DNA from: an uncultured Chloroflexia bacterium
Lineage (GTDB): Bacteria; Chloroflexota; Anaerolineae; CG2-30-64-16
Direction of reading: 5' to 3'
NCBI GenBank assembly: GCA_963810095.1
Contig: CAWEMM010000006.1
Span: 448,001-512,000 of the forward strand
Length of the DNA: 64,000 bases
Shown here: positions 1 through 64,000 of the stretch, piece after piece
How the letters are laid out: each line of letters starts with the position of its first letter
Numbering within the stretch: position 1 is the stretch's first letter
The notes under the pieces: generated by a model
Told to the model about the DNA's origin: nothing
The model's database searches: none
Seen by the model: only the letters and a program-made list of their open reading frames with translations
Translations under genes and position numbers: made by a program

Positions 1-267
1 CACGTCGGGGCGCCGCGCATACACGTACAGGTGTGTCGCGAGGTCGACCGACGGCGCGAGCCGGCCTTCGATGACGTCGCCCTCCAGGTTGACGACGATC
101 ATGTCCTCGGCCCGCATGTCTTCATAGCTGTAGCCGCTCGGCTTGATCACCACCAACCCCGTTTCCGGGTCGCGGCCGCTGACGTTGCCGCTGGTCGTCT
201 TCACGAGCCCCTGCTTGGGGAGCTCCAGGTTGCACTTCCAAACCTCATTGCGTAGAGCTTCGAGCAC
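1..267 (-). CDS. araD: L-ribulose-5-phosphate 4-epimerase / class II aldolase family, runs off the left edge
   Basis: Manual translation from GTG at 267: (M)LEALRNEVWKCNLELPKQGLVKTTSGNVSGRDPETGLVVIKPSG...HLYVY; SGNVS and IKPSG motifs; GAAAGGA RBS upstream. Confidence 0.85.
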   Translation of the reverse strand, partial: MLEALRNEVWKCNLELPKQGLVKTTSGNVSGRDPETGLVVIKPSGYSYEDMRAEDMIVVNLEGDVIEGRLAPSVDLATHLYVYARRPDV

Positions 268-388
268 CGGTGTTCTATCCTTTCATCCCAATCGGGAGTG
301 GTATCATCGTGCCTGTTTGCAGCGCGCCCGCGGCACCCGCACGCGGGATGGCTGCCGCCGCGTAAGGATCTCGGCCACGGACGTCGCC

Positions 389-2116
389 TTAGGCCGGAGT
401 GCGCGCCCCCAGGCAGCCGCGCACCATGTTGCGGACCTCTTCCGCGTCTTCCAACTCCAGCGCGGCCGCCGCAATCCCGCGCGCCTCGTGCACGTCCAGC
501 GTGCGGATCAGCGCCTTTGCGGCGGGAATGGCCGGCGAGTTCATGCTGAACTCGTCCAGCCCCAGGCCGAGCAGGATCGGGATGGCAAGGGGTTCGCCGG
601 CCAGCTCGCCGCACAGCCCCACCCACTTCCCCGCCGCATGCGCGGCATCAATGACCTGGCGGATCAAGCGCAGCACCGCCGGGTGAAACGCATCGGCCAG
701 CCCGGCCACGCCCGCATTCGTCCGGTCCGCCGCCATGGTGTACTGGCTGAGATCGTTGGTGCCGATCGAGAAGAAGTCGACCACCTTCGCCAGCTGGTCG
801 GCCACCACGGCCGCCGCGGGAATTTCGATCATGATGCCGACTTCCATGCTCTCGGCCACCGGCTGCCCCTCGGCCAACAGCTCGGCCCGGCACTCCTCCA
901 ACACGGCGCGCGCCCGGCGCACCTCGCCGACCGTCGCCACCATCGGAAACATCAGCTTGAGCCCGTTGCCCGCGCCCGCACGCAGGGCCGCCCGCAGCTG
1001 CGGTTTGAAGAGGTCGGGACGCGGAAGGCAGAGACGGATGGCGCGGACACCCAGGAAGGGGTTTTGCTCGGTCGCCAGCCCGAGATAGGGCAGCTCCTTA
1101 TCGCCCCCCACGTCGAGGGTGCGCAGCACGACCGGCAGGCGGCCAAACGCATCCCCAATCGCCTTGTAGGCCGCATACTGCTCTTCTTCGGTCGGCAGCG
1201 CAGTGCGCTCGAGAAACAGGAACTCGCTGCGCAGCAAACCCACGCCCTCCGCGCCGGCATCGAGTGCGCGCTGCGTGCCGGCCACGTTGCCGATGTTCGC
1301 CACCACCTCGATGCGCGTGCCATCCAGGGTGACCGCCGGCTCGTGCGCATGGGCCCGGGCGATGGCTTCCGCAGCATCGGCACCGGCGCGCTTTGCTTCG
1401 TGTGCCCGAAGCGCGCCTTCGTCGGGCTGGGCGATCAGGACACCCGCCTCGCCGTCCAGGATCAACGGCGCGCCGTTAGGCAACTCCATAACGCCCGCGC
1501 CTGCGCCGACCACGGCCGGCAGGCCAAGGCCGCGCGCGAGGATGGCCGTGTGCGAGGTCGCACCGCCCGCTGCGGTGCAGAAGCCCAGCACGAGCGACTT
1601 GTCCAGCATCACAGTGTCGGACGGCGCGAGGTCGGCGGCCAGGATGATAGAAGGAATGCTCAGGTTGGCGGTGGGCGACTCGCCGGCGCCCAGCAGCACC
1701 CGCAGAACGCGGTTGGCGACGTCCCGCACGTCCGCGGCACGCGCCCGCAAGTACTCGTCGTCGAGCGCAGCCAGCGTCTCGGCGTAGCCTTCGGCGGCAG
1801 CATGCAGCGCGGCTTCGGCGTTCACGCCGTCCTGCCGGATGGCAACCCGCACCGTCTCCATCAGGTCCGGATCGTCCAGCATCATCGCCTGGGCCTCGAA
1901 AATCGCGGCTTCCTCACCGCCGTGCGACGCTTCCGCCTGCGCCTGCACGGCCGCGAGCTGCTCACGAGCGACGAAAAGCGCGGACTCAAACCGGGCCCAT
2001 TCGGCCATCCGATCCTTGACCGTGTAGCAATTGAAGGACAAATCGGCCTGGAGATACCGGAATGCGGGGCCAATGGCGATGCCGCGCGACGCTGGAATGC
2101 CCGAGAAAGCGATCAT
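389..2116 (-). CDS. ptsI: PTS enzyme I (PEP-protein phosphotransferase)
   Basis: GIPASRGIAIG start, TSHTAIL phospho-His motif, GVGLLRSEFLF, DFFSIGTNDLSQY, GLCGELAG. Confidence 0.95.
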   Translation of the reverse strand: MIAFSGIPASRGIAIGPAFRYLQADLSFNCYTVKDRMAEWARFESALFVAREQLAAVQAQAEASHGGEEAAIFEAQAMMLDDPDLMETVRVAIRQDGVNAEAALHAAAEGYAETLAALDDEYLRARAADVRDVANRVLRVLLGAGESPTANLSIPSIILAADLAPSDTVMLDKSLVLGFCTAAGGATSHTAILARGLGLPAVVGAGAGVMELPNGAPLILDGEAGVLIAQPDEGALRAHEAKRAGADAAEAIARAHAHEPAVTLDGTRIEVVANIGNVAGTQRALDAGAEGVGLLRSEFLFLERTALPTEEEQYAAYKAIGDAFGRLPVVLRTLDVGGDKELPYLGLATEQNPFLGVRAIRLCLPRPDLFKPQLRAALRAGAGNGLKLMFPMVATVGEVRRARAVLEECRAELLAEGQPVAESMEVGIMIEIPAAAVVADQLAKVVDFFSIGTNDLSQYTMAADRTNAGVAGLADAFHPAVLRLIRQVIDAAHAAGKWVGLCGELAGEPLAIPILLGLGLDEFSMNSPAIPAAKALIRTLDVHEARGIAAAALELEDAEEVRNMVRGCLGARTPA

Positions 2117-2129
2117 GGACTCCTGCCGT

Positions 2130-2405
2130 CTACGCTTCGCCGAAATTAGCGGCCACGAGGGCAACCAGCGCGTCGAGCGCTTCCGCGGCCTGCTCGCCTT
2201 CCGCGTCGATCTCGATCGTGTGGCCCTGCTGAACGCCAAGCGTGAGCACGCTCAAAATGCTCTTCGCGTTGACGGCTTTGCCGTCGGAAGTGACGTTGCG
2301 CACGGCAATGGTGCAGGGATACTTACCTGCGAGCTTGACGAATTGCGAGGCGGGGCGCGCATGCAGCCCGACCTTGTGCTCCACCGCGACTTCAGTCTTT
2401 GCCAT
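2130..2405 (-). CDS. ptsH: PTS phosphocarrier protein HPr
   Basis: GLHARPA (His15) and NAKSILSVLTLG (Ser46) motifs. Confidence 0.95.
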   Translation of the reverse strand: MAKTEVAVEHKVGLHARPASQFVKLAGKYPCTIAVRNVTSDGKAVNAKSILSVLTLGVQQGHTIEIDAEGEQAAEALDALVALVAANFGEA

Positions 2406-2889
2406 GTTTTGCAACCTGTCTTGGGCCCATTAAGCGGTACTCCGGCGCAATCCGCCGCAGGTTCGCGCCGTTGGCGACGAGGCGCGCGTGTTCCCACAAC
2501 TCCCGCTCGTCGATGATGGCCTTGACCGCTTCGACGCTCTTTCGCATCGGCAAAAGTCCCGCGGCCCGTGAGACAAACGGAAAACCCGCCTTCTCCACGG
2601 CCTCTTGCCACGGCAGCTCGGTGCGCCCCGGCCGCGCAGCCTTTGGCTTGGGCGTGCTCGCACCGTGGCGCCTTCGCTCCGGCGCGCTGGTCTCCACCTC
2701 GGGCGTGAGGGTGGCCGCGGCGGCCACAACCAGGTAGCGATAAATCCGGACGAGGTTCGACCACGACAAGTACATCAGCACGCCGTACAAGACGATGACC
2801 AGGCCAAGCACGAGCGCATGGGCCTCGTAAAAACCGAGCACCGACGTGCCGGCCTCCCCGATCATCGATTCGACCAAACCACGAATCAT
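2392..2889 (-). CDS. Hypothetical membrane-anchored protein in the PTS operon
   Basis: 165 aa ORF with one hydrophobic segment (HALVLGLVIVLYGVLMYLSW); overlaps the ptsH start. Confidence 0.6.
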   Translation of the reverse strand: MIRGLVESMIGEAGTSVLGFYEAHALVLGLVIVLYGVLMYLSWSNLVRIYRYLVVAAAATLTPEVETSAPERRRHGASTPKPKAARPGRTELPWQEAVEKAGFPFVSRAAGLLPMRKSVEAVKAIIDERELWEHARLVANGANLRRIAPEYRLMGPRQVAKHGKD

Positions 2890-3002
2890 GGCATCTTACC
2901 CCCGGCCCACGGCCGAAAACGCGGATGACGCTGACCAGGCGCGGCGGCCTCGCGTAGCGCCGCCAACTGGCTGAAGCGACGATGTCGCCGGACCAGCGTC
3001 AT
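2886..3002 (-). CDS. Possible small basic protein (38 aa)
   Basis: AAGGAG RBS before ATG at 3002; stop overlaps the next start (ATGA). Confidence 0.3.
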   Translation of the reverse strand: MTLVRRHRRFSQLAALREAAAPGQRHPRFRPWAGGKMP

Positions 3003-3024
3003 CCGCTCCTTGCGGGCCTCGGTA

Positions 3025-4494
3025 TTAGCGAAGCGCAGGCTTAGCGGGCGGCTGCGCGGACGACTTTCCCGCAACGGCCGGCTTTTCACGGCGAGAAGCG
3101 CCGGCGAAGACCTCCCAGGCCTCCTCGTTGCGCTTGAACAGGAAGAAGCCCAGGCCGGTGATGATGGCGAACAGCGCCATGCCGATCCAGCCCAGGTACT
3201 TACCGGCGGCCAGGAACGCGAGCGGGGTCCAGACGAAGCCGTCGGCGATGCTCGAGATGTACGGCGCATTGACCGCATTCTCGGGCACCTTGAACCCGGC
3301 CTCCAGCGCCACCTTGGTGATGGTGGGAGCTAGCGCGTTGGAGACGTAGAAGCCGATGATCAGCAGGACGGTGCCGATGATCACCATGCGGATAACGTTA
3401 CCTTTCGCGGCCGGCGCGAACTGCGTGCAGAGGAACACCAGCACGGCCAGGTCGGCGAAGAGGAGCATGTGGTTGCCCGGCAGGATCAGCATGAGGATGA
3501 TCGCGATCGGGACCAGGAGCAGGCCCGCCGAGATGTTGGCCGGATGACCGACGAGGACGGCGGAATCGAGGCCGATGTAGATCTCCCGGTTGCTGGCCCG
3601 CTTCGCCATGAAGGTGCGGGCAGCTTCGGAGACGGGGATCAAGCCTTCCATGAGGATGCGCACCATGCGGGGCAGCAAGACCATAACCGCAGCCATGTTG
3701 ATACCGAGGACCAGGATCTTGGCCAACGTGGGGATGAAGCCTGCGGTGCTAAACTCGCGAAAGTAGGCGAACAGACCAAGGGCAGAACCGATGATCAGGC
3801 CCAGAATCATGGGGTCGCCGAAGGTCGGTCCCAGCCTGCGCTCGATGCCCTCGGTGTCGGCATTGAGGCTCCGCAGTCCCGGGATCTTGCTGATAACCCA
3901 GTTGAGCGGGATGCCAATGAGCGAGAGCGGCGCGGTCATCCCGTGCGGAATGGAGATGCCGGGGAGCTCGTAGAACTCCTGGATAGCGCGGCCCGTCCAG
4001 TCGCCGAGCAGGAGCATGAAGGCGGCGCCGATGCCTGCGGCCACCAGGCCCATCAACAGGTTGCCGGTCACCGCGGTGACCAGCGAGCCCAGGAAGGCGT
4101 AGTGCCAGAAGTTCCACACGTCGACGTTGAGCGTCTTGGTCACGTTGGTTAACAGCAGGACGATGTTGACGATCAACGCGACAGGGATTACGGCGAGGCC
4201 GACCTTGGTGGCAAAGGCCACGGCCGCGGCGGCAGGCCACCCGACGTCCACGATGGACATTTGAACGCCGGTGTTCTGCACCAGCGCCTGGGACACGCCG
4301 GCGAGGGCGCCCCACATGAGGCCGATGACGAGGTTAATACCGACGAATGCGACGCCGATCGTGACGGCCGACCGGAAAGCACGGCCTGGTTTCGCGCCGA
4401 GAATCAACGCGAAGATGAAGATGAACAGCGGGAGGAGGACCGAAGCACCGAGCGTGTCGACCGCTGTCTTGAGCCCGGAGAGAATTGCATCCAT
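3025..4494 (-). CDS. gatC: PTS galactitol-family EIIC
   Basis: IVDVGWP, TLNVDVWNFWHY and YIGLDSAVLVGHP motifs; multi-TM. Confidence 0.92.
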   Translation of the reverse strand: MDAILSGLKTAVDTLGASVLLPLFIFIFALILGAKPGRAFRSAVTIGVAFVGINLVIGLMWGALAGVSQALVQNTGVQMSIVDVGWPAAAAVAFATKVGLAVIPVALIVNIVLLLTNVTKTLNVDVWNFWHYAFLGSLVTAVTGNLLMGLVAAGIGAAFMLLLGDWTGRAIQEFYELPGISIPHGMTAPLSLIGIPLNWVISKIPGLRSLNADTEGIERRLGPTFGDPMILGLIIGSALGLFAYFREFSTAGFIPTLAKILVLGINMAAVMVLLPRMVRILMEGLIPVSEAARTFMAKRASNREIYIGLDSAVLVGHPANISAGLLLVPIAIILMLILPGNHMLLFADLAVLVFLCTQFAPAAKGNVIRMVIIGTVLLIIGFYVSNALAPTITKVALEAGFKVPENAVNAPYISSIADGFVWTPLAFLAAGKYLGWIGMALFAIITGLGFFLFKRNEEAWEVFAGASRREKPAVAGKSSAQPPAKPALR

Positions 4495-4606
4495 GGAATT
4501 GCTCCTTTGCCAGAATCAGAGAGTCGAGAATCCATAGGTGAATGAATGACACGAAGGGTGAACACTCGATAGGCATCGCTCCTTTCCTGGCTGCCCACTG
4601 CCCGGC

Positions 4607-4891
4607 CTACTGCTTCAGCACGTCGATGATCTGCTTCAGCACCGCATCTGTGCCGATGCCCGTCAGAAAGGGCAAGCCCTTGATCACCGGAATGCCGGGG
4701 TCGCCCCGCAGTGGCGTCGTGGTGACGATGAGATCCGCGCCGTCCTGGAGGACGATGGGGACCTCCGCCGCCTTGCACTGTTTGACCTTGACCGCGATGC
4801 CGTTCTTTTTGCAGGCCTCCTCGATGGCCATAGCCACCACCGTGGAAGTAGCAACTGCGGTGCCGCATGAGACGATGACTGTCTTGGCCAT
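4607..4891 (-). CDS. gatB: PTS galactitol-family EIIB
   Basis: VSCGTAVATST phospho-Cys loop; PFLTGIG. Confidence 0.9.
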   Translation of the reverse strand: MAKTVIVSCGTAVATSTVVAMAIEEACKKNGIAVKVKQCKAAEVPIVLQDGADLIVTTTPLRGDPGIPVIKGLPFLTGIGTDAVLKQIIDVLKQ

Positions 4892-4930
4892 GGTTGATCT
4901 GCTCCTATACGTGGGTTGGGGCGTTCAGTT

Positions 4931-5386
4931 CTAGGCTAACAACGCCAGAGCCTCCGCGACGCTGGTCGCCGCCACCAGGCGGAGCACCAGGTCGGGCTGC
5001 TGCAGGACGCCGGAGACTTGCTGCAGCATTTCGATTTGAGACTTCGGCTGCTCGAGCGCGAGCATGATGACCAGGCGCACGGGGACGTCCTCTTCGGGGT
5101 CCACCATGTTCTGGAATACGACCGGGGTGGTCAGCGTTGCGAGCGCGAGCGCGGGGCTGTTGACGTATTCGATGTCCACATGGGGGATGGCAGCGTTAAT
5201 CTCGCCGCCCAGAGGTAGGCCGGTTGGCATCTCTGCCTCGCGGCGAAGCGTCGCTTCGACGAAACCGTCTTTGACGCGACCGAGCCCGCGCAGTCGTTCG
5301 CCGAGGACGCGAATCACGTCCTCGGAACTGGCGGCCTGGAACTGAAGCACGACGGCTTCCTGTGGCAGAAACTGAGCCAGGGACAT
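4931..5386 (-). CDS. gatA: PTS galactitol-family EIIA
   Basis: REAEMPTGL, AIPH phospho-His motif, VFQNM. Confidence 0.88.
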   Translation of the reverse strand: MSLAQFLPQEAVVLQFQAASSEDVIRVLGERLRGLGRVKDGFVEATLRREAEMPTGLPLGGEINAAIPHVDIEYVNSPALALATLTTPVVFQNMVDPEEDVPVRLVIMLALEQPKSQIEMLQQVSGVLQQPDLVLRLVAATSVAEALALLA

Positions 5387-5417
5387 CTGCCCACCATCTT
5401 GAGGAGATTGGGGAACC

Positions 5418-5483
5418 AATTCACATCTGTGAATTTCTAAACACGATTAACACCAGTATATGAGCAAAGTTTCGCTCTGTCAA
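5418..5483 (-). promoter_or_regulatory. Sigma70 promoter of the PTS operon with a candidate operator
   Basis: Minus strand TTGACA (5483-5478), 17 bp, TATACT (5460-5455); inverted repeat AATTCACA-TC-TGTGAATT at 5418-5435 just downstream. Confidence 0.75.
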
Positions 5484-5553
5484 GAGGCAAATAGCGAAAA
5501 ACGTTCTACCCGTGCGAGTAATCGGTGACGCGAATCCTGGATCGGCCATAGAA

Positions 5554-5582
5554 TTGACTGATACTGCTCAGAATGATAGTAT
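5554..5582 (+). promoter_or_regulatory. Sigma70 promoter of the left tRNA-Arg
   Basis: TTGACT, 17 bp, TAGTAT with TG extended -10. Confidence 0.7.
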
Positions 5583-5605
5583 CGGCGAAGGTGGAAACGC
5601 CGCTT

Positions 5606-5679
5606 GCCCCCGTAGCTCAGGTGGATAGAGCGAGGCACTCCTAACGCCTAGGCCGAGCGTTCGAGTCGCTCCGGGGGTA
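5606..5679 (+). tRNA. tRNA-Arg (CCT), left copy / attL
   Basis: Cloverleaf: acceptor GCCCCCG/CGGGGGT, D-arm GCTC/GAGC, anticodon loop CTCCTAA, T-loop TTCGAGT; no encoded CCA. Confidence 0.95.
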
Positions 5680-5740
5680 CTTTACTACTACCTGTAGTGT
5701 TTTTCCCTCAGAATTCCCCATATATAGTGGTAGCGCTGTC
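5680..5740. repeat. Left island-end inverted repeat (IRL)
   Basis: CTTTACTACTACCTGTAGTGT...CCCATATATAGTGGTAGCGCTGTC matches the reverse complement of 21807-21867. Confidence 0.8.
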
Positions 5741-5754
5741 CAGGAGTAAGGTGG

Positions 5755-6684
5755 ATGGCGCGCATAGACCTAGGAACTCGTTTAAAAGTAGTTCAATCCC
5801 AACCGGCATCGGACATTCAGCAGGCGGGTGATTTGTTCCTGCTGGACTGCCGCGCCCGGCGTCTCAGCCCCGGCACGCTCGATAGTTACACCCGGCGCAT
5901 GCGTAGTTTTCAAGCTTGGTTCCACGAAAACGGCATCACCCGGCTCGTGGACCTCACGTCTCATCACATTCGCGCCTACCTCGTGCACCTTCAAGATCGC
6001 GGCCTGGATGACGACACGGTCATCACCGAGTACCGCGTGTTGCGGGCCTGGCTGAACTTCTGCGTCCAGGAAGAAATGATCAGCGCCAGCCCCATGAAAA
6101 AAGTACGGTCCCCGCGCTTGCCCAAGGAGATTCTGCCTGCCTTCGCGCCCGAAGATGTACAGAAGCTTCTCGCAGTCTGCCAGACGCCGCGCGACAAGGC
6201 CATCATCCTCTGCCTGCTCGACACAGGCTGCCGGGTGTCGGAGTTCGCAGCCCTCAACATCGGCGATGTGGACGCGCAGAACGGCGCGGTCCAAGTGAAG
6301 CTCGGCAAGGGCCGCAAGGACAGAATCGTATACTTGGGGGCCAAGGCCCTGCGCGCCCTGCTGAAATACCTGCGCACCCGGCCAGACTCCAAGCCCGCCG
6401 ATGCGCTGTGGCTGAGCGAGAAACGCCGGGAGCGACTGACGCTGTGGGGCCTGGAAGAGCTTCTGTCGCGGCTTGGGAAGCGCGCGGGCGTCGAGCACGT
6501 CAACCCGCACACCTTTCGGCGGTCATTCGCGCTGTGGAGCCTGCGCAGTGGCATGGACATCTTTAGCCTACAACGGCTGATGGGCCACGCCGACCTAACC
6601 GTTCTTCACAGGTATCTCGCCTTGGTAGAAGGCGACCTTGAAGCCGCACATCGGCAGCACGGCGCGGTCGACAACATGCTGTAA
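5755..6684 (+). CDS. Tyrosine recombinase/integrase (XerC/D-sized, 309 aa)
   Basis: Catalytic residues intact: TGCRVSE (R), GKGRK (K), PHTFRR (HxxR), LMGH (H), HRYL (Y); N-terminal LSPGTLDSY SAM-like region; AGGAG RBS. Confidence 0.95.
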   Translation: MARIDLGTRLKVVQSQPASDIQQAGDLFLLDCRARRLSPGTLDSYTRRMRSFQAWFHENGITRLVDLTSHHIRAYLVHLQDRGLDDDTVITEYRVLRAWLNFCVQEEMISASPMKKVRSPRLPKEILPAFAPEDVQKLLAVCQTPRDKAIILCLLDTGCRVSEFAALNIGDVDAQNGAVQVKLGKGRKDRIVYLGAKALRALLKYLRTRPDSKPADALWLSEKRRERLTLWGLEELLSRLGKRAGVEHVNPHTFRRSFALWSLRSGMDIFSLQRLMGHADLTVLHRYLALVEGDLEAAHRQHGAVDNML

Positions 6685-6806
6685 CCCTTGCTGCGGAGCT
6701 TCAGCACTGGCGGTGGTCCTTGCCGGAGGTCGTCACACGGCCACCGGCAAGTTGCATTTTGCGCCCGGCCAGCAGGCGACGATCTTGCAGTGAGGGGAAA
6801 AGAGCC

Positions 6807-7214
6807 ATGCGTACACAGACTATTCTGAACAAAGCCATGGTCCAACGCCTCTATGAGGACGTCTGGAACCGAAATGACCCGGCGGCAGCCGCCGACATCT
6901 TCGCTCAACCGAGCGGCGCCCAAGCCTATGTCAGCCAGTTTCGCGCGGCGTTTCCGGACGTGCACCGTACGGTGCTGACAATGGTTGCGGAAGGGGACGT
7001 CGTGATGACGCACTGGACAGCCCGGGCAGCCCATCTGGGCCAATGGCACGATCTCGCCGCCACCGGCGCTCGCGTGCGTTGGACAGGCGTTACCATCGCC
7101 CATGTGGCCGATGGGAAGATCGTGGCGGACCAGACGGTGTGGGACGCGCTGGGTCTGTTGGAGCAGACCGGCGCGGTCCCGCGAATCAGGGAGGCCGACG
7201 GTACTCAGCTGTAG
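6807..7214 (+). CDS. SnoaL-like ester cyclase / NTF2 family protein
   Basis: NKAMVQRLYEDVWN, FRAAFPD, VAEGDVV, DGKIV...WDALGLLEQ. Confidence 0.85.
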   Translation: MRTQTILNKAMVQRLYEDVWNRNDPAAAADIFAQPSGAQAYVSQFRAAFPDVHRTVLTMVAEGDVVMTHWTARAAHLGQWHDLAATGARVRWTGVTIAHVADGKIVADQTVWDALGLLEQTGAVPRIREADGTQL

Positions 7215-7431
7215 TCGGGGTTAGGAGCCGCACGCTGCGCGTAAGGGCCTCCCGCTTGATCGCGTCCGGAATGCGGAGGGCTGGAACCCGCCAGCCACCC
7301 CGATACATCGCGGCTGCGTAGAATGCCGATCAGCCTGCGGCTACCAGGACATATGCCGACCTCGTATCGCATGCTGCCACCAACCTCGCTAACCTATGCG
7401 AGCTTAAGCCGGGACAAGCATGTCTTTGTTT

Positions 7432-7618
7432 GTCGGGCCACACGCGTCCTGGTGCCTCAGATTGCGCGCAACCTGCCTCGGCGCGCGCCGCAAAACAGTC
7501 GTACAATAGGAACGCGCAGCAGATGACAAACACTGCTCGCCGCGCATGACGAAGCAGCATGACCGTACCAGAGGTCCTTTCTGATGTTGGAGAGCCTGTA
7601 ACGCCGAGGTATCTGATC
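7432..7618 (+). pseudogene. Decayed integrase 3'-end remnant, copy 1
   Basis: Across frames reads LRAT...QNSRTI...AQQM..HCSPRMTKQHDRT; similar at DNA level to 10456-10612 and 13111-13296. Confidence 0.7.
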
Positions 7619-7619
7619 A

Positions 7620-8411
7620 ATGAAATCGTCTGCTGAGTTGTTGGCCGCGTCGGACGCCAACATGATTGCGTTCTGGTCGGCCTATGGTCGCGGGGCTGGC
7701 TGCACCTCGCAGGTTGCGCCGGGCGTGGTCTGGGTCTATACGGGCATCCCGACCCCGTTGTTCAACTGCGTGCTGCTGTCCGACGCCGGGGCAGCGGATG
7801 TGCAGGCGACTGCGGACGCGGTCCGGGCGAAGATCGATGAGCGGGGCGTACCGGCCATGTGGTGGGTCGGCCCGCAGGCTGGGCAAGACGACGTCGCCCC
7901 GCGGCTGGAGCGGATTGGCCTTGCCCCTGCCGGGGAAGTGCCCGGCATGGCGCTCGACCTGGCGCTGCTGAATGACGCACATGAGGCGCGTCCGGAGTTC
8001 ACAGTCGAGCGCGTCCACGGGACCGTGATGCAAGCGCTGTGGGGGCACACTGCCGGGATCGGGACGGGTTTCCCGGATGAGACCAGCGCCGCGCTGGCAC
8101 AGGTTGAAGCGACCCTGAACGACTCGGAGTATCTGGCGCAGCGCCGCTATATCGGTTACTTGAATGGCGAGCCGGTGGCGACGTCGGCCCTGGTATTGGC
8201 TGCGGGAGTGGCAGGCATCTATGCCGTCGCCACAGTGCCCGCGGCCCGCCGCAGGGGCATTGGTCGGCTGATGACGGTGCTCCCACTACTGGAGGCCAGG
8301 CGGGAAGGTTATCACAGCGGCATCCTCCAGTCGTCGGCGATGGGCTATCCGGTGTACAAGGCGATTGGTTTTGAAGAGGTGAGCCGGTACAGGCTTTATG
8401 CGCAGGCTTAG
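7620..8411 (+). CDS. GNAT family N-acetyltransferase
   Basis: AGIYAVATVPAARRRGIG acetyl-CoA motif; GYPVYKAIGF. Confidence 0.9.
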   Translation: MKSSAELLAASDANMIAFWSAYGRGAGCTSQVAPGVVWVYTGIPTPLFNCVLLSDAGAADVQATADAVRAKIDERGVPAMWWVGPQAGQDDVAPRLERIGLAPAGEVPGMALDLALLNDAHEARPEFTVERVHGTVMQALWGHTAGIGTGFPDETSAALAQVEATLNDSEYLAQRRYIGYLNGEPVATSALVLAAGVAGIYAVATVPAARRRGIGRLMTVLPLLEARREGYHSGILQSSAMGYPVYKAIGFEEVSRYRLYAQA

Positions 8412-8489
8412 TGGATCGCGCCAGGCTTGCGACATCGAGGGCAGCGCGGCCTCAACCCGCGCCTGGGGGAGGCTCGGAGACATCAGCCC

Positions 8490-8790
8490 GCCGGTCGGCC
8501 TGGCACCAGCACCTATACGGTCAGCCTGTCCCTGGTTGTCGAGCCGCTTGTGAAGACCCAGGCGGGTGCCGCGCGCATCACAGCCCGCGCAGCGCGCCCT
8601 GGCCCTGGACTGGCTGTGGGCCAACTACCACGGCAAGGCCAAGTACAGAGACGTCTGGTTCGAGTGGGCAGGCAAGCCGCTGCTCATCGCGTTCGACCCG
8701 ATGACCTTAACGATGCGAGTGTCGGCAACATATCCCATCAGCTACATGATCCGGAACTGGACGGGTCGCCGCGGCGCAGATCGAAGTTGA
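8490..8790 (+). pseudogene. Frameshifted gene fragment, possibly from a glycoside hydrolase-like protein
   Basis: Protein-like segment LDWLWANYHGKAKYRDVWFEWAGKPLLIAFDP with no clean start. Confidence 0.3.
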
Positions 8791-8870
8791 CGCCTCTGAG
8801 GACTGTATGTCGTTGAACGACTTTCGCATGGCCTTCACTTAATTCACATTTTCCATCCCGACGTCCCTCT

Positions 8871-9221
8871 CTACTCTGCTTTATCCGCGGCTCTTATTAT
8901 GGTCTTGGCAGCTTCTCGGTCAACCGATTCCTGATAGATGTCGGCGTAAGTTTTCAAATCTTTGATCAGATCGTCACAGAAAGCCGCCACGTCTCTGCCC
9001 GTCACTTCGAGCACGCCTTTCCCCGCGGCCGCGCCCGCTTCAAAGAGATCAATGATCCCCGAGAGCAAACCCGTCCCCTCGCTTAGCTCTACCGGGCCGA
9101 CCTTGAAGAGATACTGCTGAATCTCCTTGTAGACAATCTGGTAGTCCCGCGGGAGCGCATTGACACGCGCCATGTGCGCTCGCCACTCTTTTTTGCCTTC
9201 GATCATATCTCGTATGCTCAT
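8871..9221 (-). CDS. DUF1048 family protein
   Basis: KKEWRAHMARVNALPRDYQIVYKEIQQYLF, GKGVLEVTGRDVAAFCDDL. Confidence 0.85.
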   Translation of the reverse strand: MSIRDMIEGKKEWRAHMARVNALPRDYQIVYKEIQQYLFKVGPVELSEGTGLLSGIIDLFEAGAAAGKGVLEVTGRDVAAFCDDLIKDLKTYADIYQESVDREAAKTIIRAADKAE

Positions 9222-9230
9222 GCTGTCCTC

Positions 9231-9578
9231 CTACTTGCCCAATTTCCTGGCGACATTGTTGTTCAGCTGCTCGCGCCACTTATCGCGATAGGACTGTGCC
9301 CCTGCTTCGCCAGCGAGCGCAGCACAGAAGCCGCTGATGTCGTCACCCAAGACCTCCTTAACGCTCTGACCCTCCGCCGCCGTTTCTTCGAGCAGGCCAA
9401 GCACACCGTCAAGAATGGGCATGAGGTTGCGACCGGCAAAGTCTGTGTACGGCCAAAGATTGGCGTTGACCTGCACCCATGCCGTTTGATAATCAGGCGG
9501 CAGCTTTTTGGCTCGCGACTCGAAGGTCTTCCATTCCTTCTTCATGTCACTGCCAGTAATCTTGTCCCAGAAGCTCAT
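9231..9578 (-). CDS. DUF1048 family protein
   Basis: MSFWDKITGSDM, RAKKLPPDYQ, EVLGDDISGFC, YRDKWREQLN. Confidence 0.85.
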   Translation of the reverse strand: MSFWDKITGSDMKKEWKTFESRAKKLPPDYQTAWVQVNANLWPYTDFAGRNLMPILDGVLGLLEETAAEGQSVKEVLGDDISGFCAALAGEAGAQSYRDKWREQLNNNVARKLGK

Positions 9579-9904
9579 TGTTTCTTCTCCTTCAACTCCC
9601 TGATTTTTGATGATACAAACCCCCATTTCGTCCAGAACGCGGCGAGTTCCTGCCGCCCCGCCTCGTTAAGCCTGTAGAACTTGCGCGGCGGCCCCATGTC
9701 GGACGGCCGTTTTTCGATATCCACGAGGTTGTTCTTCTCGAGCCGGACCAGGATGGTATAGACCGTCCCATCTACAACGTCCGAGAATCCAAGCGCGTTC
9801 AGCCGCCGGGTGATCTCGTAGCCGTAGATTTCCTCGTGGCTGATGATTTCAAGAACACAGCCCTCCAGCACGCCTTTGAGCATTTCAGTTAGGTTTTCTG
9901 CCAT
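9575..9904 (-). CDS. PadR family transcriptional regulator
   Basis: EMLKGVLEGCVL, YGYEI, GTVYTILVRLE, GPPRKFY; TTGACA-17-TACTTT promoter at ~9965-9993. Confidence 0.92.
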   Translation of the reverse strand: MAENLTEMLKGVLEGCVLEIISHEEIYGYEITRRLNALGFSDVVDGTVYTILVRLEKNNLVDIEKRPSDMGPPRKFYRLNEAGRQELAAFWTKWGFVSSKIRELKEKKQ

Positions 9905-10455
9905 GCAGCTTCACTCCCATGCTATCCTGTATGACCTGTATTGAGTGTGACTTAGTACTGGTATAAAGTAACACAGAATAGCGTGGCTGTCAATGGTTTG
10001 ATCGCCAACATCCGTCATGATAAAGGTTCTCCCACGCGTGCTGGTCAAGCTCCCCCTGGGGGCATTGACTAATACAGGCCATTGCGTGCAATCCCCCCAC
10101 CCTAGTGTCGAGCGCCGCGGGGAGTAGGATCGCTACCTGCCACAGGCCGTGTCCGCAGGCGCTAACTTAGCAGAAGCAGCGCGCCAACCCCTCTCACGTC
10201 ATCCCTTCCCGCACGCCAAGAAGAAGCAGAATAATAAGAACAATCAGAATCCACAGGTTAGGGGGTGTAAGGTTCTGATCACTCTTCTTCTTCTGATCGT
10301 TTTCCACCCGCGGCTGTGGACACCTAGCCGATGTGGCGGGCATGCACGCACAACCGCCGCCCCTCGACAGTGCGCACGAAACGCGGCTGGCTCTCGCTGT
10401 GCAGGTCGTGGCCCAGGGGATCAATCCCATGCCACAGCCGCGGTGGACCTGCGAA

Positions 10456-10612
10456 TCGCCATCATGCTGCGCAGTAAGCTTCACCGCCTGCCTACACATC
10501 GGTGGTACAATCGAGCCTGCACAGCAGATGGCAACCACGGATCGCCGCGCACGACCCGGCTGTATGACCGGACCAATTGCGCGAGCAGCCTGGCTGGATC
10601 GACAAGCTAATT
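10456..10612 (+). pseudogene. Decayed integrase 3'-end remnant, copy 2
   Basis: FTACLHIGGTIEPAQQMA then, after a frameshift, NHGSPRTTRLYDRTN. Confidence 0.8.
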
Positions 10613-10690
10613 ACACTCCGACCGTGAGGGTGAGCGGCTTCAAGGGTGCCAGGTGTATGTCTACCAGCCCATTAAGGGGAAGGTGCGAAC

Positions 10691-11074
10691 ATGGAGACGA
10701 CAACACTGCCCGACCAGCCCGATGGGAAATCACCCGCAGGGGCTGACATCCGCTTCCTGGTGGCTGGCGCAACCGGCAACATGATCCACAGCACCGTCCC
10801 GCCGCGCCAGGTAAACCGGGCGACGGTCCACGCGACGGTAAGCGAGTTCTGGTATGTCTTGGAGGGACGCGGCGAAATCTGGCGCGACAACGGTGTGGCG
10901 AGTTGCGTCACGGCGCTTGTTCCGGGCACCGCCATCGATATTCCTGTCGGGACCGCGTTTCAGTACCGCAACCTCGCGGACACCGAGCTTAAGTTCATTT
11001 GTGTCGCCATGCCGCCGTGGCCCGGCGCTGCCGAAGCGAGCTGTGTGGAAGGTATCTGGCGACCAACCGTATGA
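10691..11074 (+). CDS. Cupin domain protein (mannose-6-phosphate isomerase-like)
   Basis: HATVSEFWYVLEGRGEIW, IPVGTAFQYRN, AMPPWPG. Confidence 0.85.
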   Translation: METTTLPDQPDGKSPAGADIRFLVAGATGNMIHSTVPPRQVNRATVHATVSEFWYVLEGRGEIWRDNGVASCVTALVPGTAIDIPVGTAFQYRNLADTELKFICVAMPPWPGAAEASCVEGIWRPTV

Positions 11075-11189
11075 CCTTCGCGCGCCTACACCGGCGGCTG
11101 AACTTACCAGTGCCTCCGGGTCAACACATGCCCAGTCAATTCAAGAGTCAGTAGTTACGTCGCCTCCACACCCGGTCAACGAGGTGCTT

Positions 11190-11578
11190 ATGCAGATCAA
11201 GTTTGTCAGCATCACTGTAGAAGATCAAGAGCACGCTCTTGACTTCTACACCTCCGTCCTCGCTTCCAGAAGATGGCGGACATACCCACGGGCCAGTTCC
11301 GCTGGCTGACCGTGACCTCGGCCGATGGTATCGCGGGCACGGAACTCGTGCTGGAGCCAGCCGCCTTTCCGCCTGCCCAGGTATACCAGAAGGCTTTGTT
11401 TGAAGCGGGCATCCCAGCGACTGCCTTCATCACGCAAGACATTGCCGCCGAGGTCCAGCGCCTCCAAGCGCGGGGGGTCAAGTTCCGCGGCGAGGCGACA
11501 CATAGGGGACCGATCACGGCGGCGCTATTTGAAGACACTTGCGGAAATCTCATCAATCTCGTTCAGCCGGACGCCTGA
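11190..11578 (+). CDS. VOC/glyoxalase family protein (1-bp frameshift near 11262)
   Basis: MQIKFVSITVEDQEHALDFYTSVL joined to MADIPTGQFRWLTV...FEDTCGNLINL; GAGG RBS. Confidence 0.85.
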
Positions 11579-11621
11579 CCCGCTGTTGGGGGCGGCGTGC
11601 CCCGAAGCTGCACATTAGGGC
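11573..11621 (+). repeat. Degenerate attC-like site
   Basis: GCCTGAC (cf. RYYYAAC, contains the gene stop)...AAGCTGCAC-ATTAGGGC (cf. GTTRRRY), ATG follows at 11628; shorter than canonical attC. Confidence 0.4.
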
Positions 11622-12122
11622 GACCAAATGCTACGCGCCGGTGCGCTTGCCGCAGTGTTGCCCAACCCCCGGCCATCCCTGCGCCTGGCGCTTGCTCTAA
11701 AGGCCCACTTGCGCAAGGCTCCCACCGTAGTAGTACCCAAGGCGCGTCCGGTGCAACCTATGGCAAAAGGCGGGTGGACGACCAGGAAACCCAGCGACGG
11801 CCGCCGCCGGGCAAAGACGGTGATTTCCCGGCATGATCGCGGCTGCCGCCGAGCCAGGGACATGGCAGGCCAGAGACGGCGCGGGGTGGACGGTCCCGGC
11901 GAGGATCGACCGTACGGTCGGGCCGGGCAACATGGATGCGGGCAGGGTTCCCCACGGCCCGACGCTGCCATGACGCCAACCTGCCGACCATAGGCCAACC
12001 TCAGCTACAGTTATCGTGTCTTATATGCAGGAGACATGCCGCGTGCCGGGCGTGTAAATGACACTGGACTCTATGGAAGAGGTCGGCTGGGTCAGCGAAG
12101 CTGGAGTAGGTTAGCACAAACG

Positions 12123-12149
12123 AAAAGGCCGACGTAGCTGAACGTCGGC
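12123..12149 (-). terminator. Intrinsic terminator
   Basis: Minus strand GCCGACGT-TCAGCT-ACGTCGGC followed by CTTTTCGTTT. Confidence 0.65.
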
Positions 12150-12318
12150 AATCAGGTTGGCCCGCGCAGTTGGGCGTGCGGCCGGACGTGTCACGCGCCG
12201 CGGCCCCGCAGGCTCAACTTCGGTACTTCGCTCTGTGGGGGTCAAGCGGTGCAGCACATGCTCACCCATCCAGTCGGACGGGGTCGTCAAGGCAAACGGG
12301 CAACCGTGCTGCCGCGCG

Positions 12319-12600
12319 TCAGACGGCAACCTGATCCGGGGCATAGATGACGACGAACGTGTCCCGTCGGTCAGCAAACCGCACCTCGACAGCCCACGAG
12401 CCGGGTTGCTGATCGGGATGCACGCTGGCAAGTGTCGACTCGGGGAAGGCGGCCAGCAGCCGGGTTAGGCGCGGGTAGAATTCCTGTGGCAACTCCCCCA
12501 GGTTGCTGCCGACCGGTACGTCGTCAGCTGGTCGTGGTGAGGGCAATTCGGCGTGGGGTTGTGCTTCATAATCCGGCGTTATCATCTCGTGTAACCTCAT
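12319..12600 (-). CDS. Hypothetical protein
   Basis: ORF with protein-like composition; no recognised motif; start uncertain. Confidence 0.45.
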   Translation of the reverse strand: MRLHEMITPDYEAQPHAELPSPRPADDVPVGSNLGELPQEFYPRLTRLLAAFPESTLASVHPDQQPGSWAVEVRFADRRDTFVVIYAPDQVAV

Positions 12601-12644
12601 TCTATCCGTCGCAAGCCAAGGCTTGCGCGAGTGGCTCCAGGCTG

Positions 12645-12971
12645 TCAAATAGCCCCTACCGGCCAAGGTTCGCACGCGGCGAACATGACCAGTGCGCGCC
12701 GCCTTGCCTCAGTCTGGAGGATATCGCGCGCAAGGTGGTAGTTGAAACATGCCGACCCAGGGTGCTCCCCCGCCCGCGCCGCAATCGGGCAATCGGCCGG
12801 GCAACTGGGCAAAGCCTCACGCAGCGTCTGGTAGTTTGTGTACTCATCCAAGACCCGCGCCATGACGTGCCGGTATTCGCCCGCCCGGTGAAAATCCTCC
12901 GGTATCCGTTCCACTTGTAGAAGCAAACACAGCCGGATCGCCGTTTCCGTCACTTCGCACACGGTCATCAT
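12645..12971 (-). CDS. Hypothetical Cys-rich protein
   Basis: GGGAG RBS before MMTVCEV; CPADCP...HPGSAC motif. Confidence 0.5.
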   Translation of the reverse strand: MMTVCEVTETAIRLCLLLQVERIPEDFHRAGEYRHVMARVLDEYTNYQTLREALPSCPADCPIAARAGEHPGSACFNYHLARDILQTEARRRALVMFAACEPWPVGAI

Positions 12972-13110
12972 AGCGTCGCTCCCGAGAGGGGGAACATCTA
13001 CCCCCACCATCCAATCGTACGCCCGGCTGTCAAGCGACATTGCGTGAGGCATTGCCCGCAGAACGGTCGACGGCCCGCACCGCGTGGTGCACCCCCCCGA
13101 CAGCAGGTGA

Positions 13111-13296
13111 GCCGGAACACCGCACACGACCTGCTGCCAAACATTCCGCGCAACTTGCAGCACCCCCGGCCTCAAAATAGTCGTACAATTGGAGCGTGCA
13201 GCAGAGCACGGACAACGGTCGCCGGGCACGACCACGCTGTATGACCGCATCAGCAACGCCATGAGCCTGGATGAGATCGAGCGCATGCTTATTCAG
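13111..13296 (+). pseudogene. Decayed integrase 3'-end remnant, copy 3
   Basis: One frame reads AGTPHTTCCQTFRAT...SPGTTTLYDRISNAMSLDEIERMLI, matching the box II-to-C-terminus pattern CCHTFRATG...SPRTTKLYDR...SLDEIERI. Confidence 0.85.
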
Positions 13297-13341
13297 GCAG
13301 CAGAATCGCGATGCCAAAGAACCGCCGGTGGGAGGTCAAGT

Positions 13342-13666
13342 ATGACTGAATCGATGCCACGCATTAGCAACGCTTTCCAAACCTTAATGAGCGATGCGCC
13401 GCACCACGCCCGGGCGTGTTGCGGCATGGTACAAGGGCCTCGCCCAAGCCAGCGCCCTGGATGGGAAAACCGCCGCTTTATGCTACCTGGCGGTGTTGGC
13501 GGCCCTGCGGCTGGAGAGCGGCATCCCCTTTCACGTTCAGGCCGCCAAGCGGGCAGGCGCAACCCGCGCGGAAGTCATTAGCGCCGTTCTGATCGGCTTG
13601 CCTGCGGCCGGACATGGCGTGACGCAGGTCCTGCCGACGGCGCTCGCCGCTTTCGATACGGATTGA
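13342..13666 (+). CDS. Carboxymuconolactone decarboxylase/AhpD family protein (frameshift near 13437)
   Basis: ISNAFQTLMSDAP joined to ASALDGKTAALCYLAVLAALRLESGIPFHVQAAKRAGATRAEV; GGGAGG RBS. Confidence 0.8.
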
Positions 13667-14231
13667 GCGCGGCAGTGCCGTGCCCAGGGCTGGGCGGGAC
13701 TCTGAACGGGCATGGGTCAACCCCGCTCAATTCGGCGCTGGAGTGGGCAGCCGAGGCCGGGACGGGGCAATGACCCGGGCAGCGCAAGACCCGGCCAAGA
13801 CGCGGGCTGACACAAGCAGCGTCAGCGTCGAGGCCGCATTATGGCGTTCAAGCCTCAGGACGCCCCAGGTCCGGTCTTGTCATCTTTCGGCTGCCGCTCA
13901 TGCTCTGCTCGCCGTCGGGCAGCTTCGGCAACGCGCCGCAGGTTCGCGATGGCCGCGGCGATCTCTTGGGCCACCGGACCTTGGCCTTTCTTTCGGTTGG
14001 GGCGCGAAGCATCCTCGGGTCGTTTGTCTTGCGTCATATGGGCAAAACGAAGCGCAAGTAGTCGGAGTTCCTTGGGCGTGGTCCCGCCCAGGCATGATTG
14101 TCGGATGAGGTCGGACGGTGTATCATCCCGTCCGACCTGTGGGGTTCACCATCTGCCACGGTCTGGCTGTCGGTGTCGGCGCGAAGCGGGCTGTCTTGCC
14201 GGGCCGACACTCCATCATTCCGGAGGGCATT

Positions 14232-14699
14232 ATGAGCATGGCACAGTCGCGACGGCCATTTTGGGTCTATCTGCTGGTATTCTTTTGCGTGGTTCTCGGG
14301 TTGGGCGGCCTGTACGGGGGTGTGTCGTTCATCACCGATCCGACGGGCGCAGCGATGGGCATGGACGTCAGCATGTTGCGCGGCTTCATGAACACCTACC
14401 TGCCGTTTGGCGTCTTCCTGCTGATCGCGTTCGGGATCGCGCCGCTGGTGCTGGCGTGGGCGCTGATCGCGCGGCCGCGCTGGTTCCCAGCCATCACGCG
14501 GGCGACGGACCGGGATTGGGCCTGGGTCGTGACGCTGGCAATGGGCGCGGGGCTGCTCGTGTGGATGGCGGGCCAGTTCATCATCATGGGCTACCAAGCG
14601 CCGATCCAGGCCTTCACGACCTCTCTGGGCGCGGTCATCACTCTGTTGAGCCTGGTTCCTTCGGTACGGCAATACTACCGCGTCAGCGCGCGAGCTTGA
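14232..14699 (+). CDS. Hypothetical 4-TM membrane protein
   Basis: Four hydrophobic segments, GGLYGG...DPTG motif; GGAGG RBS. Confidence 0.75.
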   Translation: MSMAQSRRPFWVYLLVFFCVVLGLGGLYGGVSFITDPTGAAMGMDVSMLRGFMNTYLPFGVFLLIAFGIAPLVLAWALIARPRWFPAITRATDRDWAWVVTLAMGAGLLVWMAGQFIIMGYQAPIQAFTTSLGAVITLLSLVPSVRQYYRVSARA

Positions 14700-14869
14700 C
14701 GCGCCACGGTGTCCATCGTGGCCCAACGTGTAGGGCCACCTAAGCCATGGAGTCTCACACGCGTGGCCGCTGCCGAGGGTGTGCGTGCATCACCATGGCG
14801 TGCACTGTGCGATAATGAGTAGTTAGCTGGACTCACACTCACCATGACTACCAGGAAAGGAGAAGTCGC

Positions 14870-15502
14870 ATGACCTTGATCGCAATCAACGTACTGCTTG
14901 ATCCAGATGCCGCCACGGTCGAGCGGGCACAGGCGACGAACGCCCGGCTACGCGAGGACTATCCCGATGGTTTCGCCCTCGACGCCAACCACGCGCCGCA
15001 CATCACCCTGCTCCAGCGGTTTGTGCGGACGGCGGACCTTGACTGGGTCGCGCATGCTGTGGCCGAAGTGCTGCGCACAGAGCAGTCGATGAACTGGGAG
15101 AGCCATGCGACCGGCTACTATGACCTGGCCTACAAGAATCTCGGATTGGTGGGCATCGTCATCGAACCGACCGAGGATTTGCGGCGACTTCAGCAGAGGA
15201 TCATCGACGCCGTCGCCCCGTTCGCCGTGGAGAAGGGGACAGCCGAGGCCTTTGCCCCCCGCCCCGACGGCGCAGCGATCAGTCAGCCGACAGTGGACTA
15301 CGTGAACAACTTCGTCGGCACCCGCACCGGCGTGAACTACCACCCGCATTTGACCGTCGGCATAGGAACCCGCGGCTTCGTGGACGCTCTGAAAGCGGAG
15401 CCATTCCAGGCCTTTACCGTCCGGGCAGTATCCGTGAGCCTCTACCAGGTAGGGGATTACGGTGTGGCACAAAGGAAGCTCTATGACCTCCACCGTTGCT
15501 GA
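14870..15502 (+). CDS. 2H phosphoesterase (2'-5' RNA ligase-like) protein
   Basis: Two HxT motifs: PHITL and PHLTV; AAGGAG RBS. Confidence 0.8.
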   Translation: MTLIAINVLLDPDAATVERAQATNARLREDYPDGFALDANHAPHITLLQRFVRTADLDWVAHAVAEVLRTEQSMNWESHATGYYDLAYKNLGLVGIVIEPTEDLRRLQQRIIDAVAPFAVEKGTAEAFAPRPDGAAISQPTVDYVNNFVGTRTGVNYHPHLTVGIGTRGFVDALKAEPFQAFTVRAVSVSLYQVGDYGVAQRKLYDLHRC

Positions 15503-16424
15503 TCCACTACCCTCCTGGAATGATAGCCCCTCAAAGCAGGGCATCCTTGCGTTTGTCGCCAGGGTGACACAGGAAGGTTCACCCGACTTCGTGCCACTGG
15601 CAGAACGCATCGCCGTGCACGACAACGACGGCACGCTCTGGCCGGAAAATCCGCTGCCGTTTCAGGCGGCCTTTGCCATCGATGAACTTAACCGGCGCGT
15701 CCTCGCTGAGCCTGGACTCGCGGCCGATCCGATGGTGCAGGCCGCCCTGTCCGGCGACTTTGCCAAGCTCCTGGCAGGCCAACACCTGGATGGCCTCATG
15801 CAGGTCGCGGCGCTCACCCATGCTGGGATGACGACCGACGCGTTTCGTAACGCTGTGGAGACATGGCTGGCGACGGCCAAACATCCGCGGTTTGGCAGAC
15901 CCTATGACGAACTCACCTACCAACCCATGCAGGAACTCCTGCGCTATCTACGCGCCAATGGCTTCAAGAACTTCATCGTTTCCGGCGGCGGCGCGGACTT
16001 CATGCGCGTGTGGGTCGAGCGCGTGTACGGCATACCACCGGAGCAGGTTGTCGGCTCGACAACGCGGCCGACATTCGAGCTACGCAACAGCGGACCAGTG
16101 CTGACCAAGACGCTCGACTATTTATTCGTCAACGACAAGGAGGGCAAGCCGGTCGCCATTCATCAGTTTATCGGCCGACGACCGGTGATCTGTTGCGGGA
16201 ACAGCGACGGCGACCACGCCATGCTCCAGTACACGACGATCAACAACCCGCGCCCGAGTTTCGGCCTCATCGTCCACCATACGGACAACGAACGCGAGTA
16301 TGCCTATGACGCCGAGACGAAGAGCACCGGCAAGCTTGTCGAAGCCCTTAAGGAGGCCCCCAAGCGCGGCTGGGTCGTCGTGGACATGCAGCAGGACTGG
16401 AAGACCGTCTTTCAGTCCGATTAG
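15483..16424 (+). CDS. HAD-family hydrolase / acid phosphatase
   Basis: PLPSWND, DNDGTLW, IVSGGG, GNSDGD. Confidence 0.9.
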   Translation: MTSTVADPLPSWNDSPSKQGILAFVARVTQEGSPDFVPLAERIAVHDNDGTLWPENPLPFQAAFAIDELNRRVLAEPGLAADPMVQAALSGDFAKLLAGQHLDGLMQVAALTHAGMTTDAFRNAVETWLATAKHPRFGRPYDELTYQPMQELLRYLRANGFKNFIVSGGGADFMRVWVERVYGIPPEQVVGSTTRPTFELRNSGPVLTKTLDYLFVNDKEGKPVAIHQFIGRRPVICCGNSDGDHAMLQYTTINNPRPSFGLIVHHTDNEREYAYDAETKSTGKLVEALKEAPKRGWVVVDMQQDWKTVFQSD

Positions 16425-16689
16425 AGGTAACTCGTGGCAGGTCGACTTCGGTTCTGCCAGCCTACAACGGCCATAGACATCGACCGCCGAAGTGTTGCGC
16501 TGGTCGCCTGATGAAGCCTGCGCCGCAGCGCGCGGTTCAATACGCACTTAGGGACGTCGAGCGTTTGTCGCCCGCGAAGGATCGGCGCGCGCTTCTTGGC
16601 TGAAGCTGAGCGACGGACACGGTCGGAAGGGGCCGCGAGTGAATGTATCCGTCTGTAGAACAACTCGGCCCCTTGCGCAGGAGTCGGCC

Positions 16690-17220
16690 ATGCCCGCACC
16701 CGTTCTTGTCCTGCCCGGCCTCGGCAACTCGGGGCCGCTGCACTGGCAATCCATCTGGGAACAGGCACATCCCGAATTTGTACGCGTCCAACAGCGCGAT
16801 TGGGATAACCCGGTTTGCCCAGAGTGGGTTGCCGCCATCGAGGCAGCCGTGCAGCGTGCCGGGCCGGATGTTGTGCTGGTCGCACACAGCCTCGCCTGTT
16901 TGGCCGTCGCCCATTGGTCGGCCAGCCCGCATTCACCCATTAAGGCCGCGCTGCTGGTTGCAGTACCCGACCCCGACTGCCCCGAGTATCCCGGGCACCT
17001 GCTTGGTTTCTCCAAGCCCCCCACCGAGCAGTTCACCTTTCCCGCCGTCGCCGTCGTCAGCGCCGATGATCCATATAGCACACCGGAACACGCCGAGCAG
17101 CTTGCGGCCGCTTGGGGCTGTCGTGTCGTTCGTGTCGGTGCTTACGGCCACATCAACGCCAGCAGCGGCCTTGGCGCTTGGGCCGAGGGTTATGCGTTGC
17201 TGGACCATTTGCGGAGCTAA
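16690..17220 (+). CDS. RBBP9/YdeN family alpha/beta hydrolase
   Basis: PGLGNSGPLHWQ, VAHSLAC nucleophile elbow, SADDPY, GHINASSG. Confidence 0.9.
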   Translation: MPAPVLVLPGLGNSGPLHWQSIWEQAHPEFVRVQQRDWDNPVCPEWVAAIEAAVQRAGPDVVLVAHSLACLAVAHWSASPHSPIKAALLVAVPDPDCPEYPGHLLGFSKPPTEQFTFPAVAVVSADDPYSTPEHAEQLAAAWGCRVVRVGAYGHINASSGLGAWAEGYALLDHLRS

Positions 17221-17311
17221 CCCTTCGTTCGGGGCGGAGGTGCCCGCGGTTGCGGTTCTCGGTTGGGAGAGGGCATCGCCGCCGAGCAGTCCCCTGACTC
17301 CAACGTGAGAC
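17215..17311 (+). repeat. Degenerate attC-like site (97 bp)
   Basis: AGCTAAC (contains the TAA stop) CCTTCGTTCGGGG...GTGCCC/GGGCAT...CCCCTGACTCCAAC-GTGAGAC (one change from GTTAGAC). Confidence 0.55.
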
Positions 17312-17465
17312 AGTCAAGTCGCCCGGACCTGCGCGCTCCCAGAAGCTTGTGGCACCTGAGGTTGATTCCCAAGTCTGCCCGCCGCTATCGCCTGCCTGCC
17401 GGGCTAGGTTAGTGGTAGCCCCAACTGATCGAGCGGCGCGGTTTTCGACACTGCGGGCTGTGGGG

Positions 17466-18267
17466 TCACGCCGCGCCGCGTTTTAGTGTCGTGGTGCTGT
17501 CAGGGTGGCTCGACAGGCCCGCTCTGACATACGCCAGGCCCTCCAACCAATCCGCCGTCTCGTACACGCACTCACCGTCGGGCCGAAAAAGGTAGCCGCC
17601 GCCCGGGAAATCTTCATCTACGGTGCGCCCGGCCTGCGTCGCCACCGCAATCCACAGCCGGTAGTCGCGCGCGTAGGCTGCCAGGTACTGGTGGCACTCG
17701 CCGCGCCACCACGCGTAACCTGACCGCCAGTCGCGGGTGGCTTGCTCCCCATACAGACCCGGCGCAGCCACCTCAAACACCACCTGGGCACCCTGGCGGG
17801 CGCAGGCGGCGAAAACATCGGGGTTGTGGATGTCGGCGCAGATGGCGATGCCGTAGGTGAGATCGTCGTGGCGAAAAACAGGCACTGCGTTGCCCGGCGC
17901 AAACCAGGCCGCTTCCTCATCCACAATGGACACTTTGCGGTAGTAGCCGACCAAGCGGCCACCACGCGCCGCTACATGGGTGATAAATGGTTTGCCGGAT
18001 GGGTTCGCCTCTACCAATCCGGCGAGCAGGGTCGCCCGACCGTTGGCCGTCAGGGCGACAAGCGCCGCGACTTCGGGGCCATCAAGCCGCAGGATGGCCC
18101 CTGGCTGGCGCGTGGGGTCGATGTAGCCGGTCAGGCTCATTTCGGGGCACGCCACGATGCATGCGCCCTCCTGGTCGGACTGCTGGTACACGCGCTCGAT
18201 GGCGGCCAGGTTCTCGGCCACGGCCGCCTTCTCAGCAGCGCAGTTGGGCCAACGCCAGTGTTACCAT
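17466..18267 (-). CDS. Carbon-nitrogen hydrolase (nitrilase) family (frameshift near 18234)
   Basis: CPEMSLTGY, YRKV, AICAD (E-K-C triad); N-terminus MVTLALAQLRC in the adjacent frame. Confidence 0.85.
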
Positions 18268-18408
18268 GCAGGGCAGTATAGCTAGCGGTGAGAAGAGGGT
18301 CAACCAGAGCGCGTCCGGGCAGAAATCGTAATGTTGCTCACGCGGATTTCACAAATGCAGCACTAAAGTAGTGAAATCGCCGTACTACCCATGACTAAGG
18401 AGAGCCAT

Positions 18409-18705
18409 ATGGAAGGTCCGATCTACAAATTCTTCCGTGTGCAGTGGACCGAGGCGGGGTATCAGTTGGGCCAGGCGGGACGCGACAACCTGCTAGCCAA
18501 AGAGGCGGAGCTTCGGCAGCAACTCGGCATCAAGAATGTGGTGCTCTGCAACTCGTTCTGGAGTGACGAACGCTGGGCCGCGTATGGGGTTCACGAATAC
18601 GCCGATATTGAGGCCGTGCGTAAGCACAACGCCGGGATGGTAGCGCTGGACTTGTTCCGCTACCTTGAATCCGAAACGATGTTGGGCACGGCCTGGGGGA
18701 GCTAG
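18409..18705 (+). CDS. Small hypothetical protein (possibly dimeric alpha-beta barrel-like)
   Basis: AAGGAG RBS; 98 aa; GVHEYADIEAV...YLESETMLGT. Confidence 0.65.
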   Translation: MEGPIYKFFRVQWTEAGYQLGQAGRDNLLAKEAELRQQLGIKNVVLCNSFWSDERWAAYGVHEYADIEAVRKHNAGMVALDLFRYLESETMLGTAWGS

Positions 18706-19101
18706 CCAGAGCCACCGGCCAGCCGCCTGCGTCGCGCACAACTCCTGTGAGTTCGCGCATTCGGAGTTACGAGCGTGGGTTGTCGCGTGTTTGGGAAACC
18801 AGGCGGCCTCGACGGCGGGCCGGTACGACGCACGCGTGGGGTGTGGGCCGCGCGCGGCCGGGAGCCGCGCGGCAATTCATATGACTTCGAAAGACGCGCG
18901 TCTTCCCCTTTGTAGATCGTCGGCGCGTTGCACGGCGCAGTCTGCCGAACGTCTTGACGCGTCCTGGCATGGCGCGACAATCGGTTCGTGCTGCGCGCTG
19001 TGATGTTCATTCCGCCTCAGTTCCCACAGAACAAGAGCCGGAGCAGTCACACAGCGCAGCGATCTGGGTCTGACAGCGGGCGAAGGGAGCCGCCGGAGGC
19101 C

Positions 19102-20040
19102 ATGCCGACCCCACGCCAGGATACCTCGCCAGACACCGCCCTGCGAACGCATGGCCTGTGCAAGGACTACGGCCCGATCCAGGCGGTCGTCGGCCTGGAC
19201 CTCCATGTGCGCCGCGGCGAAATCTACGCCTTCCTCGGCCCCAACGGCGCGGGCAAGACCACCACGATCCGCATGCTCCTGGGTCTGGTCCGACCGACCG
19301 CAGGTCAGGCCACCCTCTTGGGCGCACGCGTTGCGGCGGGCAGCAACCACGTCTTCGCCCGCGTGGGTTACCTGGTGGAAACGGCCACGGCCTATCCCAA
19401 TCTTACCGTGCGCGAGAACCTGGACATCCAGCGGCGACTCACGCGGGCACCCCGGGCGGCGGTCGGTGATGCCATGGAGCTTCTTGGCCTTGCCGGTTCA
19501 GCCAATCGGCAGGCGGGCCAGCTATCGCTCGGCAATAAACAGCGGCTGGCGCTGGCGCGCGCCCTGCTCCACCGCCCCGAGCTACTCATCCTCGATGAAC
19601 CGGCCAATGGGCTTGATCCGGCCGGGATCATCGAGGTGCGCGAGCTGCTGCGGCGCTTGGCGAACGAGAACGGCGTGACCGTCTTCCTGTCAAGCCACAT
19701 CCTGGCGGAGGTCGCGCAACTGGCCGACCGCATCGGCATTATCCACCAGGGCCGCCTGCTTCAGGAACTCGACTACGCCGAACTCCGCCGCCGAACGCGC
19801 CTGTACCTGGAAGTCGAAGTGAGCGAGCCAGACCGCGCGGCCGGGCTGTTAGCCGCGCGCCTCGGCATCACGGCGTTGGAGCGCACGCCCGAGGGTGGGC
19901 TGCGCCTCTTTGAAGGCTTCGACCGGCGCGCCGAGATCGCGCGCACCCTGGTCGAAGCTGGACTCGACCTGACGCACCTGGCCCTGGCGCAGGAGGACCT
20001 GGAGTCCTACTTCATGCGGCTGACGGGGGGTGCCGGGTAA
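19102..20040 (+). CDS. ABC transporter ATP-binding protein (BcrA / lantibiotic-immunity type)
   Basis: GPNGAGKTT, LSLGNKQRL, LILDEPANGLDPAG, SSHILAEV. Confidence 0.9.
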   Translation: MPTPRQDTSPDTALRTHGLCKDYGPIQAVVGLDLHVRRGEIYAFLGPNGAGKTTTIRMLLGLVRPTAGQATLLGARVAAGSNHVFARVGYLVETATAYPNLTVRENLDIQRRLTRAPRAAVGDAMELLGLAGSANRQAGQLSLGNKQRLALARALLHRPELLILDEPANGLDPAGIIEVRELLRRLANENGVTVFLSSHILAEVAQLADRIGIIHQGRLLQELDYAELRRRTRLYLEVEVSEPDRAAGLLAARLGITALERTPEGGLRLFEGFDRRAEIARTLVEAGLDLTHLALAQEDLESYFMRLTGGAG

Positions 20041-20823
20041 ATGTTCGGCCAAGCCGTCGTCACCGAGTTCCTGAAGCTGCGCCGGTCCCGGATCACCTGG
20101 TTTTCGCTGCTCGCACTGTCGCTGGGGCCGCTCGGCGGCGCGCTCTTCATGTGGATCGTGCGCGAGCCGGGCCGCGCGGCGCAGCTGGGCCTGCTCGGCA
20201 CCAAGGCGAACCTCGCCGGTCTTGAGGCAACGTGGCCCGCGTACCTGGCGCTGCTAACGCTGTTTGTCGGGATCGGCGGGATGCTGCTGCTGTCCTTCAT
20301 CGTCGCTTACGTCTTCGGCCGGGAGTACGCCGAGGGCACCGCAAAGAACTTGCTCGCGCTGCCGGTGGCCCGCCCCTCGTTCGTGCTGGCGAAGTTTGTG
20401 GTCGCGGCGGCGTGGTGGCTGGCCCTCGTCGCGGCGGTCCTCGCGGAGGCATTCGTGATCGGGAGCGCGCTCGGGTTGCCTGACTTCGCGCCGGGCCTGG
20501 CCCTCAGCGCCGGGCGCAATGCGCTGCTGGCCGCAGGCATCCCGTACCTGCTCGTGCCCGTTGTCGCGTGGATCACCCTATTGGGGCGCGGCTACCTGGC
20601 CCCGCTCGGCTTCACGCTGGCGATGCTCGTGCTGGGTAACGTGTTCGCCCGGACGGGCTGGGCACCCTGGTTCCCCTGGTCGATTGGGGCGCTGCTGCTC
20701 GGCACCGTCGGTCAACCGGCGCAGACATTGCCGCCGGGCAGCTTCGTCGTGCTCGGGCTGACATTCATCGCAGGCATCGCGGCCACCATCTGGCAGTTCA
20801 ACTACGCCGACTGCAACCAGTAG
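20041..20823 (+). CDS. ABC-2 type permease (BcrB-like)
   Basis: EFLKLRRS, FGREYAEGTAKNLLALPV, WFPW; about six TMs. Confidence 0.85.
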   Translation: MFGQAVVTEFLKLRRSRITWFSLLALSLGPLGGALFMWIVREPGRAAQLGLLGTKANLAGLEATWPAYLALLTLFVGIGGMLLLSFIVAYVFGREYAEGTAKNLLALPVARPSFVLAKFVVAAAWWLALVAAVLAEAFVIGSALGLPDFAPGLALSAGRNALLAAGIPYLLVPVVAWITLLGRGYLAPLGFTLAMLVLGNVFARTGWAPWFPWSIGALLLGTVGQPAQTLPPGSFVVLGLTFIAGIAATIWQFNYADCNQ

Positions 20824-21717
20824 GCTCGCGCCGCAGCAGATAGGGGGCCGCGTCAGATTACCAAGCAGCTCCGATTCCGGCCTTTCTCTGCCCAACCAGG
20901 CCGCGCCGCCAACCTTCCAACTTACTCCAGCCTTAGCCCAAGACATCATGTCTCGATTGAAGGCCGACTGCGAACACGGATCGAGCGAATGACACCACGT
21001 TCTATCAGAAAGGTTGGCGTAGGTCGGCGGAAGCGGCTGACGTGCGCCATCCGGATGGGCTGTGGCGGGATGGCGAGAGGTGCATTGCCTTGTCGAGCAG
21101 TATCGTGGCGCACTGCCGGGGGCTGCGTGTTCAAACCCGCGCTGAACACGTCACCTGCCGCACAATGGCAATCGCTGCATGACAGCCATAAATGAGTCGG
21201 ACAAAAGCCCTGCTGTGCCATCAAGTTTTGATGGGGTCAGGCGGGGCTGTTGCGGCCACGCGATTGATCGGAGTTGAGATCTGGCGGCGCGGGGCGCTGC
21301 TGTCGATGACAAGGCGTGGGCCGTCAAGTGCGATGGCATGCGTCGAGCGGCTGCACCGGGTGCGACTGTGATGGCGCAATCAGGCCGGTCGCGTTGAAGC
21401 CCATCCTGCTGGTCGCCGGGCGGCCGCAGGGGTATGCGGTGGTCGAGCTAAATGAGCTACACGCCAGGCAGCGCGATTACGAATCGCCTAGCTGACCCGC
21501 GTGCCGCGACGGCGCGCGTCGGCTTTGGCGACGTTGTTTGCAACAACGGCCGTCGCTGGCAGCCGCTAAGATTGCGGCGTCGAGCCGCGCACGGATCGCA
21601 GGCGTGCCGGGCAAAAGTCGGGCAGCGAACTGAGCCGCTGGGATCGGAAATCTAGACGAGGTCGATGTTTTGGCAGAGTTGGTGCACAATGCGGACGATG
21701 GCTGCGAGTACTCGCTC

Positions 21718-21746
21718 TTGCGGTCTGGCCGTCGCTCCGATATAAT
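21718..21746 (+). promoter_or_regulatory. Island-encoded sigma70 promoter facing the right tRNA copy
   Basis: TTGCGG, 17 bp, TATAAT. Confidence 0.6.
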
Positions 21747-21806
21747 CATGACGCTAAGCCAGCAAAATACAGCAAGGAATTCGCAAAATTCCTAAAATTC
21801 AAAGGC

Positions 21807-21867
21807 GACAGCGTTACACCATATATGGGCATTTTCAAAGGCAGGCATACTACCGGTAGTAGAAAAA
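21807..21867. repeat. Right island-end inverted repeat (IRR)
   Basis: GACAGCGTTACACCATATATGGGC...ATACTACCGGTAGTAGAAAAA; inverse of 5680-5740. Confidence 0.8.
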
Positions 21868-21941
21868 GCCCCCGTAGCTCAGGTGGATAGAGCGAGGCAC
21901 TCCTAACGCCTAGGCCGAGCGTTCGAGTCGCTCCGGGGGTA
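21868..21941 (+). tRNA. tRNA-Arg (CCT), right copy / attR
   Basis: Identical to 5606-5679. Confidence 0.95.
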
Positions 21942-21951
21942 CTGGTTCGAT

Positions 21952-21989
21952 AAGGGGGGGACCGCGGGGTGCGCGGTCACCCCCTTTTT
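21952..21989 (+). terminator. Intrinsic terminator after the right tRNA-Arg (probably bidirectional)
   Basis: AAGGGGGGGACCGCG-GGGTG-CGCGGTCACCCCCTTTTT. Confidence 0.75.
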
Positions 21990-21991
21990 CC

Positions 21992-23815
21992 TCACGGAGC
22001 ACCCTTCGTCAGCCCGAACTCGAACTCGCCCACCCGGTTGGAGGGCGTGGATTGTGCGCCGGCACACCCGTTGCGGGGCTGGACGAGGTACGCGTTATTG
22101 ACGCTGGTATCGCCCAGGACCGCCTGGGTGAAGCTTGTCCCCGTCACCGTCACGCAGCCCGCGCCCGAGCACCCGGCGCCCGCGCTGAAGTACGGCGCAC
22201 CGCTCCACCACACGTCATACGCCGCCGCCCCCGGCTTTTTCCCCCACGTGAGCTTCACGTTGCTGGCGCTGAGCTTTGCAATGGCTAAATCGGTGATGGT
22301 CCCGGGCGCCGTCACGCCCAGGCACGCCGCACCGTATGCGGCGTAGGCGTCGATGCGCCCCCACCCGTAGACGTTGTTCGGCACTGATGTCCTGGTATCG
22401 CTGCCGCACGTCTGCGCGGACGTCTTCGGGACCGCCGACTGCTCGATCAGCGAGCGAATGGTGTCGACCTCGCCCCGAAGATCCGGGTTTGCGGAGAGCA
22501 GGAGCGCCACCAGCCCCGCGACGTGCGGCCCCGCCATGCTCGTGCCGTTCATGGCTGTGTAACTGTTGTTGTCGGTGTAGTAGCTTGAGCGGACGCCGGA
22601 CCCGGGCGCCGAGATGTTCGGCTTCATCCGGTTGCTGCCATCAACGGTGACCGGCCCGCGGCTGCTGTAGCTGGCGATGTCGTCGTTCGTCGTATTCGTC
22701 GTCGCGCCGACCGTGAACGACTCCGCGTAGATGGCGGCCGGTTCGCTCACGCTGCTGCACGCTGAGCCGGAATTCCCTGCCGAGTGCACGGTGACAATGC
22801 CGGCTGCCTTGACGTTCTGTACGACGGTCAGCAGCGCGCCCGGGCTGGTGCAGCCCTCACTGGATGGGCAGCCCCACGAGTTGTTGATCACGTCGGGCGC
22901 CTTCGACGAGTCGGGGGCCGTCCCGTCGACCTTAGTCGGCGCGATGAACCACTGGTAGCACTCGGAATACGTCGTGGGCGTTCCAGCGCCTGCATTCATG
23001 TTGCGGCAGCCGATCCACTTCGCTCCCGGCGCCATGCCCACCTGGTTGCCTGCGCCGTCATCGCCTACCATCGTGCCCATCGTATGCGTGCCATGCCCCT
23101 GGTCGTCGCACGGAACCGGGGAGTTCGCGCCACAGCTTGAACCGGTGGCATGGATCGCATCGTGCCAGTTGTAATCGTGATTCGCAATGCCGGTCGAATT
23201 GTCCCAGCCTCGGTACTTACCCTTCAGCGCGTTGTGGGTCCAAAGGTAACCCGTGTCCTGCCCGGCGATCACTGCCCCCGTGCCGTTTGCACCCGCCGTC
23301 CACACCTGGGGCGCGTTCACTTTCGTGATGTTCCACTCGACCGCGTTGGGTTGCAACGTGTCGATCGGGCCCGGGGCTACGGCCGGCTCCGCCAGCTTCA
23401 CGGTGGGGTTGGCGTAGATATGACCAACGTCTGTCCGTTCTGCCAACGCCTGCACTACGTCCATCCCGGCGCGCACCCAGATCATGTTGGCGACCCAGAA
23501 CGGCTGATACGCGACGCCCATCTGCTGCAGGCGTTGCCGCAGGGGCCCCTGGGTCTGCTCCGCGTGCGTGCTGAGGATGCGATAGACGAATGCGCCCTTT
23601 TCGGCTTTCGTCCGCAGGGCGGCTGCGGGGCGTACGTCGGCCTGGTCGGCCAGGAAGACGAGAAACTCGGTAGGACCCTGGGCGGCCGTCTGCAGCACCC
23701 ACGGGTCGACCTTGGCCTGCCAGGGCGAATCGGTGGGAGCGAGCGGAGCAGCAGCCACGCCCGAGACGCTGACGACCAGGAGGAAAGAGAGTACGAGCAA
23801 GGCAAACCGAGACAT
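21992..23815 (-). CDS. Secreted S8 subtilisin-like serine peptidase (bacillopeptidase F-like)
   Basis: Signal peptide; QDTG (D), GHGTHTMG (H), SAGNSG, GTSMAGPHVAG (S); C-terminal FN3-like tail. Confidence 0.92.
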   Translation of the reverse strand: MSRFALLVLSFLLVVSVSGVAAAPLAPTDSPWQAKVDPWVLQTAAQGPTEFLVFLADQADVRPAAALRTKAEKGAFVYRILSTHAEQTQGPLRQRLQQMGVAYQPFWVANMIWVRAGMDVVQALAERTDVGHIYANPTVKLAEPAVAPGPIDTLQPNAVEWNITKVNAPQVWTAGANGTGAVIAGQDTGYLWTHNALKGKYRGWDNSTGIANHDYNWHDAIHATGSSCGANSPVPCDDQGHGTHTMGTMVGDDGAGNQVGMAPGAKWIGCRNMNAGAGTPTTYSECYQWFIAPTKVDGTAPDSSKAPDVINNSWGCPSSEGCTSPGALLTVVQNVKAAGIVTVHSAGNSGSACSSVSEPAAIYAESFTVGATTNTTNDDIASYSSRGPVTVDGSNRMKPNISAPGSGVRSSYYTDNNSYTAMNGTSMAGPHVAGLVALLLSANPDLRGEVDTIRSLIEQSAVPKTSAQTCGSDTRTSVPNNVYGWGRIDAYAAYGAACLGVTAPGTITDLAIAKLSASNVKLTWGKKPGAAAYDVWWSGAPYFSAGAGCSGAGCVTVTGTSFTQAVLGDTSVNNAYLVQPRNGCAGAQSTPSNRVGEFEFGLTKGAP

Positions 23816-23973
23816 GCGTCCTCCTATGGCGAATGGAGTGCCGAGTGGTGGCGTGTAAGGCGATGGCATGCAGAGAGGGCGCGCAGAGGCGCTGCGTGCA
23901 CACGCCGCTGCGTGCCGGGCGACGACGGGCGCCGGCTGCTGGGGCCGGCGTCCGGACTGCAGGCCAGACGAGG

Positions 23974-24384
23974 CTAGAATGTCGCGAGCGCGGCGTCCAC
24001 AGTCGGATAGATGTCCAGCGCCTCGTTCAAGCCCACCTTCTCGAGGGTCGATGCGACGCGCGCCTGCGGATTGACCAGCTTCAGGCACTCACGCGCCTTG
24101 TCGCCCGAGCCGCCCTTCAGGGCCCGGATGGCCCCCCAACCGTCCTCGGGGCTGGGCGGGCGCTGCCCCTGCATGAGCAAAGCCATGCTGTGGATCGCTA
24201 CGAGACCGGAGCTGCTGACAAACTCGGTCTGCGAAAGATCGAAGATCAGGCCGCGCGTGCCGCCCTTATAGAGCTGGTCGACGCGTTCGATCACCTGCAG
24301 GTAATTCGACGCATCCAGGTCGCCCGGCAGCGAGATGACGGTGACTTGGGGCTTGTTGGGGGCCGGAGTGACAGTGAGTTCCAT
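23974..24384 (-). CDS. STAS domain anti-sigma factor antagonist (RsbV-like)
   Basis: GDLDAS, FDLSQTEFVSSSGL, LEKVGL. Confidence 0.85.
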   Translation of the reverse strand: MELTVTPAPNKPQVTVISLPGDLDASNYLQVIERVDQLYKGGTRGLIFDLSQTEFVSSSGLVAIHSMALLMQGQRPPSPEDGWGAIRALKGGSGDKARECLKLVNPQARVASTLEKVGLNEALDIYPTVDAALATF

Positions 24385-24386
24385 GA

Positions 24387-24845
24387 TCAGTCCTCCTGTG
24401 GTGCGGGTGGTCCATCAATCGAGAGCACGAGCTCGTTCCAACCGTCCGGTGTCCGCCGGTAACGGAAATCGTCCATCGTCTTGCGGATCAGGAAGATGCC
24501 GAGCCCTCCTGGGCCGCGCTCGGTGAGCGGAGGCAGCTCGTCGACCACGGGGGTCGCCGTAGGATCGAACGGAGGCGCCTGGTCGCGCAGAAAGACCGAA
24601 AGTCGAGGCGCCCGGTAGACGACCTGGATCTCGATGACCGCCGCCGGGCCCGGGCCCTCTTTGTAGCCGTGCATCACGATGTTCGTAGCAGCCTCGTCGA
24701 CGGCCAGCACCAAGTCGTCAAGGCGTTGACCCACAAAGCCGGCGGGCCGAGCGTGTTCTTCAACGAAACGGCGGATCACGCGCAGGTTCTCGGGCGCGGC
24801 AGGTACCCTGAGAAAAGCTCCCGCAGGCTCGCTCGTCCCTGTCAC
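24387..24845 (-). CDS. Anti-sigma factor Ser/Thr kinase (RsbW-like HATPase)
   Basis: LAVDEAATNIVMHGY, GGLGIFLIRKTMD. Confidence 0.88.
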   Translation of the reverse strand: MTGTSEPAGAFLRVPAAPENLRVIRRFVEEHARPAGFVGQRLDDLVLAVDEAATNIVMHGYKEGPGPAAVIEIQVVYRAPRLSVFLRDQAPPFDPTATPVVDELPPLTERGPGGLGIFLIRKTMDDFRYRRTPDGWNELVLSIDGPPAPQED

Positions 24846-26116
24846 CCGCTTGATCCTTCCCGCACGCCGGGGTCGCTCTCCGGCAGGCGCCTGGTGCACA
24901 GCACCGTGATGTCATCCTGCTGGGGCAGGCCGTCGCCGTGAGTGGCGACAGCAGCCATCACGCTATCACACATCGTCTGCGCCGGCCAGTCGCGCGCCCT
25001 GAGCACGAGATCGGCCAGGCGCTCTTCGCCGAAGAAGGCGCGACTCGTGCTGCGTGTCTCGATCACGCCGTCGGTATACATGACCAGTGCGCCGCCAGGG
25101 GGCACGGTCAAGTTGTCCTCGCTCAGGATGACGTCGTCGAATAACCCCAACAGGCGCCCGCGACCGATATCCGCGAGATAGGGCGCAGTGCCCGGCAGCG
25201 ACAGCACCGGCGGCTCGTGCCCCGCCCGCGAGTAGACAAAATGACCGGTAGAGAGGTTCAGAATCCCATACAGGACGGTCACGAACATGCGCCGGCTGCC
25301 CAGCTTAAGGAGCTCACGGTTGACGGCTCGCAGCACCTCACCGGGAGAACCGCTGCGACAGGCTTCTGCGCGCAACAGCGCGACGGTGATCGCCATGATC
25401 AGCGCAGCCGGCATGCCGTGGCCCGAAACGTCGCCCACGGCTATGCCCAATTCGCCGTCGTCCAATCCGATGAAATCGTAGAAGTCGCCCCCGACCTGGC
25501 TCATGGGCAGCAGCCGGGCGCCGAAATCGAAGCCGGGATAGGTGGGGAGCGCAGCGGGCAGCAAGCTCATTTGGATGTCGCGCGCCAGGGCCAGCTCGTG
25601 TTCGAGCTTCTGCTTCTCGACCAGCTCGGCTTGCGCGGCGTGCAGCTGGTCGAGGGCCGCCTGCAGCGCCCGATTCCGCTCCTCCAGGCGCCGGATTTGC
25701 CCCACGTTCGCCTGCTCCAGCCGCTCGCCCAGCACACGCGCCAACTGGTAGCCCAGTATGGGCTGGCGCTGCAGCAAGGCGTCGAACTGCTCGCGCGTCA
25801 CCACCAGCACTTCGGCATCGTTCAAGGCCCGGCCGCTGGCCGACCGCACCCCGTTGGGGTGCAGGAGACTCATCTCCCCGATGTATTCGCCCGGCCCGCG
25901 CACCGAGAGAACCTGCTCGGCGCCGTCCGCAAGCGCCTTGTAGATCTCGAACTCGCCCTGTAGGATGATGTAGAAGACGTTGCCCGGCTCGCCCTCTTCG
26001 AAGAGCACGGTGCCCGCAAGAATGTCCTCGGCCCGCAGCGTTTCGGCCAGCCAGCGGAGGTGACGCGGTGGCAGGGTGGAGAAGAATGGGACGCGGCGAA
26101 GCATCTCTTCCAGCAC
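24842..26116 (-). CDS. cNMP-binding domain fused to a SpoIIE/PP2C phosphatase (RsbU-like)
   Basis: N-terminal GEYIGEMSLL...RSAS; VGGDFYD, GDVSGHG, YTDGV, DDIT. Confidence 0.9.
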   Translation of the reverse strand: MLEEMLRRVPFFSTLPPRHLRWLAETLRAEDILAGTVLFEEGEPGNVFYIILQGEFEIYKALADGAEQVLSVRGPGEYIGEMSLLHPNGVRSASGRALNDAEVLVVTREQFDALLQRQPILGYQLARVLGERLEQANVGQIRRLEERNRALQAALDQLHAAQAELVEKQKLEHELALARDIQMSLLPAALPTYPGFDFGARLLPMSQVGGDFYDFIGLDDGELGIAVGDVSGHGMPAALIMAITVALLRAEACRSGSPGEVLRAVNRELLKLGSRRMFVTVLYGILNLSTGHFVYSRAGHEPPVLSLPGTAPYLADIGRGRLLGLFDDVILSEDNLTVPPGGALVMYTDGVIETRSTSRAFFGEERLADLVLRARDWPAQTMCDSVMAAVATHGDGLPQQDDITVLCTRRLPESDPGVREGSSG

Positions 26117-26371
26117 GTTGGCTTCCTGGCAGTCTGTGATCTTTGTGTGTCCGGAATAATCTTACTGTGGATTGGAAACCGCTGCAAGTCGATTGAAGAA
26201 GGGTGGGCGGGAGCCGGTGGGGTGCGGACCAGAGGCATCTGAGCGAGCATGGAAAGTGATTTGACGCTGCTTCGGAGCAATGGTAATGTTTGCCGCGGTA
26301 CCCCAACCAGAACGCCATGATCGGCAATCCGCTCGGAGACAACTCCGGCCTGATGATAGTAGGAGGCAAAG

Positions 26372-27124
26372 ATGATCAAGCTCGTGCTGCTGCGCCACGG
26401 CGAGAGCACCTGGAACAAGGAAAACCTGTATACCGGGTGGACCGATGTCGACCTGTCGGAGAAGGGGCTGGCCGAGGCGCACGAAGCCGGCCGGCTGATG
26501 AAGGCCGAAGGGTTCACGTTCGACCTGGCCTACACGTCCGTCCTCAAACGAGCAATCCGCACCCTCTGGATCGCGCTGGACGAAATGGACCAGATGTGGC
26601 TGCCGATCACAAACACGTGGCGGCTCAACGAGCGCCACTACGGCGCGCTCCAGGGGCTGAACAAGGCGCAGACCGCCGAGCAGTACGGGGATAAGCAGGT
26701 TAAGCTGTGGCGTCGCTCGTACGACGTGCCGCCGCCGTCGCTCACCCGCGACGACCCGCGCTGGCCGGGCCACGACCCGCGCTACGCCAACGTGGACCCC
26801 GACGAGCTGCCGCTGGCCGAATGCCTGAAGGACACGGTCGCGCGGTTCCTGCCTTGGTGGCACCAGGAAGCAGTGCCCACACTCCGATCGGGCAAGCGCG
26901 TCATTATTGCGGCCCACGGCAACAGCCTGCGGGCCCTGGTCAAATACCTGGACAACATCTCCGATGACGAGATTGTCGAGCTGAACATCCCGACGGGGGT
27001 TCCCCTGGTGTACGAGCTCGACGATGAGTTGAAGCCGATCCGGCACTATTACCTGGGGGATGCGGAGGCGGTTGCCAAGGCCGCCGCGGCAGTAGCCGCG
27101 CAAGGGACGGCTAAGAAAGAATAG
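26372..27124 (+). CDS. gpmA: 2,3-BPG-dependent phosphoglycerate mutase
   Basis: [30 protein letters not shown]. Confidence 0.97.
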
Positions 27125-27226
27125 GGCGTGGATGATGCAGATGAGGTGGATCGGCAAGACTTCCAGGAGCTACCCTGCCCATCTACCTCACCGGCGGAAA
27201 TCAGCGTGCTACTGATCAAATATGGG

Positions 27227-27310
27227 ACACTGATGCAACTGATTGAACTGATCTGCACTCTCTTTTGGGTGATAATCAGTCCGATCCGTTCAATCAGTGT
27301 CCTATTTCAT
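27227..27310. repeat. Dispersed palindromic intergenic element (CTGAT, 9-nt period), copy 1
   Basis: ACACTGATGCAACTGATTGAACTGATCT...ATCAGTCCGATCCGTTCAATCAGTGT; near-identical to 62882-62974. Confidence 0.85.
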
Positions 27311-27345
27311 GCCTCGTTATCCGGCCACCCGGCGTGGATGGCTAA

Positions 27346-27636
27346 TCAGTCCAGAATGAGGATGCTGTTGTCCTGACCGAAGCCGGAAGGCTCGTAGCCA
27401 TCCGCGGCCGGATCGTTGAGCCACTGATCGCCCTCGACGACGTAACGGAAACGGTAGGTGCCCGGCGCTAAACGGATCGCCTTGGTCCATACGCCATCCT
27501 TCCGCCGCTTCATCGCCCCATTCGCGGGTTCCCAGTTATTGAAGTCCCCCACGACTGACACAGCCTCAGCCTGAACACCGGGCAGCTCAAAGGTCACGGA
27601 CCGCTTGCTGCTGTTCGCAATCGCTTCTTTCTTCAC
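27346..27636 (-). CDS. Glycogen-binding (isoamylase early-set / CBM48-like) protein
   Basis: VSVVGDFNNW, GVW...LAPGTYRFRYVV...WLND. Confidence 0.85.
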   Translation of the reverse strand: MKKEAIANSSKRSVTFELPGVQAEAVSVVGDFNNWEPANGAMKRRKDGVWTKAIRLAPGTYRFRYVVEGDQWLNDPAADGYEPSGFGQDNSILILD

Positions 27637-27867
27637 AGATCTGATCCTCTCCTGTCAATGACAGTAACTTCGCCGTCACCACGCGCAACGGCAACTTCGT
27701 TAGAATGCACCTTTAAATACACGATGAAGCTTGACTGTGTCAAATCAAGAGGTGCTGACACCCCTGCGGCAACGCGGCCGGATTCGCTAAACCCTTGCGC
27801 ATCGGGGCACTTCTCGCTATAATGCTCAGGTGCTGCGCTTGACGGGAATGGGGGCATCGTTTCTGCC

Positions 27868-28656
27868 GTGGGCCTGAGTGACGAGGTCGTGGCTTATCGC
27901 TGGGAAAGTGGTATGCTGCGGGAAAGGACCACGGCCGTCGTGCGTGAAGCGCGCATCCGCCTCCACGTGAACGGCGCAGAATGGCTTAACTTGCTGGCGA
28001 CACCGCAAGAGCTCGATGCCCTTGCGGTCGGGTTCCTGGCCGGCGAGGGCATCATTCGTGGGCCGGCAGACGTGCGGCGAGTGGTAGTCTGTCCGAGCCA
28101 GACCTGCGTGGAAGTGTGGTTGATGGACGCGGCCGTGGAGCGGCCGTCACGGTCAACTGTAACGAGTGGATGTGGGGGCGGGATCACCTTTACGGACCTA
28201 TCTGCCGAGCGGGCGCCGGTGGCGGCGGATGCCAGGGTCACGGCCCGCCAGCTCGGGGCGCTGATGCACAAATTGCAGGAACGCCAGCAGACGCGGGGGA
28301 TCCACACTGCGGCGCTCGCCGACCCGGACGGCCTACTGCTCGTCACCGAAGATATCGGGCGGCACAACACCCTGGACAAGCTTTACGGGCGCTGCTTGCT
28401 AGCCGGCATCGAAACCGCAGGACGGATCTTGCTGGCGACAGGTCGCATCAGCGCCGAAATGCTCAGCAAGGCGGCGCGCATGCAGACGCCCGTCGTCGCA
28501 AGTCGCAGTTCGCCGACAACGCTCTCAGTGGCTCTTGCTACGGCCTGGAACTTAACACTCGTGGGTTACGTGCGCCGCGATAGCCTGAACGTCTACACGG
28601 GCGCATCGCGCGTACTCAAGGATGCCGAGGAGGTGGGGATCAATGCACAATCGTGA
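27868..28656 (+). CDS. fdhD: Formate dehydrogenase accessory sulfurtransferase
   Basis: TSGCG, GIHTAAL, EDIGRHNTLDKLYG, TGRISAEM. Confidence 0.93.
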   Translation: MGLSDEVVAYRWESGMLRERTTAVVREARIRLHVNGAEWLNLLATPQELDALAVGFLAGEGIIRGPADVRRVVVCPSQTCVEVWLMDAAVERPSRSTVTSGCGGGITFTDLSAERAPVAADARVTARQLGALMHKLQERQQTRGIHTAALADPDGLLLVTEDIGRHNTLDKLYGRCLLAGIETAGRILLATGRISAEMLSKAARMQTPVVASRSSPTTLSVALATAWNLTLVGYVRRDSLNVYTGASRVLKDAEEVGINAQS

Positions 28657-29134
28657 CGACGCCTGGATAGCCCTTGATCGTGGCTTCAAAGCGTTCATGG
28701 ACTCTCTGGGCCACCTCACCGAAGAAGAGTTGACCGCCGCTGACGTGGTCGGAAAATGGTCGGCCAAGGATGTAGTGGCCCACGTGTGGTCGTGGGTCGA
28801 CGAAGCGGTGCAGACGGCCAAGGCATGGCAGAGTCGCCGGCCGTGGCAAGAGGGCGCCAGCTACGACGACGCCTGGAACGAGAAGCAGGTTCAATCCCGA
28901 GCGGCGCTGCCCTTGATCACGGTGGTCGACGGCTTGACGGGCGCCCACCGGCGCCTCGTGCACATGCTCGACCTGGCAGAAGACGATGCCCTGGGACAGG
29001 TTGCGCAGGTGCCGTGGGAAAAGGAAGGGATGAGCCTCGTCGAGTTCTACTGGTCGATGGCGGGGCATTACCAGGAACACGCAGCAGACCTGAAGAACTA
29101 CCAGGAACGTTGCCTCGAAGGGTGCGACGACTGA
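28643..29134 (+). CDS. DinB/ClbS-DfsB-like four-helix bundle protein
   Basis: WSAKDVVAH, DAWNE, HYQEH. Confidence 0.75.
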   Translation: MHNRDDAWIALDRGFKAFMDSLGHLTEEELTAADVVGKWSAKDVVAHVWSWVDEAVQTAKAWQSRRPWQEGASYDDAWNEKQVQSRAALPLITVVDGLTGAHRRLVHMLDLAEDDALGQVAQVPWEKEGMSLVEFYWSMAGHYQEHAADLKNYQERCLEGCDD

Positions 29135-29171
29135 CACGCTGCGGTTCGCCGCGCTTTCCAACGCAATCGGT

Positions 29172-29202
29172 AAGCCGGTCCAAGGGGCCGGCTTTTTCTT
29201 TT
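29172..29202 (+). terminator. Intrinsic terminator
   Basis: AAGCCGGTCC-AAG-GGGCCGGCTTTTTCTTTT. Confidence 0.7.
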
Positions 29203-29331
29203 GAGCCTCCCGGGGCGCGCGCCGGTCGTCTCGCCCCGGCGCGCGCCCTTACTGGGAAACGTGTTACAGACCCGGGCGCCGGAATGTGGTAAGTGGTCTT
29301 GGATGGTACGAACCGCAGCCGCGAGGAGCTT

Positions 29332-30893
29332 ATGAAGAAACCTTTTGTGAATGAACCGCTGACCGACTTCGGCGTGGAGGCAAACGCGCAAGCGTTTCAG
29401 GCCGCGCCTCGACAAGGTACGAACGACCTTCGGCCGTGCGTACCCGCTCATCATCGGCGACGAGAAGATCTTTACCGACGACGTGTTGGAAAGCCGCAAT
29501 CCTGCCCAACCTTCCGAGATCGTCGGGCGGGTCAGCCAGGCGACGCCCGAGTTGGCCGACCGCGCAGTGCGTGAAGCGGCCCGGGCGTTCGAACACTGGA
29601 AGCGCATTTCATATTCGGAACGCGCCCGCTACCTCTTCCATGCGGCAAAGATCATGCGCGAGCGGAAGCACGAGTTTAGCGCGCTCGATGGTTTTCGAGG
29701 CCGGCAAGCCGTGGGTCGAGGCCGATGCGGACACCGCGGAAGCGATCGACTTCATGGAGTTCTACGGCCGCGAGATGTTGCGGTTGGGCGAGCCGCATCC
29801 TACCTATCCCGAGCCGAACCACGAGACCGAACTGCACTACATCCCCCTGGGCGTCGGCATCGTCATCCCGCCCTGGAACTTCCCGTGTGCAATCATGACG
29901 GGCATGACCACCGCGACCATCGTAACCGGCAACACCGCGGTACTCAAACCGGCCAGCGCCACGCCGGTCATCGCGGCCTGGCTGGCGGAGCTCTTTGTCG
30001 ACGAACTGCACCTGCCTGCGGGCGTGCTGAATTACCTGCCGGGTCCGGGCGGATCGGTGGGCGACGTGCTTGTCGACCATCCGCTGACGCGCTTCATCGC
30101 GTTTACAGGCAGCAAGGAAGTGGGCATCCGGATCAACCAGCGGGCCGCGGCCGTGCAGCCGGGCCAGAGGTGGCTCAAACGCACGATCCTCGAGATGGGC
30201 GGCAAGGACGCGATTCTCGTGGACGAGACGGCGGATCTGGACGAAGCGGCCGCCGGCATCGTCTCGGCCGCGTTCAGTTACCAGGGACAGAAGTGTTCGG
30301 CCTGCTCAAGGGCGATCGTGGTCGACGAGGTGTATGACGAGATCGTGCAGAAAATCGTGGAACGGACCGCGACGCTCGATGTGGGCGATCCGGCACATGG
30401 CCCCGGGATCGAGATGGGTCCGGTGATCGACGAGAAGGCGCTGAAGAAGCACCTGGAGTACATCGAGATCGGCAAACGGGAAGGCCGGCTGTTGGCGGGC
30501 GGTGAGGCCGTTGCCAACCGGGCAGGCGGCTACTACCTGCAGCCGACCGTCATCGCGGACGTGCCGCCCGACGCGCGGCTGGCGCAGGAAGAGGTGTTCG
30601 GCCCGGTCCTGGCAGTGATCAGGGCAAAGGACTTCGTCGACGGCCTGAACATCGCCAACAGCACCGAGTACGGGCTGACGGGCAGTCTCTACTCGATGCG
30701 TCGCGATCGGTTGGAGTGTGTGCGCCAGGAGTTCCACGTCGGCAATCTCTATTTCAACCGCAAGTGCACGCACGCGCTGGTGGGGGTGCACCCGTTCGGC
30801 GGCTTCAACATGAGTGGGACCGACTCGAAAGCGGGCGGCAGCGACTACTTGCAGCTCTTTATGCAGGCGAAGGTCGTCAGCGAGAAGCTGTGA
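29332..30893 (+). CDS. pruA: 1-pyrroline-5-carboxylate dehydrogenase (frameshifts near 29410-29440 and 29685)
   Basis: [10 protein letters not shown] start, [36 protein letters not shown]. Confidence 0.9.
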
Positions 30894-30909
30894 CCGGGAG
30901 CGACGAGAA

Positions 30910-31689
30910 TCAAGGGCTCGGCTGATCCTGCTGCACAGGGATGGCGGTCAGATCGCCGTCGACTTCGAGCAGGAAAACGGCGATCCAGGCGTTCTTGATC
31001 TTGTCGTTGCTGATCTCGAGCCAGTCGCCCCCGCCGGTGCGCCCGATTGCAGTGAAGGTGTCGCCCGGCGCGGCGGTGGCGACGCGGGGGTAACTGGTAC
31101 CGGGGCCGCTGCGGAGGTTAGCATCTCGCTTGACGCGTACATGTACTGACTGGCGTGCGGCTTCGAGACTGACCGGCTGCCTCTGCGACTCCGCAGAGCC
31201 GGGCGCCCGGGCCGCCACGTCGAGCTTTGAGCGGCAGAAGTCGACCCGCTCCTTAACCTCGTCGAAAGGGCCCTTGTCCAGGTTGTTGATGCCCTGCAAA
31301 ACGTAGGCAGTAAGCGACTGGCAGGCCTCTGCGGCACGCACTGTCTCGGCGTGCTGTGCCTGTTCGTCGGCGGGCGGAGAGAGCCCTTCGATCTGGCGAT
31401 AACCGAGTTCGGTCAGGGTTGCCAGGTTGATCGCTTGGCTGCGCCAGGCATCGTCCAGATAGCGGGGCTCGGCCAGGAGCGCCGACAGTTGATCGAGCGA
31501 GTCGCGGAGTGCGTACATGGCCCCGGCCATCTGTAGTGCATACGTGTTGGGCGAGGTGGTCGGCCGGGCGCGGACCAGGGAGGTGGCGGATTCGGCCTGG
31601 CTAGCGCCCGCGCAGCCGGCAAGCACAGTTACCAGGGTTATGCCTGCAGCCAGTGTGCCGGCACGCCGCACCCATCTGCACCGTGACAC
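30910..31689 (-). CDS. Lipoprotein with C-terminal SH3b domain
   Basis: LAGC lipobox; ANLRSGPGTSY...GDWLEI...AWI. Confidence 0.8.
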   Translation of the reverse strand: MSRCRWVRRAGTLAAGITLVTVLAGCAGASQAESATSLVRARPTTSPNTYALQMAGAMYALRDSLDQLSALLAEPRYLDDAWRSQAINLATLTELGYRQIEGLSPPADEQAQHAETVRAAEACQSLTAYVLQGINNLDKGPFDEVKERVDFCRSKLDVAARAPGSAESQRQPVSLEAARQSVHVRVKRDANLRSGPGTSYPRVATAAPGDTFTAIGRTGGGDWLEISNDKIKNAWIAVFLLEVDGDLTAIPVQQDQPSP

Positions 31690-31903
31690 AGGAACGACCT
31701 TCCACTTCTACGCGTGTTGGCAACGGCACAGCCAATCGGCAAGGCCAGGGCAATGTTAGCAGGAGTGCATGACGCTGCCATCTGCGCTTTGTCGGATCAT
31801 GTACAAGACCTTCGTATCGTAGCGGGCAAGCGTCGCAGCTGCCGGGGTTGGACGGGCCGATCATACTCAGTTTCACGGGCGGTACGCCGGGCAGGTATCG
31901 AGG

Positions 31904-32734
31904 ATGAGCAAAGTTCGATCCGCGGATATAGACGACCTGGTGCGTCGCGAGCGCCGGTGGCACGAGGAGAACGACCACAAGCGCTCGTGGCTCTCCGCGT
32001 TGCTTTATGATCCGCCGGCCTTCGACCGGGTAGTTGCCGAGGGATGCGGTTTCCTGAATCTCGAGCCGGACGGCATGGTGCTCGACATGGCGTGCGGTGA
32101 GGGAAAGGAAACGCTGGCGCTGGCCGTGCGCGGCGCGCAGGTCGTCGCAACTGACCTGACTCTCGGACACCTGCTGCAAGCCCGGCAGAAAGTGGCGACA
32201 CACGAGCCACAAGCGCAGGTGCTCTTCGTGCAGGCCGATGCCCACCGGCTGCCTTTTGCGGGCGGGGCGTTTCCGGCGGTCTACGGGAAGGCCATCTTGC
32301 ACCACCTCGTCCTGTCTCAAGCCGTCGCGGAGGTCGACCGTCTCCTGACGCCAGGCGGCAGGGCAGCCTTTGCCGAGCCCATGAACGGGCATCCGCTGTT
32401 CCGGTTTGGCCGCCGTCTCACGCCACAGTTGCGGACGGCGGACGAGCATCCGCTCGGCTGGGCAGAGATGGACGGATTCGGCCGGGGGTTTGCGACGTAT
32501 CGCTTGCGTGGTCACATGCTGATCTCGCCGGCGGCGTACCTATTCCGGCTGCTGCCCGGCGGCGAGGGGGTTTTCAGGCGGGTGCATGCGGGGCTGCAGC
32601 GGCTGGACGAATGGCTGCTCGGCCGTGCGCCAAAGCTGCGCCGCTGGGCATGGTACGGATCGGTGTACGTGGTGAAGGGAGTCGGGCAACAGACTGCCGG
32701 TTTGACTTCAAAAAACACCCCGGGGTCGGGTTAG
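31904..32734 (+). CDS. Class I SAM-dependent methyltransferase
   Basis: VLDMACGEG, QADAHRLPF, LTPGG. Confidence 0.85.
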   Translation: MSKVRSADIDDLVRRERRWHEENDHKRSWLSALLYDPPAFDRVVAEGCGFLNLEPDGMVLDMACGEGKETLALAVRGAQVVATDLTLGHLLQARQKVATHEPQAQVLFVQADAHRLPFAGGAFPAVYGKAILHHLVLSQAVAEVDRLLTPGGRAAFAEPMNGHPLFRFGRRLTPQLRTADEHPLGWAEMDGFGRGFATYRLRGHMLISPAAYLFRLLPGGEGVFRRVHAGLQRLDEWLLGRAPKLRRWAWYGSVYVVKGVGQQTAGLTSKNTPGSG

Positions 32735-32799
32735 GACCACGAGGTGTAATTGGGTTAAGTGGATGCCGTGTCACTCTGTGACCCGTCACCCGACTTAGG

Positions 32800-32871
32800 T
32801 GGCGACGCTCAGACTCGAACTGAGGACCCAGCGATTATGAGCCGCTTGCTCTGCCACTGAGCTACGTCGCC
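32800..32871 (-). tRNA. tRNA-Met (CAT), elongator type
   Basis: GGCGACGTAGCTCAGTGGCAGAGCAAGCGGCTCATAATCGCT...TTCGAGT...CGTCGCCA; G1-C72 paired. Confidence 0.9.
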
Positions 32872-33012
32872 ATACGGTGTGTGATTATATCCACGCGACC
32901 GCGCTTCGTCAAATTGATGCCGCTTCCGCCTTTTGCCTGGCGGAGTAAGTGCCAAGCGAGACCCTCGGGTTTCCGCAACACGAAGGTCTGGGATGGCAGC
33001 GAAGGACAAAAC

Positions 33013-33043
33013 AAAAACCTGGCAGTTGATACCGCCAGGTTTT
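33013..33043. terminator. Bidirectional terminator after tRNA-fMet
   Basis: AAAAACCTGGCAGT-TGAT-ACCGCCAGGTTTT. Confidence 0.7.
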
Positions 33044-33050
33044 CGCTAGG

Positions 33051-33122
<72 letters not shown>

Positions 33123-33160
33123 TCGGATGTTTAGTTATTATACCCGTTTATCCCGATCTG

Positions 33161-33538
33161 TCAATTTAGGCCCAGTGCCTTCAACCAGTTTTCCCAGGCC
33201 GGCTGGGGCGGCTGAACCGGTCCCGTCTCGACCACCGGGCTCACGGGCAGCGTCTCGATGCCGCGCGCCCCTTTGGGAAGCTTGCCGTACATATCCCAAG
33301 CCAGCCACGGCAAGAGCTCGCCCCGCTGCGCTCGTTCCAACTGCAGCTGCAGCAGCGTGTTCTGCCGCTTCGTGCGCTCGACCCGGGTCAATGCCTGCTC
33401 GTACTGCGCTTGCATCTGGTGCCGTGTCACTGCCAGCTCGACAAAGCCCGCCGTGAAAAAGACCGCGGCCACCAGCACCGCAAGCAACAGCACGCGGGAC
33501 GGTCCGAGCACTCTTCGCAGCGAACGAACCAGCGACAC
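33161..33538 (-). CDS. FtsB/DivIC-like septum formation initiator family protein
   Basis: Single TM followed by a coiled coil; GGAGG RBS. Confidence 0.6.
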   Translation of the reverse strand: MSLVRSLRRVLGPSRVLLLAVLVAAVFFTAGFVELAVTRHQMQAQYEQALTRVERTKRQNTLLQLQLERAQRGELLPWLAWDMYGKLPKGARGIETLPVSPVVETGPVQPPQPAWENWLKALGLN

Positions 33539-33643
33539 CACGCCTCCCGGCTGAACCCGTTGCGATGGCCCCCAAAGGGGGCACTTCGCCAGGCCTACAG
33601 GCACAAAATCCCACGGCACAGCCGCGGGATCTTGTTGTTCCAG

Positions 33644-33727
33644 TGCCGAAGGAGGGATTTGAACCCTCACGAGCTCAATGCTCACTAGGTCCTGAACCTA
33701 GCGCGTCTGCCATTCCGCCACTTCGGC
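33644..33727 (-). tRNA. tRNA-Leu (CAG)
   Basis: GCCGAAGTGGCGGAATGGCAGACGCGCTAGGTTCAGGACCTAG, long variable arm, TTCAAAT T-loop. Confidence 0.95.
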
Positions 33728-33758
33728 TCGGCTGTTCGATTGTAGACGATTTATAGCA

Positions 33759-35466
33759 CTATTTCTGGCCCATGTCAAGTTGAACGGCCGGCGTGGTTGC
33801 GCCGGTGCTCCGGCCGCGATTTTCCACGCTGCTCACCGTGACCTTCTTCGTATTGATATACCAGTCGGCAATGCTGCGGTAACGGTCGCCCGGCGTGTTG
33901 AGCGGGCCCATCTGGACTTGGTTGATCTTGTTCCGCACGCCGAATGTGTAAACGGGGTTGTACAGCACGAGCGCCGGCAGTTGCTCGGCAAAGATGCGCT
34001 GGAAGTCCTTGTAAAACGCCACCCGCTGGTTGCGGTCGGGCAAGTTGCGCGCCTTTTCGATGGCCTCATCGGCCGCTCGATCCTCCCAGCCGCCGTAGTT
34101 CTGCCCCGCCTTGGCCTGGGTCGAGTGCCACAACGGATAGGGATCCGGGTCGCCCGACAGCTCCCAGTCGACCAGGGCCGCATCGTAGGTGCGCGGCACC
34201 AGGAAGTCGGCCGTCAGGCCGGGCAGACTGACCGCCTGCACTTCCGCCTTAACGCCCAGCTCGGCCCACATCGCGCTCGATGGCATCCAGCTTCGCCTTG
34301 TCCTTGCCCAACAGCACGAACGCCAGCTTCACGCCGTCCTTCTCCCGCACGCCGTCGCCGTCCGAGTCCACCCAGCCCGCCTGCTCCAGCATCTGTTTGG
34401 CGAGTGCAGGGTCATGGGTGTACTTCTGAACGCTGCTGTCGTATGCCCAGCTGTAGGGCATGATGGGCGATTGTGCGACGACGCCCTGGCCGGCCAGCAC
34501 CGCATCGATCAGCTGCTGGCGGTCGAGCCCGTACATCAACGCTTTGCGCACCGCCGCCTCTTTGAAAAAGGGCGTGTTCGGGTTCTGCTGGTTGAGGTAG
34601 ATGACGGTGTAGCCCGAAATCGGCGCCGAAAACAGCTGAAGATCCTCGTGCTTCGCGGCCTCGCTCATGTCGTCCGGCCAGACCCAGCTCACCGCGTCGA
34701 TCTCGCCGCGGTCGTAGGCGGGCATCAGGCTTTGATGATCCGGATAAAAGCGGACGGTGATGCCGTCGAGGAAAGGCTGCTGCCCGTGATAGGAGGGGTT
34801 TGCCTTGAACTTCGCCTCAGTGGCCGAGACCGTGTCCAACATGAAGGGACCCGTACCCACCGGCCGGGTGTTGTACTCGGAGCTCATCATGTCGGCGACG
34901 GGCACCTGTTGCCACAAATGCGAGGGCAAAAGTCCGATGGTCGTATAGTCGACGAAAGGCGCAAAGGGTTGTTTCAGCTGGAAACGCACCGCAAGCCCGT
35001 CCGGTCCGTCGGGTGCGGTCGCCTCCACCTCGCGCCACAGCGTGCTGAGCCACGCCATGCCCGGAAAATCCTCGGCCTGCATGGCCTTCACGGTGTAGAG
35101 GACGTCTGAGGCAGTGACGGGAACGCCGTCGTGCCAGTACAGGCCCGAACGCAAACGGAAGTCGTAGGTGAGGCCGTCAGGGCTGACCGTCATCCCCTCG
35201 GCCAGGTCGGGCACGACGTTGCCGCGCTCGTCCAAGCGGGTCAAGCCGTTGAACAGGAGACTGCCAAGCACGCCGTCGATCTGGTTATACTGGCTGAGGA
35301 GCGGGTTCAGGAACTGGGGGTTGCCGGCCATGCCTTCAACCAGCGTCCCGCCACGGTCGGGAACGGTGACGCTGGTGAAGTTGTAGGCGGTGTAGCGCAG
35401 CAGAGCGGCCAGGAGAATGATGCCGAGGACGGCAATGACCGCTTGCCAGCGAAGGTATCTGCCCAA
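33759..35466 (-). CDS. Peptide ABC transporter substrate-binding protein, family 5 (frameshift near 34270)
   Basis: LFNGLT...PDLAE, WHDGVPVTASDV, PVGTGPF; C-terminal DPDPYPLWHS in the second frame. Confidence 0.85.
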
Positions 35467-35469
35467 GGG

Positions 35470-35697
35470 TTATTTTGAGACGATGACAGTGACCAGGCAG
35501 AGCACCATGAAAAGCGCGCCCAGCACAATGGTGGCATTGAAGAGCGTCTTCTCGACGCCGCGACGGGTCCTGTAGACGCCCATGTCGCCGCCGCCGCCAA
35601 ACATGTTGCTCATGCCAGCGTCCTTAGACTGGATCATCACAATCGCGATGATCGCGATGCCCAAGACGATCTGCGCCAAATAGAGAAATACTTCCAC
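35470..35697 (-). CDS. secG: Preprotein translocase subunit SecG
   Basis: Two TMs around QSKDAGMSNMFGG...TRRGVEKTL. Confidence 0.92.
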   Translation of the reverse strand: MEVFLYLAQIVLGIAIIAIVMIQSKDAGMSNMFGGGGDMGVYRTRRGVEKTLFNATIVLGALFMVLCLVTVIVSK

Positions 35698-35898
35698 GGG
35701 AAACAGCCTCCGGAATGATTACGCAACCCGCGCGTATTGCCGGCCGCGCCGGTCCGACAAGAGTTGGATTATAACACCGGGGCGCCGGGCGAGCAAGAAA
35801 CCGGGAGACTGTTTCGGGCACCGCCGCAGCCGGGGCGCGGACCGCGCTCTACACGCCAGCCCTATGGGGCGGCGATGGCAAAGCGGTCCCTGCCAAGC

Positions 35899-38800
35899 TC
35901 ATGTTGGCAATTCCTGCCCCTGCTGTTGCTCCCAAAGCCTGCGGTAGAGGCCGCCCGCGGCAAGCAGTGCTTCGTGCGTGCCTGTCTCGACCACGCGCCC
36001 GCGATCCATGACGACAATCTGGCCCGCTGTGGCAAACCCGCCCAGGCGGTGCGTGATCAGCAGCGTGGAGCGGCCTGCCAGTAACGGCCCGAGCGCCCGC
36101 CAGAGATCCGCTGCGGTCGTCATATCCAACCCGGCGGTTGGCTCGTCGAGCACCAGGATGGGCGCATCTTTGAGCAGCGCCCGAGCGATCGCGAGCCGTT
36201 GACGCTCGCCCCCGCTCAGCTTGCGCCCGCCTTCGCCCACTCGGGTGTCGTAGCCCTCGGGCAGGGCCGCGATGAAGTCGTGGAGCTGGGCCGCGTGCGC
36301 CACCTCCTCCAGCTGCTCCGGCGAAGCGTCTGGCCTGGCAAGCAGCAGGTTGGTCCGGATCGAGGCGTTGAAGAGATGGGTCCGCTGGGCCACAACTCCT
36401 GTCAAGGCGCGCACCTGCTCGCCCTCCACCGTCGCCAGGTCCCGGTCGCCGATGCTGATTGTTCCCGCTTCGACGTCCCAGAAGCGGAGCAGCGCGTTCG
36501 CAAGAGTCGACTTGCCGGCCCCGCTCGGCCCGACGACGGCCAGAAGACCGCCGGCCGGAACCGTAAGGGTGACGCCGTCGAGCGCGAGCGGCTCGGACGG
36601 GGCATATCGCAGCGACACATCGCGGAAAGCCACGGCCGGCGCCGCTAACGCAGCTTGCGAAGCTGGCACGGGCGCCGGCGGCGGGAAGTCGAGGACCGCG
36701 GCCACTGCCGCCCGATCCGGGCGTTTCCCAGCGACGTGGAACAGGCGCCGAGCGGCTGCGGTCGACGTGAAGAAGTACTGGGCGGCCACGGGGAGCGGCG
36801 CAACAGCCTCGAAACTGGCCACCGTCAGGAGCGCCAATACGGCGAGGGAGACCCCGTCCAGTTGTCCGGCACGCACGAGCGGTGTCGCTACGATCAGCAC
36901 GGCGGCCACGGCCAGCCAGGAGACGATCGTCGTCCCGGCGCCGGCGCCTGTCGATAGAACGGCCATGTTACGCCCGGCCGCACCCAAGGCCGCCCCTTGC
37001 CTCGCAACGCCTTCAGCGTGCCGGCCGGCGGCCCGGAAAGCCAGCAAGTCGGCCAGCCCCTGTACCAGGTCGACCAACGATTGGTTGAGCTTCCCGCGGC
37101 CCTCGGTCAAGTCGTGCGAAGGCCCACGGCCCAGCCACAATGTCAGCACCGGCAGGCCGATGCCGGCCACGGCTTGGAGCGCAAGCACCGGCAGAACGAG
37201 CGCCGGATTGAAGGACGCGAGCAAACCGGCGGTCAGAAGTGCGATCAGGACCGCCACAAGCGGGGGCGAGACCGCCCGTACATAGAAGTTCTCGAGCACG
37301 CCCACGTCCGAAAGGACGCGCGCCAGCAGGTCGCCGCTGCTGTACCGCCCGAGCACGGCCGGGGCCAACGGCTCGATTGCGGCATAGAACCACACGCGAA
37401 TCGCGGCCAGCACGCGGAAGGTGACCTGGTGCGAAGCAAGACGCTCGAGGTAGCGGAACACGCCGCGGGCGATGCCGAAAAAACGTACGCCGACGACGGC
37501 CACCTGGAGCACGGCAATCGAAGGCTGAAGCGCGGCCGAGGCAATGATCCAGGCCGAGGTGGCGAGCAGCCCGATGCTGCTGGCGATGGTCAGGAAGCCG
37601 AGGAGGACCGAGAGCGCGATCCACGGGACGTAGGGCGCCAGGAAGGGCAGGAGGCCGGCGAGGGCGGCATGGCGGGACAGCTGGCGGGGCTGTTGGAGCG
37701 GGGCGCTTCCGGCAGCCGCGTCGCTCGAGATACCCCTCCGCAAGGTCGCGGCGGATTCGCCGGGCACGCTCGCCGCGTCGGCGACCCTGTGCTCTGCCCC
37801 GGCGCCCGGACGCAGCATCCCTGCATACTTCCCGCCGGCAGCGAGAAGCTCCGCATGTGTCCCCTGCTCCACGACCCGCCCACCGTCCAGCACGACGATC
37901 TTGTCTGCGGTGCGCACCGTGCCGAGCCGGTGTGCGATCACGAGCGCGGTCCGGCCGTGTAAGAGCTCGGCAAGTGACGCTTGGATTCCGGCGTCCGTTT
38001 CGGGGTCGAGATTGGCCGTCGCCTCGTCGAGGATGACAAAGGGCGCGTCGACCAGGAAGGCGCGGCGCAAGCGCGAGGCGCTGGGCCTGCCCGCCGCTGA
38101 GCCGGGCGCCGCGCTCGCCGATCACGGTGTCGTACCCCTGGGGCAGGCCGCGAATGAACTCGTCGGCCTGCGCAGCAGTTGCCGCGGCGATCACCTGTTC
38201 CATCGCGGCGGTGGGGCGGCCAAGGCGGATATTCTCGGCCACCGACATGTTGAGCAAGTACGGCGCCTGGGGAACGTAGGCCACGCGGTCGCGCCATTCC
38301 TCGGGCGAGAGGGCAGCGAGATCGACGCCGCCCGCCTTGATCTCGCCGGCCTGCGCTTCGATGAAGCGCATCAGGAGTGCGGCAACCGTGCTCTTGCCCG
38401 CACCCGTCGCACCCACCAGTGCGACGTGCCGGCCGGGATCGATTTCGAACGTGACGCCTTCCAGGGCCGGGAGTGCGCGGTCCGGATAGGACACCGTGAC
38501 GCCGGAAATCACAATCCCGAATATCCCGTCTGGCACCCGAGCCGAAGCCTCCCTAGTCGCCGGGGGGACAACGTCGAGAATGTCGAAGATCCGGTGCGCG
38601 GCCGTGACTCCGGAAACCCCGGCGTGGAAACGCAGCCCAAGCTGGCGTAGGGGCAAGTAGAACTCGGGCGCGAGAATCAGGACGAAGAAGGCCGGCTCGA
38701 ACGTTAGGTTACCCGCCAGGAGGCGCAGCCCTACCTCGACCGCGACGACAGCCGTGCTGATCGTGCCGATCATCTCGAGGACAAACGCAGAGAGGAACGC

Positions 38801-39533
38801 GATGCGCAGGACCTGCAGGGTCGCGTCGCGATGCTGCTCACCGATCCTGCGGATGAGGATGATTTGTTCGCGGCTGCGGTCGAAGAGCTTGAGGGTCGTC
38901 AGCCCCTGGAGCACGTCCAGGAAGTGCGCCGCCAGGCGGCTCAGCGTGCCCCACTGGCGCCGTGTGAGCGCGTCAGTATAGCTGCCAATTAGCGCCATGA
39001 ACATCGGGATCAGCGGCGCCGTCAACAGCAGCACCAGCCCGGAAAGGGGATCGATCGGGAAGACGACGAGCAGAAACGTGAGGGGGATGACGGCCGCGAG
39101 CGCCACCTGCGGCAGGTACTGCCCGAAATACGCGTCGAGCGCCTCGACGCCGTCAAGCGCCGTGTTGACCAACTCCCCCGTGCGCTCGCCTTCCGCATCG
39201 ACCAGGTAGGTCGGGCCAAGGCTCACGATGTGGCGCGTCACGCGGGCCCGCAGGTCGTCCTTCACGCACCGGGCGACGCGGCGCAGCGGCCAACTCTCCC
39301 GACCAGGTCGCGATCCCCCTGCCAAGCGAAAACGCCACGAGCGCGAGGATCAGCGGGCGAACGGAATCGAGATCGGCGCCGGCAAGGAACACACCCGATA
39401 CCGCCCGGCTGAGTGCGGCGGCCTGGCCGACCGTCAGGATGCCAGCCAGCGCGCCGCCCACCACGGCAAGCCCGAGGAAGAGACGCTGAGGTTGAGCAGC
39501 ACGGAGGAGACGACGATCGAAGAAACGAGACAC
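35899..39533 (-). CDS. cydDC: Fused CydD-CydC thiol reductant ABC exporter (frameshifts near 39290 and 38070)
   Basis: CydD motifs (YLPQ, LAPEFYLPLRQLGLRFH, GATGAGKS) continue without a stop into CydC (VRFFGIARGVFRYLERLASH, GPSGAGKS, LSGGERQRL). Confidence 0.8.
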
Positions 39534-39584
39534 GCCGCGATTATACGTGCTGGCAAGGTTGCGAGCAATCAGAAGGGTGAGCTA

Positions 39585-39672
39585 ACCACAAAGGCACCAA
39601 GCCAAGGGGGTTCACCAAGCATCGCCAGGTGAGCGGCGAAGAAGGTCTTTTGTGGCTTCGTGCCTTTGTGGT
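39585..39672. repeat. Palindromic intergenic element (CACAAAG, 8-nt period)
   Basis: ACCACAAAGGCACCAAGCCA...TGGCTTCGTGCCTTTGTGGT. Confidence 0.75.
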
Positions 39673-39684
39673 GACGGCCCAGCT

Positions 39685-40863
39685 TCAGGCGGGCGCCGCC
39701 CACACGCCGGTCAAGGGGTCAGGCGCCCAACCTTCCACGGCCAAGGGATGCTGCGCCCAGCCCGCCTCGATGCGAGCCGCAGTCTCGTCCCACGACCGGA
39801 CGCCGCTCAGCGTGTCCGCGGCCTCCACGTTGCACGCACCCACCGCGACCGCCATACGGGCGGCCTGTCGGGCGGGAAGGCCGCGCAGAAGTGCAGCCAG
39901 GAAGCCGGCGATCGTGCAATCGCCCGATCCGTTCGTGCCGACGACCTGCACCTTGAAGCACGGCGCCCAGACTTCCTGGTTGGCCCAGCCGTCAAGGTCC
40001 GTGGGCCGGGCGTTCCCCATGCGGGCCAGGCAGCCGGCATCTGCCGTGCGCAAGTAGAAACCCTTGTGCCCCAGCTTGATGCCGGCGACGGCCACGCCCA
40101 GGCTCAGCAGCTCGTCGCTCAGGTCGTGCAGGAGAGCGGGGGTTGCCGCGTTGAGCAGCTGCCCGCCCGTCTCGGCGGCGAGCCGGTCGTGCTGGGGCCG
40201 GCGCAGCATGAACAGCAGTTCTTCGAAGCTGGGCAGGAATACGTCCACGTGCGGCAGCGTCCGCTGGAGGATACGAGGCCAATTCGCCCGGCCGGCCGGC
40301 GAGTTAGGGTCGGGCGCGGCCATGTCGAGCGAGGTCGTCGCACCGGCGGCTTTTGCCCGGCGGTACATTTCTTCGAGCTCCGCGCCGTCGTTCGCGTACA
40401 TCCTCGCCATGAGCGGAGGGTAGCCGAAATGGAAGAGGCTCGCCGCGCCGACCACGTTGTAGCGGACATCTTCAGCGGAAAACGTGTCGTTGGCGCCCGG
40501 ATAGTGCAGGAACGAGCGGTCGATGCCGGGCGGGCTGATGACGACCGTGTAGGACGAATGCACTGCCTGGTCGATGATCATGCCGGCCGCGGGGCCCCGG
40601 CCGCTGCGGACAAGGATTTGGCGGATCAACTCGCCGATGAAGTCGTCGCCGACCTTGCCCATGATGCGAACGTCGATGCCCAGCCGGTGCATGGCGAGGC
40701 CGGTGTTTGACGCGGCGCCTCCCGTGCCGAACAGTGCCGGGCCGACAGCCGTGAGATGGCCTGGCTGGAAGCTGGCGCGAAAGTCCTCGGCCGAGCCGCC
40801 GATCTGCGGGATGATATCGAGGCAGATGTGACCTGCGACGACCGCGGACAGATTCCTCGCCAT
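39685..40863 (-). CDS. PfkB family carbohydrate kinase
   Basis: TGGAASNTGLAMHRLG, GKVGDD, GTNGSGDCTIAGFL. Confidence 0.9.
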   Translation of the reverse strand: MARNLSAVVAGHICLDIIPQIGGSAEDFRASFQPGHLTAVGPALFGTGGAASNTGLAMHRLGIDVRIMGKVGDDFIGELIRQILVRSGRGPAAGMIIDQAVHSSYTVVISPPGIDRSFLHYPGANDTFSAEDVRYNVVGAASLFHFGYPPLMARMYANDGAELEEMYRRAKAAGATTSLDMAAPDPNSPAGRANWPRILQRTLPHVDVFLPSFEELLFMLRRPQHDRLAAETGGQLLNAATPALLHDLSDELLSLGVAVAGIKLGHKGFYLRTADAGCLARMGNARPTDLDGWANQEVWAPCFKVQVVGTNGSGDCTIAGFLAALLRGLPARQAARMAVAVGACNVEAADTLSGVRSWDETAARIEAGWAQHPLAVEGWAPDPLTGVWAAPA

Positions 40864-40873
40864 CCTCGAACCT

Positions 40874-41983
40874 CTAGCTCAATCCTGCCAGTTCCCGCAC
40901 CGTGTCGATGTAGGCCACGATGTTTGCCGTGGGCACGTCGTCGAGCATCGTGTGTGAGCTCTGCAAGATGTAGCCACCGCCCTTCCCCATCAGCGCGGCC
41001 ATGCGGCGGATCTCCGCGCAGACCTGCTCGGGCGTCCCAAACGGCAGCAGCTCCGTTACGTCAATCCCGCCGTAAAAGCAAATCCTGTCGCCCCACGCCT
41101 GCTTCGTTTCGGCCGGCTCCATGATCGTGGGCGACAGTGGGTTGAACACCTGCATCCCGATCTCGACCAGGTCGGGGAAGAGGCCGGCCACCCGGCCGTC
41201 CGAGTGCTGCCCCACCACCGCGCCGGCCTTACGCACGCGCTCGTACATCAGCGCGATGCGCGGCTTGATGAAGCGCCGCCACAGCCGCGGGCTGAACAGG
41301 AGTGAGCTTTCGCTGCCCCAATCCTCGGCAAAGTAGAAGCCGTCGACGCCAAGCGCAAGCTGCTGGTCAATGATGGGCAGGTTCCACTCATACAGAATGC
41401 GGTCGAGCAGCGCCTCCACGAAGGCAGGCCGCTCGATCATGTCCACGAGCACCTTGTCCATCCCCCGGATGCTCCACGCCCGCTCGAAGAGGCACATGCC
41501 GAGCTTACCGAATACAAACAGGTCTCCCCGGTACCGGTCGGCCAGGGCTCGGGCGGAATCGAAGCGGCCCGCATGATACGGGTCGGGCATCTGGTAGGCG
41601 GCCAGCGCGCGCTCGAGGTCCTCGTCTGCGACGTCGCCCAAGGGATAGGCGACGGGATGCGGGAGGCTGCCCCGGCGGTCCCACACGCACCCGAACTCGT
41701 CCGTGTGCAGGTGGCCCTCCCGCTCGTCGGCCTCCGTGTGCACCGGCCCGCCGCTGGGGGTCAGCTCCACCTTGCCGACATCCGCCGCCCAGGGGTTGTA
41801 GTTGAAGTCGGAGCCGACCTTGACGATGTGCTGGCCGATGAAGGCCATCGCCGCATGATGGTCGGGCAGGCCGTAATAGTCGCAGATGCGCTGCCACACC
41901 GCGGGGACCGCGTGGAGGCAGTAGGGGACGTAGTCCGTCTCTTCGTGACAGATGGCGGCCAAGACGCGCTCGCGTTTGTTCAT
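40874..41983 (-). CDS. Uroporphyrinogen decarboxylase / MtaA-CmuA family protein
   Basis: MNKRERV, DEFG, FERAWSIRG, EDWG, HSDG, FYGGID, GGYILQSSH. Confidence 0.85.
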   Translation of the reverse strand: MNKRERVLAAICHEETDYVPYCLHAVPAVWQRICDYYGLPDHHAAMAFIGQHIVKVGSDFNYNPWAADVGKVELTPSGGPVHTEADEREGHLHTDEFGCVWDRRGSLPHPVAYPLGDVADEDLERALAAYQMPDPYHAGRFDSARALADRYRGDLFVFGKLGMCLFERAWSIRGMDKVLVDMIERPAFVEALLDRILYEWNLPIIDQQLALGVDGFYFAEDWGSESSLLFSPRLWRRFIKPRIALMYERVRKAGAVVGQHSDGRVAGLFPDLVEIGMQVFNPLSPTIMEPAETKQAWGDRICFYGGIDVTELLPFGTPEQVCAEIRRMAALMGKGGGYILQSSHTMLDDVPTANIVAYIDTVRELAGLS

Positions 41984-41999
41984 CGTGCAAGCCTTTCGA

Positions 42000-42078
42000 A
42001 CCACAAAGACACGAAGACACAAAGACGCGGAGAGCTCCAGTAGCCTTTGTGCGCGTCGTGTCTTTGTGCCTTTGTGGT
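42000..42078. repeat. Palindromic intergenic element (CACAAAG, 8-nt period)
   Basis: ACCACAAAGACACGAAGACACAAAG...GTGTCTTTGTGCCTTTGTGGT. Confidence 0.8.
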
Positions 42079-42082
42079 GAAG

Positions 42083-43108
42083 CTACGGCTGGTACCGTCC
42101 GTACTCGCGGAAGGCTTCGTACATGGCGACGATGTTCTCGAGCGGCACGTCGGGACCCACCTCGCCGCATGCAATGATGCCGCCGTCGGGCGTGCCGCAC
42201 GCTTCGAAGACCCGCTGCACTTCTTCCTTCACCTGGGCCGGCGAGCCGAACGGCATCACGTGCTGCCGGTCGATGTCTGTGCGGAAGGCGACCTTGCCGC
42301 GCACGTTCTGGGCCACCCAGTCCAGGCCCACCACCTTAACCTGGCTATTGATGACGTCCACGCCGGCCTCGATCAAGTCGCCGAAGATGTCGTTAATGTG
42401 GCCGTCGGTGTGGAACCAGACGTGCATGCCCGCCTGGTGCACCTTTCGGAACATCTCCGCGTAGCGCGGCTTGAACAGCTTGCGCCAGAGCGCGGGCCGG
42501 ATCATCAGCCGGCTTTGCTCGCCCCAGTCGTCGGCGAAGTGCAGCCCCTCATACTCCATGCTCGTCCACTTGTCGATCCAACGCAGGTTGAACGCCAGCA
42601 TGTCGTCCATCAGCCGCTCGAGCTCGGCGGGCGGATCGGCGAAGTCCATCATCAGGTTCGCCATGCCGCGCAGCTGCTGGAGCTGCTCGAAATACGTGAT
42701 CCACGCGCCGCGGGCGTACCAGCGGTCGTCGAAGCCGCACATGTGGCCGCTGTACTGCCTGCCCGACGGCGGACCGGCGGTAAAATCCTCCGGCCAGCGG
42801 TACTCATTGTACTGGCCCAGGTCGGCCAACGGCCATTTGACGGGAATCCCGCAGATGCCGAGCCACTCGCTGTACCAGACCGTGCCGAAGTCGTCGGCGT
42901 TGTAGCCCTGCTTGTAGAGCGCGGGGAACTTCTCGACCGGCAAGTCGTGCATGTAATCCCAGCCGAAGTCCTCGCGAAACTCGGCCAGGATTTCGGCCAG
43001 GGCCTCGCCGTACTTGATCTGAGCGGCGGGCAGGACGGCATGCGAGATCGGGGCCCGGTCAGGGCGCTGGAACTTGACGGCACGGTTCACACGTTCGCGG
43101 CTGTTCAT
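42083..43108 (-). CDS. Uroporphyrinogen decarboxylase / MtaA-CmuA family protein
   Basis: MNSRERV, DDFG, ADDWG, FHTDG, DIDRQHVMPFG. Confidence 0.85.
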   Translation of the reverse strand: MNSRERVNRAVKFQRPDRAPISHAVLPAAQIKYGEALAEILAEFREDFGWDYMHDLPVEKFPALYKQGYNADDFGTVWYSEWLGICGIPVKWPLADLGQYNEYRWPEDFTAGPPSGRQYSGHMCGFDDRWYARGAWITYFEQLQQLRGMANLMMDFADPPAELERLMDDMLAFNLRWIDKWTSMEYEGLHFADDWGEQSRLMIRPALWRKLFKPRYAEMFRKVHQAGMHVWFHTDGHINDIFGDLIEAGVDVINSQVKVVGLDWVAQNVRGKVAFRTDIDRQHVMPFGSPAQVKEEVQRVFEACGTPDGGIIACGEVGPDVPLENIVAMYEAFREYGRYQP

Positions 43109-43122
43109 AGTGCTCCCTCGAT

Positions 43123-43190
43123 ACCGCAAAGCCACAAAGACACGCAGATGGCCGGCCTGTTGAACCCTTGTGTCTTTGTGTCTTTGTGTT
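43123..43190. repeat. Palindromic intergenic element (CACAAAG, 8-nt period)
   Basis: ACCGCAAAGCCACAAAGACAC...GTGTCTTTGTGTCTTTGTG. Confidence 0.75.
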
Positions 43191-43195
43191 TCAAA

Positions 43196-44254
43196 CTAGG
43201 CCGTATAGCGGCCGTACTTCTTGCCGGCTTCGAACATGCGTAGAATGTTCTCGATTGGGATACCGTCGTGCAGGGAATGGTCGGAGGCCAGGATATAGCC
43301 CCCACCCGCGCCGGCGTCAGCGATGGCCTCCCGCACTTCCGCCTCGACCTCGTCGGGCGTGCCATACGGCAGCGTGCGTGACGAGTCGATGTTTCCGACG
43401 ATGGCGAAACGCTTCCCGTACGTTTCCTTGAACCACTTAAGGTCCATCCCCGCGGTCCGCTGCAGCGGGTGAACCGAGGTCACCTTGGTCTGCGCGATGT
43501 CGGGCAGATAGTCCGTGATGCAGCCGCACGCATGGAGCAAAACCGGCACCCCCAGGCTCGCCACGTACTCGACCAGCTCGACGAACGGCGGCAGAATGTA
43601 CTTGCGGTAGTGGGGCAGGCGGAAGAAACCGCGCGACGAGTCGCCCAGGTCCTCGCTGACCCAAATGCCCACGCACCCCGCCTCGACCGACAGCCGCGCC
43701 GCTTCCTTGAAGAACTCGTTGGAGATTCGGAAGACGTCGGTGAGAAGCTGCGGGTCGTCGTACAGCGCGAACGAGATATTCTCGTACCCCATGAGTAGCC
43801 ACGCCGTGGTCAGCGGGCCCTGCACACCCCCGAGCAGTGCGATATGGTCGTTCTCCATATCGCGGGCCGCCACGATCTCGGCCGTGCGGCCGGCCAACGA
43901 CGGATCGGGCGACACGTAGCCCTTGAGGTCGTCCCGGCGCTTGATCGGATAATCGATCGGCGCATCGATGGGCCAGGACGAGGGCTCCTTCTGATACGTC
44001 GTGCCCCATTCGTCAAGGTACACGTTGGCGCTCAGGTACTTGGGCTGGTAGCCGGAGAACCCGCCGAACGGCAGCCATACGCCGTCGTGGTCGAGCGCAA
44101 GCGCGCACTTGACCGCGTCGACGCCATTATACCCGCCCGGCCGGTGACCAATCAATGCCTCGTACAACGGCTCCTGGAACAAGAAGTCGAACATAGGCAC
44201 CCGGTCGGGCTGCTGGAGATGGAGGGCAGCCAGAAATCGCTCTTGTCGGTTCAT
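43196..44254 (-). CDS. Uroporphyrinogen decarboxylase / MtaA-CmuA family protein
   Basis: QPDRVP, DEWG, SEDLG, LHACG, GNID, GGYILASDH. Confidence 0.85.
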   Translation of the reverse strand: MNRQERFLAALHLQQPDRVPMFDFLFQEPLYEALIGHRPGGYNGVDAVKCALALDHDGVWLPFGGFSGYQPKYLSANVYLDEWGTTYQKEPSSWPIDAPIDYPIKRRDDLKGYVSPDPSLAGRTAEIVAARDMENDHIALLGGVQGPLTTAWLLMGYENISFALYDDPQLLTDVFRISNEFFKEAARLSVEAGCVGIWVSEDLGDSSRGFFRLPHYRKYILPPFVELVEYVASLGVPVLLHACGCITDYLPDIAQTKVTSVHPLQRTAGMDLKWFKETYGKRFAIVGNIDSSRTLPYGTPDEVEAEVREAIADAGAGGGYILASDHSLHDGIPIENILRMFEAGKKYGRYTA

Positions 44255-45283
44255 ACTGCGCTCTGCTTTCGTTTCATAAATGCCGGCAGATGGAGGCCCT
44301 GCCCCTTCAGCGTCATGTCGAGGAGGACCGCGAAGATGAGGACGATGCCCTGGAAAACGTACTGGTAGAAGGTGTGAACGCCCAGCAGGTTCAGCCCGTT
44401 CGTGAGCACGCCCACGATGAGTGCGCCGATGACCGTGCCGAAGACCGAGCCTTCGCCGCCCGCCAGGCTGGTGCCGCCCAGGATCACCGCGACGATCACG
44501 TCAAACTCAAAGCCAAAGCCAACGTCTGGCTGGCCCGAAGCCAGGCGCGAGGCCATGATCAGGCCGGCGACGCCGGTCATCAGGCCCACCAGTGCGTAGA
44601 GCGTAAACTGAACGCGATTTACGGGCACGCCCGAGAGCCGGGCCGTTTCCTTGTTGCCGCCAATCGCGAACGTGTACTTGCCGAGCAGCGTGTGGTGCAG
44701 CAGGAAGTGGAAGACGACTGCGACGACCAGCATGATGATGACGGGCGTCGGAATCGGGCCCAGGTACGAGCGGCCCATCAACCGGAAGTCGGGCGGCAGG
44801 CCGGTGACCACCGCGCGGCCGCCGCTGATCAGGAAGGCGAGGCCGCGGGCGACGTTCATCGTGCCGAGCGTTGCAATCACAGGCGTGATCTTCAAGATTG
44901 ACGATGAGGAAGCCGTTGATGAGGCCGATCATCAGCCCGCTGCCCACGCCGAGCACGATGGCGGCCCACAGGGGATAGCCCGTGGTGGCTAGCTTGGCCG
45001 CCACGACGCCGGATAGGGCCAGCACACCGCCGACCGAAATATCGAGACCGCCGCTGATCATGACCATGGTCGCCGCACTGGCCGCGATGATAACCATCGC
45101 GGTCTGGCGCAGCACATTCGTCAGGTTCGTGACCGTGGGGAACTTGGTCGGGGCCAGCAGCGACATGACGACCATCAGCAGGACGAGCACGCCCAAAATG
45201 ACGAGCCGTTGGATCAGATCGGAGTCTAGCCGGCGGCCGCCCCGCCGCTTATCCGCCCTGGCGTTGGTGGTGACTTGTTGCAT
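44251..45283 (-). CDS. Sugar ABC transporter permease, RbsC-like (frameshift near 44895)
   Basis: SGGLDISVG; AIGGNKETARLSG; IVAVILGGTSLAGGEG. Confidence 0.88.
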
Positions 45284-45362
45284 TCGCCTGTCTCCTCAAG
45301 CGGCGCAGGGCCGCCGGTGGTTTGTCGGGTGTCGAGCGGTCACCGCCGCACACCCCCTCGGT

Positions 45363-46863
45363 TTACACGTCCGTCGAGGCGCCCGCCGCAAAGGCGAGGA
45401 TCTTCTCCTGTGTGGCCTCAGCCCGCGGCAGATCCGCGACGATCCGCCCCCGATTCATCACGAGAATGCGGTCGCTCATGCTCAACAGCTCTTCCATTTC
45501 CGACGAGAACATGAGCACTGCCTTCCCCTCGCACGCCAGTTGATCCATAAGCGCGAAAATCTCCGCCTTGGCGCCCACGTCGATGCCGCGCGTCGGTTCG
45601 TCGAGAAGCAGCACCCGCGAATCGGTCGCCAGCCAACGGGCGACTACGCACTTCTGCTGGTTGCCGCCGCTGAGGTTGCGCACCTTCTGACGAATGGTAG
45701 GCGTCTTAATCCGCAAGCTCTCGACGAACTTCTGGCCGAGTGAACGAGAACGCCGCGAACTGACCACACCGAACTGGGCAATCTTGCGGGGTGCAGCCAA
45801 ACCGATATTCTCTTCCACCGTCATCGCGCCGACAATGCCTTGGGTCCGCCGCTCTTCGGGCACCAGGCCCACGCCCTTCGCGGATCGCGACACGGGGCGT
45901 CCGAGGCAGTACCCGTTGCCCGCCAATCCACATCTCGCCCGCCTCTGCCGGGTCAGCGCCAAAAATCAGGCGCGCCAGCTCGGTGCGCCCGGCGCCGGCC
46001 AATCCGGCCACGCCGACGATTTCGCCGGCCTTGACGGTAAGCGTGATGTCGCGCAGCGCGCTGCCGCGCGAGACGTTTTTCAGCACCAGCAGTGGATCAC
46101 CAAGCGTGCGGTTCGAGGCGCGTTCGGTAATGGTTAGCTCGCGGCCGACCATCAGCCGCACGAGGCCGGCCGGCGTGATGTCCTTTATGTTGCCGGTCTG
46201 AATATGCCTGCCGTCGCGCAGCACGGTGAACCTGTCGCCAATGTTGAAGATCTCGGCCAGCCGGTGAGAGACGTAAACGATGGTCACACCCTGTTCGCGC
46301 AGCCGGGCAATGATGGCAAATAGCGTCTCGAGCTCATGCTCGGTTAGCGGCGCTGACGGCTCATCCATAACGATGACCGAGGCGTTCGTCGACAGTGCGC
46401 GCGCAATCTCGACCATCTGCTTTTGCGCCACGCTGAGGTGGCCCATGGGCGTGCGTGGATCGAGATCGAGACCCAGGCGCGCCAGGTGCTCGAGCGCCGC
46501 AGCGCCCTCCGCCTTGCGATTCCAGCTGCTGCCGTTCCGCTCCTGACCCAACGTCAAATTGTCGGACACTGTGAGCTGGTTGACGACGTTCAGCTCCTGG
46601 TAAATAAAACTCAGCCCGAGCAGCTGGGCCTGATGTGGGCTCCGAATAACGACGGGCTTGCCGTTAAGCTCGATCTGGCCGGAGTCTGACTGCTGCGCGC
46701 CCGCCAGGATCTTAATCAGGGTGGACTTGCCGGCGCCGTTCTCCCCCACCAGGCAGTGCACCTCACCTCGGCGCACGTCGAAGCTGACGTCGTCCAGGGC
46801 AACAACGCCGGGATAGGTCTTGGTAAGGTGTTGGAACGAGAGAACCGATGGTTGTTCGACCAT
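45363..46863 (-). CDS. Sugar ABC transporter ATP-binding protein, RbsA-like (frameshift near 45880)
   Basis: GENGAGKST, MDEPSA, LSGGNQQK, DEPTRGIDVGAK. Confidence 0.9.
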
Positions 46864-46880
46864 AATGGCTCCAGAGCGCT

Positions 46881-46950
46881 GCCACAGAGGTCACAGGGAC
46901 AACAGAGGCGGATGGTCCGCTGCTCCGAAAACCCTGTGGCCCCTGTGACC
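46881..46950. repeat. Palindromic intergenic element (CACAGAG, 9-nt period)
   Basis: GCCACAGAGGTCACAGGGACAACAGAGG...CCCTGTGGCCCCTGTGACC. Confidence 0.65.
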
Positions 46951-46960
46951 AAGAGGTCCC

Positions 46961-49060
46961 TTACTTCGCGTACTGGCTCAAGTCGGTCTTGGACAGATAT
47001 TGCTCGGCCAGGAACTTGTTCAGGTAAGTGATGTCGTCCGGGGTCAGCACCTCGGCGCCGATCCCCACGTCGGAGTTCTTGTCCATGGCGCGGGTGCCAG
47101 ACAACACCTCGGCCATCGTGTCGACGGTCGCACGGGCCAGTTCACGGGGCCGGTTGGCCACCGCGAGCTTGAGGCCGCTCTTCGGGTTGACAAGCTCGAT
47201 CAGCTCGGGCTCGGACCCGTCGTGGCTCACCAGGAACACGTCCTTGTTCGTGCCGCGGTTCGCGCCCTGCAGCGCGGCCAGCGCACCGAGCGCCGAGTCG
47301 CCGTTGCCGCCGTAGATCACGTTCACTTCGGGGTTCTTCTGCAGCAGGTCTTCTGTGGCGGCCAGCGCCTTGTCGCGCGAGCACTTGCCGTCGACGCGCG
47401 CCACGACCTTGGCCTTCGCATCGGTCGCGGTGAAGCCCTTGATGAAGCCATCGGCCCGATCCACGACGGCCTGCGTCGCGGGGCACTCGACCGTGGCGAT
47501 CATCGCCTGTGTGTCAGCGCCGAAAGTGGCATGGAACCGCTTCGCGGCCTCGATGCCGGCCTTCTCGGTGGCCTCACCTTCGGGGATGCCGACGAACGGC
47601 GCCTGTGCGCCCTCTCCGTGGCGGATGGCAAACGTGACGACCGGGATGCCGGCCTTCTGCGCTTCCTCGATCGACGGCACAGCCGCCGCGGGGTCGAGCA
47701 ATGCGAAGACAATGCCGTCGACCTTCTGCGCGATCAGGTCTTCCATCGCGCTCGCCATCACGGCTGCGTCCATCTTGCCGTCGCGCTCGACCAACTCGAG
47801 CCCGATTTCCTTGGCGTAATCCTCGACATGCTTCGAGTGCGCCTGGTAGTACGGATGCTCGAGGGTCAGGTAGATGTAGCCCAGTTTCTTGCCCTTCCAG
47901 TCGAAAGCAGCGGGCTTCGGCGCGGCTGCCGCGCTGCCGGCATACTTGGTCAGGTCGGTCGTCGACAGATATTGCTCGGCGAGGAACTTGTTCAGGTACT
48001 CGATGTTGTCGGGGGTGAGCACCTCGGCGGGAATGCGGACCTCAGAGTCCTTGTCCATCGCCCGCTTGCCCTGGATGGTCTCGACAAGGGTGTCGACCGT
48101 GGCGCGGGCCAGTGCTTTGGGGCGGTTGGCAACCGAGAGCTTAAGGCCGCTGGTCGGGTTGACAAGCTCGATCAGCTCGGGCTCCGAGCCGTCGTGGCTG
48201 ACCAGGAAGACGTCCTTGCTGGTGCCGCGGTTCGCACCCTGCAGCGCGGCCAGCGCACCGAGTGCCGAATCGCCGTTGCCGCCGTAGATCACGTTGACTT
48301 CGGGGTTCTTCTGCAGCAGGTCTTCCGAGGCGGCGAGCGCCTTGTCACGCGCACACTGGCCGTCGACGCGGGCCACGACCTTGGCCTTCGCATCGGTCTC
48401 GGTGAAGCCCTTGATGAAGCCGTCGGCCCGATCCACTACCTGCTGGATGGCAGGGCACTCGACCGTGGCGATCATCGCTTGCGTATCCGCGCCGAACGCG
48501 GCATGGAACCGCTTCGCGGCCTCGATGCCGGCCTTCTCAGTGGCCTCGGCCTCTGGGATACCCACGAACGGCGCATTAGCTTCCTCGCCATGATGAATGG
48601 CAAAGGTCACAACCGGAATGCCGGCCTTCTGCGCTTCCTGGATGGCGGGCACGCTCGCCGCTTCGTCAGCCAGGCAGAAGACAATGCCGTCGACCTTCTG
48701 TGCAATCAGGTCTTCCATCGCGCTCGCCTGCACGGCGGCGTCCTGTTTGCCGTCGCGCTCGATCAGCGTGAAGCCGAGTTCCTTGGCGTAGTCCTGCACG
48801 TGCTTCGAGTGCGCCTGGTAGTACGGGTGCTCGAGGGTCAGGTAGATGTAGCCGATCTTCAGATCTTTGACCTCCTTGCCGGTCGCTGCAGCGGCTTCGG
48901 CAACCACGGTCGCTGCGGGAGCAGCTTCCGGGGCCTTCGTCGCTGCAGGCGCCTGCGTGGGCGCGGGGGTGGGTGCGGGCGCGGCGGCTGGGGCGCAGGC
49001 CGCCACGACGCCTAAGAGGATCACCAGCAAGAGGGTGACCAGGGCCTTTGAGCTAGACAT
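46961..49060 (-). CDS. Sugar-binding lipoprotein with two tandem periplasmic-binding domains
   Basis: VAAC lipobox, Ala/Pro linker, two units starting K(I/L)GYIYLTLEHPYYQAHSKHV (period ~972 bp). Confidence 0.9.
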   Translation of the reverse strand: MSSSKALVTLLLVILLGVVAACAPAAAPAPTPAPTQAPAATKAPEAAPAATVVAEAAAATGKEVKDLKIGYIYLTLEHPYYQAHSKHVQDYAKELGFTLIERDGKQDAAVQASAMEDLIAQKVDGIVFCLADEAASVPAIQEAQKAGIPVVTFAIHHGEEANAPFVGIPEAEATEKAGIEAAKRFHAAFGADTQAMIATVECPAIQQVVDRADGFIKGFTETDAKAKVVARVDGQCARDKALAASEDLLQKNPEVNVIYGGNGDSALGALAALQGANRGTSKDVFLVSHDGSEPELIELVNPTSGLKLSVANRPKALARATVDTLVETIQGKRAMDKDSEVRIPAEVLTPDNIEYLNKFLAEQYLSTTDLTKYAGSAAAAPKPAAFDWKGKKLGYIYLTLEHPYYQAHSKHVEDYAKEIGLELVERDGKMDAAVMASAMEDLIAQKVDGIVFALLDPAAAVPSIEEAQKAGIPVVTFAIRHGEGAQAPFVGIPEGEATEKAGIEAAKRFHATFGADTQAMIATVECPATQAVVDRADGFIKGFTATDAKAKVVARVDGKCSRDKALAATEDLLQKNPEVNVIYGGNGDSALGALAALQGANRGTNKDVFLVSHDGSEPELIELVNPKSGLKLAVANRPRELARATVDTMAEVLSGTRAMDKNSDVGIGAEVLTPDDITYLNKFLAEQYLSKTDLSQYAK

Positions 49061-49210
49061 TGTGCTTCCTCCTATGACATGCTGTGTCCGAGTACGTCGC
49101 TGTAGGGTGCATGGGGGTGCTGTGAAGCTCGATTGCACGCCATGCGGGCATACGGGCGGTGACCCCTGGGACAGCCGTTATTCCTCCCGCCGCCGGTGTC
49201 GACGACTGTT

Positions 49211-50935
49211 TCAGCTCGCGATGATTACCTCGACACCGAGCTGCGCCAGCGCCTGCCGGTCATGGGCGCTGATACCGGCGTCTGTAATCAAACGATGGAT
49301 GCTTTCGATGGGTGCAATTCTGACGAGTGACTCGACGCCGATCTTGGTATGATCGGCCAACAGGACCACCTCGCGGGCCGCCCGCAGCATCGCCTGCTTG
49401 ACGCCGGCCTCCTGCACGTTGGTGTTAGAGAGGCCAAAACTGGCGCTCAAGCCCGTGCCGGCGATGAAGGCCTTGTCTGCCCGCAGATTAAGGAAGGCGG
49501 CTTCGGCACTCGGGCCCGTCAGCGACTGGCTTTGGTTCCGCACGACGCCGCCGCTCGACAAGAGCGTGATCCCCCGCTCCGCGGCCAGCTCGCTCAGCAC
49601 GCCGACTGAGTTGGTAATCACCGTAATACCCTGCCGGCCCCGCAGCGCCTGCGCCATGTACCAAGTCGTCACCCCGCCATCCATGATGATGGTGTCGCCC
49701 TCGCTGACGAGCCGGGCCGCCGCGCACCCGATGTTGCGCTTGACTGCATCGATCTCGTGCACCATATCCTGGCTGGCATCGAGCACCTCGAGCTGAATTT
49801 CCAACTCACGGGCCCGCTCCTGCATGGCGCGCCGCACGGCCCGATACCAGTCGTGGGAGCTCAGAATTTGAATCCAGGCGAGCCGTGCCGGGCGAGGGCG
49901 GTTGGAAGAGTGGCTCAGCAGCTTGTAGCCTGCGCTGCCGGTCGCTAATTGCCCGACGGCGGGCCAGTTGATGCACCAGCCGTCGGGCCCGGCATCGGGC
50001 ACGTAGTAGCGGTCGAGCGTTTCGCGGGTGACAATGGCGAAGGGGGTCGTGATGCGATCGGGCAGAGCGCAGTCATGGAAGGCGCAGACGGCCGCATCCA
50101 CGCAGGCCCGGCCTACCACCTCGGGAAACATCGCAGCGCAGAGCTTGAAGAGGTCGCCCTGGGCGAGCAGATCCCGGGTCGCCTTGCCTTCGAGGCCGAA
50201 CCACGCGACCACGGGCGGCCGGCGCCCCGCACTGTGCGCGGCTCGCCACGCATCTACCGCACCGAGGATCGAATCGTCGTTGATGGCAAAGATGACGTCG
50301 ATATCGGGCTGGATCGCCAAGGCCTCGGCCACGATCGCGCGGGCAGGCCCGCGTGAGCCGCCGCCGTCAATGGTGAGCACGCTGCGCTCGCCCACAAACG
50401 TCTCGCGCAGCCCATCCGTGAAGCCGCGGCTGCGCGCCTCGGTGTTGGGGAGGGGATGGCTGACCTCCAGCACCTTGAGCGGTGCTGCGCCGTGCTGCTG
50501 CACATACTGCCCGGTGGCCCGGCCCAGCTCGAGCCCGGCCCGGTAGTCATCGATGGCAACCAGTGTCAACGCGCCCGCATAGCGATAGGCTTCGGCCACT
50601 ACGGGCGCACCTGCCCGTCGGGCCCGCTCGATCAAGGTCCGGGTGGCGGTCGTATCGCTGGGGGTCACGATCAGTGCGTCGGCCCGGTCCACCATGGCAA
50701 GCCGCTCTTCGAGCGCAGACAGGTTCGTCGGACCGCAAGGGGGGGCGCCGTGGCTGTTTGAAATGACTGCGCCGCCGTGCGTGCGGCGGAGCAAGCCGAG
50801 CTCTTCCAAACGCGCGAGATCCCGCCGTGCCGTGACGGGCGAGCATTCGCAGTGGTCGCAAATTGCCTCAATCGAGACAACCTGCTCCTGCTGCAACAGG
50901 TTCAGGATAATACCCTCGCGCTGGGCAGGGAGCAT
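49211..50935 (-). CDS. DeoR-family regulator: HTH + sugar-binding (PBP-like) domain + DeoRC
   Basis: SPVTARRDL...RRTHGGA; IFAINDDSILGA; GDTIIMDGGVTT, VITNS, LADHTKIG. Confidence 0.88.
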   Translation of the reverse strand: MLPAQREGIILNLLQQEQVVSIEAICDHCECSPVTARRDLARLEELGLLRRTHGGAVISNSHGAPPCGPTNLSALEERLAMVDRADALIVTPSDTTATRTLIERARRAGAPVVAEAYRYAGALTLVAIDDYRAGLELGRATGQYVQQHGAAPLKVLEVSHPLPNTEARSRGFTDGLRETFVGERSVLTIDGGGSRGPARAIVAEALAIQPDIDVIFAINDDSILGAVDAWRAAHSAGRRPPVVAWFGLEGKATRDLLAQGDLFKLCAAMFPEVVGRACVDAAVCAFHDCALPDRITTPFAIVTRETLDRYYVPDAGPDGWCINWPAVGQLATGSAGYKLLSHSSNRPRPARLAWIQILSSHDWYRAVRRAMQERARELEIQLEVLDASQDMVHEIDAVKRNIGCAAARLVSEGDTIIMDGGVTTWYMAQALRGRQGITVITNSVGVLSELAAERGITLLSSGGVVRNQSQSLTGPSAEAAFLNLRADKAFIAGTGLSASFGLSNTNVQEAGVKQAMLRAAREVVLLADHTKIGVESLVRIAPIESIHRLITDAGISAHDRQALAQLGVEVIIAS

Positions 50936-50994
50936 CAGCGTTCCCTTCTGACTGGTTTTGATCGGAGGAGGTAAGTAATGAACGAAGCAGCCCC

Positions 50995-51079
50995 ATTCTA
51001 GCGGCGATAGCGGACAAAGTCAATCAAGAAGCATGATCGATTTTGATCGTTTTGCGTGGGCTGGCCGCGGGGGTAGAAT
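50995..51079. promoter_or_regulatory. Divergent sigma70 promoters with TGATCG repeats (candidate DeoR operator)
   Basis: Minus: TTGACT-17-TAGAAT (51023-50995); plus: TTTGCG-17-TAGAAT (51051-51079); ATGATCGATTTTGATCGTTTT lies between. Confidence 0.65.
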
Positions 51080-51116
51080 GGGGACTGTCTGGCCCGTGGA
51101 ACGACAGGAGGAAAGG

Positions 51117-52262
51117 GTGCCCGTAACGTCTGATTGGCTCGTCGTCGGGGCGGTGATTCTGGCGCGCCTCATCCTCCCTCTTCTCATCCCGAAGTACCCG
51201 CTGCCTGCTATCCTGGCATGTCTCCTCGTAGACGGTATCGACCAGACCGTCTTTCAGACGTTCACCAAGCTCAACCTCGACTGGTACCAGAACTACGACA
51301 AGGCGCTCGACATCTACTACCTGGTCATCGCGTATCTCTCGACCTTGCGGAACTGGCGCAGCCGGCCGGCCTTCCAGGTCAGCCGGTTCCTGTTCTATTA
51401 CCGGCTGATTGGGGTCGCGGCCTTTGAGCTGACCGAGTGGCGCCCGCTCCTGTTGGTTTTCCCCAACGTGTTCGAATACTTCTTTATTTACTACGAGGGC
51501 TTGCGCTCGCGCTGGAACCCGCTCCGCTTCAGCCGGCGCTACTGGCTCGTCGTGGCGGCCGCCATCTGGGTGTTCATCAAGCTCCCGCAGGAGTGGTGGC
51601 TGCACATCGCGCAACTCGATACGACGGACCTGATCAACGAGAAGGTATTTGGGGTGAGCAAGGATGCGGGGATTGCCGCGGGCATCGCCAACCGGCCGCT
51701 AATGCTGTTGGCGCTGATCGGGGCGGCCGCACTCGTGGCGCTTGTCGTGCGCTACCTGGTGATACCGCGCCTGCCGCCGCCGCACCACGGATGGCAGTTC
51801 GCGGCCGAGCGGCTGCCAAAGCGGGCCGGCACACCCGAGCAGCGCCGCGAAGTGTTCCTCCTCACGCGCAGCCCGGTCGACGCCGCGCTGTTCGAGAAAG
51901 TGGTCCTCGTGACCCTGGTCACGTTGATCTTCGCCCAGATTCTGCCGAGTTTTACCGGCACGAACTTGCAGCTGGCACTGGCGGTCGTCGCAGTCGTCAC
52001 CCTCAACTCGTTCGTAAGCCATTGGTTTGCCCATCGTGGCGTGGGCTGGCGGTCGCCCGTGGCCCAGTTCGGGGCGCTGCTCGCCGTCAATGCGGCGATC
52101 GTGGCCGCCGCCCACCTGCTGATCGGAGGGGGCCCCTTTGCTCTGGCGGGAGCCGGCGCCTTTCTGCTCGCGCTGCTCACGCTGCTGGTCACGCTGTACG
52201 ATTACTTTCGGCCGATGTACTCGGCCAGGTTCGAGTCGCGGGGCCGCGCCGGCTCGAAGTAA
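51117..52262 (+). CDS. Hypothetical multi-TM membrane protein
   Basis: AGGAGG RBS + GTG; DGIDQ...YQNYDKALDIYY, FPNVFEYFF, KLPQEWWLH. Confidence 0.75.
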   Translation: MPVTSDWLVVGAVILARLILPLLIPKYPLPAILACLLVDGIDQTVFQTFTKLNLDWYQNYDKALDIYYLVIAYLSTLRNWRSRPAFQVSRFLFYYRLIGVAAFELTEWRPLLLVFPNVFEYFFIYYEGLRSRWNPLRFSRRYWLVVAAAIWVFIKLPQEWWLHIAQLDTTDLINEKVFGVSKDAGIAAGIANRPLMLLALIGAAALVALVVRYLVIPRLPPPHHGWQFAAERLPKRAGTPEQRREVFLLTRSPVDAALFEKVVLVTLVTLIFAQILPSFTGTNLQLALAVVAVVTLNSFVSHWFAHRGVGWRSPVAQFGALLAVNAAIVAAAHLLIGGGPFALAGAGAFLLALLTLLVTLYDYFRPMYSARFESRGRAGSK

Positions 52263-52283
52263 CCTCGCCGGGAACACACAAAA

Positions 52284-52315
52284 GACGCCAGGTTCACGGC
52301 CGTGAACCTGGCGTC
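52284..52315. terminator. Terminator between convergent genes
   Basis: Perfect 32-bp palindrome GACGCCAGGTTCACGGCCGTGAACCTGGCGTC preceded by AAAA. Confidence 0.75.
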
Positions 52316-52348
52316 GGGGTTGCGTGGGGGCGTGCGCCCGGGCGTCCG

Positions 52349-53332
52349 CTACTTGCGGATCGGTTTCTGGATCGCGCTGATCAGCACAGCCACGAGCACG
52401 ATCAGGCCGCGGGCGACCTCCTGCCAATAGGGGTCCACCCCCATCAGCACCATGCCGTTGTTCAGCAGGCCAATGAACAGTACGCCCAGCAGCGTGCCAA
52501 TCATCGAGCCGGACCCGCCCGCCAGGCTCGTGCCGCCAATCACGACGGCTGCGATCACGTCGAACTCGAGGCCCTCGCCCACGCTGTGCGAGCCGGCCAT
52601 GATGCGGGACGAGGTGATGACCCCGCCGATGGCCGCCATCATGCCGCTGATGGCAAAGACCAGGATGCGTGTGCGGCCCACCGGGATGCCCGAAAGCCGC
52701 GACGCTTCTTCGTTGCCGCCGACGCTATAGACAGACCGGCCAAACACCGTGCGCGTACTCAAGAAATAGAAGATCGCAACGGTTACCAGCATGAGCACGG
52801 CCGGCACCGGGATCACCTTGAAGACGTAGCCCTGGCCCCAGTACGAGAAGGATTCGGGGAAGGGCGTAATGGGATAGGCGCTGGTGATGACTTTTGCCAG
52901 GCCCTTGTACACCATCATTAAGGCCAGTGTGACCACGAAGGCCGGGATGCCCCACTTGACCCGGATGCCGCCGGCCAACGAGTGAACGAGGGTGATAATG
53001 CCGACCACGAACAGCACGGCCAGCGCCAGAGGCCAGTGCTGCTTAATTGCCAGCACGCCCAGGAGGGCACTGGCCCACGCAACCGCGCCGCCCACGCTCA
53101 CGTCGATGTCGCCCGAAATGATGACGAAGGTCATGGCACAGGCGATCATCCCATTGATCGCGACCACGCGCAGCACGTTGAACAGGTTACGCGGTGTGGC
53201 GAAGTTGGGCGCAATCGCCCACAACACGACAAACAGGATGATCACACCGAGCAGCAGGCCCGCGCGCGAGAGCAGCTCGCCCGCCCGCGCCTGCCAGGCC
53301 GGCTTGGTTTTCACCTCGGCGGTCTTGATCAT
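52349..53332 (-). CDS. Sugar ABC transporter permease, RbsC-like
   Basis: SGDIDVSVG, VGGNEEASRLSG, IAAVVIGGTSLAGG. Confidence 0.9.
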   Translation of the reverse strand: MIKTAEVKTKPAWQARAGELLSRAGLLLGVIILFVVLWAIAPNFATPRNLFNVLRVVAINGMIACAMTFVIISGDIDVSVGGAVAWASALLGVLAIKQHWPLALAVLFVVGIITLVHSLAGGIRVKWGIPAFVVTLALMMVYKGLAKVITSAYPITPFPESFSYWGQGYVFKVIPVPAVLMLVTVAIFYFLSTRTVFGRSVYSVGGNEEASRLSGIPVGRTRILVFAISGMMAAIGGVITSSRIMAGSHSVGEGLEFDVIAAVVIGGTSLAGGSGSMIGTLLGVLFIGLLNNGMVLMGVDPYWQEVARGLIVLVAVLISAIQKPIRK

Positions 53333-54832
53333 GATTCGGTTTCCTCCATCACCATCGCCAGCAGCCGCTCCAGGTCGATTTCGTCGGGCTTGACTTCGGC
53401 TGTAATGCCGCCGTCGTGCATGACCAGGATACGGTCGGCGACGTCGAGCACTTCTTCAATTTCTGACGAGATGAACACCACGGCCAAGCCCTGCGTTGCC
53501 AGGTCGCGCACCAGCGAGAAGATCTGCTCTTTCGCCTGAATGTCGATGCCGCGCGTCGGCTCGTCCATCAGGAGCACTTCGGGCAGCGTGTTGAGCCAGT
53601 TGCCGACGACGACCTTCTGCTGGTTGCCGCCGCTGAGCGTTTGCGCGGCGACGTTCAGGTTCGGCGTCTTGATTGCCATCGACTGAACCATCTCTTGGGC
53701 GAGGGTATTCGCCTTGGCACGCTGCAGCACGCCGCTGACGCTAAAGCGGTCCATCGCGGCGATGGTCAGGTTGTCACGGACGGAGAAGGGCAGGACCAGC
53801 CCCTGCCGCTTGCGGTCTTCGGGCGTGAGGCCCACTTTGTTCGCCTTCATGTTCTCGGGCGTCGGGTGGCTTACCCGCTTGCCCTTGACGGTAATCTCGC
53901 CGCTATCCACGGCGTCGAGGCCGAAGATCGCGCGCACGAGCTCGGTGCGACCCGAGCCGAGCAGCCCGGCCAGGCCGAGCACCTCGCCGCCCCGCACCTC
54001 GAAGGAGACGTCCTTGAGCACCGCGCCCCGGTTAAGGTTCTTCACCGCCAGCTTCACTTCGCCCACCTGCGTGCGACCGCCGCGCACCGTGCGCTGCCAG
54101 TCCACGCCGATCATCATCTGGGCAATGCGCGGCGGGGGTGGCCTGCTGCGCGGTGATCGTGCCGATCAGGCGACCATCGCGCAAGACCGTGACGTTGTCC
54201 GCGACGTGGGGAATCTCCTGCAGACGATGGGTGACGTAGATAATTGCCTGGCCCTGTTCCGCCAGCTTGCGGACCACTTTGTGCAGGACATCCACCTCGC
54301 CCGACGCCAGCGCGCTCGTCGGCTCGTCAAGCACGAGCACCCGAGGGCCCATCGACAGCGCCTTGGCGATCTCCACCAGCTGCTGGTTGGCGACACTCAG
54401 CCGGCCGACCTCCTGGTCGAGGTTGATCGAGACTTCCAGTTGGTCAAGCGCGGCTTTGGCAATGGGCCGAACCCGGCTGCGGTCGATGACCGACAGGCCA
54501 AGGATGTTGTGCCGGGGCCAGCGCCCCAGCAGGATGTTCTCGGCGACGGTCAACCCGGGCACCAGGCTCATCTCCTGGTAGACCGTGTAGATGCCCTGTT
54601 TGAATGCATCCTGCGGGTCGGCGATGTTTACCGGCTGCCCGTCGATGCGGATGGCGCCGCTGTCTGGGTGGACCGCACCGCTCAGCACCTTGACGAGCGT
54701 GGACTTTCCCGCACCGTTCTTGCCCAGCAGCGCCCGGACCTCGCCGCGCTCGAGCGTGAAGTCCACCCCGTCCAGCGCGACCACGCCGGGATACTCTTTT
54801 GAGACTTGTTCCAGGGCCAAGATCGGAGTCAT
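53329..54832 (-). CDS. Sugar ABC transporter ATP-binding protein, RbsA-like (frameshift near 54130)
   Basis: GKNGAGKST, LDEPTSAL, LSGGNQQK, DEPTRGID. Confidence 0.9.
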
Positions 54833-54849
54833 TGATCCTCCGGGACAAC

Positions 54850-54890
54850 TTCTTGCCCCCCGCCGGCCTGCGGCCGGCGGGGGGCAAGAA
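54850..54890. other. Strong 19-bp stem-loop after the binding-protein gene (probable mRNA stabiliser/attenuator)
   Basis: TTCTTGCCCCCCGCCGGCC-TGC-GGCCGGCGGGGGGCAAGAA. Confidence 0.7.
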
Positions 54891-54898
54891 AAGGGGGT

Positions 54899-57818
54899 TT
54901 ACTTGAAGATCGCCTTGCCTTCGGTGTCCGCGAACTGCTTGATCAGCGCATCGTTGCCGCGGCCGAAGTAGATCGTCGGGGTGTTGGTCACCGCGTCGAC
55001 CTTCTCGCCGTTCATCACGCGGACCATGGTCATGAACGAGTCATAGCCCATCTGGTAGGGGGCCTGGCCCGTCACGCCCTGGAGGATGTTGTCCGACGCC
55101 TGCAGCATCTGGCCCATCTGGTTGTTCATGTCCGTGCCGAACACGAACACCTTGTCGCTCAGGCCCAACGTCTTCACAGCATTGGCATGCGCCACCGTGC
55201 CGCCTTCGTTCGCGGCCCACAGCACGTTGATGTCCGGGTTCGCCTGCAGCATCGCCTCCGACACCGGCTGCGCCTTGTCGGCCAGCCAGCCCGCCTGGTC
55301 TGCTACCACCTGCACCCCGGCCAGCTTCTTGAGTTGGTCCTCGAACCCTGCCTTGCGCGGCGGGCAGCCTTCGAACTGGTCGCAGTTCAGCACGCCAACC
55401 TTGGCCTTGCCGCCCAGCTTGTCCGTGATGAACTTCACCGCGGCCTCGCCCGACTTGATGCCCAGGTCTTCGTTCTTCGTCACCAGGAACCCCGAGGGGA
55501 TCGTCTTGTCGTTGACGCAGGTGTTGAAGCAGATGATCGTAATGCCGGCATCCTTGGCCCGCTTCAGCGCCGCCACCGACCCGTCCGCCGAGATCGGCGT
55601 GATCACGATCGCATCGACCTTGCGGGCGATGTAGTCGTCGATCATCGACGCTTCTTTGTCCAGCTTGTTGTCCGTGTTGCCCAGGATCAGCGTCGAGCCG
55701 GTCTTGTCGGCCGCGGCCTGCATGCCGGCTTGCACGGTCTGCATAAAGGTGTCCGACTGGAACACGACGCCGGCAACGGTCAGCTTCTTGTTAGGCATTG
55801 GTTCCGCTGCGGCTTGCGGCGCGGCGCTCTCGGCTGCCGGGACCTCGAAGATCGCCTTGCCTTCGGTGTCCGCGAACTGCTTGATCAGCGCATCGTTGCC
55901 GCGGCCGAAGTAGATCGTCGGCGTGTTGGTCACTTCGGCGACCTTCTTGCCGCCGAGCACGTCCAAGGCGCTGGCGAGCGCGTCATAGCCCATCTGGTAG
56001 GGGGCCTGGCCCGTCACGCCCTGCAGGATGTCGTCCGACGCCTGCAGCATCTGGCCCATCTGGTTGTTCATGTCCGTGCCGAACACGAACACCTTGCCGC
56101 CCAGGCCCAACGTCTTCACGGCGTTGGCGTGCGCCACCGTGCCGCCTTCGTTCGCGGCCCACAGCACGTTGATGTCCGGGTTCGCCTGCAGCATCGCCTC
56201 AGACACCGGCTGCGCCTTGTCGGCCAGCCAGCCCGCCTGGTCTGCTACCACCTGCACGCCCGGCAGCGCCTTCAACTGGTCCTCGAACCCTGCCTTGCGC
56301 GGCGGGCAGCCTTCGAACTGGTCGCAGTTCAGCACGCCGACCTTGGCCTTGCCGCCCAGCTTCTCCGTGATGAACTTCACCGCGGCCTCGCCCGACTTGA
56401 TGCCCAGGTCTTCGTTCTTCGTCACCAGGAACCCCGAGGGGATCGTCTTGTCGTTGACACAGGTGTTGAAGCAGATGATCGTAATGCCGGCATCCTTCGC
56501 CCGCTTCAGCGCCGCTACCGACCCATCCGCCGAGATCGGCGTGATCACGATCGCCTTAACACCGCGCGCGATGTAATCGTCGATCATCGACGCTTCTTTG
56601 TCCAGCTTGTTGTCCGTGTTGCCCAGGATGACTTCCGCGCCAAGCTTATCGGCTGCGGCCTGCATACCGGCTTGCACGGTCTGCATAAAGGTGTCCGACT
56701 GGAACACGACGCCCGCGATCACCGGCTTCTCGCCGGCCGGCTTGGGCGCGGCGCTCTCGGCTGCCGGAGCTTGGAAGACAGCCTTGCCTTCAGTGTCGAT
56801 GAACTGCTTGATCAGCGCATCGTTGCCGCGGCCGAAGTAGATCGTCGGGGTGTTCGTGACCTCGGCAACCTTCTTCCCGCCGAGCACGTCGAGCGCCGAG
56901 TTCAGCGAATCGTAGCCCATCTGGTAGGGGGCCTGGCCCGTCACGCCCTGCAGGATGTTGTCCGACGCCTGCAGCATCTGGCCCATCTGGTTGTTCATGT
57001 CCGTGCCGAACACGAACACCTTGTCGCCCAGGCCCAGCGTCTTCACGGCGTTGGCATGCGCCACCGTGCCGCCTTCGTTCGCGGCCCACAGCACGTTGAT
57101 GTCCGGGTTCGCCTGCAGCATCGCCTCAGACACCGGCTGCGCCTTGTCGGCCAGCCAGCCCGCCTGGTCTGCTACCACCTGCACGCCCGGCAGCGCCTTC
57201 AACTGGTCCTCGAACCCTGCCTTGCGCGGCGGGCAGCCTTCGAACTGGTCGCAGTTCAGCACGCCAACCTTGGCCTTGCCGCCCAGCTTGTCCGTGATGA
57301 ACTTCACCGCGGCCTCGCCCGACTTGATGCCCAGGTCTTCGTTCTTCGTCACCAGGAACCCCGAGGGGATCGTCTTGTCGTTGACACAGGTGTTGAAGCA
57401 GATGATCGTAATGCCGGCATCCTTCGCCCGCTTCAGCGCCGCCACCGACCCATCCGCCGAGATCGGCGTGATCACAATCGCCTTAACACCGCGCGATGTA
57501 ATCGTCGATCATCGACGCTTCTTTGTCCAGCTTGTTGTCCGTGTTGCCCAGGATCAGGTTGACGCCGGCCTTGTCGGCTGCGGCCTGCATACCGGCTTGC
57601 ACGGTCTGCATAAAGGTGTCCGACTGGAACACGACGCCTGCAATCGTGGGCTTGTCGGTCGCTGCAGGTTGCTCAGGGGCCTTCGTAGCTTCGGGTGCGG
57701 TCGTTGCCTGTGCAGCGGGTGCGGCGGTGGGCTGCGCGGCGGGCGTACCGCACGCGGCCAGCACCATCGACAGGACCGTCAACACGGCGAGGAGTTGCAA
57801 GAATTTCCTTGCAGACAT
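54899..57818 (-). CDS. Sugar-binding lipoprotein with three near-identical tandem domains (frameshift near 57490)
   Basis: LAAC lipobox; three units AGVVFQSDTFMQTVQAGMQAAADK...TEGKA with periods of 927 and 942 bp. Confidence 0.9.
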
Positions 57819-57926
57819 GGGGCTTCCCTCCTGGAATACGTAGAGCGGCGTCACTCGTGCCGCCAGCGATGTTCTCCTGAGAGAGGACACAGGGGTCCCT
57901 GCCTGGCAGCGCACAGGGGCACGGTG

Positions 57927-58025
57927 ATAGTAGCACAGAAACGGACACGTGTCAATAGGGTTCTTTCGTTTCTGATCGAAATCGAAAGAAAAGCTATTGA
58001 CAAACGATCGTTATCGCTCTATACT
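57927..58025. promoter_or_regulatory. Back-to-back sigma70 promoters with a central palindromic operator
   Basis: Minus: TTGACA-17-TACTAT (57955-57927); plus: TTGACA-17-TATACT (57997-58025); operator candidate TTCTTTCGTTTCTGATCGAAATCGAAAGAA at 57961-57990. Confidence 0.8.
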
Positions 58026-58051
58026 GGCTTCGGATTCTCACGGAGGCTGCC

Positions 58052-59772
58052 ATGCCGGTGAACGCGCGTCAAGAGCGCATCCTGGACGAGCTGGAACGCA
58101 ACGGTTTCGCGTCGGTGATCAACCTCAGCGGCCTGCTGCAGGTGTCCGAGGTCACCGTGCGTCGCGATCTCGAACAACTGGAAGGGGCCGGGCGCCTCAG
58201 GCGTACGCACGGCGGCGCACTCAGCGTAAAGCCCCCAACAGGGCAGCCGAACGGTGCGGGCGAGCGTGGGCTTGGCGAGCGACAGCCGAACGCGCTCGCG
58301 GACCGGGTGGACGTGCTGGTGACGACACCCGTCGATCCGGCCTTCGACCGGGCGCTGCTCGACCGGGCTGCACAGCGCGGCGTGCCCGTCATCGCCGAGT
58401 CGGTCTCCATGCCCGGCGCAGTCACCCTCGTTGCACCCGACAACACGGCGGCCGGCTTCGCCCTTGGCGTGTGGGCGGGGCGCCACGCGCTCGAGCATTG
58501 GGAGGGCCGCGCCTACCTCCTCGATCTGACCTTCGACCTTGAAAATACCCGCGAACGGAGCCAGGGCTTCGTGGCCGGATTGCGCAGCGTCCTGCCAGAC
58601 GCCCAGCACGTCCTGTCCATCAACGCCGGGTCGAACCAGGTGCCGGCTTATCAAATCACCCGCGACGTGCTCGCCGTGCACCCGGAAATCAACATCATCT
58701 TTGCCATCAACGACGCCACCGCCGCGGGCGCAGCCCGGGCCTGCCGCGACCAGAGCATCCCGTCGGAAGAGCTCCTCCTGATGACCTTCGGCCTCGAAGG
58801 CAATACCTTGCGGAACTCGCTCTCGACGTGCGGCTACTGCCGGGCCGGCCTGGCGATGTTTCCCGAGGTGGTTGGCCCGATCTGCGTGGAGGCGGCCATC
58901 CCGCGCTGGAGGGCCAGCCGCTGCCGCCGCATCTCGTCACGCCGACGGCGGTGTTGACCACGGAGTCGCTGGCCGAGTTCTACCAGCGCAACGGCCCGTC
59001 GTGGGAGTGCAACTGGCGGGCCGTCGAAGAGAAGCTGAAACTGCCCCTGCCGCTCAACGGAGATCACGGGGCCCGCTCCAGGCGCCCGCCGCGCCGCATC
59101 GGCCTGGTTGTGCCGTTTAGCGAGCACGAGTGGTACGCCAACCTGGCCGAATGCATGGGCGCCTATGCCGCCCGCTATGGCATGGAACTCGAGGTGATCG
59201 ACGCGGAGGCGAGCCGCCAGGAAGACATCAGCATGCGCCAGCGAGAGATCGCGCGCTTGGCGGCCACGCTGGTCGCTCCCGGCGACGTCGTGCTGATCGA
59301 CGCCGGCCCGGTGACGACGTTCCTCGCCGAAGCTCTGGCCGAACACCAGGGCATCACGGTCATCACGAACTCGCTCGGCGCCATCGACGCGCTGCGCGAC
59401 CGTCCCGGCGTGACGCTCATTGTCACGGGTGGGCTGCTGCCCGCGGGAAGCGGCGCTCTGAGCGGCCCAACCGCCGAGCAGTCGCTGCACGAGCTGCGCG
59501 CGGATAAGCTCTTCCTGGCCGCCGTGGGCGTCACCCCCGAGTTCGGCATCTCGCACGATCGCCTGGCCGAAGTTGCCACCAAGCAGGCGATGATTCGTGT
59601 GGCACGCGAAGTCATTTTGCTGGCCGACCATACCCTCTTCGGCCAGGAATCGGTCACCCAAGTCGCCCCCCTTCGCGTCCTCTCCCGCGTGATCACCGAC
59701 AGCGCGCTCCCGGCGACCACACGCCTGGAGTTGAGTAAAACCGGGATCGAGGTTATCATCGCGCGCACGTAG
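58052..59772 (+). CDS. DeoR-family regulator: HTH + PBP-like domain + DeoRC (frameshift near 58900)
   Basis: VSEVTVRRDL...RRTHGGA; IFAINDATA; GDVVLIDAGPVT, VITNS, LADHT; paralog of 49211-50935. Confidence 0.87.
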
Positions 59773-59780
59773 CAATTCCT

Positions 59781-59877
59781 GCCACAGAGGGGACAGAGCA
59801 AACCGGGGCCGTGGGAGCAAATCTGTATCCTCGGGTGCCTCCGAAGCACCTCTGTGCCCTCTATAAATCTCTGTGGC
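59781..59877. repeat. Palindromic intergenic element (CACAGAG, 9-nt period)
   Basis: GCCACAGAGGGGACAGAG...CTCTGTGCCCTCTATAAATCTCTGTGGC. Confidence 0.65.
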
Positions 59878-59890
59878 AAAGGCGAAGTTG

Positions 59891-61618
59891 ATGCCCATCT
59901 GCGACATTCCCGATACCATGCTCGCCTGGCCGCTGTATGGCGCGGGGCTCGATAACTTCGGCGTCGAAGGCCGGCCCGCGCGCTGGACAACGCCGCGCCC
60001 CGCGCCCGACCAGATTCTCGTCCGTTCGGACGCGGTGGGACTGTGCTACTCCGACGTCAAGGTGATTCGCCAGGGCTCGGGGCACCCCAGGTTATACAAC
60101 CGCGACCTGGCCTGCCACCCCGCGGTGCAGGGGCACGAGGTGACGATGACCGTGGCGGAGGTAGGGGAGGCATGGCGCGACCGCTTTGAGCCGGGCCAGC
60201 GGCTGGTGCTCCAGGCCGACATCTACTACCGGGGCAAAAACCTCGCCTACGGCTATGTCTTCGTGGGCGGTCTGGCCCAGTATAGCCTGCTTGGACCGGC
60301 GGCGCTCGACGGCGACGAGGGGTGTTACGCCATCCCCGTTCCCCCTGAAATGGGCTACGCCGAGGTAGCGCTGACCGAGCCTTGGGCCTGCGTCGAGGCC
60401 GCGTACGTCCCCCGCCGCCGGCTGCACGTCAAGAAGGACGGCGTCCTGTGGATCGTCGGCCGGCCCGGCCTGGACCGGCCCTACGTGCTCGGCGACACGC
60501 TGTGCTGCGGGCTGCCCCGGCGAATCCTGGCGACGAATATCCCGCAATCGCTGGCAGACCAGTTTACCTGGCCCCCTGTCGAGGCGCGCGACGGCGTTTC
60601 GCCCGAACGGTTCCGGGCCCTCATGGAGGCAGAGGCGCCGGGCGGCTTCGACGACGTCATCGTCCTCGATCCGACGCCCGAAGTGCTCGATGCGCTGCCG
60701 GGCGTCCTGGCACCGGGCGCGGTGGTCAACCTCGTCGGCGAGCGGCCGCTCGGCCGCCCTGTCCAGGTCGACGCCGGCCGCGTCCATTACGACTACACCG
60801 TCTACATCGGCGCCCGCGGGCCCGACCTGGCCGCAGCTTACGGGGAGGAACGCAACCGGACCGAAGTTCGGGCGGGCGGCACCGCCTGGATCATCGGGGG
60901 CGGCGGGCCGATGGGCCGGATGCACTTGCAGCGGATGCTGGAGATGCAGGGCGGGCCGCGGCGCGTGCTGGTGAGCGAGTCGAACGCCGGGCGCAACCCG
61001 GAGCTCGTCGCGGACTTTGGACCGTTGGCGCAGGCCCGCGGTATCGAGCTATCCGTGATCAGCCCGCGGCAGATGGCGCCGGATGCCTACGAAACGGCGG
61101 TGCGGGATTTTCGCGGGGCGACCGGCTTCGACGACGTCGTCGTGATCGTCGCGAGCGTGCCGGCCATCGAGGCGGCCATGCCGCACCTGGCGCCGGACGG
61201 CATGCTCCAGATCTTTGGCGGCCTCGCCCGCGGCACGCTCGCACAGCTGGACCTGTCGGGCGTCTACCTGGGCGGCGCCCAGATCACCGGCTCCGCGGGC
61301 TCGACCATCCAAGACCAGGCGTCCGTGCTCCACAAGGTTGCGGCCGGGCAGTTGTCGACGGCCGCGGCCGTCGCCGCCATCGGGGGCATCGACGCGGCCC
61401 GCGACGGGATGCAGGGGCTGATGGACGGCCGCTTCCCCGGCAAGATGGTCATCTACCCGCAGGTGGAGGCCTTTCCGCTGACCGCGCTGGCCGACCTGAA
61501 GGCCGTCGCGCCGGCGGTCTATGATTTGCTCGGTCCGCGCGGCGGATGGACCCGCGAGGCAGAAGCCGAGTTCCTGCGGACCTACGCGAACGGCGCGTAC
61601 GACGATGTGTCGTCTTAA
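59891..61618 (+). CDS. Zn-dependent MDR dehydrogenase, L-sorbose-1-phosphate reductase-like (long form)
   Basis: VGLCYSDVK, GHE, LTEPWACV, GGGGPMG, FPGKMVIYP. Confidence 0.8.
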   Translation: MPICDIPDTMLAWPLYGAGLDNFGVEGRPARWTTPRPAPDQILVRSDAVGLCYSDVKVIRQGSGHPRLYNRDLACHPAVQGHEVTMTVAEVGEAWRDRFEPGQRLVLQADIYYRGKNLAYGYVFVGGLAQYSLLGPAALDGDEGCYAIPVPPEMGYAEVALTEPWACVEAAYVPRRRLHVKKDGVLWIVGRPGLDRPYVLGDTLCCGLPRRILATNIPQSLADQFTWPPVEARDGVSPERFRALMEAEAPGGFDDVIVLDPTPEVLDALPGVLAPGAVVNLVGERPLGRPVQVDAGRVHYDYTVYIGARGPDLAAAYGEERNRTEVRAGGTAWIIGGGGPMGRMHLQRMLEMQGGPRRVLVSESNAGRNPELVADFGPLAQARGIELSVISPRQMAPDAYETAVRDFRGATGFDDVVVIVASVPAIEAAMPHLAPDGMLQIFGGLARGTLAQLDLSGVYLGGAQITGSAGSTIQDQASVLHKVAAGQLSTAAAVAAIGGIDAARDGMQGLMDGRFPGKMVIYPQVEAFPLTALADLKAVAPAVYDLLGPRGGWTREAEAEFLRTYANGAYDDVSS

Positions 61619-61700
61619 CAGGAAGAACCGAAGACGCAAAGGGGCACGAAAGCCTTTGTGAAACTTCCTTCTTTGGTTCTTGGTGTGAAGCAGTGCTGCC

Positions 61701-62870
61701 ATGAGTGAAGCGATCATTTTTGGCGCGGGGAATATCGGCCGCGGGTTCATGGGCCAGCTCTTCAGCGAGTCGGGCTACTTCGTCACGTTCGCGGATGTCG
61801 ACCGTGCGCTGCTCGACCGCCATCAATGCCCGGAACGCCTATACCATCCGGCTCGTGACGAACGAAGGGGCGGAGGCGGTCGAAGTTGGCCCGGTCGCCG
61901 CCCTGCACAGCAGCGACGAGGTCGACGCGGTGGCCGACGTGATCAGCCGGGCCGAAATCGGCGCGACCGCGGTAGGCGCGGGCGTGCTCAAGCACGTTGC
62001 GCCGGTGGTCGCGGCCGGCATCGAACGTCGCGCATTGCTGGGCAACAGCGCGCCGCTCAACCTGATCCTGTGCGAGAACCTGCACGGCGCGGCCCGCATC
62101 TTCCGTGACATGGTCCTGGCGCACCTGCCGCCGAACCTGCACCCGTTTGTCGCCGGCCACGTCGGGTTTGTCGACACCGTCATCGCGCGCATGGTGCCGC
62201 CGCTCACGCCGGAGCTGCGCGTCGAGGACCCCAGCCTGATCGTCGTGGAGCCGTATAAGGAGCTCCCTGTCGATCGGGACGCGTTTGTGGGGCCGGTGCC
62301 CGACGTGGTGGGCATGGTTCCCTTCGCACCCTTCGAGTTCTTCACCGAGCGCAAGCTGTACGTCCACAACGCCGGCCACGCTACGCTTGGCTACCTGGGC
62401 TATCTGAAGGGCTATGCATACGGCTATGAAGCGCTGGCCGACGACGAGATCTACTTCCAGGCGCGGGCGCGATGGAAGAGTCGGCCCTCGCATTGACCCG
62501 CAAGTTTCATCCCCCGGCGGGCAGCCTGCTCGCCAACATCGACGACCTGCTGCACCGGTTCGGGAATCGGGCTCTGGGCGACACGATTTTGCGGCTCGGC
62601 CGCGACCCGCTGCGCAAGCTCGCACCGGGCGACCGGCTTGCCGGCGCGGCGGTGAATGCAGCCGAAGAACGGGTGATGCCCGTGAATCTCGTGACCGGGC
62701 TGGCGGCGGGCCTCCACTTCAGCCACCCCGCCGACCGAATCGCCCAGGAACTGCAGGGGCGCATCAAGACGCTGGGCATCGAAAAGACCCTGGCCGAGGT
62801 CACCGGCATCTCGCCCGACGAAGAACTGGGACAGATGATTTTGGAACGGTACGCTGATTTAGCTGCCTGA
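61701..62870 (+). CDS. mtlD: Mannitol-1-phosphate 5-dehydrogenase family (frameshifts near 61820 and 62470)
   Basis: FGAGNIGRGF, TAVG, CEN, VIARMVP, ERKLYVHNAGHA, RFGN...RDPLRKL. Confidence 0.85.
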
Positions 62871-62881
62871 TCCGAAATGGC

Positions 62882-62974
62882 ACACTGATGCAACTGATTG
62901 AACTGATCTTCACTGTCCTTTGGGTGAAGATCGTTATAATCAGTCCGATCCGTTCAATCAGTGTGCTGTTTCAT
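62882..62974. repeat. Dispersed palindromic intergenic element (CTGAT, 9-nt period), copy 2
   Basis: Matches 27227-27310 with one extra 9-nt unit (AGATCGTTA). Confidence 0.85.
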
Positions 62975-63088
62975 CCCCCGTTGTCAAGCAGAGCGGGGTG
63001 AAGGTCCAGACTGATCTGCATGGCATTAAACCTGTAGGATCAGGCAGATCAGCCTGATCAGTCGAATCAGCGTCCTATTAAGGAGCAC

Positions 63089-63979
63089 ATGCCCCCAAGT
63101 CTCTCACCTCAAGCCGCGGCCCGGTTGGCGGCCGCGTTGCAGACGATCTACGACCGGCCCCAGCCGGCCGTGCCCTGGCGCGACGGCCAGAACCTGCCGT
63201 GGGACGACCCGGCGTTCAGCGCGCGCATGCTCGAACAGCACCTGGACCAGAGCCACGGCGCGGCCTCGCGGCGCACGCCCGAGATTCGCGGCCAGGTGCA
63301 AGTGATCAGGGAATGGCTGGGGCTGCACCCCGGCAGCCGCCTGTTCGACGTGACATGCGGGCCGGGCCTGTACGCGGTCGAGTTTGGGCGGCAGGGCATC
63401 GCTGTCACCGGGGTCGATTTCGGCCCCGCCTCCGTCGCCCATGCACGAGGGCTGACCGCGGGGCTGCCGGTGGAGATTCACCAGGGCGACGTACGGGAGA
63501 TGGATTTTGCCGGCCGAGACTTCGACGGGGCGATCTACCTGTACGGGCAGTTCACCGTGCTCCGGCCCGAGGAGTCGCTCGACGTGCTCCGCCGCATCCA
63601 TGCCGCGCTGCGGCCCGGCGCCCGGCTGTTGATCGAGGTGTTGAACGACGACCGCATCGACAAGAAGAACAACACCTGGTGGTACACCGATCAGGGCGGG
63701 CTGTGGGGCGATTTCCCATATCTGCACCTGGGCGAGCGAACCTGGGATGCGGAACAGCGCGCGATCATCGAGCGGTTCTACGTGCTGAATCTCGAAAATG
63801 GTGAGACGAGTTATTACGGCCTCTCTGACCAGGCATACACGACGGGCATGCTGACGCAGATGCTGGAGGAAGCCGGATTTGCCAATGTCACCGTTCACCC
63901 TGCCTGGGATGGGCTGGCGCTGAAAGACGCGGCCGAGTGGTGCGTGTACGTTGCAGAGCGAGGACCCAATGCCCGTTGA
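63089..63979 (+). CDS. Class I SAM-dependent methyltransferase
   Basis: LPWDDPAFSARMLEQHL, FDVTCGPGLY, VTGVDF, LRPGA; AAGGAG RBS. Confidence 0.85.
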   Translation: MPPSLSPQAAARLAAALQTIYDRPQPAVPWRDGQNLPWDDPAFSARMLEQHLDQSHGAASRRTPEIRGQVQVIREWLGLHPGSRLFDVTCGPGLYAVEFGRQGIAVTGVDFGPASVAHARGLTAGLPVEIHQGDVREMDFAGRDFDGAIYLYGQFTVLRPEESLDVLRRIHAALRPGARLLIEVLNDDRIDKKNNTWWYTDQGGLWGDFPYLHLGERTWDAEQRAIIERFYVLNLENGETSYYGLSDQAYTTGMLTQMLEEAGFANVTVHPAWDGLALKDAAEWCVYVAERGPNAR

Positions 63980-64000
63980 TGCTGCCCGTCCGGTCGTTGC

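What the first reader, a model, noticed from the sequence alone, without database searches (positions are those of the whole stretch)
5606..21943. Island that duplicates an entire tRNA gene and frames it with 61-bp inverted repeats
Seen: the layout is tRNA(74 bp)-IRL(61 bp)-integrase-cargo-IRR(61 bp)-tRNA(74 bp). The direct repeat is identical over the whole tRNA plus 2 nt. Each IR starts exactly at the tRNA boundary on the island side. Established: tRNA-targeting integrative elements usually duplicate only part of the tRNA, and lambda-type integrases use an N-terminal arm-binding domain, which this 309-aa Xer-sized enzyme seems too short to carry. Inference: the excised circle would carry IRR-tRNA-IRL, a complete tRNA at the centre of a ~196-bp symmetric site. 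As ssDNA or RNA this folds into a cloverleaf on a long stem that extends the acceptor helix. This may define a distinct class of integrative element.
Basis: partly seen in the sequence, partly recalled or inferred. Interest (0 to 1): 0.85.

Follow-up and report, generated by a model that had tools for sequence, protein, structure and literature searches.

The report
tRNA island with armless Xer-like integrase
This is a 16-kb mobile island inserted into an arginine tRNA gene of a Chloroflexota bacterium by a small Xer-like integrase; it copies the whole tRNA and has mirror-image ends, a layout that recurs in related islands but most likely works by ordinary double-stranded recombination.

Summary
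Two identical tRNA-Arg(CCT) genes (5606-5679, 21868-21941) lie in a 76-bp perfect direct repeat. Imperfect inverted repeats of about 60 nt (46 of 61 columns) abut the repeat on the island side, and a 309-aa integrase (5755-6684) sits beside the left repeat.

The integrase is a two-domain, arm-less, Xer-like tyrosine recombinase with all catalytic residues. It belongs to a patchy, multi-copy family, mainly in Chloroflexota. In 45 of 79 homologous loci a tRNA gene lies within 400 nt upstream of the integrase.

I found both ends for 12 elements. The repeat covers the whole tRNA in 6, starts at position 7-18 in 3, is a 3' part starting in the anticodon arm in 2, and is a 5' part ending just after the anticodon loop in 1. 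All the repeats overlap only at the anticodon loop, which points to a classical crossover there in double-stranded DNA.

Significant arm inverted repeats occur in 5 of the 11 elements tested (a sixth is marginal), and all of these have whole or near-whole tRNA repeats. The arms carry paired palindromic sites placed symmetrically around the anticodon.

Whole-tRNA att identity (phage HP1) and arm-less integrases (phage Brujita) are already known. I found no circle junction or empty site. The single-strand cloverleaf model is not excluded but is unlikely. I rate this a new variant of a known kind, of moderate interest.

The parts
5554..5582 (+). Promoter-like site (TTGACT-17-TAGTAT) of the original tRNA gene, kept with copy 1
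   Evidence: no such site upstream of copy 2
5606..5681 (+). Left direct repeat (attL identity block): complete tRNA-Arg(CCT) (5606-5679) plus 2 nt
5682..5740 (+). Left inverted repeat (P' arm). It holds palindromic site 1 (CTACTACCTGTAG, 5685-5697) and site 2 (CCCCATATATAGTGG, 5716-5730). Site 2 overlaps a likely -10 region of the integrase gene (my reading of the sequence).
5755..6684 (+). Arm-less Xer-like tyrosine integrase, 309 aa. Catalytic R160, K185, H252, R255, H278, Y287 are invariant in the 15-sequence alignment.
6720..21400 (.). Cargo: SnoaL-like, GNAT, two DUF1048 plus PadR, cupin, LigT-like, HAD, CN-hydrolase, ABC-2 transporter pair, and several ORFs without a family. No phage, conjugation, relaxase or excisionase family was found among the ORFs scanned.
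21807..21866 (-). Right inverted repeat (P arm). It holds site 1' (TACTACCGGTAGTA, 21848-21861), site 2' (CCATATATGG, 21819-21828) and a non-palindromic extension (21807-21817) that fixes the inverted orientation.
21868..21943 (+). Right direct repeat (attR identity block): second complete tRNA-Arg(CCT) (21868-21941) plus 2 nt
21966..21983 (+). Terminator-like hairpin plus T run of the original tRNA gene, kept with copy 2
   Evidence: none after copy 1

Best explanation
The region is a 16.26-kb integrative genomic island that entered the chromosomal tRNA-Arg(CCT) gene by ordinary double-stranded site-specific recombination. The enzyme is its own arm-less, Xer-like tyrosine integrase.

The circular form would carry an attP of about 190 bp. 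A complete tRNA copy sits in the middle, and each flank has two palindromic sites. These flanks are the 'inverted repeats'. The site centres lie about 50 and 81-83 bp on each side of the anticodon.

Inferred steps:
- The crossover lies in the anticodon loop. There the 5-bp stem, 7-nt loop and 5-bp stem form a natural recombinase core in duplex DNA.
- The flanking palindromes are accessory binding sites, most likely for the integrase itself. They take the place of the missing arm-binding domain.
- Site 2 overlaps the integrase promoter region and could give autoregulation.

Because attP holds the whole tRNA, both junctions end up with an intact tRNA. Copy 1 keeps the host promoter and copy 2 keeps the host terminator.

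Shown: the anatomy, the enzyme type, and the family pattern.
Inferred: the crossover position in this particular element, what binds the palindromes, and present-day activity.
For: Anatomy.

Enzyme:
- Pfam finds core-binding and catalytic domains only.
- The catalytic residues are invariant in 15 sequences.
- In the AF2 model residues 1-19 are disordered and the rest is two domains.
- The nearest folds are XerA, the Tn1549 Int core, IntI4, XerH, Brujita Int and XerD.

Mobile-element behaviour:
- G000 has 11 integrase-like matches at E<=1e-5. These include paralogs directly after tRNA-Ser(GGA) and tRNA-Gly(CCC).
- 13 of 37 family genomes have a match at E<=1e-50, often several per genome.
- 45 of 79 homologous loci have a tRNA within 400 nt upstream of the integrase: 37 on the same strand and 8 on the opposite strand.

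Repeat extents in the 12 elements with both ends:
- window 1..76
- L016 -19..76
- L029 -1..75
- L138 -25..72
- L145 -4..72
- L060 140 bp
- C7 7..88
- L076 13..82
- L051 18..83
- L053 28..76
- L044 33..83
- L139 5' part to about position 42

Crossover position:
- In C7 the only 2 mismatches lie 5' of the anticodon loop.
- A stray 5' fragment at C14 ends at position 40.
- The common overlap of all repeats is the anticodon loop plus a few nt.

Flanking sites:
- The pattern C[CT]AC-N2-8-GT[AG]G occurs in 17 of 45 P' arms, against 3.2% of 8998 background 100-nt windows.
- In the window the palindromic sites are conserved between the two arms, while the roughly 19-nt spacer between them is not (about 8 of 19 by my count of the alignment).
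- Site centres: -80, -49 and +51 for the window; -81, -49 and +83 for L016. The other P' site of each (about +83 in the window, about +50 in L016) is my own count.
- No accessory gene is conserved next to the integrase. The largest shared neighbour family is in 6 loci, among the loci L012-L062 (51 listed) plus W, C7, L138, L140 and L145 whose downstream stretch was at least 300 nt.
Against: - No excised circle, tandem form or empty site was seen for this element.
- Same-genus genomes are only about 70-75% identical in the flanks and are not syntenic here, so the insertion is inferred from anatomy, not from comparison with an empty site.
- The crossover position comes from relatives whose integrases are 36-58% identical to this one. 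In this element the repeat is perfect over all 76 nt and gives no information on the crossover.
- The palindromes do not resemble the anticodon stem-loop, so a single DNA-binding surface would have to read two kinds of site. Nothing here shows that the integrase binds them.
- In L138 the P arm is displaced by about 25-35 nt, and in L076 the centre of symmetry lies 3' of the anticodon (my reading). The symmetric geometry is therefore not universal.
Confidence: 0.72

Rival explanations
1. Folded-substrate model. The excised element presents IRR-tRNA-IRL as single-stranded or cruciform DNA, a cloverleaf on a long stem. The integrase recombines this folded site with the duplex tRNA gene, as integron attC sites and CTX-phi attP do.
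For: - The enzyme is Xer-like, and the known folded-substrate systems use Xer or IntI enzymes (my knowledge).
- I joined attP in silico and folded it with DNA parameters. For the window it gives 43 arm-to-arm pairs and an MFE of -42.8, against -27.6 +/- 2.4 when one arm is shuffled. L016, L138, L145 and L076 behave alike.
- The unpaired spacer between two paired boxes loosely recalls attC.
- The integrated layout would also fit a crossover at the tRNA 3' boundary.
Against: - The fold follows trivially from the inverted repeats.
- L029, L053, L044 and L051 show no arm pairing, yet they encode the same integrase family.
- Partial tRNA repeats and stray 5' fragments in relatives break at the anticodon loop, which is not a duplex in a cloverleaf.
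- No relaxase or rolling-circle replication family was found among the island ORFs scanned.
- The integron-integrase models score far below their cut-offs: 88 against 265 bits and 65 against 435 bits.
Confidence: 0.07
2. Double-stranded integration, but with the crossover at the 3' boundary of the tRNA (the T/acceptor junction or site 1) rather than in the anticodon loop. The element simply carries its own complete tRNA gene as a passenger next to the crossover.
For: - Site 1 starts 3-6 nt after the tRNA 3' end in most close relatives.
- All repeats that include the tRNA 3' end stop within 2 nt before to 8 nt after it.
- The Islander paper lists T-stem/junction crossovers as about as common as anticodon ones (PMC4383910, Table 1 passage).
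Against: - The shortest 3' repeats in the family still start in the anticodon arm: 28 and 33, giving 49-51 bp. T-loop-type crossovers would need only about 20 bp (my knowledge).
- L139 and C14 carry 5' fragments that end just after the anticodon loop.
- No part of site 1 is found to the right of copy 2.
Confidence: 0.12
3. Inert relic or non-integrase origin. The two tRNA copies arose by segmental duplication or by decay of older elements. The integrase no longer moves anything, or it inverts the segment between the inverted repeats.
For: - No circle junction or empty site was found.
- The right 900 bp of the island (about 20950-21800) has no convincing ORF.
- Decayed relatives exist: broken integrase genes at C8 and C14, and integrase-less mini-islands in G004 and G007.
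Against: - The integrase ORF is intact with all catalytic residues.
- The repeat is 76 of 76 identical.
- The promoter and the terminator are split between the two copies.
- The same architecture recurs at other tRNAs in other genomes.
Confidence: 0.06

Closest known systems
tRNA-targeting genomic islands with anticodon-loop crossover (Williams 2002 sublocation class A, as summarised in the Islander paper PMC4383910; passages read. Williams 2002 itself was not held.)
   Same: A tyrosine integrase sits next to a tRNA gene. The island is bounded by the tRNA and a tRNA-derived repeat. In this family the repeats overlap only at the anticodon loop.
   Different: Here the displaced 'fragment' is a complete tRNA and the integrase is Xer-like. 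The Islander pipeline excludes Xer-class integrases and rejects BLAST hits that fall inside a full-length tRNA gene. Islands of this layout would therefore be missed by design.
Phage HP1 of Haemophilus influenzae. Its att identity spans the entire tRNA gene sequence (cited in PMC2853133, passage and reference 55; the HP1 paper itself was not read).
   Same: The shared att segment covers a whole tRNA gene, so whole-tRNA duplication is not new in itself.
   Different: HP1 integrase is a heterobivalent, arm-binding enzyme on a phage (my knowledge). Here the enzyme is arm-less, the element has no phage genes, and the arms are inverted copies of each other.
Mycobacteriophage Brujita integrase, described as 'simple, arm-less, directionless, promiscuous' (Lunt & Hatfull 2016). 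I saw only the title in reference lists and what PMC8138268 says about it; the paper was not held.
   Same: A two-domain tyrosine integrase without an arm-binding domain that drives integration of a mobile element. 211 of the 333 matching phage records are Mycobacterium phages; the Mycobacterium and Gordonia phage hits listed are 26-29% identical. PDB 5vfz matches at E=6e-9 by sequence and 1.1e-10 by fold.
   Different: The similarity is distant; XerA and XerD are closer. The Brujita attP layout could not be read here, so I cannot compare its flanking sites.
SNJ2-type integrases of haloarchaeal pleolipoviruses (PMC5861418, passages)
   Same: XerC/D-like integrases target tRNA genes, the P and P' arms are conserved, and integrase subgroups are coupled to particular tRNAs.
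   Different: SNJ2 has a 14-bp core at the tRNA 3' end and needs two small accessory proteins (Orf2, Orf3). Here no neighbour gene is conserved next to the integrase, and the repeats are 49-140 bp.
Integron attC and CTX-phi attP (folded single-strand substrates of IntI and XerCD; my knowledge)
   Same: Xer-related enzymes, and imperfect inverted repeats that can fold.
   Different: The integron-integrase models are not met. No source of single strands was found. The breakpoints in relatives lie where a cloverleaf has no duplex.

Membership tests
Integrative genomic island at a tRNA gene (tyrosine-integrase type) | Tyrosine recombinase with the catalytic R-K-H-R-H/W-Y set | tested here: met
   R160, K185, H252, R255, H278 and Y287 are invariant in the 15-sequence alignment. 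Pfam PF00589 at 1.5e-34.
Integrative genomic island at a tRNA gene (tyrosine-integrase type) | Island bounded by a tRNA gene and a direct repeat derived from it, with the integrase inside next to one end | tested here: met
   76-bp exact repeat 5606-5681 / 21868-21943. The integrase starts 74 nt after the left repeat.
Integrative genomic island at a tRNA gene (tyrosine-integrase type) | Excision to a circle (attP) and restoration of an empty attB | tested here: inconclusive
   No joint in the contigs of 4 runs. Zero hits for an attP-form pattern and an empty-site pattern in metagenome contigs. Relatives are not syntenic here.
Anticodon-loop (class A) crossover | The identity block starts or ends at the anticodon loop | tested here: inconclusive
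   Not informative in the window, where the repeat is perfect over the whole tRNA. Met in relatives: 3' repeats start at 28, 30 and 33; 5' fragments end at 40-42; the C7 mismatches lie only 5' of the loop.
Simple (arm-less) tyrosine recombinases in the sense of PMC8138268 | Core-binding and catalytic domains only, no N-terminal arm-binding domain | tested here: met
   Pfam domains at residues 28-116 and 131-290. AF2: residues 1-19 disordered, helical core-binding domain 20-105, catalytic domain 132-302.
Chromosomal Xer (XerC/XerD/XerA dimer-resolution enzymes) | Reaches the curated equivalog score; one conserved, vertically inherited copy acting at dif | tested here: not met
   XerA 175.9 against 220 bits, XerC 173.7 against 335, XerD 169.1 against 329.6. 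Multi-copy and patchy: 13 of 37 family genomes. Sits beside tRNA genes.
Integron integrase / folded attC recombination | IntI-specific model score, and a folded single-strand partner site | tested here: not met
   TIGR02249 88.2 against 265 bits; NF011946 64.8 against 435 bits. The fold is possible in silico, but it is not shared by all family members.
IntBrujita subgroup | Groups with mycobacteriophage arm-less integrases in a phylogeny | not tested
   Only pairwise similarity was seen: 26-29% identity in the Mycobacterium and Gordonia phage hits listed and 5vfz at E=6e-9. No tree with reference subgroups was built.

The most novel reading that the evidence does not exclude
The IRR-tRNA-IRL module works as a folded substrate. 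When extruded as a cruciform or present as single-stranded DNA, it forms a cloverleaf on a long imperfect stem, and the Xer-like integrase recombines it with the duplex tRNA gene. This would be a third class of folded-DNA recombination site, beside integron attC and CTX-phi attP. The embedded tRNA would act as an exchangeable targeting cassette.
Probability: 0.07. Interest if true: 0.85.

Novelty: new variant of a known kind. Interest (0 to 1): 0.4.

Why it matters
Islands at tRNA genes are the best-mapped class of bacterial mobile DNA. The standard mapping logic, however, expects a tRNA fragment and a non-Xer integrase (Islander). This family breaks both expectations. It is widespread in Chloroflexota, with relatives in Armatimonadota records, so such islands are probably under-counted.

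The family offers a natural series in which attP holds the whole tRNA, its 3' part or its 5' part, next to related arm-less integrases with recognisable palindromic flank sites. That series is a tractable system for asking how an integrase without an arm-binding domain builds an attP complex and controls direction. It also shows how whole-tRNA attP sites leave two intact tRNA genes, either of which may later decay.

None of this changes the basic picture of site-specific integration.

Tried and rejected
Empty site by comparison. The left flank (4400-5605) matched well only in G014 (70% identity). The right flank matched same-genus genomes at 69-75%. No tRNA lay within the fetched flanks of those matches. 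The tRNA itself is single-copy and 100% identical in G005 but sits in another gene context. No clean empty site could be shown.

Reads. One run search gave 20 runs. The best 4 hold 0.22-0.32 of the sampled words, as Logan contigs only. Laid on 4600-23000, they gave short low-depth pieces. No contig bridged either junction, and there was no joint between 5681 and 21868/21943. This says nothing for or against excision or mis-assembly.

Metagenome pattern scans for the attP form and for the empty site gave 0 hits each. Only exact matches are found, so this is weak.

Excisionase or accessory protein. There were no family hits for the small ORFs near the right end. No gene is conserved next to the integrase across loci. 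Four recurrent neighbour ORFs had no Pfam family.

Target programmed by the tRNA cassette rather than by the protein. Integrase pairs at 70% identity or more that both have a tRNA call share the same tRNA, with one exception: L055 and L060, 73.7% identical, called Ser(AGA) and Lys(TTT). This is not enough to support the idea.

Three-copy 110-134-nt repeat inside the island. It has no Rfam family. The ORFs across two of the copies show no protein similarity to each other. The consensus fold is weak.

Loci not followed up. L062 has an inverted 42-nt tRNA-His match. L086 has upstream partial tRNA matches. For L013, L015, L020, L021, L027 and others, no second copy lay within the 10 kb or less held.

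Rows dropped. C8 is not counted among the 12 two-ended elements, because its partial copies lie 87 kb away and on another contig.

Supplementary files of papers were not consulted. The supplementary tables of PMC8138268 and PMC5861418 might list relatives of this integrase.

Full report
OBSERVATION

The window (G000:C6:448001-512000) holds two tRNA-Arg(CCT) genes. ARAGORN places them at 5606-5680 and 21868-21942. Rfam places them at 5606-5679 and 21868-21941, 74 nt each. They lie in a perfect 76-nt direct repeat, 5606-5681 and 21868-21943.

The sequence just inside the left repeat (5681-5740) aligns with the reverse complement of the sequence just inside the right repeat (21807-21866). The alignment has 46 matches in 61 columns and a score of 43. 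The maximum was 26 in 1000 shuffles and 27 in 1000 random pairs of window segments.

A promoter-like site precedes only copy 1, and a terminator-like hairpin follows only copy 2. One promoter-tRNA-terminator unit was therefore split by a 16,262-bp insertion.

THE ENZYME AND THE CARGO

The ORF 5755-6684 (309 aa) has a SAM-like core-binding domain and a Phage_integrase catalytic domain, and nothing else. R160, K185, H252, R255, H278 and Y287 are invariant among 15 aligned family members.

The AF2 model (mean pLDDT 86.7) has a disordered N-terminus (residues 1-19), a helical domain (20-105) and a catalytic domain (132-302). Foldseek ranks XerA, the Tn1549 integrase core, IntI4, XerH, Brujita integrase and XerD highest. 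The NCBIfam Xer and integron-integrase models all score well below their cut-offs.

The cargo is a mix of small-molecule enzymes, a PadR/DUF1048 set and an ABC-2 transporter. No phage, conjugation, relaxase or excisionase family appeared among the ORFs scanned. GC content is about 0.55-0.68 across the island, against 0.655 for the contig.

THE FAMILY

The protein has at least 833 relatives at E<=1e-20 in the large protein collection. The few that carry a name are called Caldilineales.

In the window's own genome there are three closer paralogs, two of them broken genes:
- one (47% identical) directly after tRNA-Ser(GGA);
- one broken gene directly after tRNA-Gly(CCC);
- one frameshifted gene after a 5' fragment of tRNA-Gly(TCC).

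In 37 genomes of the same family, 13 have a match at E<=1e-50, often several. This is a patchy, multi-copy distribution, not that of a housekeeping Xer.

Of 79 homologous loci from public genomes, 45 have a tRNA gene within 400 nt upstream of the integrase match. In 37 the tRNA is on the same strand and in 8 on the opposite strand. Most of the loci are from Chloroflexota, with some from Armatimonadota and others. Many different tRNAs are used.

HOW MUCH OF THE tRNA IS REPEATED

I could define both ends for 12 elements.
- Whole tRNA, 6 elements: the window (positions 1..76), L016 (-19..76), L029 (-1..75), L138 (-25..72 of 74, 97 of 99 identical), L145 (-4..72), L060 (140 bp, tRNA on the opposite strand).
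- Nearly whole, 3 elements: C7 (7..88 of 89), L076 (13..82), L051 (18..83).
- A 3' part starting in the anticodon arm, 2 elements: L053 (28..76), L044 (33..83).
- A 5' part ending just after the anticodon stem, 1 element: L139 (to about position 42), with the intact tRNA at the far end.

Two further observations bear on the crossover. A stray 5' fragment at C14 ends at position 40. Two attP-like copies of a tRNA-Gly(CCC) 3' part start at position 30. In C7 the only two mismatches between the copies lie 5' of the anticodon loop.

The only segment common to all these repeats is the anticodon loop with a few flanking bases. This is the classical signature of a crossover in the anticodon loop of duplex DNA. 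I know this class from the Islander paper's summary, because Williams 2002 was not held. Whole-tRNA repeats are therefore frequent in this family, but they are one end of a continuum.

THE INVERTED REPEATS

Arm-to-arm inverted repeats that no shuffle reached occur in 5 elements: the window (41-43), L076 (48), L016 (38), L145 (35) and L138 (31). C7 is marginal (27 against a maximum of 25). L029, L051, L044, L053 and L060 have none. L139 was not tested.

All elements with such repeats have whole or near-whole tRNA repeats. The numbers are small and the elements were not chosen blind.

Within the arms the conserved parts are short palindromes. The pattern C[CT]AC-N2-8-GT[AG]G occurs in 17 of 45 P' arms, against 3.2% of 8998 background windows. 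The first site starts 3-6 nt after the tRNA in most close relatives.

In the window the two palindromes are conserved between the arms, but the spacer between them is not (about 8 of 19 by my count of the alignment). A non-palindromic 11-mer fixes the inverted orientation.

Site centres lie at -80, -49 and +51 in the window and at -81, -49 and +83 in L016, relative to the anticodon. The remaining P' site of each, at about +83 and about +50, is my own count. In L053, which lacks the tRNA 5' half, unrelated spacer keeps the P-arm site at a similar distance (my count). L138 and L076 depart from this symmetry.

No gene is conserved next to the integrase. The integrase itself is therefore the most economical candidate for binding these sites, but that is inference.

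MECHANISM

The best reading is a duplex attP of about 190 bp with four accessory palindromes around a central tRNA copy. It recombines with the chromosomal tRNA gene at the anticodon loop.

With a whole tRNA in attP, both junctions regenerate a full gene. In L016 and L138 the repeat even reaches into the -10 region upstream of the tRNA (my reading). That could keep the right-hand copy expressed. It also fits L139, where only the right-hand copy survives.

The folded single-strand model cannot be excluded, but it is less likely for these reasons:
- the in-silico fold is a trivial consequence of the repeats;
- four family members do not fold this way;
- the breakpoints lie where a cloverleaf has no duplex;
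- the island shows no source of single strands.

COMPARISON WITH WHAT IS KNOWN

- Whole-tRNA att identity is cited for phage HP1 (PMC2853133, passage and reference list).
- Arm-less integrases on mobile elements are recognised: the IntBrujita and IntKX subgroups and XerT (PMC8138268, passages). That paper found excisionase genes only together with arm-binding integrases (passage).
- SNJ2-type Xer-like integrases target tRNAs but need two helper proteins and use a 14-bp core (PMC5861418, passages).
- The Islander pipeline excludes Xer-class integrases and rejects hits inside full-length tRNA genes (PMC4383910, passage). It would not report this island.
- My searches for a description of this family or layout found nothing specific (listings and abstracts only). 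That is not proof of absence. Subscription journals and supplementary files were not searched.

VERDICT

This is a tRNA-integrating genomic island of a known general kind with three recurrent traits:
- an arm-less Xer-like integrase;
- palindromic sites on both attP arms, often as long inverted repeats;
- frequent whole-tRNA duplication.

I call it a new variant of a known kind and give it an interest of 0.4. Activity, crossover position and the binding partner of the palindromes remain to be shown at the bench.

Noticed in passing
L113 (G004:C51) 1501-2106 and L115 (G007:C4) 1501-2107: In two same-genus genomes the tRNA-Arg(CCT) is followed by about 480 bp and then a partial tRNA copy (positions 22-74 and 19-76). 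The 480 bp hold two small ORFs that look like a HicB/HicA-type antitoxin-toxin pair (my reading of the translation; no family search was run). This is an integrase-less mini-island at the same site.
   Followed up: partly
window 7438-7571, 10481-10610, 13120-13253: A non-coding repeat of about 110-134 nt in three copies (63-79% identical), found only inside this island in the genome. Each copy lies upstream of a plus-strand ORF. The repeat has a TACAAT-like box and an internal inverted repeat (GTCGTACA / TGTATGAC). It has no Rfam match and only a weak consensus fold. It may be a shared promoter-operator.
   Followed up: partly
G000:C8:140366-140442 and G000:C9:714227-714299: Two further copies of the tRNA-Gly(CCC) 3' part. 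They start at the anticodon loop, continue into the site-1 palindrome, and are preceded by a shared unrelated sequence. These are attP-like junctions, one of them at a contig end. They may come from tandem or unintegrated copies of the element whose broken integrase gene sits at C8:54021.
   Followed up: partly
G000:C14:1962-2045: ARAGORN reports a tRNA of undetermined identity with a four-base anticodon (taaa) on the minus strand.
   Followed up: no
alignment A1, residues about 8-15 of the window integrase: A short motif of the type (T/I)(R/Q)L(K/R)(V/I)(V/L) is conserved in the N-terminal tail, ahead of the core-binding domain. The tail is disordered in the monomer model. It might pair between subunits or contact DNA; that is speculation.
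   Followed up: no
L055 and L060: Two integrases 73.7% identical lie beside different tRNA calls, Ser(AGA) and Lys(TTT), both on the opposite strand. This could be a recent switch of target or a doubtful tRNA call.
   Followed up: no
L016 9809-9828 and L138 516-540 (oriented): In two whole-tRNA elements the repeat extends 19-25 bp upstream of the tRNA into what looks like the -10 box of the tRNA promoter. The element-borne copy may therefore bring part of a promoter.
   Followed up: partly
window 32798-32871 and 33049-33122: Two tRNA-Met(CAT) genes in tandem next to tRNA-Leu(CAG). The same trio lies beside integrase homologs in L019, L024 and L033.
   Followed up: no

Follow-up and report, generated by a model that had tools for sequence, protein, structure and literature searches.

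Integrons, among them the inverted-integrase group and the CALINs (Cury et al. 2016, PMC4889954), are built from attC cassettes and an attI-type insertion point. The mobile unit to which we trace the repeats studied here shares these, together with a same-strand array, a candidate promoter inside the recombinase gene and, as in inverted integrons, a gene directed towards the array. It differs in that its tyrosine recombinase (YR) is not an IntI (no IntI insertion, and far below the TIGR02249 cut-off) and has its own dif-like site, and in its one or few cassettes, conserved right end and apparent stacking. Defective class 1 integrons flanked by IMUs or MITEs (PMC3575428) are likewise integron fragments without a working IntI, with a second mobile system on their ends, whereas the unit showed neither a pair of MITEs with terminal inverted repeats nor a duplicated target, ends in YR-type arms with a 6-nt spacer and carries a truncated gene other than intI1. 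IS91-family elements with a tyrosine recombinase and ISCRs (bioRxiv 10.1101/542381, PMC12772301) lie across the site S of the unit in four loci and have a similar terminal arm, and ISCR28 has been reported adjoining attC sites, but the unit has no Y2 transposase gene and terIS-type junctions were not seen. The strand-biased circularizing integrative elements (SEs; bioRxiv 10.1101/2021.06.22.449512) resemble it in YR-borne cargo, imperfect arms and a variable 6-bp spacer, but are larger, have four core genes and are not described with an attI/attC cargo platform. Each of these comparisons is with the excerpted part of the cited source. Finally, XerC/D-like plasmid resolvases of the YR family are 53–66% identical, with the whole gene in 131/134 plasmid records; in other phyla these have a single upstream palindromic site and no right end, -10 motif or cargo orientation bias. 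The literature searched, with subscription journals and supplements outside it, contained no description of a YR-borne unit of this kind and zero papers on the site and protein motifs.

The window, by which we mean the whole 64,000-nt stretch of DNA analysed, contains three repeats that are the worn tail ends of one recombinase gene from a small mobile unit; the tail itself does not serve for attachment. They lie in a tRNA-integrated genomic island, its integrase adjoining the tDNA and a direct repeat standing at the far end. The features are as follows.

5606..5681, + strand: tRNA-Arg(CCT), left copy of the identical 76-nt direct repeat bounding the island
5755..6684, + strand: the island's own tyrosine integrase, of an unrelated clade (23% identity to the stump family)
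7441..7616, + strand: stump A, the most decayed YR 3' end (73% to the intact gene); -10 hexamer at 7502-7507, TG extension lost
7620..8411, + strand: GNAT acetyltransferase, cargo behind stump A (Pfam, E 2e-5)
10463..10610, + strand: stump B, with an intact extended -10 motif at 10503-10511; its ortholog with cupin in relative G001 is 92% identical
10691..11074, + strand: cupin, cargo behind stump B (Pfam); in G001 followed by an attC-like stretch (by eye)
11106..11160, + strand: remnant of a type-I post-integrase, attI-like region, GTT core at 11154 by eye
11190..11578, + strand: glyoxalase/VOC cassette gene, frameshifted near 11261 (Pfam on 11273-11575)
11573..11620, + strand: decayed attC-like hairpin at the expected position, seen by eye only and missed by the attC covariance model
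11619..11700, + strand: right-end segment of a unit (Rleft), conserved, with a decayed terminal arm (profile E 6e-7)
13106..13298, + strand: stump C (80% to the intact gene); -10 hexamer at 13184-13189, TG extension lost
13342..13666, + strand: CMD-family gene, frameshifted, cargo behind stump C (Pfam)
14811..14827, + strand: candidate attI-like tail (E 11, not significant) before a 2'-5' RNA-ligase-like gene (14870-15502)
16517..16609, + strand: second right-end junction (Rright), made up of the terminal arm, a spacer of 6 nt and the conserved block beyond it
16690..17220, + strand: serine hydrolase cassette gene (Pfam)
17214..17305, + strand: decayed attC, coordinates mapped by offset
21868..21943, + strand: tRNA-Arg(CCT), right copy

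The Rfam search returned tRNAs only. Alignment bore out the first-pass annotation in that the three segments are mutually similar, lie on the + strand, share the common core it had described and are all decayed 3' ends of one YR gene. Its claim that they cover about the same interval holds for the span from box II to the stop, with the small correction that their starts differ (gene nt 770, 788 and 752 of 945). DNA of the intact gene from a genome of the same genus (L003, in G002) matched the window at 13106-13298 (E 7e-23), 10463-10602 (E 5e-16) and 7441-7583 (E 2e-8), with no match beyond these segments at E ≤ 1. The annotation was also right that the stumps are unlike the island integrase and that a small same-strand gene (GNAT, cupin, CMD) stands behind each, at gaps of about 3, 80 and 45 nt; it needs a small correction at stump A, whose stop remnant ends at 7616. 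Stumps A and C are sisters in the tree (SH-aLRT 87, UFBoot 92). Searched with a profile built from 18 clean 3' ends, the 6.13-Mb genome (G000) gave exactly four copies at E ≤ 3e-6, three in the window and one on contig C9 (43366-43310), the next-best match having E 0.13. No intact YR copy was found in this genome, which is 88.5% complete. The decay is no assembly error, because short-read contigs of run X2, possibly related to the source sample, reproduce the stump sequence (10372-10621 with 0 differences, 7524-7744 with 1). Near 11261 an X6 contig is one base longer, and X1 agrees with the window.

At locus L022, in a genome of the same genus, the intact unit runs in this order: a symmetric dif-like site S, the YR gene, an attI-like site in the post-integrase region, a DUF6326 cassette with a canonical attC and a conserved right end of ~90 nt. 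The catalytic residues of the intact relative are complete (R-K-H-R-H-Y). S has two arms and a 6-nt spacer; this dif-like palindrome occurs at 46/80 other-phyla loci and is absent from the window, and G000 held no S-site remnant. The idea of an array without attC does not fit the cassettes of intact relatives, whose attC sites are canonical, with 93.8% of cells paired and covariation above all 500 shuffles; the attC model also found further matches beyond its training set in relatives. Cassette-type junctions were seen in 4/13 attC-bearing loci, where the cassette start is an 8–12-nt perfect complement to its own R'', each exactly at the post-site GTT, and in 10/13 the attC is followed by the constant right-end start. 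Two integrons of the family that have a true IntI give type-II post-profile matches at the position of attI (E 3e-4 to 4e-3), and type-I post regions gave no match to the attI of 10 IntI loci. An attI-type entry site at G/TT is present in relatives, with only a remnant in the window.

The right-end 13-mer occurred in 25 different sequence contexts, each time on the same strand as the YR gene, and in 0 of 80 other-phyla loci. When the right-end block was searched for without bias, 6/37 genomes yielded 13 matches between them, nine near known YR pieces; two of the four orphans had a stump alongside and two did not. The block behind the right-end arm has no attC fold. Hybrid arm/spacer/S-arm junctions join tandem units at L118 and L127. 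A right end lay within 3 kb behind 14/32 ends (18/32 without) and a post region within 120 nt of 17/48 (31/48 without), counts that, like those of breakpoints and tandems below, exclude 15 metagenome loci judged to be of other-phylum type and four near-duplicates and come from loci of which many are kin and 44 were chosen by their 3' motif, and from which the profiles themselves were built. A class-wide DNA search of 401 genomes, scoring two candidates per genome, added little.

Applied to G000, the right-end profiles, trained on relatives only and hence independent of that genome, gave just two matches at E < 1: one follows stump B at a distance of 1.0 kb, the other the C9 stump at 0.5 kb. 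Rleft was the genome's best match to a relatives-trained profile and 75% identical to L022 (blastn); Rright was also best in the genome (E 1.6e-4; runner-up 1.3). The segment at 11106..11160 was the best genome-wide match of the type-I post profile (E 0.13; E 0.005 in the small set), and stump A had neither right end nor post region. The G001 homolog of the serine hydrolase gene sits behind the stump-C ortholog and a type-II attI-like tail, and the attC model gives its attC a score of 22 bits (E 0.04) but does not pick up the copy in the window. In one X6 contig, 11611 is followed by 10661 (depth 3.7, across undefined bases), a join that may reflect cassette re-ordering or a circle and is too weak to count.

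A hairpin script found no attC in the window, the covariance model without filters gave no significant match in the island (best E 0.47), and none was significant across G000. With no significant attC and two decayed candidates only, the island is not a CALIN (at least two detectable attC, no nearby intI). Neither is it a complete or inverted integron by the IntI criterion: the YR lacks the IntI-specific insertion near patch III and scores 35 bits on TIGR02249 against a cut-off of 265, and no IntI exceeded the cut-off in G000, G001 or G002, although 9/37 genomes of the family have one. None of the island ORFs scanned with Pfam encodes a Y2 transposase; L022 and L187 have one, but next to the unit and not within it. 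The TnpR subgroup of PMC8138268 is ruled out by the lack of a DUF3701 domain in the Pfam scan. A PDB search returned only distant XerA, XerD and IntI4.

The first-pass annotation had proposed arrays of modules of recombinase end plus cargo and had named a fixed 5' breakpoint as a test. Same-strand variable genes were indeed enriched, Pfam-confirmed downstream ORFs in the lineage lying 24 on the same strand against 5 opposite, whereas other phyla gave an even 14:14 (Fisher, P = 0.012; 104/146 control ORFs scanned, at a stricter E-value), and tandem stump arrays occurred at eight loci including the window. The fixed breakpoint was not borne out: the starts of 47 truncated pieces ran from nt 107 to 902, with scatter also among the 19 at ≥90% identity, and one subfamily did have a common junction, near codon 271 (L112 twice, L028, L025, L108/L131) and adjoining a separate conserved site. 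Pieces were clipped at the 3' end as well. As marks of plain debris it had named random breakpoints and no downstream-gene enrichment; the breakpoints did scatter, but the enrichment was there and 20/25 pieces in relatives fell in the last quarter of the gene.

A -10 hexamer (TACAAT/TATAAT) was present in 13/16 clean and 16/24 decayed lineage copies and in 0/75 from other phyla, the TATAAT variant in decayed lineage copies only (4/24). The extended -10 motif is lineage-specific, with no -35 seen, and is intact in stump B alone of the three. A sigma-70 scan found no promoter at the stumps, and 14/47 truncated pieces begin downstream of the motif. As a candidate promoter predicted from the letters, it may explain why stumps were retained.

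On balance, the stumps probably stem from dead copies of a YR-borne unit, not described before, that carried integron cassettes; IntI would have loaded it in trans, and its modules would have stacked and then worn away from the 5' side. The ancestral unit of this bacterial family would read S site, YR gene, attI-like site, attC cassette(s), right end. We infer that a true IntI inserted the cassettes in trans, because the IntI insertion is missing from the YR and the post-site resembles the family's own attI. Stacking would follow when the right-end arm recombined site-specifically with dif-like sites, through the action of the YR or of the IS91-linked enzymes across S, both candidates from sequence. 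The YR gene would subsequently be deleted from its 5' side, the last 100–250 nt surviving because they adjoin selected cargo and often carry the extended -10, which may act as Pc; the window copies would be dead relics gathered in the tRNA-Arg island. That the 3' end is itself an attachment site duplicated at each insertion, giving an array without attC, as first proposed, draws on the strong 3' bias, the tandem stumps, the codon-271 subfamily and the sisterhood of A and C. With 5' breakpoints spread across 800 nt, young copies included, the stump does not represent an att site duplicated at insertion; both ends are clipped and S, attI-like and right-end sites are separate, with canonical attC, so this account is highly improbable and already largely refuted by the breakpoint spread.

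Short lengths, dominant even in young copies, could also come directly from one-ended rolling-circle capture, in which the right end serves IS91-type Y2 transposases as a non-autonomous oriIS-like end and copying upstream through cassette and YR stops at variable points. IS91-type YR genes do lie divergently across S in four loci (L022, L118, L139, L187), two of them with Y2, and in L022, L244 and L187 the end lying downstream of Y2 terminates in a right-end-like arm (by eye). Against this, stump 5' junctions lack the target's left arm, several abut the previous unit's downstream block or show internal deletions, and the right-end profile matched no IS91 end at E < 0.05; we regard the mechanism as unlikely. 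The inverted-integron-like layout, a candidate Pc inside the gene, complete catalytic residues and the lack of IntI in the three genomes would suit an XerC-like YR that itself loads attC cassettes at the site following its gene and uses its dif-like site to move and stack the loaded units, which would make it a second integron of independent origin. Such a role is quite unlikely, as the enzyme lacks the insertion tied to attC recognition in the excerpted part of PMC4889954, its own site is the 6-nt-spacer palindrome at loci of other phyla, which show no cargo bias, and IntI does occur in the family. We give equally little credence to plain debris, that is, a plasmid-type resolvase repeatedly inserted into decaying integron arrays, its 3' bias due to conservation and with no unit of its own. 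The plasmid records with whole genes, pieces from all gene parts and both strands in an Acidobacteriota genome (G426) and the C-terminal bias of the island integrase in DNA matches to distant relatives favour it, but among intact copies of the lineage similarity is even over the length of the gene (74–93% per 105 nt), the junctions were inspected, and the four unit features keep one order and strand.

The window holds dead copies only. If the carrier reading is true, integron cassettes would also travel in a unit of ~2 kb that combines a non-IntI recombinase with an attI-type site of its own and a candidate promoter inside it, and that intI-based surveys would miss. The unit would be one source of attC clusters that lack intI remnants (in the excerpted part of PMC4889954, 95% of CALINs had none nearby) and would account for a class of short tails annotated as 'integrase pseudogene'. 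S, the post-site and the right end would be defined substrates for a widespread, uncharacterised YR family and for the IS91-linked recombinases; the latter are close relatives of IntI.

In a DNA search, the last 160–190 nt of an intact tyrosine-recombinase (YR) gene from a same-genus genome were homologous to three segments of the window (E 2e-8 to 7e-23). These mutually similar segments exist as the first-pass annotation described them, as remnants unlike the island's own integrase (5755-6684; 23% identity to the YR family), and all three precede a small same-strand gene.

Remnants in the window
7441-7616, + strand: stump A, decayed YR 3' end ahead of a GNAT gene
10463-10610, + strand: stump B, decayed YR 3' end ahead of a cupin gene
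11619-11693: right end (conserved ~90-nt segment), profile match, E 6e-7, 1.0 kb behind stump B
13106-13298, + strand: stump C, decayed YR 3' end ahead of a CMD gene
16517-16609: second right-end junction, profile match, E 1.6e-4

The island holding the stumps (16.3 kb) has the same 76-nt tRNA-Arg gene at either end; this direct repeat (5606-5681, 21868-21943) comprises identical copies of the whole gene and no fragment. Decayed letters of stumps A and B were reproduced by short-read contigs. A fourth stump precedes a 153-codon ORF on another contig (C9), and no intact YR family member was found in this genome (88.5% complete), whose host probably belongs to Chloroflexota. A smaller island occurs at the same tRNA, with the same downstream subtilase, in G007; on metagenome contig L137 (728-1612) a stump directly adjoins tRNA-Arg and an island-integrase homolog. 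A PadR regulator and two DUF1048 genes occupy a low-GC stretch (8871-9904, - strand) in opposite orientation to the modules.

In locus L022 (same-genus genome G002), outward-pointing IS91-type Y2 and YR genes are followed by a symmetric dif-like site (S), the unit's YR gene and a ~95-nt post region with a terminal GTT core. Behind this core come a DUF6326 gene and a canonical attC, then a conserved segment of ~90 nt that closes with a 13-nt arm, and finally a 6-nt spacer before one more conserved block. Other genomes and 44 metagenome contigs show these features in the same order and on the same strand. The post region behaves as an attI-like site: in 4/13 loci the cassette start perfectly complements its own R'' flank over 8–12 nt and coincides exactly with this GTT, and no complementary run of ≥8 was found in the remaining nine. 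A constant right-end start followed attC in 10/13 loci. The type-II post profile matched the attI position in two true IntI integrons of the host bacterial family, the type-I post region matched 0/10 IntI loci, and pairing and covariation of the unit attCs resembled those of the family's IntI integrons. Type-II post regions (L064/L120, L130, L084, L134, L100) can contain as many as three attI-like sites at ~75-nt intervals; which of them a cassette sits behind differs between copies.

L118 and L127 have a right-end arm linked via the spacer of S to the right S arm preceding a second YR, the hybrid junction that would be expected from site-specific stacking. L112 carries two tandem YR-less modules with a common junction near codon 271, which recurs in L028, L025 and L108/L131. 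IS91-type YR genes (with Y2 where the sequence reaches) are divergent across S in L022 (6826-9235), L118, L139 and L187, and the far end of the L022 element is an arm/6-nt/S-like arm junction. The sequences suggest that IS91-type elements insert at dif-like sites. At L263 (4142-4235), the block behind the right-end arm is present without a unit and with its own inverted arm in front, a candidate empty target site.

The intact YR protein keeps its catalytic residues, reached no NCBIfam cut-off and lacks the IntI insertion. By the IntI test the unit is no integron, and by the attC test the window is no CALIN; neither attC, S nor IntI was detectable in the genome. The unit resembles an inverted integron (PMC4889954) in look and, like the IMU, would be an integron platform moved by another mobile system (PMC3575428). 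No description of this unit was found in a literature search. The feature is real, and we read the stumps as probable dead modules of a YR-borne carrier of integron cassettes, which may be loaded by IntI acting in trans.

Right-end and post profiles were trained on relatives only, and their best genome-wide matches fell inside the island. Between stump B and the right end lie the cupin gene, a remnant of the post region and a gene for glyoxalase. Stump A has no downstream hallmark of the unit, which, like the lack of detectable attC, S and IntI in the genome, counts against reading the window as a relic of it. The one further right-end match at E<1 lies 0.5 kb behind the C9 stump, where C9:43366-42713 (- strand) comprises a stump with its extended -10 motif retained, the 153-codon gene, whose end is also found ahead of a right end in G002 (L027), and the right end. 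The homologous island of a relative, G001, holds stump B with cupin (92%) and an ortholog of stump C that runs into a type-II post tail ahead of a serine hydrolase, so the modules have been rearranged; behind that island lies a partial integrase gene similar to the island's own. A tree built from 150 nt of 43 copies pairs stumps A and C as sisters (SH-aLRT 87/UFBoot 92), and the two have four rare changes in common, a number that ranks second among 465 pairs. They may plausibly have been duplicated or converted after they had decayed, with long-branch attraction as an alternative. One contig from short-read run X6 connects 11611, where the attC-like stretch of the glyoxalase gene ends, with 10661 in the cupin leader, a candidate for re-ordered cassettes or a circle.

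The YR gene gave 27 DNA matches in 12/37 family genomes, two being intact genes. Twenty of the 25 non-intact pieces lay wholly in the last 250 nt, two spanned this limit and three were 5'-only; detection bias is a real risk to this count, but similarity among intact lineage copies is even over the length of the gene, and junctions were inspected. Behind 45 ends, Pfam-matched ORFs were on the same strand in 24 cases vs five opposite (binomial P = 5e-4, with loci that include kin and are not independent). The predicted variability of cargo (18 Pfam families among the 24) and array formation (eight loci) were borne out, and random debris, which the first-pass annotation had named as its own refutation, is not what these data show. 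Its fixed 5' breakpoint was not found: 47 junctions, the metagenome part chosen by 3' motif, spread over nt 107-902 (median 770). The proposal that the 3' end is itself the attachment site therefore fails.

A promoter may be part of the reason why the tail survives. A GC-poor extended -10 motif overlaps YR codons 267-270 only in this lineage, and the perfect -10 hexamer occurs only in decayed copies (4/24 vs 0/16), suggesting a candidate Pc-like promoter. This role is not the whole answer, however, as 14/47 stumps start beyond the motif, stumps A and C lack the TG of the extended -10, and no -35 element was found for it. Truncation from a rolling-circle origin is possible, since IS91-type genes lie across S in four loci and end in an arm like the right-end arm, although the stump junctions carry no target arm. 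Deletions that spare the cargo side would fit the internal deletions present on both sides of the tail.

The YR family occurs in at least 593 genomic stretches and in 134 plasmid records, where the gene is whole in 131/134. In other phyla, a single palindromic S (two arms, 6-nt spacer) lies upstream of YR in 46/80 loci, as would be expected of a resolvase-like enzyme; there the strand of the next gene is unbiased (14:14), and the -10 motif was found in 0/75 copies. Decay was more even in an Acidobacteriota genome (G426), in which a dense cluster (C1:4.90-4.98 Mb, L269-L271) holds two intact and many broken YR-family copies in both orientations.
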